This document shows positions 1 to 64,000 of a stretch of DNA of 64,000 nt, one piece after another; position 1 is the stretch's first letter; each line of letters starts with the position of its first letter. The notes beneath the pieces were generated by a model, which was not told the DNA's origin, did no database searches, and worked only from the letters and a program-made list of their open reading frames with translations. Origin of the DNA: Mobula hypostoma (lineage: Eukaryota); assembly GCF_963921235.1 (NCBI RefSeq), contig NC_086103.1, forward strand, positions 19,220,001 to 19,284,000, given 5' to 3'. The position numbers were made by a program, and so were the translations under genes.

Positions 1-497
1 TGTTGAAGTTCAACAGTACGTGACAGGGAATGAGGAAAGGTGCAGCTGACTCATATTGTGTCATATCGCCAAATCATATTGTTTCCTCATGGCCCGATAG
101 CACATGCTTTGCGACCTGCTACCAGTCCGCGGCCCGGTGGTTGGGGACCACTGTTGTAATTAATAAGCATTGAAAGATACATTTCAAAATCATGCAACTT
201 TGAGGGGAAACATGCTGGTGGACCTGCTCCCATGCACCCTTGTCATTCTTATGATACAGATGCTGTTGGAGTAATCTGGCTGAATAAATGAAAGGAAAAA
301 AGAAGCTTATCATCTAAATGGTGAGAGATAGTAGAGCTTTGAGATCCAGAGGAATCTGGGGATCCTGGGACATGAAATACTGCCAGAGTATATAAATGGG
401 GAAGTTAACATGTTCCATTTACTGCAAAGAGAGTTGTACACAAAAGTAGGATCTCACACTTTACTGATATTTACATACTTCAATGATATTGAGTAGT

Positions 498-745
498 GGC
501 ATGGAAGCATAGTGGTTAGCACAATGCTTTACAGTACAGGCGACCCAAGTTGCATTCCCACTGCTGCCTCTAAGGAGCTTGTACCCTCCCCTGTGATCAC
601 GTGGGTTTCCCTCCCACAGTCTAAAGACCTATCGGTTGGTAGGCTAATTGGTCATTGTAAATTATCCCGTGATTAGTATAGGATGCAGTCAGGTGATTGC
701 TAGCCAGCATGGCATAAAGGGTTGGAAGTGTTGACCTGTGCTGTA
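498..745 (+). mobile_element. tRNA-derived SINE (HE1/V-SINE-like); paralogue at 48858-49110
   Basis: A-box tagtggttag, degenerate B-box and the ctcccacagtctaaagac...aattggtcattgtaaatt core. Confidence 0.75.
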
Positions 746-953
746 TCTCAATAAATAATTAAATAGAAGCATTTATGACATCGTATCTGGAGTATTTTGA
801 GGAGTATTGATCTCATTTAATTTTACTGGGCTGATATCTGGATACCTAGTTTGCATCAATGAGGAAAGACTGGGGAGGTTGGACATGTATTCACTGGAGT
901 TTAGAAGATAGGTTGTGTCATACATACACAAACCTGGTTTCAATACAAACTAG

Positions 954-1019
954 AGTACTGTGCAAAAGTCTAAGGTACATATATACAGTTGATGTGCCTA
1001 AGACTTCGGAATAGTACTG
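954..1019. mobile_element. Short hairpin MITE family (also about 1588-1650, 14664-14729 and 50049-50111)
   Basis: AGTACTGTGCAAAAGTCTAAGG...CCTAAGACTT...AGTACTG inverted arms around a short loop. Confidence 0.7.
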
Positions 1020-1289
1020 CAGTAATTGTATGTATTGTACTATACTGCTGCTGCAAAAAAACTACATATTTCATGACAAATGTGAATAAAAATTAATCAG
1101 ATTCTGATACAGTTTTCTGTTGTGGACTGAGAGTGGGAAGGGGGTAAGGAGACGGAAATCATGGTTGGGAAAAGGGACAGGGAGAGGGGAGGGAGCGTGA
1201 AGCAACAGAGAAACATTCCATAATGGTCAAGAAAACAACTGCTTGGAAGCAAATGTCCTTGCGTGGTGTCTCATGGCTTGTTGTGTCTG

Positions 1290-1500
1290 CACCCGCGCAT
1301 TCTCCCACCTCAGCATCTGTGCATTCCCCCACCCTCAGCACACCTCTGCACATGTCCCCATCTCAGCACCCCTCTGTCACATGTCCCCCCAGCACCCCTC
1401 TGTCACATATCCCACCCCTCTGCACCACTCTGTCATATGCCCCCCACCTCAGCACCCCCCGTCACATGTCCCACACCTCTGTCACATGTCCCACACCTCT
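1290..1500. repeat. C-rich VNTR in the intron after D4 (copy A)
   Basis: Irregular CAGCACCCCTCTGTCACATGTCCCACAC(CT) units. Confidence 0.85.
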
Positions 1501-1774
1501 GCTGCAGTGCCCATCCCAACTCCATTCCCAAAATCCTTAGCTTCCCACCAGATTTACAAACTCGCTCTCCTCTCACATTGACAAATACTGTACTGTGCAA
1601 AGGTCTGGGGCATCCATGCTGTAGGTGTCTGAGACTATCGTACAGTACTGTAATTCTAAGCTTTACCTCCGTGAGATTCTCCCACACAGTGTGGAAGAAA
1701 AAAGTCACTGCTCGCAAACAGAACCAAGCCTCATTATGAAACTTGGTACATTGGGAAAAACTCGAGACGCTTAC

Positions 1775-2035
1775 CTCTGACTTCCAGATTATATGGTACT
1801 GAAAGCTGGAGAGTGTTCTGATCAACAACACCACATGTCCATTTTCCTCTGTCTCTCTCAGCTTTCTGTACGATCAGACTCAGTGATTTCTCTTCCCCAG
1901 TCAGTGTTTTGTCTCCAACAGTTTCACCGTCTCCGTTGATCCAAACCAGTCTGGATGATGCAGTGACGTCAGACACAGAGCAGCTCAGGGTAACGGTGTC
2001 TCCCTCAGTCACTGTATCAGACGGTTCAGCCGTGA
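1775..2035 (-). CDS. IgSF receptor copy A, D4 exon (C2-like Ig domain with WxC)
   Basis: Acceptor tttcttgtttccacAG, donor GTAAGC, 261 nt, phase 1-1. Motifs VTLSC, LVW and GKWTC. The TM exon of this copy is expected beyond the window start. Confidence 0.93.
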
Positions 2036-2148
2036 CTGTGGAAACAAGAAAAACGTTATTAGTCTCCTTAAAAACAGGAGTGACATACTGCACAAAAGCA
2101 AAATGCTGTGATTTTGGGAAATCTGTTGTCACACATTCTGTCTCCTAC

Positions 2149-2487
2149 CTTTAACTGTGATTAGTGTGATAGTGCTAAATACACTTGTTTCCAGAGTACA
2201 GGTGTAATCTCCTGCATCTTCAAACACCACAGGAAAAACCCTCATACTGAAATTCCAGCCGTTAAAAGGTGTCTCTGTGAGCATCAGTCGATTCACAAAG
2301 TTGTTCTCACTGACATTCACGGGCTGAGATTTCAATGCTGTTGCAATTGTTTTCCACGGACTTTGATGAACATGTGACAGCCAAGTCCAGGCAGCACTGT
2401 TGTAAACAGAATGACTGTAACAGATGAGTTGGAATTCACTGTGATCCGTAACTGAGCGATAAAGTGTGTAACGTTTATCATATCGAT
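2149..2487 (-). CDS. IgSF receptor copy A, D3 exon (V-type Ig domain)
   Basis: Acceptor tcgttcatgcAG, donor GTAGGA, 339 nt, phase 1-1. Motifs FQLIC, AWTW, NFSMRV and EDAGDYTC. Confidence 0.93.
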
Positions 2488-2529
2488 CTGCATGAACGAG
2501 AGGAGAACTCATTAAAATGTTACAATGCC

Positions 2530-3270
2530 ATTCGGGAGGCAGTGATGAGAAGCCGCCATAAAACCATAAAGCATAGGAGCAACATTAGGCCATTCAGCCC
2601 ATCGAGTCTCCTCTGCCATTACACCATGGCAGATTTATTATCCCTCTCAACTCTTCTTCTGTCCATCTTCGATGCCCTGTCTAATTATGAACCTATCACT
2701 TACTACTTTAAATTAATTACACAGATTCCCTACCCTCTGGCGAAGGATTCACCACCCTCTTCATCTCTAAACAGATAACCTTCTATTCTGAGGCTGTGAT
2801 CTCTGATTTTAGACTCTCCCACTATTGGAAACATCCTCTCCGCACCCACTCTGTTCAGCCCTTACAAACTTCGATAGGTTTCAATAAGACCTCCCTCATT
2901 CTTCTAAACTCCAGGGAGGAAAGGCCTCGAACCATCAGATACTCCTCATTCTTAACCCTTTCATTCCCAGAGTCATTCTGATGACACTCCACTAGACCAT
3001 CTGCAAAGCCAGAACATCCTTTCTGAGAGAAGGGACCCAGAATTGCTCACAATTCTCCAAGTCCAGTCTCAATAATGTCTTGTAAAGCCTTGACATCCTT
3101 GCTTTTATATCCTTATCCTCTCAAAATGATTACTAACATTGCATTTACCTTCCTCACCACTTAATCAACCTGAAAGCTAACCTTTAGGGGATCCTGCACA
3201 AGGACGATTCAGCCCCTTTCTTTTTACTTCTGAATTTTGAATTTTCTCCCTGCTTAGAAAATAGTCTATT
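2530..3270 (-). mobile_element. CR1 3' fragment (paralogue at about 51020-51740)
   Basis: The reverse complement matches the CR1 3' ends elsewhere in the window. Confidence 0.7.
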
Positions 3271-3719
3271 CTCCTAATTTGTTTAAGTCACATATTCAGC
3301 TTCAGTTTCTGAATGGACCTCAAGTGCTGCAACATCTCATTGGTCCACACTTGAGACCTAATCTCCACTGAAGCCTGAGTCTGTCATTGAAGCTGGAATC
3401 ACAACAAATACGATAAAGACTTGGCAGGAAGGGTCAGTGAGAGAGAGAATGGTTTGTTGTTCAGTGATGCTCTGTGAACCGGGACCCAGTGCTGAGTGTG
3501 AGTCGGAAGTGCTGGTGGTTGTCGTGTTGACTCCTCCTTCACTGTAACACTTTGACATGAGTAACACTTTAATATCCACCACTGAGTACATGAGTAACAT
3601 TTTAATATCCACCACTGCAGTTGAACATTTACAGTACCGAATTGTGATTATGATTGGTTTTAGTCTCCGAGTTGGAGAATGTTGCGCTGACATATTGAAT
3701 GATCGGTATGATTCCAATC

Positions 3720-4790
3720 AAAACTACGTATGTGAGAATGCTGTTCTTGGACTGCAGTTCACCATTCTAAACTATAATTCCCTCCAGGCTCAACGAGAAG
3801 TTCAGAGACCACAGCCTTCACTCTGCCTTGTGTAACTGGATCCTGGACTTCCTGTCAGATCGCCAGCAGGTGGTAAGAGTGGGCTCCCTCACCTCTGCCA
3901 CTCTGACCCTCAAAACGGGTGTCCCTCAAGACCATGTCCTAACCCCCTCCTTTACTCTCTGTATACCCATGACTGTATGAATGTTAATTAATCTGCTAAT
4001 TAAATTTGCTGATGACACTACACTGATTGGTGTAATCTCAAATAATAGTGAGGTAGCCGACAGAGAAGAGGTCATCACCCTGACACAGTGGTGTCAAGAA
4101 AACAACCTCTCCCTCAATGTTGCAAAAACAAAGGAGCTGGTGGTGGACTACAGAATGAATGCAGACAGGCAAACACCTATAGACATCAATAAATCTGGGG
4201 TTGAGAGGGTGAACAGCTTTAAGTTCCTCGAGATAAACATCAGTGATGATCTCACATGCTCTGTACAAACTGGCTGTGTAGTATAAAACACACAACAACA
4301 CCTCTTTCACCTCAGACCATTGAGGAAGTTTGGTATAGGCCCCCAAATCCGAAGAAATTTCAGCAGAGGCAAAATTGAGAGCGTCCTGACTGGCTGCATA
4401 ACTGCCTTGTAGGAGAACTGTACTTCTCTGAATTGCAGGACTCTGCAGAGCGGTGTGGAAGGCCCAGCGCATCTGTAGATGTGAACTTCCACCTATTCAG
4501 GACATTTGCAAAGACAGGTGTGTAAAAAAGCCCGAAAGACCATTGGGGACCCGAGTCACACCAACCGCAAACTGTTCAGGCAGCTACCATCCGGGAAACT
4601 GTACTGCAGCACAAAAGCCAGGACCAACAGCTTCTTCCAACAGGCCATCAGACTGACTAATTCATGCTGATACAATTGTATTTCTATGTTTTATTGACTG
4701 TCCTGTTGTATATACTATGTATTACAAATTACTATAAATTGCACATTGCACATTTTGATGGACAGGTAATGTAAAGACTTTAACTCCTTG
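3720..4790 (+). mobile_element. Rex1/Babar-type LINE 3' fragment
   Basis: YVRMLFLD and IKFADDTTLIGVIS...WCQENNLSLNVAKTKELVVD, then the 3' tail. The paralogue is at about 52190-53270. Confidence 0.85.
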
Positions 4791-5301
4791 AGTACACAAA
4801 GGATGTAAGAGTTAAAGTCAATTCAATTCAAGTTGTAATGATGTAATTTAAAATTGTTCCCACCGCAGATTTGCTCCTCCTGATCTATGTATTATTTTCT
4901 TTAATGCCCTATAAACCCCAGATCTCAGTCACAGGGTTAAACGGTGGGGAAACAGAACCTTCATTTCAACTCTTCTCTGCCAAACAAAGTGTGACACTAA
5001 TACACTAATGGGACGAGCTTAGATCGGCATGGACCAGTTGTGCTGAAAAGCCTGTTTCCATGCTGTACGACTCCATAGTTTACGGACTGCCAATGTCTCC
5101 TCCTTCATAATGTTGATATGCGTCACGATATCACTTTTCTCTGGCCTGAATTCACTAATTTCCAATTCTTCTGCATTGTAAATATTAATGAGAAATATCC
5201 ATTTAGACCTGGCCATGAACTCTTCCTGTACTATTTTTAACAACCTCCTACCAGACAGATATATTCCAGCCCAATACGTACAGTGAGGTAACAACACTTA
5301 C

Positions 5302-5571
5302 CCATGTCTACAGTAAAGTCTGCTTGCCCTGTTCCAACAATGTTTCCGTTTTCCTGTACTTCACACTGATACAACCTTCCATCCTCCACTGTAACGTGTC
5401 GGACAATCAGATAGACGGTGTTATTCAGGCGGATCTGATCAGTGTTTCTCCTGTTCTGCTGGGATGAGCCCACTGGTTTCCAGTGGAGACCGACGGTATC
5501 TGGGAGTCTGGAGATGGTACAGCTGAGGGTGACGTCACTGCCCATTACAGGTGATCGTGGATTTGCTACAA
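5302..5571 (-). CDS. IgSF receptor copy A, D2 exon (C2-like Ig domain)
   Basis: Acceptor ttctcacAG, donor GTAAGT, 270 nt, phase 1-1. Motifs VTLSC, LHW and EDGRLYQC. Confidence 0.92.
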
Positions 5572-6204
5572 CTGTGAGAAATAAGACCATAAGTCAAAAT
5601 GACACAGAAGCAGAATTAGTCCATTCTGACACTTGCGTCTGCTCGGCCATTCCAACATAGCTGATTTATTTTCTTTCTCAACCCCTTTCATACACCTTCT
5701 CCCTGTAACCTTTCACAACTTTATTAATCAAGAACCCTTATTTAAACCTCTGCTTTAAATGGATCCAGTGACTTGGACTCCACAGCCACCTGTGGCAATG
5801 AATTCCATACGTTCTTCACCCTCTGGCTAAAGAAATTCCTCTTAATCTCTGTTCTAATGGACATTCTTGTAGTCTGAGTCTGTGCCCACTGGTCCTATAC
5901 TCCCCCACTATCGGAAACATCATCTGCACATCTGATCTATCTCAGCCTTTCAATATTTGGTCCAAATATTGGATGGGTGGAGTGAGCAGTAACATGTCCA
6001 ATGATTGGGTTCAAACTGACCTCAGGAGCTGACCGTGATCAGCACTTGTGTCTTGCTACAGGACAGAGATTGTTGGGTCTCCGACACAGAATAACACAAT
6101 GGGCACACAAACTCTCAGTCTGGTTACACCAAATTCAGTGAGACAGAGCAGAGGGAATTAACTCTTTACCACATCCTCCCCGAACCTGATGGAATGTCAG
6201 GGTT

Positions 6205-6932
6205 CAGCTGGCCAGGCGAGGCAACACTTCACTTGTGAGTCTGTTGGGGTCATCTATTGCATCCGGTGCTCCCGGTGCGGCCTCCTCTACATCGGTGAAA
6301 CCCAACACAGATTGGGGGACCACTTTGTCGAGCACCTCCACTCTGTCCGCCACAACAGACAGGACCTCCTGGTTGCCACCCACTTCAACTCTGCTTCACA
6401 TTCCCATTTGGATATGTCCATCCATGGCCTCTTCTACTGCCATGACGATGCCAAACTCAGGTTGGACTTCATATACCGTCTAGGTAGTCTCCAGCCCCTT
6501 GGTATGAATGTTGAATTCTCCCACTTCCAGAAATTCCCTCCCTCTCCCTTCCCCTATCCCTATTTCACTCTGCCCCCTCCCCCAGCTGCCTACTACCTTC
6601 CTCATGGTTCCGCCTCCATCTACTACCCATTGTGTTTTCCCCTATTCCTTCTTCACCTTTCCTGCCTATCACCTCCCTGCCTCCCCTCCCCCACCCCTTT
6701 ATCTTTCCCCTGACTGGTTTTTCACCTGGAACCTACCAGCCTTCTCCTTCCCACCCTCCCCCCACCTTCTTTATAGGGCCTCTGCCCCTTCCATCTTCAG
6801 TACTGCCGAAGGGTTCCGGCCCGAAACGTTGACTGTTCGTTTCCTTGGATGCTGCCCGACCTGCTGAGTTTCTCCAGCGTGTTGTGAGTGTTGCTTTGAC
6901 CCCAGCATCTGCAGAGTATTTTGTGTTTACCT
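6205..6932 (+). mobile_element. Penelope-like element 3' fragment (GIY-YIG endonuclease and tail)
   Basis: GVIYCIRCSRCGLLYIGET...RLGDHFVEH...VATHFN, plus the gaagggttccggcccgaaacg tail. Confidence 0.88.
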
Positions 6933-7077
6933 AAATGAACACAACTTTCTCCCTGTGAGTGTAAATGAGCAGAGAATACAAACCTCACATGATCCCTATA
7001 AAACATTCAGTACTGGAAAGTAAATTATTGATGAAGAGAAACATTTTTTACACTTTTCAAATCTTTGTCCCATTTAC

Positions 7078-7419
7078 CTTTGATCCCAAAAATTTCATAT
7101 TGCTTCAAGATTTCATAACTGGGCTCTCTTTGCACCAAGATGATAGATCCTGCAAATTTAGATGTGGGCTGAGTAATTATCAGATCAATGGTACCAGCCG
7201 TACTGTCCATAGCATGAAAGATGCCATCGTGTTTGAAGTGTATTTCCCAACGTGGGTTCCACCCTCTGGATCCTTCTTTATAAAATGTCACAAGTTGTTG
7301 TGTGCCTTGCTTGTAGCTTGGTTTCCAATCCCAGCCAACAGGGCCATTTCCAGGAATGTCCAGTCCAGTGAAGACAATTTTATCTATCTTATCAAAAATA
7401 TAAAAATGTTTTGGATTTT
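7078..7419 (-). CDS. IgSF receptor copy A, D1 exon: V-like domain lacking both canonical cysteines
   Basis: Acceptor ttttttaacAG, donor GTAAAT, 342 nt, phase 1-1, fully open: NPKHFYIFDK...GPVGWDWKP...QLVTFYK...TIDLIITQP...KFAGSIIL...KQYEIFGIK. Confidence 0.82.
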
Positions 7420-7616
7420 CTGTTAAAAAAGAGAAACAATGAAAATGTTACAGCATGAAATCACAAATGTTTCATTCTATTTCACTGCGTATCAATGTTC
7501 CATTGGTGCAGTATTACTATTTTATCAGTTGATCACAACAAAACCACTGACACAATTAAAATGGTAAGATGGTTCATTACTGTCATATGTACCAAGGTAC
7601 AGGAGGGAAATCTGTA

Positions 7617-7752
7617 CTGTGGGAGGGGTGGTGAGGGAGATACACACTGTGGGAGGGGTGGTGAGGGAGATGCACACTGTGGGAGGGGTAGTGAGGGAGA
7701 TACACATGGTGGGAAGGGTGGTGAGGGAGATACACACTGTGGGAGGGGTGGT
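7617..7752. repeat. 30-bp G-rich minisatellite, about 4.5 units (paralogue at 56067-56202)
   Basis: TGTGGGAGGGGTGGTGAGGGAGATACACAC. Confidence 0.9.
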
Positions 7753-7889
7753 GACTACAGTCATGTATCATTGAAACAAAACAATTGACATTGAAAAGGG
7801 ATGATAGACAAAATTTACTCTGATTTCTCATCTACAGGGGTCAGTATTACCGTGGAGAGCAGGGTAAGAGAAATTGGCAGTGGATGTGC

Positions 7890-10690
7890 TGGTGACACTA
7901 GCTGTGTGATCTTGCTGCTGAAGTGAGTGTGCTGCTGGCATCGTCGATAAGGCAGAGAGCAAAGGATCCTCAATGGAGGCTGCCGGTGGCAACAGGGACA
8001 CGACACCTGACACGATGCTTCAGTGGACAATATGGGATTGTGCCTTGGCTAGATTTGCCAGACATCTGCTAGGTGCAGATTTCCTGTGCACCCAAGGGCC
8101 TGTATTGTGCTGCAGGCTTTCTATGTTTCCATGTTTCTATGCACCAGCCCATGTGAATTCACTCACTTGCTGGGTGAGTTCACAAACCTCAACAAACCCA
8201 CATTTTCCACTATAGTCACAAAGCATGGGGATTGGGCACCACATCTGCACAACTGGCTCACTTGTCCATGCCCGTCCGTGTAGACAAGAGTCAGAGAAGC
8301 TGGCCAGAACAAAAGCTGAGATTGTAAACACGGAAATGCTTGACATTGTACATGGGTCAAATCACCCTCGGGCTTCACCTCCCCATATGGTCACGAAGCC
8401 CGATGGTGGTTGCCGTCCATGTAGTGATTACCACCAACATAATGAGACCACCACACCCAATTATTGCCCAGACCCACATATTCAAGGTTTTTCAGCATGT
8501 TTAGTCATTAAGATGAAATTTTCTAATGTGGACTTACTCAGGAGCTACCATTCATTGCCGACATGCGGTGAGAACATTCCCAAAACTGCATGTTTATGAA
8601 CCTGTCTGGCCTATTTGAGTTTCTGTGCGTGCCACTGGGGCTGAAAATGACATGCCAAATCAACTCTATGTTAAACGATTCAGATGTTCCTTTTGTTTAC
8701 CTCGATGACATTCTTGTTGCCAGTGCATCCAAAACCGAACACTGTTCAAGTGCTTAAGCCAACATTCCACGCTTATTGATCCCGCCAAATGCCTGTTCTG
8801 GTTGTCTACTATCAAATTTCTTGGCCACCTTCTGTCCCCAGCTATCAAGGGCATCACTATTATGGACTTCCACTGCTTCGCACTACTGAAGCACAGAAAG
8901 AGTTCAAAGTATGTTGAATTTCGATCACCATTTAATTCCACGAAGTGCTGAATTTCTGCTCCCCTTGAAAAGTGCCCTTAAAAGCAGAGCCCCAATCACA
9001 TTCTTGAGTGGTCAGCGGACATGATCAGAGCATTTGATGATACTAAACAAGCTCTTTCGAGCATGATTCAACAGGCGCACCAGTTCGCCAATAACCTACA
9101 GCCATCGCTGCTGACTCTTTAGTCTCTGCTGTGTGTGCCCTGCGTGAACAGTTGGTTAGAGGAGTGTGGTAGCCATTTGTGTTCTTCAGCTGGATCCTCT
9201 ATTCCTCTGAGGGATGTTTGACCATGAGCTCCGTGGTCTACATCTGGTCATCTGTCAATTTTGTTTTCTACTGGAGAGTCGGCAGTTTACAGTGTTCAAT
9301 GACCACAAACCTTTTGTGTATGTGATGGCCAAAGGATCAGGCACTTGGTCTGCATGGCAGCAATGCCACCTGGCCTGTATTTTGGAATTCATGATTGACA
9401 TATAGCACATTGAAGGGGAAAATAATGCTGTGGCTGATTGCCTCTCATGGCCCGCCATTGATGCCATACACATCAGGGTTGACTAAGCTGGCATGGCATC
9501 CGACCAAGCTACCGAATAGAGGCTTACAGGATAGAGGTCACGTGCTGAAGAGACGCTGGAGTTTCTCTCCTATCTGATGTCTCAACTGGTTGCCCTCACC
9601 CCATAGTGCCTGCAAACTGGAGGCAGACAGTTTATAATTCCATTCACAGCCTCTCGCAACTTGGCGGGAAGGCTTCACTGAAACTGGTTGCTCTAAAGTT
9701 TGTGTGGCATGGCCTTAGAAAGGTTGTGCGAGCCTGGAGTGCGAGATTAATTGTCATATGCGGGCACCGGCAAAGCTTTCGAGCTCCCAGAGAGATGGTT
9801 TGAAATCATTAATGTAGACCTGGTTAGTCCTCACACCGCCCACCACTGTGGGTTCACACACCTCCTTACCATGGTGGACCACACCACCAGGTGGCTACAG
9901 GTTGTCTCTGGAGCATCAATGACGGCGGTGGACATGGTTTGGGCATTCAACAATAACTGGGTCACTCGTTTCGGGGCCCGACCTGATATTTCTTCTGACC
10001 GCAGTCCCCAAATCACACCCAACTTCTGAGCTGCAGCTCGGTGTTAAACTAGATCACACCATACCATATCACCCGCAACCCAATGGCCTGTGTGAGCAGT
10101 TTCACTATTCCTTAAAGACAGCTCTCAGGGCCCTTCTGATGGTCAAGTATTGGCACGATCATCTCCTCTGGGTCCTCCTGAGTTTCGGGATGGCTCTAAA
10201 ACACGATTTGCTGACCTCCACAGTGAGTTTGTTCATCAGCAGTGGCATTATCTGCGGGTGATTTTATTCCTGATGTCATGACTACTTGGTTGGCTTCTCA
10301 GCAACGATCTGCCTTCCTCAGAGAAATCAGTTCCTTTAATCCTTTTCCTATCTCACACCATGCCAGACAGCTTTACTGGGTTCCAGTTGACCTATGTTCC
10401 ACCTCATTCCTTTTTGTCTGCAATGATGCACATCAATCCCTCCTTAAGCCCTCTTACAATCGTCTATTCTGCATTGGAAAAAGGAGCAAAAAGACTTTTA
10501 TTGTAGTTCGGAAAGTTAAATCTGAATGTAGTTTTGAAGATTGTCTTAAATTAGCCCACAGGACCTGGATGGTTCCACTATCATACCCTCTGCATCACGA
10601 CATGACCATGTGGGTGTCTGCACACCCCAGGACGGATCAGAGACACATTGCTATTCCAACCAAGGCACATAAGACCCAAGCCAGGTGAAT
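7890..10690 (+). mobile_element. Decayed Ty3/gypsy pol (PR-RT-RH-IN order) in intron 1 of copy A
   Basis: Frameshifted fragments: KPDGGCRPC, VYLDDILVAS, FTVFNDHKP, VDLVSP...LLTMVDHTTRW and SSDRSPQ. Confidence 0.88.
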
Positions 10691-10699
10691 CTCACATGT

Positions 10700-11900
10700 T
10701 TTATTCACAAAATCCACACACGCTAGAGAGTCTTACATCAGTTGTATGGAAATTGTTTGAAAATCTTGTTATGGAGGGGGAGTTCTCACATCTGGACAAC
10801 CAACTTTAGGAATAATCAGCATGCCTTGCGTGGGGGCATCTTGTCTTACAAACTTGATGCTGTATACACAGACATGGTAAAGCTTTCAACATGATCCCTA
10901 GTGATCAACTGATACTGAACATAAAACCACATTTGATCTGTGGAGAGTTGGTAGGTGGGATTCGAAATCAGTTTGGCCATAGTTGACAGAGGGAAGTGGT
11001 AGATTGGTGTCAGTCTGACTGGAAGCCTGTTGCCAGTCATGTACCACAATGATCATTGATATATGTCAATAATTTGGAGAAAAATGGAATTTGGTATGTC
11101 AGTGGATTGTGGATAATGAATAAGGTTGTCATAGAATTCAGCAGCTTACAGACCAGTTATAAATTGGGACAGTGTAATGCCTGATGGAATTTAATGCACA
11201 CAAATGTGATGTGTTGATCTTGAGGACATCAATTGCAAGAGGTATATATATAGTAAATGCCATGTCCCACAGGGCTGCTGATGTACACAAGCACCTTGTG
11301 GTACGAGTCCACTGGTCTCTGATAGATTGGTGAAGAGCCTCGCAGTATACTTGCCTTCAATGGTCAGGGTGCTGAGTATAAAAGTCAGCAGGTTGTGTTG
11401 CAGCTGTGTAAACCATTGGTTCATTGGTTACGCCACATCGGAGTGTTGCGTGCTGTTCCAGTCGCAGTGAAACAGAAAGTGTGGACAGTGTAGAGGCTTT
11501 GGAGAGCTGGGAAAGAGTCTCACCTGGATGTAGCTTGAATTAAACAGTATTAGCTATACAGAGAAATTAGACAAATGTATTGCTTTTTTTCCAATGCCAA
11601 GGAGAGATTTTGGAGAAATTTTTAGTTATAAGAGGCATAACTGAAATACTGATTTTCTCAGTGTGTAAATGTGAAACACGAGATGGCATAGCTTTAATGT
11701 GAGAGAGGGAATGTTTAAATGAAACTTATGAGACAAGTTTTTATAAGGAGAGATTAGAGGGGGCCTGGAATTTGCTGCCAGGGAAGTTAGTAGAAGCAGA
11801 TACAGGAGCAATATTGAAGAGGTGTTTAAACAAGCTCGAGACAAGACAGAGGAGGAGAACAATATAGACAATGTGCAGACAGTCATACAGTTTAAATTGG
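10700..11900 (+). mobile_element. Old CR1 RT fragment (paralogue at about 59150-60350)
   Basis: aatcagcatgcc...tgtcttacaaacttga and related CR1 RT-like tracts, heavily decayed. Confidence 0.65.
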
Positions 11901-12992
11901 CATCATGTTTGACATCGACACAGTGGGAAGAATAGCCCATTGCTGTGCTGTCCTGTTCAGTTTCTGAGGACACAAGTATCCCATCTAAAATATATTTATA
12001 ATATTAAGCAATGTGATGGCTCCTCCAAACTCCAGGTAAAGTTGCTGAGATGCTGTTTGTCTTGTGGAAGCTGAAAGAATTTTTACACAGATTGTAAGGT
12101 GTGGAGCTGTGGACATCAAGAGCACATTTGTTTTCTGAATAACCAGTGTATGACTTCAAGAAATTCAAAGTTCAAAGTGAAATATATTATCAGAGTACAT
12201 ACATGTAACCACATACAACCCAGAGATTCTTTTTCTGTGCGCCTACATAGAAAATCTATAGAACAGTAACTGTAAACAGGATCAATGGAGAATAATCTGT
12301 GCAAATGCAGTTATAAATAAATTGCAATAAATAATAAGCATGAAATAGAAAGATAAAAGAGTACTTAAATGTGTGTCGTTATCCCCTTTTGTTCAAGAGC
12401 CTTTTTGTTCAATAAGTAATAATAATATTGAAGCAGCAGTATACCATTCAGCCCATCATTCCTGCTATATCATTCAACAAGATCATGTCTGACCTGACCC
12501 TCAGCACCACTTTCTTCTACTGACCCCATGTTCCATAATTCCTTCAACATCCAGAATGCTATTGATCGCTGTACTTGCTATGACAGAGTGTACACAGCTC
12601 TATACAACTGAAAATCCTGAACAATAACTAGTATACAGAAAAGATCTTTTTTTTTCATTTTACTTGGCCTGACTCTATACACCACAGAATTTTGCATGTT
12701 TTGGTAAGATCATCTTGAACTCTTTTAACCTCTGAATAATTCAGTTCCAGTCCGCTTCACCTGTTTTGCTGAACAATATCCACAGCACCTGAATTGTTGG
12801 AATATCCTTTGTGCACATCTCCATATTACACCCAATACCATCCACATCATTTTCTTTTAACTTCTTGTGTACAACCTTACTGAAGTAACAACTAAATGTC
12901 CAGACACACTGGATCCACAGTCCCTCCTGATATGTACAAGGACTGAAAATGCAGAAAACAACAGTGACTAATCGGTGAGCTAAAGTACTTAC

Positions 12993-13053
12993 TTTGGGTG
13001 AAACCAGACTGAAGGAGCGAAACAAATAAACTGAATATCAGAAGAGAGGACAT
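12993..13053 (-). CDS. IgSF receptor copy A, leader exon (MSSLLIFSLFVSLLQSGFTQ)
   Basis: ATG at 13053, 20 codons of signal-peptide-like sequence plus 1 nt, then a GTAAGT donor. Phase 1, in frame with D1. Confidence 0.8.
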
Positions 13054-13068
13054 TTTGCTGCAGCCAGT

Positions 13069-13094
13069 TTAAAACTTCATTTCACAGGTTCCAT
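13069..13094 (-). promoter_or_regulatory. Two overlapping uORFs (MEPVK*, MKF*) upstream of the leader ATG
   Basis: ATG 13094-TGA 13077 overlaps ATG 13080-TAA 13069. Both are conserved in copy B (ATGs at 61539 and 61525). The TSS is unknown. Confidence 0.4.
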
Positions 13095-14912
13095 CTCTTT
13101 CCCTGTCAGAGTGAAACAAATACTGAAACGTGTAGATCCAGTCTTCTGAAACAACCCGAAGTAAATCCGGAGTGGATTTAGTCAATTTTTTTAACACCTC
13201 GGAGTCTGAAGGAAAGAAAAACAAAGTATTTTGCTCATTCCAATTGCAAACCGTAACTGTTCACAGTCACACCCTCTTCCTGTCACAATATAGATAAAGA
13301 TTACTCTTTTCATTTCCAAAGAAAATGACAGCATGTTTTGGTTCCTCTTTCAGTTGTGAGAACAGTAAAGAACAGCACACTTGTTAAAATTGTCCTGAAC
13401 TGGTATAATTTGCACTGGTCAGGAACTAAACAAATTGATCTAACTGAGGATATGAAGTCAGAAAAATTATTATATTCTTGTGTCTGCCTATGTGTTGATC
13501 AGGTCTCCAGGGTAACATCATGTTGTGGAATGAGTATCAGCAAATCCCAACAAACACTTGCTGACAGTTGACATGATCAGAAAATCTAATGAACCAGCCA
13601 AATGGCAAATGGACCAGATCAGAGCAGGATGTTGCGAGGAGGTGGGCAGTGAGATCTCATGCTTATCTTATTCTCTGACATTGACAGTGTATGTGAGAGA
13701 TATAAAGTAACGTTCTCTAACTGAATGGAAATGTGAGGCTCTAACAACAAAAGACACTCACTGATATCCAGAATAGATTGGCTGCAGGAAAGAGATGCCT
13801 ATTGATGTTCTCAGATACTGATTCCTTTCTCTGTTGGTTCACTGTGGACTCATGGTCCCACCATAAAGAAGGTGATATGGCAACGGTTTCTCCAACAGCA
13901 CCCTGGAATCCAGCATTCTCCACTGACATGAAAGCAATATGGACAGCAAGGAACAGCAAGATCTTCATCTCATTCAGGGATAGATGGGCCGAAGGGCCTG
14001 TTTCTGTGCTGTACTCTCACGACTCTGTGACTCGGTCCATGCTTACATGCACATTCAATATTCGTCTGTCATCATTGTTGACATGAATTTCAAAACCTGT
14101 TACTCAACGATGCTGGTGTAATCCTCATTTCCAACCTCTCCAGGAGACCCGACGATGCTCAAAGCACAAAAGTCTTAAACAGTCTGCCCAGTGTACAATG
14201 TCAGTTTTCCCTTTTGAAACGCATTTTGCAACTGATTAAAGTTAAATGATCCAGGGCAGTCAGAGAACCAGAGTGGACCTAAGACTTTTACAGGATACTG
14301 TATTTATCAATGTTGAGAGGAGAACGACTTTGTAAATCTGACAAGAGCCAACAATATTGGAAGTGGCGAGGGTGTGGGACGGGTGGCAGAGAAGCAGTGC
14401 CAGGATTGGGAGATGGCACGGGTGCAGACACACCCAGTCCTGAGACACCAGGCAAGGTATTTGACAATTGATTTATTCATCATAACAGAATGTCACTCTC
14501 CCATCTCCCCTACCCTTTTCCCATCTATGATGCCCTCTCCATGCTCCCTTCCCATTCTCCATCCACAATTGAGACCCATATCAGAATCAGGCATGTCATC
14601 ACTCACATGTGATGAAATTTGATTGTTTGCATCCGAAGTACAGTGAAATATATAAAATTACTACAGTACTCTGCAAAATCTGAGGCACCCTAGCTATATA
14701 TATGTGCCTCAGACTTTGGCACAGCACTATCGGTGGAGAAGTTTCTACTCAATTTGGGCTCTTTTCTTCAACCATTTCTTTGCTACAATGTCAGATCTAT
14801 TGACTCTGCTTCCTACCCTTGTATGGGACTCAAATCTTTCTTTACTTTTGCTGAAAATTTGCACTCTGCTCACATTTTCATACAGTCTATCTCTGAATTT
14901 TTTTCGTATTTA

Positions 14913-15150
14913 GAGTTCCAGCACAGTAACAGGCCCTTCCAGCCGAACGAGCGTGTTCCAACTTATCACACGTGTGACCAATTCACAGACTATCTTGTGT
15001 ATGTTTCAAATGTGAGAGGAAACCAGAGCATCCAGAGGAAATCCCCGTGGTCATGGGGAGAATGTCTAAACTCCTCATACTCTATGAGAGAATTAAACCC
15101 ATGACTCTGGTGTTGTAATTGCGTTTTGCTATCCACTATGCAAACATGCC
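14913..15150 (-). mobile_element. HE1/V-SINE-like element
   Basis: Reverse complement of the same core (gaggaaaccagagc...ggggagaatg). Confidence 0.7.
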
Positions 15151-15439
15151 TCCACAAAACATGTTGACCCATCACTTTCTGAAATTGCCCAGCTTCCTCT
15201 CTGATTTGGTGAGTGATGCGTATTCATTAAAACTGATGGACTTCAGTGATCATCCTTTGGAATTTCTGCTTTCTTTAACAAAATTCCACAGGTAGACAAG
15301 TCTTTGGTATAAACATTCTGAATGTACAGTCCTCCCTCGGCTGCATCATTATCTTCATCAAGTCACAGCGTTTACCCAGACCACTGCAGGACATGCATCA
15401 TCTGCCTTTATTCCACTTCCCTCCCGTTATTCCAGAACT

Positions 15440-15900
15440 GAAACATTGCAAACTACTGAAGCAGACATTCACTTGCACATTTCACAATCTAATATACTGT
15501 ATTAATTGTCTGAAAGTTAGTCTCATCGACAATGGAAAAACCAAATGCATATCAGGTGACTGCCTTGTAACAACAAAGAGTTTCCTGTTGCATGTCAAAT
15601 TAATTCTTCATTCTAACTCCACTCTGACCTACCTCTGTTCTATCGACTGGGCAGTTATAATGACACCTACTATAAGCTTGAGAAACAGCACATCAGCTGC
15701 CACAGAGGCACAATACATCTTTCATGTCTCAATATCAAAATTAATGGCATGAAGTACCATGATTTCTCTATGTCTCCATGATCCGTCTTTTCTCTGGTAA
15801 AACATCAGCCTCTAATATTGGTTCATTTTTTACTCCCTCCATGATCATGGCTCAACCTGTTGAGTAGTTTCTTCAGCCCTGTCTTAAAATCTCCTTTTAC
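15440..15900 (+). mobile_element. Older Penelope-like GIY-YIG fragment
   Basis: KQTFTCTFHNLIYCINCLK...GKTKCISGDCL is a degenerate version of the 6205 motif. Confidence 0.6.
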
Positions 15901-16789
15901 TTTCCTTTCTTTGTTCTTGCCTCTCACTGTTTAAGCCCTCATGAACCTCTCATATACTTATCTTCATCAACATCTTGTTCCATGACAATTATGACCTTAC
16001 CCCTCAGATATTACCACATTGTCCAATCCATCAATTTCAACACGCTCTGTTCCTGACAACTTGCATTTTTTCAACAGTATTTTTCAATTCTGATGATTGA
16101 TCTTCTATTTGAAACATAGTCTCTGTTTTTATTTCTACATTTATTTCATCTGCTGTGTTCTTCCAGAATTTTATGTGTTTGTTTCTGGTTTTTAACATCT
16201 GCACTGTTACACTGTTAATTTCAAATAACCAATATTTGATTTGTGTTAAATCTGAACCTAAATCATCACCAGCTAGACAAATGTGGAACACTTATTGTGT
16301 AAAATTAATTGTGCATTTAGACATTTTGATGATAACAATGACTGAAATAGGCATTTATCCTTCTCTGTATAAATTTCAGATCAAAAGCTACCTTATTTGG
16401 TCTGGAAGATTGTCTCCTCTCACATCAATGATGATTGTTCCACTTGCTGACAGTGAATCCTACAACAGCACAAGAACATTTCTTAAAGAACCAGAAGAAC
16501 AAAATTAAAAAGAAAACTAAAGAATTGGAATTCATCACTAGAATAAAAGAAGAATCAAAGGAGATTTTCCAGCAGCCTAGTTGTGTTGGGAGAGAGAGAG
16601 AGAGAGAAGGCACTTCACAGGTCCATTCATCAGATGTAAGAAAGAGTATTCGCGGGATTTGCCATTTTCCGATGTCCCGAAGAAACAGCAATCATTAGCA
16701 AGGACAAATAAACATATGGTAGATACAAACAGAGCATCCATTGTTGGAGTGGTCATTGTGTGAGTGCAACTGTTTGAGTGGGAGGCTTT

Positions 16790-17230
16790 GTTTTGGGAAC
16801 ATAGAAAACCTAGCCTTTTAACCAAGCCAAAACATGTCTTTTGTCCCACTATGCTGTGCCAAACATGTAATTACTTCAGAAATTACCTAGGGTGATCCCT
16901 AGCCCTCTAGTTTTCTAAGCTCAATGTACCCTTTACAGGAGTCTCTTAAAGGACCCTATTGTATCCGCCTCCTTCACTGTCACCGGCATCCCATTCTACG
17001 CACTCACCACTCTCTGTGTAAAAAACTTACGCCTGACATCTCCTCTGTACCTACTTCCAAACACCTTAAAACTGTACCTTCTCATGTTGGCCATTTCAGC
17101 CCTGGGAAAAAGCCTCTGCCTAGCCACACGATCAATGCCTCTTATCATCTTATACACATCTATCACATCACTTTTCATCCTCTGTCCCTCCAACATCCTT
17201 GAAAATCTCCTCTGCACCGTCTCCATAGTT
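16790..17230 (-). mobile_element. CR1 3' end
   Basis: METVQRRFSRML, YKMIRGIDRV, FFTQRVVSA and the tail. Confidence 0.8.
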
Positions 17231-17399
17231 TCCACCAATAGCCTCCACCATAGTTTTATCAAGTTTGTGTGAGGTACTTAACTGGAAGTTTCTTCTTCTC
17301 CATTCTCCATTCCTCATCTGTTGGTACGTAGTTGGAACAGTGAGGATGGCCCCAGGAGCTGAGTTGTGTTCTTTTTGAGAAATGTGGGAATTCTGGGAG

Positions 17400-18550
17400 A
17401 TATCCATCATCCCGGATGATCACATCGGCACCAGGTAAACTGAACTTCAGATCCTCAGAGAACTTTTTAAGGTACTGGAGCTGCAGCTTGATGATCGTTG
17501 TCTCGTACAGGCAACTGAGGAGGTAATTGATAGGAGCTACAGAGAGATAGTCACCCCTAAGATCCTGGAGTCAGGTACCCGGGTGACTGTCAGGAAAGCA
17601 AGTGGGCAGCCAATGTTGCAGATGAGCCAGCAGGTTTACAAGTAGATGATGGGTGTAACATGAATGTAAGGAAGGACAAGTCAATGATTGGGTACAAATA
17701 CAGACAGACCAAAGAGCTATATTGTACAACAGAGGCGATATTCAAAAGGGCGAAGAATACAGGACTGAAGGTTCTGTATTTAAATGCATGTAACATTTGG
17801 AATAAAGTGGATGAAATCTTGGCACAATGAGTGATTGGTCGGTACGACATTGTACGACTGATTAGTAGAATCTAAGAAGTGTCAGATGGAATACTGTGTT
17901 GGGAGGTGTATGGTCATGCACGTGGGCAGAAGGAATCAAAAGAGACTATTTTCTGAATGGGGAAAAAATTCAAAAATCTGAGGTGCAAAGGGACTTCGGA
18001 GTCTTCTTGCAGGATTCCCCAAGAGTTAACTTGCAGTTTGAGTTGGTGGTAAGGAAGGCAAATGGAATGTTAGCATTAGTTTTGAGAAGACTAGAATATA
18101 ACACAATGATGTAATGCTGAAGCCATATAAGGCACTGGTGAGGCCTCACTTTGAGTATTGTGAGCAATGTGGGTCCCTTATCTGTCAAAAGATGTGTGAC
18201 ATTGGACAAAGTTCAAAGGAGGTTCACAAAAATGATTCCGGAGTGTTGCAAGGCTCTGGGCTTGCATCTGTTGGAATTTTGAAGATTGAGGAGTATCTCA
18301 TTGAAACCTATCAAATGTTAAAAGGCCTAGATAGAGTAGATATGGATTAGATGTACCCTATTGTGAGGGAGTCTAGGACTAGAAGGCCCAATCTCAGAAT
18401 AGAGAGACATCGATTTAGAACGGTGATGAGGAGGAGTTTCTTTTGCAGGAGAATGGGGTTGACAGGGAAAAGAGATCAGCCAAGTTGACATGGCAGAGCA
18501 GACTCGATGGACAAAATGGCCTAATTCGGCTCCTATGTCTTATGCTCTAA
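17400..18550 (+). mobile_element. Internally deleted CR1
   Basis: 5' region, the FKCM/LNA endonuclease start, YKALVRPHFEYC and the 3' tail. Confidence 0.75.
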
Positions 18551-18710
18551 AACAGTTTCATGGCAAGTGGCAGTTGCTAAAGTCAGCTTAACACCCTTTC
18601 ATTGACAAACTTGAGAAAAGCAGATAAAGCAATATAGCAAACTAATGTAAAAACAGAAAATATTTGCCACGTTATAAAAGTCAAGAAAGAGAAACAATTG
18701 ATATTTCAGG

Positions 18711-19568
18711 TGTTACGAGAATACACATAAAATTAAGATGTTTGCTGGCCTGGGCTAGCATCAGTGGCATCAGCAGTTGGTCTGCCACCTGCCCTCAGGG
18801 GAAGGAGAGATAAGGAACAATGGAGCAGCGTCTGGAGATGTGTAATGAAGGGATGTGGGAGAGAGAGCTGTCTGGAGCGGCTCCCCCCTTTGAACCCTGA
18901 ACTGTTTGAAGTGATGGACAGGCGATACCCCAGAAGGGGGATAAAAAGGGACAGGTTCGCTAAGACAGACACACACGCCACCCGAGGTAACGAGACCCTG
19001 GAAGCGGTGCGCCTCTCACGAGTGGTGAGAAGTATCGGACAACGACCAGGGTGGAAAGGTACGATCAGCGGGAACCCGGTGTGTGTCCGCCCTTGCCTGG
19101 GTGCCGGGTTCACTGCAGAGGATCGACCGCATCTGGAGGAGGGGTCACAGTCGGTGACCTCAGGTGACATCACCAAGGACCTGCCCAAAAGCTGTTTGTG
19201 AGCCATCTCGCTGGTCTGTGAGTGAAGCCGTTCTGAATGATCAGTTGTTCCTATTCTATGTCTCTCTTCCCCCACGTTGTCCACCGCCATGGCAACGATT
19301 ACTGCGAACTGAACTACTAACTGGACTGAACTTTGAGTCATTTTGAAATTGGTCATTTACCCCTAGACAACGATAGAGCTTGATTGATGCTGTTATCTTA
19401 ATTCTGTGCACATGTGCGTTTATCATCGCTGAACTGTTGCATTTATTATCCTTTCGATTAATGTGTTGCTTGTTTCTTTAATAAAACTTTCTTAGTTCTA
19501 GTACTCCAGACTCCAACTGAGTGATCCATTTCTGCTGGTTTGGCAACCCAGTTACGGGGTACGTAACA
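18711..19568 (+). repeat. 5' LTR (858 bp)
   Basis: TGTTAC...GTAACA termini. About 11 substitutions and no indels versus the 3' LTR by manual count. AATAAA near 19480. Confidence 0.95.
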
Positions 19569-19572
19569 TAAG

Positions 19573-19598
19573 TGGGGTTCTCGTCCGCGATTTTGAAC
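19573..19598 (+). promoter_or_regulatory. Primer-binding site, imperfect complement of the tRNA-Pro 3' end
   Basis: TGGGGTTCTCGTCCGCGATTTTGAAC versus the tRNA-Pro complement TGGGGGCTCGTCCGGGATTTGAAC, 4 nt after the 5' LTR. Confidence 0.75.
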
Positions 19599-19667
19599 GC
19601 TAAATTTGGGACGGAGTAAATTGATTGGGTTAAAATTCCCGAAAGAAAGAAAAGACAAACAGCAGAA

Positions 19668-22574
19668 ATGGAGGTTGAGGAATTTATAAAGGCGCCGACC
19701 TTGGAGGCATTAGAGGATGCCAGGAAATCGGAATTGATAGCTGTGGCCAAACGGGTGAATCTTGCCAAGGTGAAGTCGACAATGAGGAGAGAGGAGATAC
19801 ACAGAGCTATTGTAGAGCACTATGTATCTAAAGGTGTGTTTCCCCAAGGTGAGCTGGGGGTGGTGTCTATTGAAAAACCTGCTGGAGACGCGGTACAGGT
19901 ACAGCTTGAAAAACTGAGACTCGAGCACGAGTTCCGGGTACGGCAGTTAGAACACGAAGAGAAGCAGTTAGAAAGGCAGGAGAAAGAGAGAGAGTTAGAA
20001 AGGCAGGAGAAAGAGAGAGAGTTAGAAAGGCGAGAGAGAGAGAAAGAGGTAGAAAGGCAAGAGAGAGAAAGACAGTTGGAGAGAGAAGAGAGAGAGAGGG
20101 ACAGACAGTTGGAGAGAGAGGAGAAACAGAGGGAAAGGGAATTTGAGCTGGAGAAGTTAAAGATAAGGGCCGAGCAGGGGCTCGTGCCGAACCAAGGTGG
20201 AGGGTTCCGGGCGACCCAGGAGGTTAGGCTGGTTCCCCCATTTGACGATACCGATGTGGATCGGTACTTTCTCCACTTCGAAAAGATGGCTATAAGTCAG
20301 GAATGGCCGAGGGATAAGTGGGTTGTTTTACTTCAGAGTGTACTGAAAGGGAAGGCCCAACAAGCTTACTCAGCTTTATCCGCGGAAGATGCCCAGAGGT
20401 ATGAGGTGGTGAAAGAGGCCATCCTCAGGATTTATGAGTTGGTCCCGGAGGCATACCGGCAGAGGTTTCGGAATGCGAGGAAGCGGTGGGACCGCACGTA
20501 TTTGGAGTTTGCTCGCGAGATGCAAACATATTGTGAGCGTTGGTGCGCCTCGAAAGGGGTAGAGGGGGATTATGACAGACTGCTGCAGCTGATTCTGATT
20601 GAGCAGTTTAAAGGTTGTGTCCCTGAGGGTATGAGACCCTACCTCGATGAGAAAGAGGCAGCCACGTTAGCCGCAACTGCTAAGTTAGCGGATGAGTATG
20701 CGTTGACGCATAAAATGAAGTTTGCCCCGAGTAAAGGCTACCAGAAGGGTAGTCAGGACGGAGGGGAGAGTCCGCCGGAAAAGTCAGAAAGTAAGCCGGG
20801 GACTAGTGAAAAGGATAAGGTAGACCGGGAGCAGTCTGGTAGGAAGTCTCCTGGGGTCGTCTGTTATAATTGTGGGAAAGTCGGACACTTTGCGTCCAGG
20901 TGCTTTGCCCCAAGGAAGGAGACGGGGAAAGGAAAAGCGGAAATTTTGAATGGCTGTATTGAGCTGTTAAGCGAACCGCTAGGGAAGGACAGGTCTGAAA
21001 AAGTCCAGGAAGGGCGCGAGAGGTTTATCTCGGCCGGACTGGTGTCAGTGAAGGAGAGGTTAAAACCAGTTCCAGTGCGGATCTGGAGAGACACGGGAGC
21101 GTGTCAGTCACTAATACTGAAGAGTGTATTGGAGTTTAGCTCAGAGACCCAGACTGGGGAGGTAGAGGTCAAAGGTGTTGGGGAAGGGACAGAGTCGGTC
21201 CCTTTGCACCAGATACATTTACAGAGCAACCTGGTCTCTGGACTAGTCACGATCGGGGTGAGGTCCGAATTACCGATGAAAGACGTGGAAGTCTTGCTCG
21301 GTAATGACATCGCCGGAGGAATCGTGTTCCCAGTCGTGAGATTGACGGGTCAGCCTGCCAGCACGGAGGCCCCGCCCGCGATGGTGAATTTGGCTGAAAC
21401 ATTTCTGTCAACCTTGTATGAGACAGGGTGTAGTGAGATAAGAGGTAGTGAGGGAGCTGGGACGGACGTAGCAGTAGCCAGGAAAGAATTTGTGCAGACG
21501 CAGGAGCGAGGCGAGGGGCTGATGGGTTTTGCAGAGACAGCTCTCTCTGACACAGCCTTGACAAGGGAACTAGTAGGCTATTGTGCGGATGAGGAAGTGC
21601 TAAGGAAGAAAGGGAATTCAAGGACAGTATCCGCAGATGAGGAGTGGGGGGTGGTGCAAAAGAGTTATGGGGATGAGGTTTTTAACATGGCCCACGAGGT
21701 ACCCCCCGGTGGACATTTTGCGGTGCTGGAGGAAACAGTTGGTGGAATCATGAAAGAGATTTACCGGCTGCCCAGGGGGAAGAATGTTATTGATCATGAC
21801 CGACGCGAACTGAGACGGTCACCGGCTTTTGATATGCTAACAAACCTAGTCGGTGTTAGCGTGGAAATCAATGAAGCTAGGGGCCCCCTGCTAAGAGGAA
21901 AAAACCATTTTGAAAAGATTGGGATGGGATCGGTCAGATGGGAGAAGGCTATTGTTTTGGCCAGGTCTACTGATAAGGTCTCTCCCTTAATCCCCGAAGG
22001 AGTAATTAAACGACTCGCACCCATGTGTTTGATTGTCCCGAGGAAATGCAAAGAACGGGGACGTTGGGTGATTGTGGTTACAATAGGGCAGCCAAGTAAA
22101 CAACACCCATATTTTTTGAGTAATTCAGTGACTAAAGGGCTGATGAACACAGAGGTGTGTATTGGCAATTTAACACGGCTGTCCGAAGCCAGCTTGATAG
22201 TGAACCTTGAAAAAAATGAATTCGGCCACACGAAGGTCACTTACCTGGGAATTGTGGTGACACAGGGGCAGCTGGCAGTGATGCAAGCTACAGTGCAGGC
22301 TATCGCTGACCTCCCAACCCCGACAGACAAGAGGGCCCTCAGAAGGCTCTTGGAGATGGTGGGGTACTGCAGGAAGTTTTGCAATAACTCTGCGGTCAAT
22401 ACCCGTCCCCCTCCTACTAAGCCCTTGCGAGAGAAAACTGAGCCGGAATGGGACGACCCTTGTTGTTGTGGTCCGGGACAAAACCAAATGAGAGGTTACA
22501 TTGGTCGCAATTCATCAGTGTTTTTGGCCACTATGAAGTTTGCTGAGTTGGAGCCTGGTCTAAGGGATTATTAA
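19668..22574 (+). CDS. Gag-protease-degenerate Pol polyprotein (968 aa)
   Basis: E/R-rich coiled coil, capsid/SCAN-like region, CCHC knuckle CYNCGKVGHFASRC (20862) and protease DTG (21090). These are followed by an integrase His pair remnant (AHEVPPGGHF) and an RT-thumb remnant (KVTYLGIVV...LRRLLEMVGYCRKF). I see no DDE core, YxDD or RNase H. Confidence 0.9.
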   Translation: MEVEEFIKAPTLEALEDARKSELIAVAKRVNLAKVKSTMRREEIHRAIVEHYVSKGVFPQGELGVVSIEKPAGDAVQVQLEKLRLEHEFRVRQLEHEEKQLERQEKERELERQEKERELERREREKEVERQERERQLEREERERDRQLEREEKQREREFELEKLKIRAEQGLVPNQGGGFRATQEVRLVPPFDDTDVDRYFLHFEKMAISQEWPRDKWVVLLQSVLKGKAQQAYSALSAEDAQRYEVVKEAILRIYELVPEAYRQRFRNARKRWDRTYLEFAREMQTYCERWCASKGVEGDYDRLLQLILIEQFKGCVPEGMRPYLDEKEAATLAATAKLADEYALTHKMKFAPSKGYQKGSQDGGESPPEKSESKPGTSEKDKVDREQSGRKSPGVVCYNCGKVGHFASRCFAPRKETGKGKAEILNGCIELLSEPLGKDRSEKVQEGRERFISAGLVSVKERLKPVPVRIWRDTGACQSLILKSVLEFSSETQTGEVEVKGVGEGTESVPLHQIHLQSNLVSGLVTIGVRSELPMKDVEVLLGNDIAGGIVFPVVRLTGQPASTEAPPAMVNLAETFLSTLYETGCSEIRGSEGAGTDVAVARKEFVQTQERGEGLMGFAETALSDTALTRELVGYCADEEVLRKKGNSRTVSADEEWGVVQKSYGDEVFNMAHEVPPGGHFAVLEETVGGIMKEIYRLPRGKNVIDHDRRELRRSPAFDMLTNLVGVSVEINEARGPLLRGKNHFEKIGMGSVRWEKAIVLARSTDKVSPLIPEGVIKRLAPMCLIVPRKCKERGRWVIVVTIGQPSKQHPYFLSNSVTKGLMNTEVCIGNLTRLSEASLIVNLEKNEFGHTKVTYLGIVVTQGQLAVMQATVQAIADLPTPTDKRALRRLLEMVGYCRKFCNNSAVNTRPPPTKPLREKTEPEWDDPCCCGPGQNQMRGYIGRNSSVFLATMKFAELEPGLRDY

Positions 22575-22734
22575 TAACACGTGTAAAAGGAACAGAAAAT
22601 GTGATGACTGTCTGTCAAGGTGTTGACAGCTTCAAATTCTCTGTATTAGCTAAATAACTGTTAAAGATGTATATTGTGTATGTATCCGATAATGTAGTCA
22701 TGTTTGTAATTTTTACCTCCCGGTAAAAATCCTT

Positions 22735-22746
22735 AAAGGGGGGAAG
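22735..22746 (+). promoter_or_regulatory. Polypurine tract
   Basis: AAAGGGGGGAAG abuts the 3' LTR. Confidence 0.9.
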
Positions 22747-23604
22747 TGTTACGAGAATACACATAAAATTAAGATGTTTGCTGGCCTGGGCTAGCATCAG
22801 TGGCATCAGCAGTTGGTCTGCCACCTGCCCTCAGGGGAAGGAGAGATAAGGAACAATGGAGCAGCGTCTGGAGATGTGTAATGAAGGGACGTGGGAGAGA
22901 GAGCTGTCTGGAGCGGCTCCCCCCTTTGAACCCTGAACTGTTTGAAGTGATGGACAGGCGATACCCCAGAAGGGGGATAAAAAGGGACAGGTTCACTAAG
23001 ACAGACACACACGCCACCCGAGGTAACGAGACCCTGGAAGCGGTGCGCCTCTCACGAGTGGTGAGAAGTACCGGACAACGCACAGGGTGGAAAGGTACGA
23101 TCAGCGGGAACCCGGTGTGTGTCCGCCCTTGCCTGGGTGCCGGGTTCACTGCAGAGGATCGAGCGAATCTGGAGGAGGGGTCACAGTCGGTGACCTCAGG
23201 TGACATCACCAAGGACCCGCCCAAATGCTGTTTGTGAGCCATCTCGCTGGTCTGTGAGTGAAGCCGTTCTGAATGATCAGTTGTTCCTATTCTATGTCTC
23301 TCTTCCCCCACGTTGTCCACCGCCATGGCAACGATTACTGCGAACTGAACTACTAACTGGACTGAACTTTGAGTCATTTTGAAATTGGTCATTTACCCCT
23401 AGACAACGATAGAGCTTGATTGATGCTGTTATCTTAATTCTGTGCACATGTGCGTTTATCATCGCTGAACTGTTGCATTTATTATCCTTTTGATTAATGT
23501 GTTGCTTGTTTCTTTAATAAATCTTTCTTAGTTCTAGTACTCCAGACTCCAACTGAGTGATCCATTTCTGCTGGTTTGGCAACCCAGTTACGGGGTACGT
23601 AACA
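22747..23604 (+). repeat. 3' LTR (858 bp)
   Basis: Direct repeat of 18711-19568, preceded by a polypurine tract. Confidence 0.95.
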
Positions 23605-25178
23605 CAGGACAAAGGCTTACTGCTACAATCAACTGTGTTTTTCTTTCCACAGATGCTGAGTGTTTCAGGTTGAACAGAAGAACTAGTCGACTAAAAGATC
23701 AAAAGGTACAAGTGATCAGTTTTACATTCTGTTTAAACCAATCTTTTCCCTGAAGTGAGACTGTAGTTAGGCTGTCTACATTGTGGGAAGAGAGATGTGT
23801 TGAAGGACAGAGATTCAGCAGCAAAGGTCCAAGTACAGAGACACACAATAAGCTGTGGTCCCCAGTCTCACTCTGCACAGTCACTGATGCTATCTCTTAT
23901 GAAACAACATGGCCTCAAACTTCCTCCTCCTTTCTAGTTCAAGGTGTAGATATCATTGTTGCTCAATGCTGTTGAGCTTCGATAGAAAAGAAAAACAGAG
24001 CAGGGTTCAAAAATGGGAAGTTAAAGAGCACAAAGTCATTTTAGACGCCATTGGTCTCAAAACCCCACCATCTGGACCATGCTCCCTACCCACTACTGCC
24101 ATTGGAAAGGAGAGACAGTGGTCCTAGGTTGTACACCACCAGGTTTAGGAACATTTAAATTCCCACAAAAATCACGTTCTTGAACAGTGAAAGATGAATT
24201 CTCTCATCTCAACTCTGAATTAATTCCAGAACCTATGGAATCACTTTCTAGGCCTCATGCATTCAATATTATTTATTCATTGATTTGTGGTTATTGTTCT
24301 TTTTGTTTTCTCTTTGTATTGACACAGTTGTTGACGTTTCACTTTGCTTGTTTGCAGTCATCATTGATCCGATTGTGTTTCTTGTATCTACTGTGAATGG
24401 TCACAAGGAAATGAATGTCAGTTAATATACGGGGACATATACAGTACATACATTGGTTATCAATTTGCTTTGATCTTTGACACTTGCGACATTAAATGTT
24501 GAGGGTTATCTCAAATTAATGAGCTGGTAAATCAGAGAAAATGTTTTCACATGAAATGCCTGATTCCGTAAAGGAATGGAATCAATATTTGTGAGTTCAG
24601 GTTAATCTCTTCCCTGAATTATCCGCAATCGAGAAACACAAGATGCATTCGTTAGTAATTTAATCGTAACTTCTGATATTCCCAATCCATCCTGAGACTG
24701 AATTTGGGGAGGCAACTGGTCCTGACAAGAAAAGTGAGACAGAATAAAGTGGGAAACAATGTAACCAGTTGTGTTTGGATCTCAACCTATCTGGAGCAAA
24801 CTGTGGAAAACTGTTGCAGTGTTAAGCACAGCTTTGATCACAGCATTTAGGGGAAGGAGTCTGCTGTGAAAAGTCATATTTGTGCTGTCTCTATCCCCCT
24901 ACCACACTACCCACCTCCCACAGGTTCTCCTCAGTCAGGAACAGGAATGGACATCAATCCAAGATGAATTGGGAGAGCAGATTAGATGGGCTGAATAGCC
25001 TAATTATGCTCCTATGTCTAAGTGTTTTATGGTCTTATTAGATCATACATTCCTTCATTGGAGAAAATCCACTGAATGTATTTACATTCCCTGATACAGG
25101 TCTGCAAGTTTTGATGGTGAAAAGATCGACGACCAGGAAACAGACTGGGCTTCATCCAACAAAAGGTGGTGCAAGTAC

Positions 25179-25287
25179 CGTCACTGCCTGGTACAGACAA
25201 CGTGATTTGTTGGTAATCGGAGACGGTTGACTTGTTGCTGCTGGTTGGATCAGAATCTGTTGCCTCTTTCTGCCATTGGCCCAAAGT
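25179..25287 (-). other. Candidate cytoplasmic exon with ITIM-like SDYQQI
   Basis: Acceptor ctttctgtctatgatAG, open in phase 0 (TLGQWQKEATDSDPTSSNKSTVSDYQQITLSVPGSD), with a weaker GTACTT donor. Confidence 0.3.
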
Positions 25288-25554
25288 CTATCATAGACAG
25301 AAAGGGTTGTTTTTGCATTTCCCATTCTCCAAGAAAATAATGAAGGAAGTGAGGAAGTGATTCATCCCCATTCAGGGAGATTGCAACTGTTCAGTAATGT
25401 AAATACAAGGAAAATCATCATGTCTGTATTCTGTACACATTTCAAGGACCATACAATTCATCTTCTCAGCATTTGTTTGATTGTTCATTTATTTATTTCT
25501 CTATCTATTTCTTTATTTTTGTTGGAAAGTACAGGGTCATGCACTTTGGTACAT

Positions 25555-28500
25555 TAATAAAAGTTTTTGAGTGTATTTGTTGACATACCAAATCTCTTCA
25601 AACTCCTAATAAAGAGTAGTCTCTGACTTGTCTTCTTTATAATAGTATCGATATGTTGGGACCAGGTTCGATCCTCAGAGATCTTGACACCCAGAAACTT
25701 GACTCTGCTCACTCTCTCCACTTCTGATCTCTCTCTGAGGATTGGTACGTGTTTCTTCATCTTCCCCTTCTTGAAGTCCACAATCAGCCCTTTCGTCTTA
25801 CTGACGTTCAATGCCAGGTTGTTGCTGTGACACCTCTCCACTAGTTGGCATATCTCACTCTTGTACGCCCTCTTGTCATCACCTGAGATTCTACCAATAA
25901 TGGTTGTATCATCAACAAATTGATAGATGCTATTTGAGCTCTGCCTAGCCACACAGTCATGGCTATAGAAAGCGTCGAGCAGTGGGCTAAGCACAAACCG
26001 GAGGTGTGCCAGTGTTGACCATTAGTGAGGAGGAGATGTTATCACCAATCCACACAGATTGTAGTCCTCCGGTTAGGAAGTCAAGGATAAAATCACATCC
26101 AGAGGTACAGAGGCCCAGTTTCTGTAACTTCTCAATCAGGATTGTGAGAATGATGGTATTAAATGCTGAGCTATAGTCGATGAACAGCATCCTCACATAG
26201 GTGTTTCTGTGTCCAGGTGGTCTAAAGCCATGTGAAGAGCATTGAGATTGCAACTGCCATTGACCTATTGTGGTGACAGGCAAATTACAATGGGTCCAGG
26301 TCATTTCTGAGGCAGGAGCTCAGTCTAGGCATGATCAACATCTGAAAGCACTTCATCACTGTAGATGTGAGTGTTACTGGGCAATAGTCATTAAGGTAGC
26401 TCACATTATTCTTCTTCGGCACTGGTATAATTGTTGCCTTTTTGAAGCAAGTGGAAACTTCCACCCTCAGCAGTGAGAGTTTGAAAACGTCCTGGAATAC
26501 TCTCGCCATTTGGTTGGCAGAGATTTTCAGAGCCTTACTGGGTACGCCATCAGGACCTTCGGCCTTGCGGGAGTTCACTCTCTTTAGAGACAGCTCTTTA
26601 AAATCATCAGCCTCTGCAACAGAGCTCATAGGGTCATAAGCTGCAGCAGGTTTCTTCACAGCTGTCGTTATATTTTCCCTTTCAAAGTGGGCATAGAAGG
26701 CATTGAGTTAATCTGGTAGTGATGAATCGCTGTCATTCATGCTGTTGGGTTTCGCTTTGCAGGAAGTAATGTCCTACACACCCTGCCAACGTTGTTATGC
26801 ATCCGATGTCACATCCAACCTTGTTCCAAATTTTATCTTCATCCTTGAAATAGCCCTCCCCAAGTCATACCTGGTTTTCTGTTACAGACCTGGGTCGAGA
26901 TCTTTGAATGCCACAAATCTAGCCTTCAGCATACGACACCTCCTGGTTCATCCACGGCTTTTGGTTTGGGAATGTACAACAAGTCTTTGTAGGCACACAC
27001 TCATCCTCACCGGTTTAAATAAAGTCAGTAACAACAACAGCATACTCATCCAGATTCCAAGATGAATCCCTGAATACAGCCCAGACCACTGATTCAAAGT
27101 AGTCCTGTAAGTGCTTCTGTGCTTCCCTTGTCCAGACCTTCTTTGTCCTCACTACTGGTGCTGGAGTCTTCAGTCTCTCCCTTTACTCAGGGAGCAGAAG
27201 TACAGCCAGGTTCGATCCTCAGAGATCCTGACACCCAGGAACTTGAAACTGCTCAATCTCTCCACTTCTGATCCCTCTGTGAGGATTGGTATGTGTTTCT
27301 TCGTCTTCCCCTTCTTGAGGTCCACAATCAGCCCTTTCGTCTTACTGACTTTCAGTGCCAGGTCGGTGCTGTGACACACTCCACTAATTGGCATATCTCA
27401 CTCCTGTGCGCCCTCTCGTCGCCACCAGAGATTCTACCAATAATGGTTGTATCATCAACAAATTGATAGATGCTATTTGAGCTCTGCCGAGCCACACAGT
27501 CATGGTTCTAGAAAGCGTAGAGCAGTGGGCTAAGCACAAACCCGAGGTACAGCCAGGTGATCAGACTTCCCGACATGAGGGTCAGCAATAGTATGGTAGG
27601 CATTCTTGGTAGTGTTGAAACAAAGGTCTAGTGTGCTGTTTCCTCTGGTATTGCAATTGATCTGTTGGTGGTGATTGCTTAGTGATATTTTTTAGACTGG
27701 CCTGGTTAAAATCCCCTAAAATGATGGTGAAGGCGTTCGGGTTCGCTGTTTCGTGCATGTTGATCCTGTTGCTCAGATCATCAAAAGCTTGATTGACATT
27801 GGCGTGAGGTGGAATGTATATCACTACTAAAATGATCCCGGAAATTCCCGTGATTGGCAAAATGAACAACACTTACCTGCAAGATATTCCAGGTCTGGTG
27901 AGCAGAATTGGGACAGCACTGATATATTTGTGCACCAAGAGGAATTGATCATAAGACCATGACTTAGGAACATGTTTCGGCCAAATAGCCCATCCAGCCT
28001 GCTCTGCCATTCAGCCATGGCTGATCCTTTTTTCTTTCTCCTCCTCAATGCCAGATCCCGGCCTTCTGCCCATAACCTTTGATGCCATGTCCAATCAAGA
28101 ACCTATCAATCTCTGCCTTAATACACCCAACAACCTGGCCTCCACAGCAGCATGTGGCAACAAATTCCACAAATTCACCACCCTTTGACTGAAGGAATTT
28201 CTCTGCATCTAGAAACATAGAAAACCTACAGCAAACCTTTGGCCCACAATGCTGTGCCGAACATGTACTTACTTTAGAAATTACCTAGAGTTCCCCATAG
28301 CCATCTATATTTCTAATTGTTTTGAGTTCTAAGTATCTGTGTTTTGAAAGGGCGCACTTTTATCCTGAGGCTGTGCCCTCTTCTCCCAGAATCTCTGACC
28401 ATGGGAAACATCCTTACCACACTTACTCTGTCTTGGCCTTTTCACATTCAGAAGGTTTCAATGAGATCTCCCCTCATCCTTCTGAATTGCAGCGAGTACA

Positions 28501-29560
28501 GACCCAGAGCTATCAAATGTTCCTCAGATGATAACCCTCTCATTCCTGGAATCATCCTTGTGAACCCGCTCTGGACCCTCTCCAATGCCAGCACATCTTT
28601 TCTGAGATGAGAGGCCCATAACTGTTCACAATACTCAAGGTGAGGCCTCACCAGTGCCTTATAAAACCTCAGCATTACATCCCTGTATTCTATTATAATG
28701 TATTGTATTGCATGCTTGTATGCTCTTTTATACTAGACCTCTTGAAATGAATGCTAACATGGCATTTACCTTCCTCACTACCGACTGAACCTGCAAGTTA
28801 ATCTTCAGGGTATTGTGCACGAGGATTTCCAAGTCCCTCTGCATCTCAGATTCCTGAATTTTGTCCCCGTTTGGACAATAGTCCACACCTTTATCTCTAC
28901 GACCAAAGTGCCTGACCATGCATTTTCCATCATTGTATTTCGTTTCCCACTTTCTCGTCCATTCTCCTAATCTGTCCTACCTGCTTCCTTAACAAGACCT
29001 GCCCCTCCACCAATCTTCGTATCGTCTGCAAACTTGGCAACAAAGCCATCTATTCCATCATCTAAGTCATTTATATACAGCATAAGAGGAAGTGGTCCCA
29101 ACAGCGACCCCTGTGGAACACCACTTGCCCCTGGGCATACTCCTCCGCTTCTGCTTTTGAGAGACTCTATATATCTATCCTGATGGTTTGTCGTGACCCC
29201 GTGGATCTGAATTTCTACATCCGGCACGGAAGGGTTCATCAGGATTCCGTGAAGTAAAGGACACACGCGGTCCTAATGTCCTCATGGTCAGCATCCCAGC
29301 TCTGATATTATCCATTCTATTCACCGGAGACTGGACATTTGCCAGCAAGAGAGTCGGTATTGGGAGTTTAAAACCCTGTTTCCTTAAACGCACTTGTGTC
29401 CCTGACCCGAAGCCACGTTTCCTACGTGGAATCCGCGAGAAGTACGTCAGCATTGTTTCCGTCAGTTTTAAGCAGCGATAATACATTTAATCGCATTAAG
29501 ACATCATTGTTAACTGTACTGTCCTTTGAAGCAGTTGTGTTTTTAGCTGCATCTGGCTGA
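25555..29560 (-). mobile_element. Near-full-length decayed Rex1/Babar-type LINE, interrupted by CR1
   Basis: N-terminal RKRG...PIPTLLLANVQS, endonuclease [32 protein letters not shown] and FVDDTTIIG. There is an internal duplication at 27207-27545. Confidence 0.88.
27960..29130 (-). mobile_element. CR1 3' fragments nested in Rex1
   Basis: PQGSLLGP...YINDLDDGIDGFVAKFADDTK and LRFYKALVRPHLEYC. Confidence 0.88.
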
Positions 29561-29599
29561 AACGAGAATAATGAATCGTATCCATTGAGAGTTCTGCTG

Positions 29600-31150
29600 C
29601 TATACACAAGTTGCCACTGGAGGCGCTCCGGGATTATCGACATTTCCGCATTTATCGTCTGGAATTTGTTGCATTATATTTATGCATTGTTGATATTTTT
29701 GTGTCCTGGATTGCCACAAGGAGCCTGCTGTTTCTGGGAACATGTCTCCAACTCTGAACCAGCATTCGACGCTTCCTTGTCAACATCTAGTCTGCTCAGA
29801 TCGTGGGGATGTCTTCCTGGCGTAGTCCTGCTCTTCGTTTGTTCAACTTCTTCTGTAGTGATAATTTCTTCATTTTTCGGCGTTGTCCTCTCATTTAAGT
29901 TTAGTTTGTACTTCTTATCAGATTTGCATGTTTTTGCCTGGAGTGCCGAATCTTGTTTTCGTTAATTAAAAGGTATTTTTAGAAGATTTGTCTGACTGCT
30001 GTGTAAAATTTTAATGCTGTTAATCGTCTTCTTCCTTCTGTCCTCGTGTTAATCTAAGCATGTTCTACTATACGGGGTGTTTTCTAACATTTGTAATTTC
30101 AGTTCTGATTTTTCTTTGCAAACTTTCCAGTTCACTTTCAGACCATAAGGATATAATGGCAAAGGAATACGTGAATATGGGACTCGCAAAATTGTTTAAT
30201 GCCTTTTGTTATATTTTTCTTATTGAACCCTGTTTGGCAGATTTTCTTTAGCCTTGAAGTAAATTCATTGAAAGTTTTGCCATTGTCACACTATGATCTA
30301 TTTTGTTTGTTTGTTAATATCCCATGTTCATCCATTGGTTGCTCTGTTTTGTTTCTGTTAGCTCTATTGCATCTTTCTTTATGTTTAATATTCTGCACTT
30401 ATCTAGTCCAAAATTTATGTGTATATCTTTTAAAAATAGTTCAACTATTTGAAGTATTTGATTTAGCTTTACTGATAAAGGACCATTTAATTTCAATCTG
30501 TTCATGTATAGAAGGTGTGTCAAGGTATAATTTGTTTTGTTCCTTCAGAATTGATATCCAGTTTTCCTTCGATTCAGTAATTTGGAGAGGGGTTTCATAC
30601 CAGACAGAACAATAGTGGGCTTGCAAAGTTGCCCTGGAAAATGCCTCAGTTTATTTTGATAATGTTATTTGGCATTTTTTGGTCATTAGTAGATTGGTTG
30701 TTTGGATTCTGCAAATGCTTCATCAGATGTTGAAGGAATTTCACAAGTATTGGGTGTAGTTCATATATATTATGGACTATGAGTGGTGGGCAGAATCAAG
30801 TGCTTTTTGGAAGTCAATATAACAACATACCTTTCCGTCGGACTTGATATACAGTTGCAGAGTCTATTATCATTGTTCTTTACATCCTTTCATAGCCTTA
30901 CAGCATCCTTTCTGCACTTCTGTAAGTATATTGTGGTTGTCTCAGTGAGTGGTGATTAGTTGCGAGATGCAGGATATTACAACTTAATATATAGTTTTTA
31001 AAGGAATACGAGGATGATATTTTGATGGATCATTTGTGATTTGTCCTTTAAATAAGAGCTTTTCTTTTTAACCTTCCTGCTCAGGATATTCATTTTATAT
31101 TGGGTATGCTATTCCTGCTCTGAAGGTTTCAATTTAGTTTCTTAATTTAC
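29600..31150 (-). mobile_element. Decayed R4/Dong-clade non-LTR retrotransposon fragment
   Basis: Fragments KGC...GCKEQ, YIDFQKALDS, RGIFQG..SPLLFC, THLLYMNRLKL...FGLDKC and DMFPETAG. Confidence 0.7.
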
Positions 31151-31984
31151 TCTGCCATTTTGGTGTTCTCATTCCATAACTCTTCTTTCAGTTTCTATGA
31201 ATGAATGCCTCTACTTTAGAGCCATTGCACGGCACTGCTGTTAATGCTGTGCAGTATGTCTGTGTTTGTTAGTGATTGTATGGTAGAGTTGGTGACAGGA
31301 CCCACAGCGCCTGAACAGCCAGTGAAAGGTTTGTGGAGGCCGATGTTGGTAAGACTTCTGACAAAGTTAGGAATCAAAAAGTTGAGCATGGTGCAACCAG
31401 TGTCCTGATCTGTCTATCGTTCACTGCAAGTAGTATTGTAGGGAAGGCAGATAATGGTGCTGAAGATGAGGGAGCCTGTTGACAAACAGAGGCAGTGTGT
31501 AGTGAGGCGAGAGTGCTGATGGGTCAAAATTGCAGTCAACACGATGAGTTGCAATGTAAAAGGCGAGGAAGTTAAGCCCAAACTGAGACTGTAGAAAACG
31601 AGTCACCATTCAATTTAAAGTATCAGAGTGGAGTGACACTGAATCTTCAGTAAACCCTGTTAATTTAACCCATGGGTTCCCACACACCTTGATGCAAAAG
31701 AAAAATCAGTGTAAGACAAGTAGAGAAGTTGCATCTTATTTTGAGATGAAGGCTAACAACCTGGCCTCAGAACATTCTACTCCCCATATGGTCCAAAAAT
31801 AACACTGAATAACAAGGTCTAAAATAACATAACCCTCAAAGTGATATGCCTTTCATTAAACAGCACACATCAAAGTTGCTGGTGAATGCAGCAGGCCAGG
31901 CAGCATCTGTAGGAAGAGGTGCAGTTGACGTTTCAGGCTGAGACCCTTCGTCAGGACTCATTATCTTGCCTTTCATTATCTTGG

Positions 31985-34799
31985 GCTAAGGGAAGGGCAT
32001 AGGCTGGGCATGATTAAAACTTGGGTGGGTCACCTTGGCGAGAGTATTGGACCAGTGTAAATGTAAAGTAGGGATGTTCAACCTCTATTTCAGGTGAGTC
32101 CTGATAAGGGTTCTCAGGGAAATGTACGGAAGGAATGTGGCAAATGTTCAGGGGATACTTGTGTAGGGTTCTGCATAGGTACGTTCCAATGAGACAGGGA
32201 AAGGATGGTAGGGTACAGGAACCATGGTGTTCAAAGGCTGCTGTAAATCTAGTCAAGAAGCAAAGAAGAGCTTAAAAAAGGTTCAAAAAACAAGGTAATG
32301 ATAGAGATCTAGAAGACTATAGGGCTAGCAGGAAGGAGCTTAAAAATGAAATTAGGAAAACCAGGAGGGTCCAAGAAAAAAACTTGGCGGACAGGATTAA
32401 GGAAAACCACAAGTCATTCTACAAGTATGTGAAGAGCAAGAGTGTAAGACTTAAGAGAATAGGACTAATCAAGTGTAACAGTGGAAAAGTGTGTATGGAA
32501 CCAGAGGAGATGGCAATGAATACTTTGTTTCAGTATTCACTGCGGAAAAGTTTCTTGGTGATTGTAGGGATGACTTACAGTGGGCTGAAAAGCTTGAGCA
32601 TTTAGATATTAAGGAAGAGAATGTGCTGGAGCTTTTGGAAAGCATCCATTTGGATACGTCACTGGGACCGGATGAGATGTACCCCAGGCTACTGTGGGAG
32701 GTGAGGGAGGAGATTACTGAGCCTCTGGTGATGATCTTTGCATCATCACTGAGGACAGGGGAGGTTCCAGAAGATTGATGGGTTGCATATGTTGTCCGTT
32801 ATTCAAGAAAGGGAGTAGAGATAGCCCAGGAAATTATAGACCAGTGAGTCTTACTTCATGGTTGGTACATTGATGAAGAAGTTCCTGAGAGGCAGGATTT
32901 ATGAACATTTGGAGAGGCATAATATGATTAGGATTAGTCAGCATGGCTTTTTCAAAGACAGGTCATGCCTTACAAGCCTGATTGAATTTTTTGAGGATGT
33001 GACTAAACAGATTGATGAAGGTAGAGCAGGAGATGTAGTGTATATGGATTTCAGCTAGGCATTTGATAAGGTACCCCATGCATAGCTTATTGAGAAAGTA
33101 AGGAGGCATGGGATCCAAGGGGATATTGCTATATGGATCCAGAACTGGCTTGCCCACAGAAAGCAATGTGTGGTTGTAGATTGGTCATATTCTGCATGGA
33201 GGTCAGTGACCTGTGGTGTGGCTCAGGGATCTGTTGTGGGACACCTGCTGTTTGTGATTTTTATAAGTGACCTGGATGAGGAAGTGGAGGGATGGATTAG
33301 TAAGTCTGGTGATGACACAAAGGTTAGGGATGTTGTGGATAATGTGGAGGGATGTCAGAGGTTGTAGCAGGACATTGATAGGATGCAAAACTGTGCTGGG
33401 AAGTGGCAGGCGGTGTTCAACCCAGATAAGTGTGAAGTGGTTCATTTTGGTAGCTCAAATATGATGGCAGAATATAGTATTAATTGTAAGACTTTGGCAG
33501 TGTGGACGATCCAAGGGATCTTGGGGTCTGAGTCCATAGGACACTCAAAGCTGCTGCACAGGTTGACTCTGTGGTTAAGAAGACATACGGTGCTTTGGCC
33601 TTCATGAATCGTGGGACTCAGTTTAAGAGCCGAGAGGTAATGTTGCAGCTATATAAGGCCCTGGTCAGACCCAACTTATAGTATTGTGTCAGATCTGGTC
33701 GCCTCACTACAGGAAGGATGTGGAAATCGTAGTGTAACGCTCAGCTATATTGGCTCATATTTATCTAAGGGAAACCCCGTCCGCCGGTTGCTATGCAACT
33801 GCCACCTGATTCAGTTTTAAACATCAATCATCAGCCAGCACACAATGTACGTTTTACCAATTACACTTTATAGATATTACTAAGTCTATGAGATTAATAG
33901 AAGTTCAATACAAAAAAAGGAATGGAAAAGGCGCCAGACTTATCAAAGTTCAATTTCGTCGTGCAGATGTTGGAACTCGGGAATTCCTTCGGGATCACTC
34001 TGACCCCTTCGACTCGCAGCTCGCGACCACCCGGTGTGATAAACCTGAGATTTCCTGCACGTCTGTCGTCCTCACGGTCTCTCCTCCGACTCCCCGCCAA
34101 AAACCCCTGGTTCTCAGCCATCTGAGACAGCATATCACCCCACAAAAGAATAACATGGACACTCATTGGCTCATAGTACTCTGATATCTGTTATAACCCA
34201 AGCAAAGTGCTAGCTCAAGACTTTCTCAGCATTTAACGAAGAAGCCATTTTAATTTTAACATAACAAAGAAGCCATTTTAATTACCAAACACAGTGACAT
34301 AATAGAAGAAAATCCTTACAATAGAAAGGGTGCAGAGGAGGTTTATAAGAATGTTGCCTTGATTGGGAAGCATGCCATATGAGAGTAGGTTGAGTGAACT
34401 TGGCCTTTTCTCCGTGGAGCGACAGAGGATGAGAGGTGACCTGAGAGAGGCGAACAAGATGATGAGAGGCATTGATTGTGTGGATAGTCAGAGGCTTTTT
34501 CCCAGAGCTGAAATGGCTCAGAAGAGGGCACATTTTGAAGGTGCTTGGAAGTAGGTACAGAGGAGATATCGGGATGTGTTTTTTACACGGAGAGTGGTGA
34601 GTACGTGGAATGGGCTGCCGGTGACGGTAGTGGATTCGGATATGATAAGGTCTTTTAACAGACTCCTGGATAGGTACATGGAGGTTAGCAAAATAGAGGG
34701 CTATGGGCAACCTGAGGTGATTTCTTCATTAAGGACATGCTCGGCACAGCTTTGTGGGCCGAAGGGTCTGTATTGTGCTGTAGGTTTTCTATGTTTCTA
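31985..34799 (+). mobile_element. Decayed CR1 LINE ORF2 to 3' end, interrupted by a solo LTR
   Basis: KENHKSFYKYVKSK, GPDEMYPRLL, HGFFKDRSCLTSLIEFFEDVT...VYMDFS and the ttctatgtttcta tail. Confidence 0.9.
33733..34320. mobile_element. Solo LTR of an unrelated family inserted in a CR1
   Basis: TGTAA...TTACA termini with GTAG/ATAG flanks. CR1 RT-region sequence resumes on both sides. Confidence 0.75.
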
Positions 34800-34889
34800 A
34801 ATAGGCTTCAGAACATTCTACGCCCCAAATGGTCAAAATGAAACCAAATAATGAGGTCTAAAATACTCTGACATGTTAGAATATTTTAA

Positions 34890-36170
34890 TCACTAAGTGT
34901 CTTGAGCTGCATACATTTCAATGCAACAAGTATCATAGGAAAGGTAGATGAGCTCATGGCATGGATCAACATCTGGAATTATGACATTGTCACCATTAGG
35001 TGAGACTTGATTGCAGGAGGGGCAGGACTGGCAGCTTGATATTCCAGAGTTCCGTATGTTTAGACATGACAGAGCTGGAGGGATTAAAGAAAGAAGGGTA
35101 TCGTTTCTAGTCAGTGAGAATGTCACAGCAGTGCTTCATCAGGACAGACTGGAGAAGCTGACTAGTGAGGCATTATGGGTGGAACTGAGAATTTAAAAAG
35201 GTACTACCACATTAATTGGGCAATATTTCGCACCACTCAGGAGTCCAGGGGATCTCGAAGAACAAATTTCTCAGGAGATCACGGGCGATTGTAAGAAACA
35301 TAAGGTTGTTTTAGCAGGTGATTTTAACTTTCCACTTATTGACTGGGAATCCTATACTGTAATAGGACTAGATGGGATAGAGTTTATCAAATGTGTTCAG
35401 ACAAGTTGCCTTCATCAGAGCATAAAAGTCCCAATGAGTGTGTGTGAGATACTGGATCCGCTGTGAGGGAGGGCAGGTGACAGATGTTTGTGTCGGGCAA
35501 CACTTTGATTCCAGTGACCAAAATACTATTAGTTTCGAAGTAAATCTGCTTAAAGATAGGCCTGGTCCATGGGTTGAGGTTGTAAATTGTAGAAAGGCTA
35601 ATTTTGATGGTGTCATACATAATCTGGTAAGTATGGATTAGGACAGATTGTTTTCTGGCAAAGGCGTACTTGGAAGAAGGAGGCCTTCAAAAACAAAATT
35701 TTGAGGTTACAAAGCTTGTATGTGCTTTGTAAAAGGTAAAGATAACAAATGTAGGGAACCTTGGATTTCAAGAGGTATTGAGGGCCTGCTTAAAAGAGAG
35801 AAAGAAGGTGTATAGTAGGTGCAGGCAATGCAGCAACAAATGAGGCATTTATGCAGTACTAGGAATGCAAAAGTTAAGAAAGAAACCAGGAAGGCTTAAA
35901 GAAAGCATAAAGTTCCTCTAGTAGACAAGGTGAAGGAGAATCCAGAGGGATTCTACAGATACATTAAGAGCAAAATGTTTCCAAGGGATTAAATTGGTCG
36001 TCTGGAAATCCAGTTTAGTAATCCATGTGTGCAGCCAAAACAGATGGGGGTGATCTTAAAGGAATTCTTTGCATCTTGGGAGTATCTACAAAAATGAGGC
36101 AAAGTAGCATCAACTTTCTTGACCCTGTATAGGTTACAGAGGAAGAGTAGTTTACTACCCTGAGGTGGTC
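34890..36170 (+). mobile_element. CR1 endonuclease-region fragment
   Basis: YFNATSIIGKVDEL, QDWQLDIP, EALWVELR and AGDFNFP. Confidence 0.85.
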
Positions 36171-36709
36171 TCTCAATCTTCGTCAGGTCTCACCAATCAA
36201 CTATGAGGCCACAATCTTGCAAACTGTGTGACATTCACATCCTACCTATGTACATACCACTACATTTTGTCATCAATGTTTCACACATTAAGTAAAATTC
36301 AAAGCAGGAACTTTTTATAACAACAGATTGTTGTAAGTTTTATTTTTATTGCAGGCAAATACAATGTAAGCTGTTTCCAGTTTCAGAATGACATATTACT
36401 GAGGCGACGGAGAATTGAGTCTGTGTTCAGAGACTTATCATTTCTTGTTGTGATAAATGTGTTGTACCTGCACTTGCCCTCTGATGAGAAATGGATTCTG
36501 GGTGGTGAGAATGGACATGGAGAGCTTCTGTGTTGTACAATCCTATGAGTCTAATTTACAAATTAATTTCATAAACCTTCCCAAATCTTTCAGATTAGAG
36601 CTATTCATGACAGACAGTGCCATTAATTGTTACATTAGAGACATTGTCTATGTTCAGAAACACCTATGATCTATTTTTTCAATTAGATGTAGGACACAGT
36701 AAAAGGCAC

Positions 36710-36910
36710 TGTAAGCCCAATAAGCTCGTGCTCTCCAATTATATCATGTGACCAATTAACTTATTAGCCCCTACGTCATTGAATTATGGGAGGAAACCAG
36801 AGCAAACAGAGGAAACCCGCACAATCGCGGGGAGAATGTACGTACTCCTTACAGACAGCAGCAGTATTGAACCTGGTTTGCTGGCATTATAATTATGTTA
36901 CACTTACTGC
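36710..36910 (-). mobile_element. HE1/V-SINE-like element
   Basis: gggaggaaaccagagc...gaggaaacccgcac...ggggagaatgtac. Confidence 0.75.
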
Positions 36911-36934
36911 TATGACAAGCTTGGTTTTACCTTG

Positions 36935-37733
36935 TGTTATGTACCCCATAACTGGGTTGCCAAGCCAGCAGAAATGGAACGCTCGTTGGAGTCTGTGATT
37001 ACTAGGAACTAATAAAGTTTTATTAAAGAAATAAGTAATACAGTACAGTAATCTCAAGGATATAAATGTAACATTATAGCAATGATAATACACATGTATA
37101 CACAGAACTAGGGTATTAACAATCAACCAAGCTCTATCGCAGTCTAGGGGTAAAATGATCAGTCTTAAGTGAAGCAGAGTTCTGTTCAGTTTAGTGCAGT
37201 TCGAAGTAATCGCTTTTTGTTGTACCGTTGGAGAGAGCGTGAGAGAGTGAGAGATGCAGTTGGTTTCGGGCATACCTTTTGATGTCTTCTGATCCCACTG
37301 TGGTCACTGACTGTGACCCCTCTATTCCGGATACAATCGTTCTTCCACGGTGAACCCAGCACCCAGGCAAGGGCAGACACACACCTCAGTTTCCCACCGA
37401 ACGTACCTTTACATCCTGTGAGCCTCTGACTGATTCCTGCGAACTGGTCCTCCAAACTCCCACAACTTGTGGGGGCCCACTGCTCTTTCCACGGTCTTGT
37501 GGCGTGTCGTGCCTTCGCAAACCTGCCCTTTTTATCCCCCTGCTGGGGTATCACCTGTCCATGAAACTTCAAACAGTTCAGGTTCAAAGCAAACGGTCTG
37601 TCAATATCTGAATTGTGTTTCTTTCTCATTAATCTCTCTCTTCTCTCTTATTAGCATTTTGACTGTTTCTCCATTGTCTTCCGTTATCTCTCACATTAGC
37701 ATCATCCGTCCGGTAGCTCTGCTTGGCGTCACA
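36935..37733 (-). mobile_element. Solo LTR related to the 18711-23604 element
   Basis: Its reverse complement shares the LTR 3' end (ccatttctgctgg...acccagtta-ggggtac-taaca) and the GGGGGATAAAAAGGG region. Flanks are CTTG/CATG, a TSD with one mismatch. Confidence 0.8.
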
Positions 37734-37741
37734 CATGACAT

Positions 37742-38130
37742 ATAAAACCAGGGCGAACCAAAAGGGTCAGACCAGTTACACTCACAGATCTCGATTTTGC
37801 AGATGACATAGTCCTGCTCTCTGACCAGATGGAGGAAGCACAGCAGCTACTGACAAAAGTGGAAATTGAATGCAATAAAGTTGGACTTCACCTAAACACT
37901 AAAAAGACAGAGTACATGGCATTTAACTGCGACGAAGGTACTCTCAAGACCGTAGAGAATGATACCCTGGGCGCCCTCCCAAGACTATGGTCAACCCGCT
38001 CCTAGAAGACAGCAGCGTGGCCAATGTCAATGAACTGAACACACTGATGAGGGAGAGGGAGAAGTGAAGATCCGTCATTGTGCCTGATGCCGGCCCCCCA
38101 GGCCTGAGTCGACGTAGTCATAGTAGTAGA
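37742..38130 (+). mobile_element. RTE-type LINE fragment
   Basis: TLTDLDFADDIVLLS...NKVGLHLNTKKTEYM, followed by a truncated 3' end with a (TAG)n tail. Confidence 0.75.
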
Positions 38131-39119
38131 ACTATTATGCTACGATGTTACATTGAGTTATGGCCATAAAAGGGGAAAGAAATATAATGTGAATGATAAT
38201 AAAATGGGTAAATGGAAGTTGCAACTAGATCTTGGTGTCTTTGTACATGAGTTGCAGAAAGCAAGTATTCAGGAGCAGTGAGCTATTAGCATGGCAAACA
38301 GTATATTGTTGGCATTGATTACAAGAGGAATTAAATGTTCAAGCAAGAATGCTTTGCTGCAGCTGTGCAGTAGTTGATGAAACGTTATCCAGAGATTTGT
38401 GTGCAACTTTCATCTCTTTATATCGTTCTCACTGTGAAGGAAGTGAAACACATATTGTCCAAAATGACGCTGTGCTCTGCAATCTGACTGTGTTTGAGAT
38501 GCTTACAAAGATACCTCCTGGAGTTTGGAAATTTATACAGTTGCCTGGAAAGAATATTCTTGCCATGCACAGTTAACAGTACTGAGGTGAACAATGCTTG
38601 CAATATTTTCTTTGGGGAATAAAGTTTTCTTGCCAGATGCAATAAATTGAGAGTAAAATCAGAAATCAAGTTCCAAAGTTTCCAGACTGTATCAATCTGG
38701 ATTCTGGAATCGGCAGATCTCTCTGGGGAATGGACATGATGGGCCGAATAGACACCCGGTGGCTGCAATGTTCATTTAAGGATCGCAGATCAGTATCAGA
38801 TTTCGAGGTCTGAAATGTGGCATCTTCCTGTGAATCATCTGTTGCTCTTCCTCTCACTTTATCTGAATTCTCTCTGTGATGAATCAGACAAAAGAAACAT
38901 GAAATATGCTCTGGAAATGATTGATATAATTAAGTTAAAGGGAAGTGTGAATTTACAGAGTAGGGAACAGATTTCCACATGATCCAAACATCACTGGCTC
39001 AACATTAATCCGATATTGCCAACTATTAAAGACTGTAAAGAATGGACCCATTTAACACGGCAAACCAACTCTACTTCCTGAGAGAAAATAGTGTGAAGAT
39101 CTTCTTTGATTACACTTAC

Positions 39120-39215
39120 CACCATTTACTGATGAGTCTAACTCTGATGCGACATTGCTCTCCTTCTGTGGCCTCTGGCTCGTCCTCTTCTGTTACATCC
39201 CTGAGGCGTGATCTG
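39120..39215 (-). other. Candidate downstream exon of copy B (short cytoplasmic tail or 3' UTR)
   Basis: tattccAG/cAG tandem acceptor and a strong GTAAGT donor in non-repeat DNA. Phase 0 reads QITPQGCNRRGRARGHRRRAMSHQS*. Confidence 0.35.
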
Positions 39216-39394
39216 CTGGAATAGATTTTTTATTCTTTAACTGATAGAATGTACATTCAATCTTCAGTAAATTGTAATCTGTGATTCATCACATATCTGT
39301 CCCCTGATAGGACCTGACCATGTTCACATTACTCACTTCAACGAAGCAGATATGCTATATTGGAAAATGTTCAGCATTCAAAGGTTCAAGGATT

Positions 39395-42300
39395 TAAAGA
39401 TTCAAAGTACATTTATTATTAAAGTATGTATGCAATATACAACCCTCAGATTTGTCTTCCCACAGACAGCCACGAAACAAAGAAAATCATGGAACCTGTT
39501 CAAAAACAAAACATCAAAGCAGAAACATCCCCCACTCCCCCAATACACCCTGATGGTTGAGGGGTAGTAAATGCTCTTGAAGATGGTGGTGAATCCTGAC
39601 ACATTTGTACCTTCTACCTGATGGCGGTAGCGAGACGAGAGCTTGACATGGGTGGTGGGATCCCCGATGACAGATGCTGCATTCCTACTTCAGCATATCA
39701 TGTAGATGTGTTCAATGGCTGGCAGCACTTTACCGTGACATACTGGGCCGAACCCACTACTTTTTGGAGGATTTTCTGTTCAAAAGCACTGGTGTTTCCA
39801 TACCAGGCTGTGATGCAGCCAGTAAATATACTCTCAAATAAACATCTATAGACGTGTGTCAAAGTTTCAGATGTCACGCTGAATGTCCGCAAACTGCTCA
39901 AGAAGTAGAGACGCTGCCTTACCTTCTTCACAATTGCACTCACGTGCTGGGCCCAGGACATGTCATCTGAAATAGTAACACTGAGGAATTCAAAGCTGCT
40001 GACCCTCTCCAACTCTGATCCTCGGAAGAGTACTGTCTCATGGACCACTGGTTTCCCTCTCCTGAAGTCTATAATCAGTAACTTGGTATTGCGGACATTA
40101 AGTTAGGGGGTGTTGTTGTGACGCCACACAGGAAGATTTTCAATCCCCCTCCGATATGCTGATTCAGCCCACGACAGTGGTGACATCAGCAAACTTGAAT
40201 ATGTTATTGGAGCTGTGCTTAGCCACACATTCAAATTGTAAAGTGAGTAGAGCATGGGGCTAAGCACACAGCCTTGTGGTGCAACTGTGTTGATGGAGAT
40301 CATGGAGGTATTGTTGCCAATCTGAACTGATTGGGTTCGACATGTTTGAAAATCCAGAATCCAATTGCAGAAGGAGGTATTGATGCCAAGGTCTTGAACT
40401 TATTGATTAGCTTTGAGGGGATGATGGTTTTTCAAATACTGCACTGTAGTCGATAAAGAGAATCTTGATGTATGCGTCTTTGCTGTCCAGCTGTTCTAGG
40501 ATTGAGTGAAGAGCCAAGGAGATGGCATCAACTGTGGACTTCTTGCTCCGTTCGGCAAAATGGAGTGGATGCAAGTTGCCTGTTAGGCAGGAGTTGATTT
40601 GTTTCATCACCAACCTCTCAAAACTCTTCACCAGTCTGGATACAAGTGGAATTGGGCAGCACTCATTGAGGCTGATCACCACACTCTTCTTGGCACCGGT
40701 ATAATTGATGCCTGCTTGAAGCAGGTGGGAACCACACACTGCTGAAGCCAGAGATTAAAGATCACGGTGAATCCACCAGACAGCCGATCAGAACAGGAAT
40801 TTTATTTGTGGCCAGATACCTCACCCAATTCGGATGCTTTCATGGATTCATCCTCCTGAAGGATGCCCGTACTTCAATTTCAGAGACGGAGATCACTAGA
40901 TCATCAGAGTATGTTGAAGTTCAAGATGGTTTCCTCATGTTCTAACAATTAAGGAAAGCATAGATGGGATTGAGCTCATCTGGAAGCAAACCCCCCTTGA
41001 ATCCCATATTGCCTGCTTTAACTTTATAAGAGGGGATAGCATTCAAGCCCTGTTCTATCTGTTGACCATTCCTTATTGATTTAAGTTTGGTCTGGAATTT
41101 CAACTTTATCCATGGGATGGACTTCCAGAGATCATCCCTGCACCTCTTGTAGCTTTCTTGATCTCCAGACTTGTGTGCCTCTGATCCGGCCCCCAGCAGA
41201 TGGTTCATCCAGTGCTTCTGCGTTTGGAAGACTCTGAATAACTTAGTGGAAACTCACTCATCTGCAGCTATTACACCCATGGTGTGTTCATTCAGATCTC
41301 TTGATGAGTGCTTGAACACAACCCACTCCACCGAATCAAACCAATCCTGTAATTGCTCTTCTGCCTTCCATGACCAACTCTTTGTTGACCAGGTCTCCGC
41401 AGCCTCACTGTTCAGACTCAACCTGTATGCAGGTAACGAAAGGACAGCCAAGTGATCCGATTTTTCCAAAAGGTGGTCTGGGCAGGGGACACTGTTTCAA
41501 AGATTCATTTACAATTGAGGTCTTAGTGCAGAGAACTCTGAGAATCATCTTCTCCAGATAGCCACGAAACAAAGACAGCCAAAAACTTGTTCTCAAGAAA
41601 ATCATCAAACCCACTCCTCTCCACAGAAAAGAAAACACAACACGATCATCAACCCCCAAAACGACACCCTCCACGCAAAAAAATGTTACGAAACACAACA
41701 AGACACAGAGGCCTACTCTCTGAAACAGGAAGCAATCGAATCCACAGACTCCTTCTCTGGCATCAGGGAGTTCCATCCCATTGGCAATTCGAAATACAGA
41801 CAGTCGGCACAGAATCATCGCCTGCCTTCTGCATTCCCCTGGACGTTTCAATCTTCCACAACATTTTATTCAGCGAGAAGTGAACGCTTTAATCAGAGGA
41901 ATTTAACTGACTATGGGCTTGTGCCCCGTCTATCAGTTTCTTCACCATGAGGCTCATGGTCACGTCCAGTCATCTTCTACGAGAGAAACGTGCGAGATCA
42001 CTCAATCGATCTCAAAACTGTAAATCACAGGCTCTAACAGTTTCAGTAAGATATTTAAGATTAAAAGCAATTGCAAATGAGATGAAATAAATAGTTTCAT
42101 GGACTGTCTGGAAGCCGTCGAACGAGGAAGCATAATACGCTAGTGCTATCTTGACCGGATCTTGTCTTTTTGAGGAACAGTAGTTTTTCCTTAGCTTAGT
42201 ATAGCAGTGGTTTAGTGTGTTGGGACCTCTGAAGCTACAGGTATACGCTGCTGGGAATTGGGCAGGGCTTTCTTCAAACAAGCCTTGTTGATGTCAGGTT

Positions 42301-42560
42301 GGGCTATTTCTTGTTTGTAGATGACATCATGCAGTGTCTCGGGCACTTGATTATAGGTGGCTGCTGGTGGTATATACACTTTGGTCAGGATTACACAGGA
42401 GAACTCCAGAGGTAAATAGAATGAACAGTGACCGCCAGGTGTTCCAAGTCGGGTGGGGACATGAGTTTGACAGAAACAACACTTCAGAACAGCAGCGAGA
42501 ATTAGCCATAAAACACACGCCTCCTCCTTTTGCATTCCCTGAGTCAGCAGTTTGGTTCAT
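39395..42560 (-). mobile_element. Decayed Rex1/Babar-type LINE with a 0.67-kb unassigned insert
   Basis: GFTIHR...[33 protein letters not shown] and FEFLSVTISDDMSW. Confidence 0.82.
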
Positions 42561-42569
42561 TCTGTGAAT

Positions 42570-43130
42570 TGTAAATCCAGAATCCATCTGGTCTGACTGC
42601 TACAGCCGGTAGTACCAAAGGGAGATGATTGGCAGGGGAGGAGAAGAGAAGGGGTAAGAAGAGACCCAGAATGGGGAATGTAAAAAGAGAGCAGGGGTAT
42701 GGGAGAAAAGAACAGAAGTTAGATATATCAATGTTCATGCTGTCAGTTTGGAGACTCCCCAGACAGAATATGAGGTGTTAGCTCTCCACACAGAGAGTGG
42801 CCCCCTTCTGGGAGTAGCAAAGATCATGGACTGACATGTCAGAATGGGAATGGGGAGAGAAATGAAGAGAGTTTGCCATCAGGAACTCCTGTGTGTTGCA
42901 AATGGAGCAAAGGTGCTCAACAAAGCATTGGTCCATTTGGTTTGGGTCTCACTGATGTAGAGGAGGCCGTACTGGGAGCATTGGAATCAGCAGATGACCC
43001 GACTGACTTGCAGGTGAAGTATTGCCTGGAAGGACTGTTTGGGGCACTGAATGGGGGTCAGGAGAAGGTGAAGTCGGGATGGTTTGTGTCCTCAATGATG
43101 GATGCTGCTCTCTTGTGGCAGTCCTCCATA
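42570..43130 (-). mobile_element. Penelope-like fragments
   Basis: The reverse complement resembles the 3' part of 6205-6932 (acacctcatattctgtctgg...gcatgaacattga). Confidence 0.6.
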
Positions 43131-43134
43131 AGAC

Positions 43135-44220
43135 CATAGATATAAGAGCAGAAATAGGTCATTCGGCCCATCAAATGTGCTTCGCCATTCAATCATGACT
43201 GATCCAATTCTTCCAGTCATCCCAACTTCCCTGCCTTCTCCCCATACCCCTTGATGCGCTGGCTAATCAAGAACTTATCTATCTCTGCCTTAAATATACC
43301 CAATGACTTGGCCTCAACAGCCACTCGTGGCAACAAATTCCACAGATTTACCACCCTCTAACTAAAGTAATTTCTCTGCATCTCTGTTCTAAATGGACCT
43401 CATTCAATCCCGAAGTCATGTCCACTTGTCCTAGACTCCCCTAACATGGGAAATAACTTTGCCACAGCTCATCTGTTCCGGTCTTTTAACATTCAGAATG
43501 TTTCTAAGAGATCCCCCTCATTCTCCTGAACTCCAGGGAATACAGTCCAAGATCTGCCAGACATTCCTCATACAGTAACCCTTCCATTCCTGGAATCATT
43601 CTCATGAATCTTCTCTGAACCTTCTCCAATGTCAGTATATTGTTTCTAATATAAGGAGCGCGCAATACTCCAAAATGTGGTCTCACGAGTGCCGTATACA
43701 GCTTCAAAGTCACATCCCTGCTCTTATATTCTATACCTCTGGAAATGAATGCTAACATTGCATTTGCCTTCTTCAAAACCAGCTCAACCTGGAGGTTAAC
43801 CTATCAGGTATCCTGCACAAGGACTCCCAAGTCCCTTTGCATCTCTGCGTTTTGAATTCTCCTTTCATCTGAATAATAGTCTGCCTGTTTATTTTTTCCA
43901 CCAGAATGCATGATCATACATTTTAAACATTGTATTTAATTTGTCACTTCTTTGCCCATTCCCCTAAACTATCTAAGTCTCTCTGCAGGCTCTCTGTTTC
44001 CTCAACGCTACCCTCTCCTCCACCTAACTTTGTATCATCGGCAAATTTAGCCACAAATCCATTAATCCCATAGTCCAAATCATTGACATACAGCATAAAA
44101 AGAGGCGGTCCCAACACTGACCGCTCTGGAACTCACTGGTAACCAGCAACCAGCCAGAGTAGAATCCCTTTATTCCCATTCTCTGCTTTCTTCCAATCAG
44201 CCAATGCTCCACCCATGCTG
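43135..44220 (-). mobile_element. CR1 3' fragment
   Basis: KANAMLAFISRGIEYKSRDV...LVRPHF. Confidence 0.88.
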
Positions 44221-44269
44221 TTAACAAATGCATTCATTGATGATGACGGCGTTGCCTGAGATGGACTGA

Positions 44270-44575
44270 GCTGTATCTAGCAGTGTCTTTGAGACTTTTC
44301 CATTTCTGGGCATTCATATTTCCATACCAGGCTGTGATGCAAACTGTCAGGATACTTTCACCATACAGCTATTGAGGTCTTTCAAAGTATTAGACGACAT
44401 GCTGAATTGACACAAACATTCAGGAAAAGAAGGTCACTGCCATGTTTTCATCATAATGGCACTAACATGTTGCTACTGGATCAGATCCTCTGATGTCATT
44501 GTTAATAAATTGAAAGTAACTGATCCTTTCCTCAACCAATTACCTAATGAGGACTGGCTTGTTGGTCTCCTGCAG
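44270..44575 (-). mobile_element. Old Rex1-type fragment
   Basis: The translation KPVLIR*LVEERISYFQFIN resembles HTPVLINGSEVERVSSFKFL-type RT sequence in the other copies. Confidence 0.55.
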
Positions 44576-44818
44576 GAACGAGGTACTGAGGTAGATGATC
44601 ATCGTGATTGCTTTGAAGGGTGCAACAGGCCAGAAGGGCCAATGAAACAGCTATAGCAGTTGTTTCCTGTAATCTGACGGGAGCCAGGAGCAATGACAGT
44701 AAGACTACAAAGTTCCAAGTAAATTTATTAACCAAGTATGTTTATAGTATGTCATCATATACTACGCAAGATTCATTTTCTTGCAGGTATACACAGCAAC
44801 ATAAAGAAAAAATCTTAC

Positions 44819-44922
44819 TCTGTTTTTCCTCATCAAACTGTAGACGAGTCCAAGACCAACAGCCAGTTTAACAAACAGGTATCCAGCAATTGTGGTGATC
44901 CAACTGTCCGGAAGTGATCTCA
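44819..44922 (-). CDS. IgSF receptor copy B, transmembrane exon with intramembrane Lys
   Basis: Acceptor tttgtcctttacAG, donor GTAAGA, 104 nt, phase 1-0, in frame after D4: (V)RSLPDSWITTIAGYLFVKLAVGLGLVYSLMRKNR. A hydrophobic span is followed by a basic stop-transfer sequence. Confidence 0.78.
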
Positions 44923-45329
44923 CTGTAAAGGACAAAGTTGACATTCTACATCACATTTAATGCCCAAGTATTTCTGTCAGACATTCAGTAGAAGAAGTGA
45001 CTGTGAAAACAATCTACAATAAAATAATGACAAACATTCGTGGTCCGACACTTCCATTGAGAATTATTTTTAATTATTTATGATTTTGTGTTTTACGATT
45101 TTCTTCTGATGTTCATGGACACAGCAAATGTGACAAGATCAAGATGAATGGAAGAAACAGACTCCTGTTTATAATAATATTGATCATTTTCAAAGTGTAT
45201 TCTACTCTTGAAGTTTCAATGCAAATATCAACACAAATATTTGGACTGTTTAAAATAGCACAATGCTTCAAGAAGTACTGCAATTGTTTTACAGGTATTT
45301 TCACAATCCAGATTTACCGACTTCATTCC

Positions 45330-45840
45330 ACAAGTCAGGTGTGTGACAGCTATTGTGAACAGCATTGGGCCCGTTATCTCAGAGGGGATGTGCTGGCATT
45401 GAGAGGGTCCAGGGGAAGCTTACAAGAATGATCCTGGAATGAAACTTTTAATGCATGAGGAATAGGTGACATCTCTGTGCCTATTCTTGCTGGAGTTTCA
45501 AAGAATGAGAGGGGAACTCATTAAGATCTATTGAATATTGAAATAGTTAGACAGAGTGCATTTGGAGTGGATATTTCCAACATTGGGAGAGACTAGAGCC
45601 AATAAACTGAGCCTCAGAATTGAAGGGCACTTTTTCGGAACAATTTGAAGAGAAATTTATTTTGCCAGATGATGGTGAATCTGAGGATTTCATTGCCACA
45701 AGTGTCGATGGAGGTGTCAAAGTTTACGGGCAGGAAGTAGGGTGAGGGGGATTGAGAGGGATCATAAATCAGCCAAGGTCGAATGGCACTGCAGACTCAA
45801 ATAGCCAAGTGGCCCATTTCTGCTCCTATGTCTCATGGTT
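45330..45840 (+). mobile_element. Old CR1 3' fragment
   Basis: Matches the CR1 3' region and the ctgctcctatgtct tail. Confidence 0.7.
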
Positions 45841-46119
45841 TTATACACAGACTCCTTTCCTTAGACACGGGAAGGCAAACCATGCTGAGTTATAGATCTG
45901 ATCAGGAAAATTCCGATTTTCTGCAAATGTTCTAAAACCCTCTATACCCTGCCTTTCACGTGTCTGTCGGGTTGCCTCTTCAACAATGCGACAGTTTCTG
46001 CTGCTACCAAATCTCCATCAGCGGATTCCAGGCGCATTCCTCCGTGTCCATGAACTTTCCACCCAACTCACTTTGAACTTTATTTTAACGAGTTCCACCG
46101 ACCAGCACCCCACCTATTT

Positions 46120-46717
46120 AACCCAGCCTCAATGCACAGCACCCCACCCATTTAACCCTTGTCTCGATGCACACCACTCCACCCATTTAACCCTCGTCTC
46201 GATGCACACCACTCCACCCATCTAACCCTCGTTTCGATGCATACCACCCCACCCATTTAACCCTCGTCTCGATGCACAGCACCCCACCCATTTAACCCTT
46301 GTCTCGATGCACACCACTCCACCCATTTAACCCTCGTCTCGATGCATACCACCCCACCCATTTATCCCTAGTCTCGATGCATACAACCCCACCCATTTAA
46401 CCCGATTCTCAATGCATACCACCCCACCCATTTAACCCTTGTCTCAATGCATACAACCCCACCCATTTAACCCTCGTCTCGATGCATACCACCCCACCCA
46501 TTTATCCCTAGTCTCGATGCATACCACCCCACCCATTTAACCCTTGTCTCGATGCATACCACCCCACCCATTTAACCCTTGTCTCGATGCATACAACCCC
46601 ACCCATTTAACCCTCGTCTCGATGCATACCACCCCACCCATTTATCCCTAGTCTCGATGCACAGCACCCCACCCATTTAACCCTCGTCTCGATGCACACC
46701 ACACCACCTATTTAACG
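46120..46717. repeat. 35-bp minisatellite, about 17 units, with 140-bp higher-order structure
   Basis: Unit ACCCATTTAACCCTCGTCTCGATGCATACCACCCC. The TTTATCCCTAG variant recurs at 46361, 46501 and 46641. Confidence 0.95.
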
Positions 46718-46908
46718 CAATCCCAATCTGAGGGCAGTTTTCTATGACCAATAAACCGACTAACCAATATGTCTTTGGACAGTGGATGAAAATACAGCAC
46801 TCAGGAAACCCATGTGGTCATGGGGAGCTCGTATGTACTCCTTCTTGCTGGAATTGAACTCCAACTCTGCGGCCCTGAGTGGTAATACTGTTGCACTATC
46901 TACCACAC
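46700..46908 (-). mobile_element. HE1/V-SINE-like element adjoining the 35-bp array
   Basis: gtctttggacagtgg...ggaaacccatgtggtcatggggag...ggaattgaac. Confidence 0.7.
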
Positions 46909-47804
46909 CATCAGTATTTGTAATATCTATCCTGGGAAGAAAGCTACAGCTGTCTGTGATTCTCAGAAATTTTATACATTTCTATCAATTCACCCTAGAA
47001 CCTTAGGGGTTTTGCATCCCTCCCTCCTCCCCTTTCCCTCCCACACCTCATCTTCCCAGGACCTCTGACGTGTCTATACTCCCCTCAGACACCTTCGGTG
47101 GTTTCAGGAGCCAAACTGTCTAAAAACCCACATACCTTTGTGCTCAAAATGCTGGAAGGGTCTAATCTGCACTGTATCTTAATAAATAAAAATATTTATG
47201 ACCCTGTATCTGGAGTATTGTGAGACTGGGTAGGATAGACATATATCCACTAGAGTTTGGAAGATAGGGTGGTGATGAATTGATTACATAGGACATGCAG
47301 AACTACACAGTTGAAGAACCCTGGTAATGTATTTGAAGTCAATATGATATGTTTTCTCAGAACACATGGGATTTGAATTAACGGAATTTTCTGGCCTCTT
47401 CTCCTTGGAGCGATGGAGGATGAGAGGTGACCTGACAGAGGTGTATAAGATGATGAGAGGCATTGATCGTGTGGATAGTCAGAGGCTTTTCACTGGATTT
47501 TTTCCTCTCTCAAACAATTCTCTGTAAAATCTAGAGGTTGTTGTGTGTGAATATCACAGATCAGCTGTTTTTGAGATACAAAAACTACTCTGTCTGGCAC
47601 CAACAATTATTCCATGATCAAAGTCACTTAGTTTACATTTCTTCCCCGTTCAGGTGTTTGATCCTATCAACAAATGAACACTTGGCCTTATCAATGCTTA
47701 TACACATAGAATTCCTGCTGTAGGATTGGCAAATTAGATATTTGCATTCAGGAGCAGGTGTATTTAATAAAAGGACACGGAGTGTATTTGCTCATTGTCT
47801 GGAC

Positions 47805-47885
47805 CAGGAGCTCCCAACATGGGGTCTATGGACCCCTCCATTAATGGTAGGGGTCAATGTCATAAAAAAAAGTTGGGAGCCCCTG
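47805..47885. mobile_element. 81-bp hAT (Charlie-like) MITE
   Basis: TIRs CAGGAGCTCCCAAC/GTTGGGAGCCCCTG with 8-bp flanks GTCTGGAC/TTCTAGAC. Confidence 0.7.
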
Positions 47886-48266
47886 TTCTAGACTGACACT
47901 GAAATAACTACTATTTCAGAGGAAAACTAAACAAGGTAAGGAAGATATTGCCTTTGTATAATAATACATATTTCATGGGCTGATATAAAATTTACTAGAC
48001 AAGAGGGCATTGAGCCGTTGTATTTGTGCTTGTTGGAAAAAAGTTACTGACTTCACTCATATTCCATCACTTGATCACAGCCTAAAGGTGCACAGATCTA
48101 TTTTCAAAGGAATTATTTTGCAGAATGTGGTGTCGTTGCAAGGGCAACATTCATTGTTGCTCGCTTATTGTCCATGACAAAGTGGTGGGTACTCACACCG
48201 ACTTTCTGGTGAAGTCCCCCCATGGTGCTGTTGGGTGGGGAGGTCCAGGATTTGGATCTTGTAATT

Positions 48267-48514
48267 CAAGGGTCCCCAACCTTTTTTGTACCGTGGACCG
48301 GTTTAATATTGACAATATCCTTGCGGACCGGCCGATGGCGGGGGCGTGGGGGTGGGCAATGTGTTGAAGTTCAACAGTGCGTGACAGGGAATGAGGAAAG
48401 GTGCAGCTGACTCATATTGTGTCATATCGCCAAATCATATTGTTTCCTCATGGCCCGATAGCACATGCTTTGCGACCTGCTACCAGTCCGCGGCCCGGTG
48501 GCTGGGGACCACTA
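48267..48514. mobile_element. hAT-type MITE, 248 bp (partial paralogue at 1-153)
   Basis: TIRs CAAGGGTCCCCAACC/GGCTGGGGACCACTA and an 8-bp TSD TTGTAATT/TTGTACTT. The right TSD in copy A (154-161) is a perfect TTGTAATT. Confidence 0.85.
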
Positions 48515-49619
48515 TTGTACTTAATAAGCATTGAAAGATACATTTCAAAATCATGCAACTTTGAGGGGAAACATGCTGGTGGATCTGCTCCCATGCACCC
48601 TTGTCATTCTTCTGGTACAGATGTTGGTGGAGTAATCTGGCTGAATAAATGAAAGGGAAAAAGAAGCTTATCATCTAAATGGTGAGAGATAGTAGAGCTT
48701 TGAGATCCAGAGGAATCTGGGGATCCTGGGACATGAAATACTGCCAGAGTATATAAATGGGGAAGTTAACATGTTCCATTTACTGCAAAGAGAGTTGTAC
48801 ACAAAAGTAGCATCTCATACTCTACTGATATTTACATACTTCAATGATATTGAGTAGTGGCATGGAAGCATAGTGGTTAGCACAATGCTTTACAGCACTG
48901 GCGACCCAAGTTGCATTCCCACTGCTGCCTCTAAGGAGCTTGTACCCTCCCCCTGTGATCACGTGGGTTCCCTCCCACAGTCCAAAGACCTATCGGTTGG
49001 TAGGCTAATTGGTCATTGTAAATTATCCCGTGATTAGTATAGGATGAAGTCAGGGGATTGCTAGCCAGCATAGCTTAAACGGCCGGAAGGATTGAATCTG
49101 TGCTGTACCTCAGTAAATAAATAAATAGAAGTATTTATGACACCATATCTGGAGTATTTTGAGGAATATTGATCTCATTTAATTTTACTGGGCTGATATC
49201 TGGATACCTAGTTTGCATCAATGAGGAAAGACTGGGTAGGTTGGACATGTATTCACCAGAGTTTAGAAGATAGGTTGTGTCATACATAAACAAGCCTGGT
49301 TTAAATACAAATACAGTTGATGTGCCTAACACTTTGGAATAGTACTGCAGTAATTTTATGTATTATACTATACTGCTGCTGGAAAAAAAATACATATTTC
49401 ATGACAAATGTGAGTAAAGATTAATCAGATTCTGATACAGTTTTCTATTGTGGACTGAGAGTGGGAAGGGGCAGGGAGAGGGAAATGATGGTTGGGAAAA
49501 GGGACAGGGAGAGGGGAGGGAGCGTGAAGCAACAGAGAAACATTCCATAATGATCACGGAAACAACTGTTTGGAAGCAAATGTCCTTGCCTGGTGTCTCA
49601 TGGCTTGTTGTGTCTGCAC

Positions 49620-49960
49620 CTGCACATTCCGCAAATTCGCACCCATGCATTCTACCACCTCAGCACCCGTGCATTCCCCCCCCATTCGCACTTGCGCATC
49701 CCCCCCCTCAGGACCCTTCTATCACATGCCCTCACCCTCAGCACACATCTGTCACATATACCACCCCTCAGCACCCCTGTCACATGTCCCACACCTCAGC
49801 ATCCCTCTGTCACATGTCCCCCCGCTCAGCACCCCTGTCACATATCCCACCCCACTGCACCACTCTGTCACATATCCCACCTCTTCACCCCTCTGTCACA
49901 TGCCCCCCTCAGCACCCCTCTGTCACATGTCCCACCCCTCTGTCACATGTCCCACACCTC
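49620..49960. repeat. C-rich VNTR in the intron after D4 (copy B, longer)
   Basis: Same units as copy A, about 130 bp longer. Confidence 0.85.
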
Positions 49961-50235
49961 TGCTGCAGTGCCCATCCCAACTCCATTCCCAAAATCCTTA
50001 GCTTCCCACCAGATTTACAAACTCGCTCTCCTCTCACATTGACAAATACTGTACTGTGCAAAGGTCTGGGGCATCCATGCTGTAGGTGTCTGAGACTATC
50101 GTACAGTACTGTAATTCTAAGCTTTACCTCCGTGAGATTCTCCCACACAGTGTGGAAGAAAAAAGTCACTGCTCGCAAACAGAACCAAGCCTCATTATGA
50201 AACTTGGTACATTGGGAAAAACTCGAGACGCTTAC

Positions 50236-50496
50236 CTCTGACTTCCAGATTATATGGTACTGAAAGCTGGAGAGTGTTCTGATCAACAACACCACACGTC
50301 CATTTCCCTCTGCCTCTCTCAGCTTTCTGTACGATCAGACTCAGTGATTTCTCTTCCCCAGTCAGTGTTTTGTCTCCAACAGTTTCACCGTCTCCGTTGA
50401 TCCAAACCAGTCTGGTTGATGCAGTGACGTCAGACACAGAGCAGCTCAGGGTAACGGTGTCTCCCTCAGTCACTGTATCAGACGGTTCAGCCGTGA
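50236..50496 (-). CDS. IgSF receptor copy B, D4 exon
   Basis: 261 nt, phase 1-1, GKWTC retained, with two amino-acid differences from copy A. Confidence 0.93.
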
Positions 50497-50609
50497 CTGT
50501 GGAAACAAGAAAAACGTTATTAGTCTCCTTAAAAACAGGAGTGACATACTGCACAAAAGCAAAATGCTGTGATTTTGGGAAATCTGTTGTCACACATTCT
50601 GTCTCCTAC

Positions 50610-50948
50610 CTTTAACTGTGATTAGTGTGATAGTGCTAAATACACTTGTTTCCAGAGTACAGGTGTAATCTCCTGCATCTTCAAACACCACAGGAAAAAC
50701 CCTCATACTGAAATTCCAGCCGTTAAAAGGTGTCTCTGTGAGCATCAGTCGATTCACAAAGTGGTTCTCACTGACATTCACGGGCTGAGATTTCAATGCT
50801 GTTGCAATTGTTTTCCACGGACTTTGATGAACATGTGACAGCCAAGTCCAGGCAGCACTGTTGTAAACAGAATGACTGTAACAGATGAGTTGGAATTCAC
50901 TGTGATCCGTAACTGAGCGATAAAGTGTGTAACGTTTATCATATCGAT
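50610..50948 (-). CDS. IgSF receptor copy B, D3 exon
   Basis: 339 nt, phase 1-1, with one difference from copy A (N to H). Confidence 0.93.
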
Positions 50949-53753
50949 CTGCATGAACGAGAGGAGAACTCATTAAAATGTTACAATGCCATTCGGGAGG
51001 CAGTGATGAGAAGCCGCCATAAAACCATAAAGCATAGGAGCAACATTAGGCCATTCAGCCCATCGAGTCTCCTCTGCCATTACACCATGGCAGATTTATT
51101 ATCCCTCTCAACTCTTCTTCTGACTTCTTCTGTTCATCTTCGATGCCCTGTCTAATTATGAACCTATCACTTACTACTTTAAATTAATTACACAGATTCC
51201 CTACCCTCTGGCGAAGGATTCACCACCCTCTTCATCTCTAAACAGATAACCTTCTATTCTGAGGCTGTGATCTCTGATTTTAGACTCTCCCACTATTGGA
51301 AACATCCTCTCCGCACCCACTCTGTTCAGCCCTTACAAACTTCGATAGGTTTCAATGAGACCTCCCTCATTCTTCTAAACTCCAGGGAGGAAAGTCCTCG
51401 AACCATCAGATACTCCTCATTCTTAACCCTTTCATTCCCAGAGTCATTCTGATGACACTCCACTAGACCATCTGCAAAGCCAGAACATCCTTTCTGAGAG
51501 AAGGGACCCAGAATTGCTCACCATTCTCCAAGTCCAGTCTCAATAATGTCTTGTAAAGCCTTGACATCCTGGCTTTTATATCCTTATCCTCTCAAAATGA
51601 TTACTAACATTGCATTTACCTTCCTCACCACTTCATCAACCTGAAAGCTAACCTTTAGGGGATCCTGCACAAGGACGATTCAGCCCCTTTTTACTTCTGA
51701 ATTTTGAGTTTTCTCCCTGCTTAGAAAATGGCCTATTCTCCTAATTTGTTTAAGTCACATATTCAGCTTCAGTTTCTGAATGGACCTCAAGTGCTGCAAC
51801 ATCTCATTGGTCCACACTTGAGACCTAATCTCCACTGAAGCCTGAGTCTGTCATTGAAGCTGGAATCACAACAAATACGATAAAGACTTGGCAGGAAGGG
51901 TTAGCGAGAGAGAGAATGGTTTGTTGTTCAGTGTTGCTCTGTGAACCGGGACCCAGTGCTGAGTGTGAGTCGGAAGTGCTGGTGGTTGTCGTGTTGACTC
52001 CTCCTTCACTGTAACACTTTGACATGAGTAACACTTTAATATCCACCACTGAGTACATGAGTAACATTTTAATATCCACCACTGCAGTTGAACATTTACA
52101 GTACCGAATCGTGATTATGATTGGTTTTAGTCTCCGAGTTGGAGAATGTAGCGCTGACATATTGAATGATCGGTATGATTCCAATCAAAACTACTTATGT
52201 AAGAATGCTGTTCTTGGACTGCAGTTCACCATTCTAAACTATAATTCCCTCCAGGCTCAACGAGAAGTTCAGAGACCACAGCCTTCACTCTGCCTTGTGT
52301 AACTGGATCCTGGACTTCCTGTCAGATCGCCAGCAGGTGGTAAGAGTGGCCATGCTCACCTCTGCCACTCTGACCCTCAAAACGGGTGTCCCTCAAGACT
52401 ATGTCCTAACCCCCTCCTTTACTCTCTGTATACCCATGACTGTATGAATGTTAATTAATCTGCTAATTATATTTGCTGATGACACTACACTGATTGGTGT
52501 AATCTCAAATAATAGTGAGGTAGCCGACAGAGAAGAGGTCATCACCCTGACACAGTGGTGTCAAGAAAACAAACTCTCCCTCAATGTCGCAAAAACAAAG
52601 GAGCTGGTGGTGGACTACAGAATGAATGCAGACAGGCAAACACCTATAGACATCAATAGATCTGGGGTTGAGAGGGTGAACAGCTTTAAGTTCCTCGAGA
52701 TAAACATCAGTGGTGATCTCACATGCTCTGTACAAACTGGCTGTGTAGTATAAAACACACAACAACACCTCTTTCACCTCAGACCGTTGAGGAAGTTTGG
52801 TATAGGCCCCCAAATCCAAAGAAATTTCAGCAGAGGCAAAATTGAGAGCGTCCTGACTGGCTGCATAACTGCCTTGTAGGAGAACTGTACTTCTCTGAAT
52901 TGCAGGACTCTGCAGAGCGGTGTGGAAGGCCCAGCGCATCTGCAGATGTGAACTTCCACCTATTCAGGACATTTGCAAAGACAGGTGTGTAAAAGAGCCC
53001 GAAAGACCATTGGGGACCCGAGTCACACCAACCGCAAACTGTTCAGGCAGCTACCATCCGGGAAACTGTACTGCAGCACAAAAGCCAGGACCAACAGCTT
53101 CTTCCAACAGGCCATCAGACTGACTAATTCATGCTGATACAATTGTATTTCTATGTTTTATTGACTGTCCTGTTGTATGTGTTACAAATTACTATAAATT
53201 GCACATTGCACATTTTGATGGAGAGGTAATGTAAAGACTTTAACTCCTTAAGTACACAAAGGATGTAAGAATTAAAGTCAATTCAATTCAACTTGTAATG
53301 ATGTAATTTGAAATTGTTCCCACCGCAGATTTGCTCGTCCTGATCTATGTATTATTTTCTTTAATGCCCTATAAACCCCAGATCTCAGTCTCAGGGTTAA
53401 ATGGTGGGGAAACAGAACCTTCATTTCAACTCTTCTCTGCCGAACAAAGTGTGACACTAATTGGACGAGCTTAGATCAGCATGGACCAGTTGTGCTGAAA
53501 AGCCTGTTTCCATGCTGTACGACTCCATAGTTTACGGACTGCCAATGTCTCCTCCTTCATAATGTTGATATGCGTCACGTTATCACTTTTCTCTGGCCTG
53601 AATTCACTAATTTCCATTTCTTCTGCATTGTAAATATTAATGAGGAATATCCATTTAGACCTGGCCATGAACTCTTCCTGTACTATTTTTAACAACCTCC
53701 TACCAGACAGATATATTCCAGCCCAATACGTACAGTGAGGTAACAACACTTAC

Positions 53754-54023
53754 CCGTGTCTACAGTAAAGTTTGCTTGCCCTGTTCCAACAATGTTTCCG
53801 TTTTCCTGTACTTCACACTGATACAACTTCTCATCCTCCACTGTAACATGTCTGACCATCAGATAGAGGGTGTTATTCAGGCGGATCTGATCAGTGTTTC
53901 TCCTGTTCTGCTGGGATGAGCCCACTGGTTTCCAGTGGAGACTGACGGTATCTGGGAGTCTGGAGATGGTACAGCTGAGGGTGACGTCACTGCCCTCCAC
54001 AGGTGATCGTGGATTTGCTACAA
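53754..54023 (-). CDS. IgSF receptor copy B, D2 exon
   Basis: 270 nt, phase 1-1, open, with 8 amino-acid differences from copy A. Confidence 0.92.
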
Positions 54024-54654
54024 CTGTGAGAAATAAGACCATAAGTCAAAATGACACAGGAGCAGAATTAGTCCATTCTGACACTTGCGTCTGCTCTGCC
54101 ATTCCAACATAGCTGATTTATTTTCTTTCTCAACCCCTTTCATACACCTTCTCCCTGTAACCTTTCACAACTTTATTAATCAAGAACATTTATTTAAACT
54201 TCTGCTTTAAATGGATCCAGTGACTTGGACTCCACAGCCACCTGTGGCGATGAATTCCATACGTTCTTCACCCTCTGGCTAAAGAAATTCCTCCTCATCT
54301 CTGTTCTATGGGACATTCTTGTAGTCTGAGTCTGTGCCCACTGGTCCTATACTCCCCCACTATCGGAAACATCATCTGCACATCTGATCTATCTCAGCCT
54401 TTCAATATTTGGTCCAAATATTGGATGGGTGGAGTGAGTAGTAACATGTCCAATGATTGGGTTCAAACTGACCTCAGGAGCTGACCGTGATCAGCACATG
54501 TGTCTTGCTACAGGACAGAGATTGTTGGGTCTCCGACACAGAATAACACAATGGGCACACAAACTCTCAGTCTGGTTACACCAAATTCAGTGAGACAGAG
54601 CAGAGGGAATTAACTCTTTACCACATCCCCCCCGAACCTGATGGAATGTCAGGG

Positions 54655-55382
54655 TTCAGCTGGCCAGGTGAGGCAACACTTCACTTGTGAGTCTGTTGGG
54701 GTTATCTATTGCATCCGGTGCTCCCGGTGCGGCCTCCTCTACATCGGTGAAACCCGACACAGATTGGGGGACCACTTTGTCGAGCACCTTCACTCCGTCC
54801 GCCACAACAGACAGGACCTCCCGATTGCCACCCACTTCAACTCTGCTTCACATTCCCATTTGGATATGTCCATCCATGGCCTCTTCTACTGCCATGACGA
54901 GGCCAAACTCAGGTTGGACTTCATATACCGTCTAGGTAGTCTCCAGCCCCTTGGTATGAATGTTGAATTCTCCCACTTCCAGAAATTCCCTCCCCCTCCC
55001 TTCCCCTATTCCTATTTCACTCTGCCCCTCCCCCAGCTGCCTACTACCTTCCTCATGGTTCCGCCTCCATCTACTACCCATTGTGTTTTCCCCTATTCCT
55101 TCTTCACCTTTCCTGCCTATCACCTCCCTGCCTCCCCTCCCACACCCCTTTATCTTCCCCCTTACCGGTTTTTCACCCGGAACCTACCAGCCTTCTCCTT
55201 CCCACCCTCCCCCACCTTCTTTATAGGGCCTCTGCCCCTTCCATCTTCAGTACTGCCGAAGGGTTCCGGCCCAAAACGTTGACTGATCGTTTCCATGGAT
55301 GCTGCCCGACCTGCTGAGTTTCTCCAGCGTGTTGTGAGTGTTGCTTTGACCCCAGCATCTGCAGAGTATTTTGTGTTTACCC
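54655..55382 (+). mobile_element. Penelope-like 3' fragment, copy B
   Basis: Paralogue of 6205-6932. Confidence 0.88.
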
Positions 55383-55527
55383 AAATGAACACAACTTTCT
55401 CCCTGTGAGTGTAAATGAGCAGAGAATACAAACCTCACATGATCCCTATAAAACATTCAGTACTGGAAAGTAAATTATTGATGAAGAGAAACATTTTTTA
55501 CACTTTTCAAATCTTTGTCCCATTTAC

Positions 55528-55869
55528 CTTTGATCCCAAAAATTTCATATTGCTTCAAGATTTCATAACTGGGCTCTCTTTGCACCAAGATGATAGATCC
55601 TGCAAATTTAGATGTGGGCTGAGTAATTATCAGATCAATGGTACCAGCCGTACTGTCCATAGCATGAAAGATGCCATCGTGTTTGAAGTGTATTTCCCAA
55701 CGTGGGTTCCACCCTCTGGATCCTTCTTTATAAAATGTCACAAGTTGTTGTGTGCCTTGCTTGTAGCTTGGTTTCCAATCCCAGCCAACAGGGCCATTTC
55801 CAGGAATGTCCAGTCCAGTGAAGACAATTTTATCTATCTTATCAAAAATATAAAAATGTTTTGGATTTT
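55528..55869 (-). CDS. IgSF receptor copy B, D1 exon (Cys-less V-like domain)
   Basis: I found no nucleotide difference from 7078-7419, and the splice sites are the same. Confidence 0.82.
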
Positions 55870-56339
55870 CTGTTAAAAAAGAGAAACAATGAAAATGTTA
55901 CAGCATGAAATCACAAATGTTTCATTCTATTTCACTGCGTATCAATGTTCCATTGGTGCAGTATTACTATTTTATCAGTTGATCACAACAAAACCACTGA
56001 CACAATTAAAATGGTAAGATGGTTCATTACTGTCATATGTACCAAGGTACAGGAGGGAAATCTGTACTGTGGGAGGGGTGGTGAGGGAGATACACACTGT
56101 GGGAGGGGTGGTGAGGGAGATGCACACTGTGGGAGGGGTAGTGAGGGAGATACACATGGTGGGAAGGGTGGTGAGGGAGATACACACTGTGGGAGGGGTG
56201 GTGACTACAGTCATGTATCATTGAAACAAAACAATTGACATTGAAAAGGGATGATAGACAAAATTTACTCTGATTTCTCATCTACAGGGGTCAGTATTAC
56301 CGTGGAGAGCAGGGTAAGAGAAATTGGCAGTGGATGTGC

Positions 56340-59140
56340 TGGTGACACTAGCTGTGTGATCTTGCTGCTGAAGTGAGTGTGCTGCTGGCATCGTCGATAA
56401 GGCAGAGAGCAAAGGATCCTCAATGGAGGCTGCCGGTGGCAACAGGGACACGACACCTGACACGATGCTTCAGTGGACAATATGGGATTGTGCCTTGGCT
56501 AGATTTGCCAGACATCTGCTAGGTGCAGATTTCCTGTGCACCCAAGGGCCTGTATTGTGCTGCAGGCTTTCTATGTTTCCATGTTTCTATGCACCAGCCC
56601 ATGTGAATTCACTCACTTGCTGGGTGAGTTCACAAACCTCAACAAACCCACATTTTCCACTATAGTCACAAAGCATGGGGATTGGGCACCACATCTGCAC
56701 AACTGGCTCACTTGTCCATGCCCGTCCGTGTAGACAAGAGTCAGAGAAGCTGGCCAGAACAAAAGCTGAGATTGTAAACACGGAAATGCTTGACATTGTA
56801 CATGGGTCAAATCACCCTCGGGCTTCACCTCCCCATATGGTCACGAAGCCCGATGGTGGTTGCCGTCCATGTAGTGATTACCACCAACATAATGAGACCA
56901 CCACACCCAATTATTGCCCAGACCCACATATTCAAGGTTTTTCAGCATGTTTAGTCATTAAGATGAAATTTTCTAATGTGGACTTACTCAGGAGCTACCA
57001 TTCATTGCCGACATGCGGTGAGAACATTCCCAAAACTGCATGTTTATGAACCCGTCTGGCCTATTCGAGTTTCTGTGCGTGCCACTGGGGCTGAAAATGA
57101 CATGCCAAATCAACTCTATGTTAAACGATTCAGATGTTCCTTTTGTTTACCTCGATGACATTCTTGTCGCCAGTGCATCCAAAACCGAACACTGTTCAAG
57201 TGCTTAAGCCAACATTCCACGCTTATTGATCCCGCCAAATGCCTGTTCTGGTTGTCTACTATCAAATTTCTTGGCCACCTTCTGTCCCCAGCTATCAAGG
57301 GCATCACTATTATGGACTTCCACTGCTTCGCACTACTGAAGCACAGAAAGAGTTCAAAGTATGTTGAATTTCGATCACCATTTAATTCCACGAAGTGCTG
57401 AATTTCTGCTCCCCTTGAAAAGTGCCCTTAAAAGCAGAGCCCCAATCACATTCTTGAGTGGTCAGCGGACATGATCAGAGCATTTGATGATACTAAACAA
57501 GCTCTTTCGAGCATGATTCAACAGGCGCACCAGTTCGCCAATAACCTACAGCCATCGCTGCTGACTCTTTAGTCTCTGCTGTGTGTGCCCTGCGTGAACA
57601 GTTGGTTAGAGGAGTGTGGTAGCCATTTGTGTTCTTCAGCTGGATCCTCTATTCCTCTGAGGGATGTTTGACCATGAGCTCCGTGGTCTACATCTGGTCA
57701 TCTGTCAATTTTGTTTTCTACTGGAGAGTCGGCAGTTTACAGTGTTCAATGACCACAAACCTTTTGTGTATGTGATGGCCAAAGGATCAGGCACTTGGTC
57801 TGCATGGCAGCAATGCCACCTGGCCTGTATTTTGGAATTCATGATTGACATACAGCACATTGAAGGGGAAAATAATGCTGTGGCTGATTGCCTCTCATGG
57901 CCCGCCATTGATGCCATACACATCAGGGTTGACTAAGCTGGCATGGCATCCGACCAAGCTACCGAATAGAGGCTTACAGGATAGAGGTCACGTGCTGAAG
58001 AGACGCTGGAGTTTCTCTCCTATCTGATGTCTCAACTGGTTGCCCTCACCCCATAGTGCCTGCAAACTGGAGGCAGACAGTTTATAATTCCATTCACAGC
58101 CTCTCGCAACTTGGCGGGAAGGCTTCACTGAAACTGGTTGCTCTAAAGTTTGTGTGGCATGGCCTTAGAAAAGTTGTGCGAGCCTGGAGTGCGAGATTAA
58201 TTGTCATATGCGGGCACCGGCAAAGCTTTCGAGCTCCCAGAGAGATGGTTTGAAATCATTAATGTAGACCTGGTTAGTCCTCACACCGCCCACCACTGTG
58301 GGTTCACACACCTCCTTACCATGGTGGACCACACCACCAGGTGGCTACAGGTTGTCTCTGGAGCATCAATGACGGCGGTGGACATGGTTTGGGCATTCAA
58401 CAATAACTGGGTCACTCGTTTCGGGGCCCGACCTGATATTTCTTCTGACCGCAGTCCCCAAATCACACCCAACTTCTGAGCTGCAGCTCGGTGTTAAACT
58501 AGATCACACCATACCATATCACCCGCAACCCAATGGCCTGTGTGAGCAGTTTCACTATTCCTTAAAGACAGCTCTCAGGGCCCTTCTGATGGTCAAGTAT
58601 TGGCACGATCATCTCCTCTGGGTCCTCCTGAGTTTCGGGATGGCTCTAAAACACGATTTGCTGACCTCCACAGTGAGTTTGTTCATCAGCAGTGGCATTA
58701 TCTGCGGGTGATTTTATTCCTGATGTCATGACTACTTGGTTGGCTTCTCAGCAACGATCTGCCTTCCTCAGAGAAATCAGTTCCTTTAATCCTTTTCCTA
58801 TCTCACACCATGCCAGACAGCTTTACTGGGTTCCAGTTGACCTATGTTCCACCTCATTCCTTTTTGTCTGCAATGATGCACATCAATCCCTCCTTAAGCC
58901 CTCTTACAATCGTCTATTCTGCATTGGAAAAAGGAGCAAAAAGACTTTTATTGTAGTTCGGAAAGTTAAATCTGAATGTAGTTTTGAAGATTGTCTTAAA
59001 TTAGCCCACAGGACCTGGATGGTTCCACTATCATACCCTCTGCATCACGACATGACCATGTGGGTGTCTGCACACCCCAGGACGGATCAGAGACACATTG
59101 CTATTCCAACCAAGGCACATAAGACCCAAGCCAGGTGAAT
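56340..59140 (+). mobile_element. Decayed Ty3/gypsy pol in intron 1 of copy B
   Basis: Paralogue of 7890-10690. Confidence 0.88.
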
Positions 59141-61437
59141 CTCACATGTTTTATTCACAAAATCCACACACGCTAGAGAGTCTTACATCAGTTGTATGGA
59201 AATTGTTTGAAAATCTTGTTATGGAGGGGGAGTTCTCACATCTGGACAACCAACTTTAGGAATAATCAGCATGCCTTGCGTGGGGGCATCTTGTCTTACA
59301 AACTTGATGCTGTATACACAGACATGGTAAAGCTTTCAACATGATCCCTAGTGATCAACTGATACTGAACATAAAACCACATTTGATCTGTGGAGAGTTG
59401 GTAGGTGGGATTCGAAATCAGTTTGGCCATAGTTGACAGAGGGAAGTGGTAGATTGGTGTCAGTCTGACTGGAAGCCTGTTGCCAGTCATGTACCACAAT
59501 GATCATTGATATATGTCAATAATTTGGAGAAAAATGGAATTTGGTATGTCAGTGGATTGTGGATAATGAATAAGGTTGTCATAGAATTCAGCAGCTTACA
59601 GACCAGTTATAAATTGGGACGGTGTAATGCCTGATGGAATTTAATGCACACAAATGTGATGTGTTGATCTTGAGGACATCAATTGCAAGAGGTATATATA
59701 TAGTAAATGCCATGTCCCACAGGGCTGCTGATGTACACAAGCACCTTGTGGTACGAGTCCACTGGTCTCTGATAGATTGGTGAAGAGCCTCGCAGTATAC
59801 TTGCCTTCAATGGTCAGGGTGCTGAGTATAAAAGTCAGCAGGTTGTGTTGCAGCTGTGTAAACCATTGGTTCATTGGTTACGCCACATCGGAGTGTTGTG
59901 TGCTGTTCCAGTCGCAGTGAAACAGAAAGTGTGGACAGTGTAGAGGCTTTGGAGAGCTGGGAAAGAGTCTCACCTGGATGTAGCTTGAATTAAACAGTAT
60001 TAGCTATACAGAGAAATTAGACAAATGTATTGCTTTTTTTCCAATGCCAAGGAGAGATTTTGGAGAAATTTTTAGTTATAAGAGGCATAACTGAAATACT
60101 GATTTTCTCAGTGTGTAAATGTGAAACACGAGATGGCATAGCTTTAATGTGAGAGAGGGAATGTTTAAATGAAACTTATGAGACAAGTTTTTATAAGGAG
60201 AGATTAGAGGGGGCCTGGAATTTGCTGCCAGGGAAGTTAGTAGAAGCAGATACAGGAGCAACATTGAAGAGGTGTTTAAACAAGCTCGAGACAAGACAGA
60301 GGAGGAGAACAATATAGACAATGTGCAGACAGTCATACAGTTTAAATTGGCATCATGTTTGACATCGACACAGTGGGAAGAATAGCCCATTGCTGTGCTG
60401 TCCTGTTCAGTTTCTGAGGACACAAGTATCCCATCTAAAATATATTTATAATATTAAGCAATGTGATGGCTCCTCCAAACTCCAGGTAAAGTTGCTGAGA
60501 TGCTGTTTGTCTTGTGGAAGCTGAAAGAATTTTTACACAGATTGTAAGGTGTGGAGCTGTGGACATCAAGAGCACATTTGTTTTCTGAATAACCAGTGTA
60601 TGACTTCAAGAAATTCAAAGTTCAAAGTGAAATATATTATCAGAGTACATACATGTAACCACATACAACCCAGAGATTCTTTTTCTGTGCGCCTACATAG
60701 AAAATCTATAGAACAGTAACTGTAAACAGGATCAATGGAGAATAATCTGTGCAAATGCAGTTATAAATAAATTGCAATAAATAATAAGCATGAAATAGAA
60801 AGATAAAAGAGTACTTAAATGTGTGTCGTTATCCCCTTTTGTTCAAGAGCCTTTTTGTTCAATAAGTAATAATAATATTGAAGCAGCAGTATTATTCAGC
60901 CCATCATTCCTGCTATATCATTCAAGATCATGTCTGACCCGACCCTCAGCACCACTTTCTTCTACTGACCCCATGTTCCATAATTCCTTCAACATCCAGA
61001 ATGCTATTGATCGCTGTACTTGCTATGACAGAGTGTACACAGCTCTATACAACTGAAAATCCTGAACAATAACTAGTATACAGAAAAGATCTTTTTTTTT
61101 CATTTTTCTTGGCCTGACTCTATACACCACAGAATTTTGTATGTTTTGGTAAGATCATCTTGAACCCTTTTAACCTCTGAATAATTCAGTTCCAGTCCAC
61201 TTCACCTGTTTTGCTGAACAATATCCACAGCACCTCAATTGTTGGAATATCCTTGGTGCATATCTCCATATTACACCCAATACCATCCACATCATTTTCT
61301 TTTAACTTCTTGTGTACAACCTTACTGAAGGAACAACTAAATGTCCAGACACACTGGATCCACAGTCCCTCCTGGTATGTACAAGCACTGAAAATGCAGA
61401 AAACAACAGTGACTAATGGGTGAGCTAAAGTACTTAC

Positions 61438-61498
61438 TTTGGGTGAAACCAGACTGAAGGAGCGAAACAAATAAACTGAATATCACAAGAGAGCACAT
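61438..61498 (-). CDS. IgSF receptor copy B, leader exon (MCSLVIFSLFVSLLQSGFTQ)
   Basis: Paralogue of 12993-13053, with the ATG and GTAAGT donor conserved. Confidence 0.8.
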
Positions 61499-62769
61499 TT
61501 TGCTGCAGCCAGTTTAAAACTTCATTTCACAGGTTCCATCTCTTTCCCTGTCGTGTAGATCCAGACTTCTGAAACGACCCGAAGTAAATCTGGAGTGGAT
61601 TTAGTCAATGTTTTTAAAACCTCGGAGTCTGAAGGAAAGAAAAACTGAACATATTGCTCATTACAGTTGCAAACTGTAACTGTTCACAGACACACCCTCT
61701 TCCTACTCATTTCATTTCCAAAGAAAATGACAGCATTGCTTTTGTTCCTCTTTCAGTTGTGAGAATACTAAAGAACAGCACTCTTGTTAAAATTGTCCCA
61801 CAATGTTACAATTTGCACTGCTCAGGAACTAATCAATTTGATGTAACTGAGGATTTGAAGTCAGAGAAATTATTATATTCTTATGTCTGCCCCATGTGTT
61901 GATCACATCTACATGATAACATCATGTTGTGGAATGAGTATCAGCAAGTCCCAACAAACACTTGCTGACAGTTGACATTATCAGAAAATCGAATGAACCA
62001 GCCAAATGGCCAATGGACCAGATCAGAGCAGGATGTTGTGAGGAGGTGGGCAGTGAGGTCTCATGCTTCTCTTATTCTCTGACATTGACAGTGTATGTGA
62101 GAGATATAAAGTAATGTTCTCTAATTGAATGGAAATGTGAGGCTCTAACAACAAAAGACACTCACTGATATCCAGAATAGATTGGCAGCCGGGAAGAGAT
62201 GCCTATTGATGCTCTCAGATACTGATTCCTTTCTCTGTTGGTTCACTGTAGACTTATGGTCCCACCATATATAAGATGATATGACAACAGCGTCACCTGG
62301 TTTCTCCAACAGCACCCTGGAATCCAGCGTTCTCCACTGACATGAAAGCAATATGGACAGCAAGGAACAGCATGATCTTCATCTCATTCATGGACTAGAT
62401 GGGCCGAAGGGCCTGTTTCTGTGCTGTACTCTCACGACTCTGTGACTCGGTCCATGCTTACATGCACATTCATTATTCGTCTGTCATCATTGTTGACATG
62501 AATTTCAAAACCTGTTACTCAACGATGCTGGTGTCATCCCCATTTCAAATCTCTCCAGGAGATCCGACGATGCTCAAAGCACAAAAGTCTTAAACAGTCT
62601 GCCCAGTGTACAATGTCAGTTTTGCCTTTTGAAAGGCACCTTGCAGCTGATTAACATCCAGTTAATGAATATACAGGCTTTTATCCTACAAGCTGATGAC
62701 CACGTACGATGAAATGACAGGTAGGGACCTGGGCTCTGGACAGATCAGTGCCTGCTCCAGCAGTACCAG

Positions 62770-63960
62770 TCTCATTTAACAGTTAATTGGCCCTTTCTGA
62801 AAACAATGGTAGAGTAAGGGAAACTGTGTTATGTGAAGAAGGAGGACATCTTTGATATCCGGAAAGGAAAGCCTCACCCTGGGAACAGATGGAGTCAAAA
62901 GAACTGAGAAGAGGGAAAAGCATTTTTATAGGAGTCAGGGTGGGAAGAGATGTAGACAAGTTAACTGTGGGTATTGGGAGGTTTATAAAGGTGTCGGTCG
63001 ACAGTTTGTTTCCAGCGAAGCAGACAGATTGTGAAAGGAGATGGATGTCAGAAATGGACCAAGTGAATTTTAGAGCAGGGTGAAAGTTGGTGTCAAGGTT
63101 GATGAAATTGACGAGCTCAGCATGGGTGCATGAAGCAGCACCATTACAGTGTTCAGTGTAGCGGAAGGAGAAGTGGGGAGCATTACTTGGGGAAGGCTTG
63201 GATCGTGGTCTCTTCGACTTAGTCAAGGAAAAGTCAGGCATAGCAGGGCCTCATGTGGGTGCCCATGGCTCACCCCCGAGTCTGCAGAAAATGGTGAAGT
63301 TGAAGGAAAATTGTTATGGGTGAGGATCAGTTCTAACGGACGGGGTAGAGTGGTGTTGGAAGGGAACTGGTTGGTTGTTTTATTAAGACAGAAGAGGAAA
63401 GCTTTAACATCTCCTTGATGGGACATAGAAGTCTATAGGCACTGGACACCCATGATGCAAATGAGGATGTCAGGACCTGGAAATTCAAAGTTAGTTAGGA
63501 GAATGAGAGCATAGGAAGCGTCATGGAGGTAGGTGAAGGGATTGAACTTGGGGGGAGAGAATAGAATTTGTATATGAGGAACGTTCAATGAGGCAGGAGC
63601 AAGCAGGGACAAAGGGCTTACCTGTATGGTCGGGTTTGTGGATTTTGGGTAGTAGGTAGAAGCGAGCAGTGTGGGGTAAGTAAGCTATGAGTTTGGTGGC
63701 AGCGGATGTGAGTTCTCCCAAGTTGATGGAGTCACTTTTCCAGAGTGGGGTCCTCTTCAAGGGTAGGTAAGAAGAAGTGTCTGAGAGTTGCCCCCTGGCC
63801 TCAGGATGTAGACTCAATCAGCCAAACCACAACAGCACCCCCTCTGCCAGTTGGTTTTATAGTAAATTTGAGATTGGTACGGAGAGCGGAGAGCAGTGCA
63901 TTCTGAGGTAAAATGTTGGAGGAGGAGAGAAGAGTGCTGAATTTGAGATGGTTGATGTCT
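62770..63960 (-). mobile_element. Decayed Penelope-like RT fragment
   Basis: FRYTEHCNGAASCTHAELVNFIN...FHPALKFTWSIS, where the YIDD motif has degenerated, with frameshifts. Confidence 0.8.
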
Positions 63961-64000
63961 CATCAGGAAATCAAAATTAAATGATCCAGGGCAGTCAGAG

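Follow-up and report, generated by a model that had tools for sequence, protein, structure and literature searches.

The question raised by this locus of Mobula hypostoma, the lesser devil ray, is what two near-identical genes for four-domain immunoglobulin (Ig) receptors, A (LOC134348856) and B (LOC134348858), represent: plain tandem copies, members of a known family such as CD4, LAG-3 or G6F-like, or something else. The evidence set out below makes it probable, in our judgement, that they belong to an ancient family of paired receptors, not described so far, whose ectodomain resembles those of CD4 and LAG-3 and in which A would be the inhibitory and B the activating partner.

Both genes lie on the minus strand of the window, the whole stretch of 64,000 nucleotides analysed here, and are arranged head-to-tail. 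Self-alignment gave an offset of 48.46 kb on the same strand, in agreement with the repeat period of about 48.4 kb proposed in a sequence-only reading of this DNA. By blastn, positions 1328-14239 match 49788-62654 in the same orientation at 97.6% identity over 12.9 kb, and positions 1-1502 match 48362-49858 at 88.9% identity; the copies are separated by 34 kb of unique sequence. Homology had been thought to extend to both window edges, which is correct for the left edge only; its right-hand limit is 14239/62654, 1.35 kb before the edge. The interval first singled out, 1775-61498, runs from the last base of the D4 exon of A to the ATG of B.

The proposal of two collinear genes whose phase 1-1 Ig exons splice into open frames was sound, with all acceptors being AG and all donors GT (Table 1). 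The spliced protein of B is 100% identical to RefSeq XP_062908709.1 from M. hypostoma, a 484-aa "uncharacterized protein", and the annotated gene span of 22,361 bp agrees with the exon coordinates. Up to and including the transmembrane (TM) exon, the exons sum to 1377 nt, as expected from the 459 open codons counted previously; the earlier model was accurate this far and missed the last coding exon. A CAG-CAG tandem acceptor at that exon explains the RefSeq isoforms X1 and X2. Spliced A is 100% identical to XP_062908708.1 (M. hypostoma, 576 aa, likewise an "uncharacterized protein") over all 424 residues encoded in the window. Its annotated span of 29,152 bp agrees with the exon coordinates and places the remaining exons, for the TM segment and tail, some 16 kb outside the window on its left side. 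The RefSeq models are predictions, and none of the transcriptome contigs searched carried protein A or B.

Table 1. Features of the two gene copies, in window coordinates (partner positions are those in copy B).
Feature	Position	Strand	Evidence and remarks
Duplicated segment, copy A	1..14239	-	Self-alignment and MAFFT divergence profile; homology runs to left window edge
Gene A exon 1, signal peptide MSSLLIFSLFVSLLQSGFTQ	12993..13053	-	Splice sites; RefSeq identity
Gene A D1 exon	7078..7419	-	Exon comparison; nucleotide-identical to D1 exon of B
Gene A D2 exon	5302..5571	-	Exon comparison; 13 nt / 8 aa differ from B, most diverged exon
Gene A D3 exon	2149..2487	-	Exon comparison; 1 nt differs from B
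Gene A D4 exon, with GKWTC	1775..2035	-	Exon comparison
Duplicated segment, copy B (5' flank; signal, D1, D2, D3 and D4 exons; 1.9 kb downstream of D4)	48362..62654	-	blastn self-alignment, 97.6% over 12.9 kb and 88.9% over last 1.5 kb; MAFFT divergence profile
Gene B exon 1, ATG through signal peptide MCSLVIFSLFVSLLQSGFTQ	61438..61498	-	Phase-1 donor; protein identical to RefSeq model
Gene B D1 exon, V-like, no cysteine, 342 nt, phase 1-1	55528..55869	-	tblastn with family proteins; splice sites; AF2 beta sandwich
Gene B D2 exon, C2/I-type Ig, strand F YQC, not WxC	53754..54023	-	Pfam Ig_3, 8.5e-10
Gene B D3 exon, V-type Ig (C...W...DAGDYTC)	50610..50948	-	Pfam V-set; finds the family as phmmer query
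Gene B D4 exon, C2-type Ig with GKWTC	50236..50496	-	Pfam Ig_3/ig
Possible decayed inhibitory-type TM exon relic, about 200 nt upstream of lysine TM exon of B	45119..45208	-	tblastn, E 0.042
Gene B stalk and TM exon, encoding VRSLPDSWITTIAGYLFVKLAVGLGLVYSLMRKNR, mid-membrane lysine, phase 1 to 0	44819..44922	-	TM motif W..GYLxVKL conserved in 19 family members
Gene B last coding exon (QITPQGCNRRGRARGHRRRAMSHQS and stop)	39138..39215	-	tblastn of protein tail; sequence
Near-identical tract over D1 and the greater part of intron 1, in part transposon-derived	6855..12354 (partner 55305-60804)		9 mismatches in 5.5 kb
Second near-identical tract, D3 and D4	1865..2854 (partner 50326-51325)		3 mismatches in 1 kb

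The ectodomain is predicted to be of the CD4 kind. D2, D3 and D4 are recognised as Ig domains by Pfam, and D1, which no Pfam model matched, folds as a beta sandwich in the AF2 model (pLDDT 82, pTM 0.73), in which single strands run across the D1/D2 and D3/D4 junctions. The V-C2-V-C2 order read from the sequence was upheld by this model, whose best structural matches were CD4 followed by LAG-3, although the model may lean on CD4 structures present in its training. Foldseek ranked CD4 (1.4e-16) and LAG-3 (5e-16) at the top of the PDB, and the top ten matches in Swiss-Prot were all CD4, followed by LAG-3. With VIA-align, four-domain CD4 was matched at Z 17.3-14.8, and D3D4 superposed on two-domain CD4 fragments at 2.2-3.0 A over 168-177 residues. 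D1D2 and D3D4 aligned with each other collinearly by hhalign (probability 98.5%, E 3.9e-15), and the ectodomain would thus be a V-C2 unit duplicated internally, each half folding into a rigid rod like those of CD4. At the sequence level, identity to CD4 and LAG-3 is weak (about 15%), CD276 and LAG-3 score equally well, and the family profile gives pIgR, titin and CEA scores similar to that of LAG-3; for D3D4, the best single-sequence PDB match is CD276 (B7-H3), at 1.9e-9. The GKWTC motif noted in D4 occurs in both copies, whereas D2 lacks the WxC that marks the C2 domains of CD4 and LAG-3 and has YxC, here and in nearly all family members.

The two genes were initially taken as plain members of a tandem family, a picture overturned by their tails, which are of opposite kinds. 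Gene B ends in a mid-TM lysine and a short basic tail, from which we class it as an activating-type receptor; its predicted signalling route is a DAP12-type adaptor that bears an ITAM and has an acidic residue in its TM segment. The C-terminus of A comprises an uncharged TM segment and a long tail bearing one YxN and, as ITIM-like motifs, IHYGDI and IIYAQV; these would recruit SH2 phosphatases. Judged by these motifs A is an inhibitory-type receptor, an assignment taken from the RefSeq protein because the TM and tail exons lie outside the window. Since the ectodomains are 97% identical, A and B would see the same ligand and send opposite signals, presumably on immune cells. Upstream of the lysine TM exon of B, the segment 45119-45208 ranks first in the window against an HMM for TM segments of the inhibitory type, albeit at E 0.45, and is a possible, weak candidate for a decayed TM exon of the inhibitory type. 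Together, A and B form a head-to-tail pair of real genes, assigned here to a family of type I membrane receptors that has no name as yet.

This family was found across sharks, rays and bony fishes. Its multigene nature, anticipated from the window, is borne out by at least seven loci on the same M. hypostoma chromosome and by many loci in every chondrichthyan searched. Among 100 family proteins, 35 are of the inhibitory type, carrying IHYxxI and (V/I)IYAQI, and 19 of the activating type, with the conserved TM motif W..GYLxVKL; each type occurs in sharks, rays and skates. This conservation of both tail sequences across the three groups indicates that the pairing is old and was not re-invented within lineages. 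The suggestion that the family may be uncharacterised also stands, as database names read "uncharacterized" and no published study was found. A few family fragments are named "CD276 antigen homolog" by NCBI.

An alternative that carries some weight, though we regard it as unlikely, is that in cartilaginous fishes this family corresponds to G6F / G6F-like, known from tetrapods (G6F) and, as a four-Ig receptor of thrombocytes, from teleosts (G6F-like). The ray genes would then act on thrombocytes and not on lymphoid or myeloid cells; the pairing could still hold. Teleost G6fL is a type I protein with four Ig domains, a TM segment and a conserved cytoplasmic YxN, and an ITAM is its signalling motif (PMC3528668). 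The family shares the four domains and has YxN motifs: LYSNxxEIQQMQ is conserved in the inhibitory-type tails of rays and sharks, and basal ray-finned homologues end in IYDNVENIYENC and ENIYENV. Furthermore, the two leading clusters in an ESM Atlas shape search were "g6f-like", ahead of CD4, and the feature search placed g6f-like clusters in the top ten for the ray protein. For the sturgeon homologue they took ranks 1 and 2, and LY6G6F took rank 15; these Atlas matches, however, come without alignment or E-value. The ITAM of G6fL was seen in no family member examined. Moreover, the teleost homologues by sequence, including those of cyprinids, are all "uncharacterized" and none is named g6f-like, which suggests a separate teleost lineage. 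Kinship with G6F-like, judged from Atlas clusters and published description, is only a lead, as is a role in thrombocytes.

For the paired-receptor reading, the divergence between A and B is informative in its distribution. It is mosaic by MAFFT, ranging from 0.16% over 5.5 kb through 2.2% in the middle part to 8% for the 5' flank; flank divergence reaches 8-11%, with indels. The contrast between the 5.5-kb near-identical tract and the 2.2% tract is significant by Fisher's test (p = 6e-24). For A against B, dN/dS is 0.67 overall and 0.68 within D2, neither value being significant. Together with the mosaic divergence, this points to gene conversion and not to diversification. In a maximum-likelihood (ML) tree of ectodomains, seven sister pairs joined an activating with an inhibitory receptor from the same species, with support from 100/95 to 100/100, and the tail-type label required 11 changes, as many as when shuffled. 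Such sister pairs also occur in the assemblies of six other species, and pair identities are 87-97%, compared with 77-80% for same-type paralogues within M. hypostoma. Recurrent gene conversion would keep the partner ectodomains alike without erasing the differences in flanks and signalling exons.

The "diversifying" character ascribed to the family by the sequence-only reading consequently gives way to homogenisation, as indicated by the dN/dS values, the long near-identical tracts and the repeated within-species pairing. It is very improbable that A and B stem from a simple, recent tandem duplication, have the same function and are under diversifying selection: D2 is indeed the most diverged exon, but its divergence is close to that of the flanking introns and its dN/dS is not significant, D1 is identical in both genes, and the tails are of opposite types. 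Still less credible is an assembly artefact, such as an uncollapsed haplotype of one real gene placed in tandem, which the very long near-identical tracts might suggest (9 mismatches in 5.5 kb) but which is made improbable by the mosaic divergence with flank indels, the different 3' ends encoding different TM and tail types, the 34 kb of intervening unique sequence and the like pairs in six other assemblies.

The reading of A and B as ray CD4 and/or LAG-3 orthologues, or as recent expansions of them, is close to refuted. In its favour are the structural matches over four domains and TM segment, the V-C2-V-C2 order with WxC in D4, and the tandem arrangement with opposing signalling ends, as in LAG-3 and CD4 (PMC10768021). 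Shark CD4 and LAG-3, however, have already been identified as one gene each in a conserved region elsewhere, with tails bearing Cx(C/H) or (F/Y)xxL(D/E) and with WxC in both D2 and D4 (PMC10768021). Neither tail motif is present in A or B, D2 of the family nearly always has YxC, and M. hypostoma has at least seven family loci. Additionally, Pfam C2-set matches only 2 of 37 members, weakly; CD4-extracel and the CD4 tail model are absent among the Pfam families listed; and identity to CD4 is about 15%. The earlier judgement that this is not CD4 itself was thus well founded.

The paired-receptor family nevertheless resembles CD4 and LAG-3 in having V-C2-V-C2 from a duplicated V-C2 unit, D1D2 and D3D4 modelled as rigid rods with one strand running from V into C2, WxC in strand F of D4 and, as in sharks, one exon per domain with no D1 intron (PMC10768021). 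It differs in a D1 without a disulphide, a YxC in D2, predicted signalling by a TM lysine or classic ITIMs, and many loci per genome instead of one gene each; the partner ectodomains are homogenised, whereas those of CD4 and LAG-3 have long diverged. With the 4Ig form of CD276 it shares V-C repeats, but, unlike CD4 and LAG-3, CD276 is not among the top four-domain structural matches. G6fL forms the nearest ESM Atlas cluster in shape and one of the nearest in features; the family differs from it in having paired lysine-TM and ITIM forms and, in the members examined, no ITAM.

KIR, LILR/PIR, SIRP, CD300 and the bony-fish NITR and LITR are families of paired activating and inhibitory Ig-like receptors. 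As is generally known of these, they comprise adjacent genes with near-identical ectodomains, one partner carrying ITIMs and the other a charged TM residue and a short tail, within multigene clusters whose ectodomains undergo gene conversion or concerted evolution. The family of A and B is alike in all these respects; it is distinguished by a CD4-like pair of V-C2-V-C2 rods, where the named families have strings of C2 domains or a single V domain.

Two receptor genes in the window form an inhibitory/activating pair and belong to an old family of four-domain V-C2-V-C2 receptors that has no name: gene A (LOC134348856, inhibitory type), whose remaining exons lie past the left window edge, and gene B (LOC134348858, activating type), both on the minus strand. 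In both genes all introns follow the GT-AG rule, and each Ig exon has phase 1-1. Exons 1-6 of gene B total 1377 nt, exactly the 459 codons through the transmembrane (TM) segment counted in the sequence-only reading. The spliced B protein is identical in all 459 residues to XP_062908709.1 (P0132), isoform X1 of LOC134348858, annotated as "uncharacterized protein"; isoform X2 has one glutamine fewer owing to a tandem acceptor at the last exon. The 424 residues of gene A within the window are likewise identical to XP_062908708.1 (P0186; LOC134348856, 576 aa). The junctions of the two collinear genes, as first proposed, thus coincide with the public annotation, which itself consists of predicted models. 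Assembly GCA_963921235.1 carries both genes on a single record of 189.7 Mb, with coding spans of 22,361 bp for B (61498-39138) and 29,152 bp for A, so that A runs about 16 kb to the left of the window.

The D2, D3 and D4 exons were seen as open frames with Ig signatures, supported by Pfam matches to V-set on D3 and to Ig_3/ig on D2 and D4. The D1 and TM exons were not recoverable by sequence pattern alone and were placed by tblastn with homologs, which had been collected by phmmer using the D3 exon as query. The true D1 is cysteine-free and was detected only in this way; three C...W...C open frames considered as D1 candidates (61424-61206, 59989-59644 and 60453-60079) were rejected, since none matched Pfam or could be spliced in frame. 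Similarly, a hydrophobicity scan directly 3' of D4 showed no TM segment, the actual TM exon lying 5.3 kb downstream.

Features of the two receptor genes and their surroundings (divergence rows compare copies A and B; numbered intervals are in A coordinates)
Feature	Positions	Strand	Remarks
Gene B, signal peptide exon	61498-61438	minus	
Gene B, D1	55869-55528	minus	splice sites, homologs
Gene B, D2	54023-53754	minus	
Gene B, D3	50948-50610	minus	
Gene B, D4	50496-50236	minus	
Gene B, TM exon	44922-44819	minus	
Gene B, last exon	39215-39138	minus	
Gene B, CAG/CAG tandem acceptor	39212-39217	minus	last exon; RefSeq isoforms of 484 and 483 aa (±1 glutamine)
Gene A, signal peptide exon	13053-12993	minus	
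Gene A, D1	7419-7078	minus	
Gene A, D2	5571-5302	minus	
Gene A, D3	2487-2149	minus	
Gene A, D4	2035-1775	minus	
Open frame RVEYTLKMINIIINRSLFLPFILILSHLLC	45119-45208	minus	resembles inhibitory-type stalk/TM exon
Large direct repeat	1328-14239 and 49788-62654		12.9 kb, 97.6% identity (self-alignment)
Second repeat block	1-1502 and 48362-49858		88.9% identity (self-alignment)
LTR retroelement	18710-23604	plus	859-bp LTRs (18710-19568 and 22746-23604), 98.7% identical
Minisatellite	46106-46716		17.5 copies of a 35-bp unit, 90% match; gene B intron D4-TM
29-30-bp tandem repeat (…CACCCCTCTGTCACATGT…)	1327-1479 and 49699-49940		immediately downstream of D4, both copies
30-bp tandem repeat	7616-7754 and 56066-56204		4.6 copies, identical in A and B; intron 1, within homogenized tract
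Transposon pol-like open frames (integrase/RT-like stretches)	8216-10685 and 56666-59135	plus	intron 1, both genes
Divergence, near-identical tract	6855-12354		9 mismatches in 5.5 kb, 0.16%
Divergence, D3 and D4	1865-2854		0.3%
Divergence	2855-6854		2.2%
Divergence, 3' of D4			3-7%
Divergence, 5' flank			5-11%

The window sequence contains 0 N and is dominated by one large direct repeat, whose two same-strand copies are offset by 48.46 kb, in agreement with the period of about 48.4 kb originally estimated. Homology had been said to extend to both window edges; it does reach the left edge, but at the right it ends at 14239/62654, 1.35 kb short of the window end. Between the copies lies a unique stretch of approximately 34 kb with the LTR retroelement, other transposon debris and the minisatellite; neither this stretch nor the rest of the window holds a further cellular gene. 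The retroelement lies in the 26-kb spacer between the end of gene B and the start of gene A and carries a 968-984-aa open frame whose N-terminal part is coiled and Glu/Arg-rich. The 29-30-bp repeat array differs in expansion between A and B, which explains much of the gap-rich 88.9% segment. The pol-like frames of intron 1, on the strand opposite to the genes, are virtually identical in the two copies.

The two genes part company at their signaling ends. The TM exon of gene B encodes VRSLPDSWITTIAGYLFVKLAVGLGLVYSLMRKNR, with the TM segment ITTIAGYLFVKLAVGLGLVYSLM carrying a lysine at position 11 of 23, in mid-membrane; the tail is 29 aa long (RKNRQITPQGCNRRGRARGHRRRAMSHQS), and the TM exon is followed by a 25-residue arginine-rich end. 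For gene A, whose corresponding exons are off-window, the RefSeq protein provides an uncharged TM segment (IIGSLVLLVLLLIIILGLVLC), a YxN motif near the membrane (SHLYSNAVEVQQMQ) that is absent from B, and then TIHYGDI and a C-terminal IIYAQV, both of which fit the ITIM consensus (S/I/V/L)xYxx(I/V/L). Vertebrate innate immunity makes repeated use of paired activating and inhibitory receptors, although to our knowledge very few have been described in cartilaginous fishes. The sequence features of such a pair are present here: adjacent genes on the same strand with near-identical ectodomains (97% over 424 aa), a charged TM segment with a short tail in B, and an uncharged TM segment with ITIMs in the RefSeq model of A. 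Judging from these motifs, B would couple to an ITAM adaptor through its TM lysine and A would recruit SH2 phosphatases through its ITIMs; a ligand common to both, and the expressing cell type, would likewise be predictions from motifs. An open frame about 200 nt upstream of the lysine TM exon of B resembles the inhibitory-type stalk/TM exon RVNYTNIVIIGSLVLLLIIILGLVLC, a likeness that is not significant by itself (tblastn E 0.042; HMM E 0.45); if real, this relic would mean that the activating gene derived from one with an inhibitory-type TM exon.

Both signaling ends recur in the family. When 100 family proteins were sorted by motif, 19 carried the lysine TM W..GYL(F/L)VKL and 35 carried IHYxxI together with (V/I)IYAQI, the others being fragments or without clear type; LYSNxxEIQQMQ, containing YxN, is kept in many inhibitory-type members. 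Sharks (Pristiophorus, Heptranchias, Scyliorhinus), rays (Mobula, Hypanus, Hemitrygon, Pristis) and skates each have the two types, so that the two signaling modules are old and conserved.

Every chondrichthyan genome represented, among them those of Scyliorhinus, Chiloscyllium, Carcharodon, Cetorhinus, Rhincodon, Heterodontus, Heptranchias, Pristiophorus, Pristis, Narcine, Amblyraja, Leucoraja, Rhinoraja, Hypanus, Hemitrygon, Mobula and the chimaera Callorhinchus, yielded family members, often in runs of consecutive locus numbers, and the multigene character proposed for the locus is borne out. More distant members are present in coelacanth, bichir, sturgeon, paddlefish, eels, tarpon, salmonids and cyprinids. 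Very long RefSeq models, such as P0001 (Scyliorhinus canicula, 1710 aa), P0002 (Anguilla rostrata, 2139 aa) and the Mobula models P0005, P0092 and P0093 (963-992 aa), match the D3 query two to five times each; they are probably annotation fusions of adjacent tandem family genes, which makes locus counts from protein lists uncertain. Members are labeled "uncharacterized", "hypothetical" or generically "Ig-like domain-containing", or carry incidental names (CD276 homolog, VCAM1-like, CEACAM5-like); chondrichthyan, sturgeon and eel protein queries returned only "uncharacterized" names and thus no relative named G6F-like, and AlphaFold DB clusters yielded a bamboo-shark family member only. No specific description of the family was found in the literature searched, in keeping with the earlier view that it may be uncharacterized, while the "several CD4/LAG3-like molecules" reported from elephant shark (PMC6238376) may or may not include it. 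Approximately 100 proteins now uncharacterized or mislabeled could receive a common name and a predicted signaling mode.

The locus had been described as diversifying, a reading that the comparison of A with B does not support. Their coding sequences differ at 20 of 1273 positions, giving 13 amino acid differences; D1 has none, and D2 has 13 nucleotide and 8 amino acid differences. By the Nei-Gojobori method dN/dS reaches 0.67 for the whole and 0.68 for D2 alone, and replacements are not in significant excess. The repeat diverges in mosaic fashion (heterogeneity p = 6e-24) and includes a near-identical 5.5-kb tract. Since this tract is mostly intronic and contains transposon-derived sequence, purifying selection offers no explanation, and the near-identity of the pol-like frames is part of the argument for conversion instead; the tract is most simply explained by recent gene conversion or by unequal exchange. 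In a maximum-likelihood tree of 37 ectodomains, an activating and an inhibitory member of one species form a sister pair in seven cases, supported at 100/95 to 100/100: two in M. hypostoma and one each in M. birostris, Hypanus sabinus, Rhinoraja longicauda, Heptranchias perlo and Pristiophorus japonicus. Tail type changes 11 times on this tree, not fewer than with shuffled labels. Identity within activating/inhibitory pairs is 87-97%, compared with 77-80% between same-type M. hypostoma paralogs. Together, sister pairs and pair identities argue that ectodomains evolve in concert within each pair while the signaling exons hold their ancient identities. By these comparisons, gene conversion appears to keep the paired ectodomains similar, and they are not being driven apart. 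What emerges is a whole family across sharks, rays, skates and a chimaera, in each lineage of which the ectodomains of a pair are apparently re-homogenized with one another. The sequence-only reading was accurate in nearly every observed detail and sound in outline, but it missed this main point, an inhibitory/activating pair with ectodomains kept alike.

The V-C2-V-C2 order is supported jointly by exon sizes, cysteine spacing, Pfam and an AlphaFold2 model, and D1 is cysteine-free in all members, including the bony-fish homologs. Profile-profile alignment with hhalign matches D1D2 collinearly to D3D4 (probability 98.5%, E 3.9e-15), pairing WEW with WTW, F.nAG with FEDAG.Y.C and YxC with WxC as well as the two KV junctions, so the ectodomain is a duplicated V-C2 unit. 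The AlphaFold2 model, built from a 37-sequence alignment (pLDDT 82, pTM 0.73), comprises four beta-sandwich domains and a TM helix. In CD4 crystal structures, D1D2 and D3D4 form rigid rods in which the last V strand runs into the first C2 strand; in the model, strands 123-138 and 326-341 (DSSP) span the D1/D2 and D3/D4 junctions, and rods of this kind are predicted for the family. Foldseek against the PDB ranked four-domain CD4 best (7t0r_A, 1.4e-16), followed by LAG-3 (8dgg_A, 5e-16); the best ten matches among Swiss-Prot AlphaFold models were all CD4, then LAG-3; and the best four matches in VIA-align were CD4 D1-D4 (Z 17.3-14.8, 316-328 residues). The model D3D4 superposes on rat CD4 D3D4 at 2.2 A over 168 residues (VIA-align) and on human CD4 D1D2 at 2.7-3.0 A over approximately 175/177 residues, the latter predicting the same inter-domain geometry.

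At the sequence level neither CD4 nor LAG-3 stands out. In profile searches the family matched pIgR, titin, LAG-3 and CEA in the PDB at about 1e-10 and CD4 at 6e-8; D3D4 alone matched CD276 (1.9e-9), LAG-3 (about 1e-8) and CD4 (5e-4), and D1D2 alone only NCAM and antibody constant domains. The CD4-specific C2-set model PF05790 was matched in only 2 of 37 members, at 0.005, and the CD4-extracel and CD4 tail models were absent among the matches listed (25 of 44 Pfam families). [quoted passage not shown] Neither tail motif occurs in A or B, with YSN, IHYGDI and IIYAQV in A instead. C2 domains with WxC had been named as characteristic of CD4 and LAG-3, and GKWTC had been noted in D4; among 37 members, D4 indeed has KWTC (W403 nearly invariant, C405 invariant), whereas D2 has LYQC (Y202 and C204 nearly invariant), so a defining CD4/LAG-3 feature is absent from D2. 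With these features missing and no preference in sequence searches, the family is filed as CD4/LAG-3-like in architecture and predicted fold, not placed as a member, and the earlier judgment that the genes are not CD4 itself holds.

Several leads point to a possible relationship with G6F-like and G6F. Teleost G6fL is a thrombocyte marker with four Ig domains, YxN and an ITAM (PMC3528668). An ESM Atlas shape search returned g6f-like clusters first, Atlas feature searches listed them among the matches to the ray protein and ranked two of them highest for the sturgeon homolog, the bichir and sturgeon homolog tails end in IYEN(V/C), and YSN is conserved in inhibitory-type tails. Against this, the tails examined contain no ITAM (Yxx[LIV]-6..12-Yxx[LIV]), the tyrosines of A being at least 17 residues apart, and the teleost proteins matched by sequence are unnamed loci rather than "g6f-like"; in the Pfam copy used, no model fell on D1 and Ig_LY6G6F was not matched.

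CD4 and LAG-3, too, lie in tandem and signal in opposing ways. This, with the predicted ectodomain design in common, makes the family a testable candidate for a receptor cluster of the kind that may have given rise to the class II co-receptor system or to the thrombocyte receptor G6F-like. That it is a surviving sister or ancestral-type lineage of CD4/LAG-3, perhaps also of G6F, from a V-C2-V-C2 paired cluster predating the cartilaginous/bony split in which one activating/inhibitory tandem pair was taken over as the MHC class II co-receptor CD4 and its brake LAG-3, we consider improbable; were it true, the disulfide-free D1 of its members might serve to bind ligands that are MHC class II-like or related.

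Compared with known systems, the family shares with G6fL four Ig-like domains and a single TM segment, and with G6F and G6fL the YxN (in those proteins a Grb2-binding motif) in the RefSeq tail of A, a motif likeness not extending to B and not implying homology; the tail ITAM of G6F-like, split over two exons, has no counterpart in the tails examined. G6F and G6F-like are further marked by an MHC-linked location, thrombocyte expression and a response to collagen. Like CD4 and LAG-3, the ray genes are V-C2-V-C2 with one exon per domain and WxC in D4; unlike them, they carry YxC in D2 and are multicopy, with at least seven loci in M. hypostoma.
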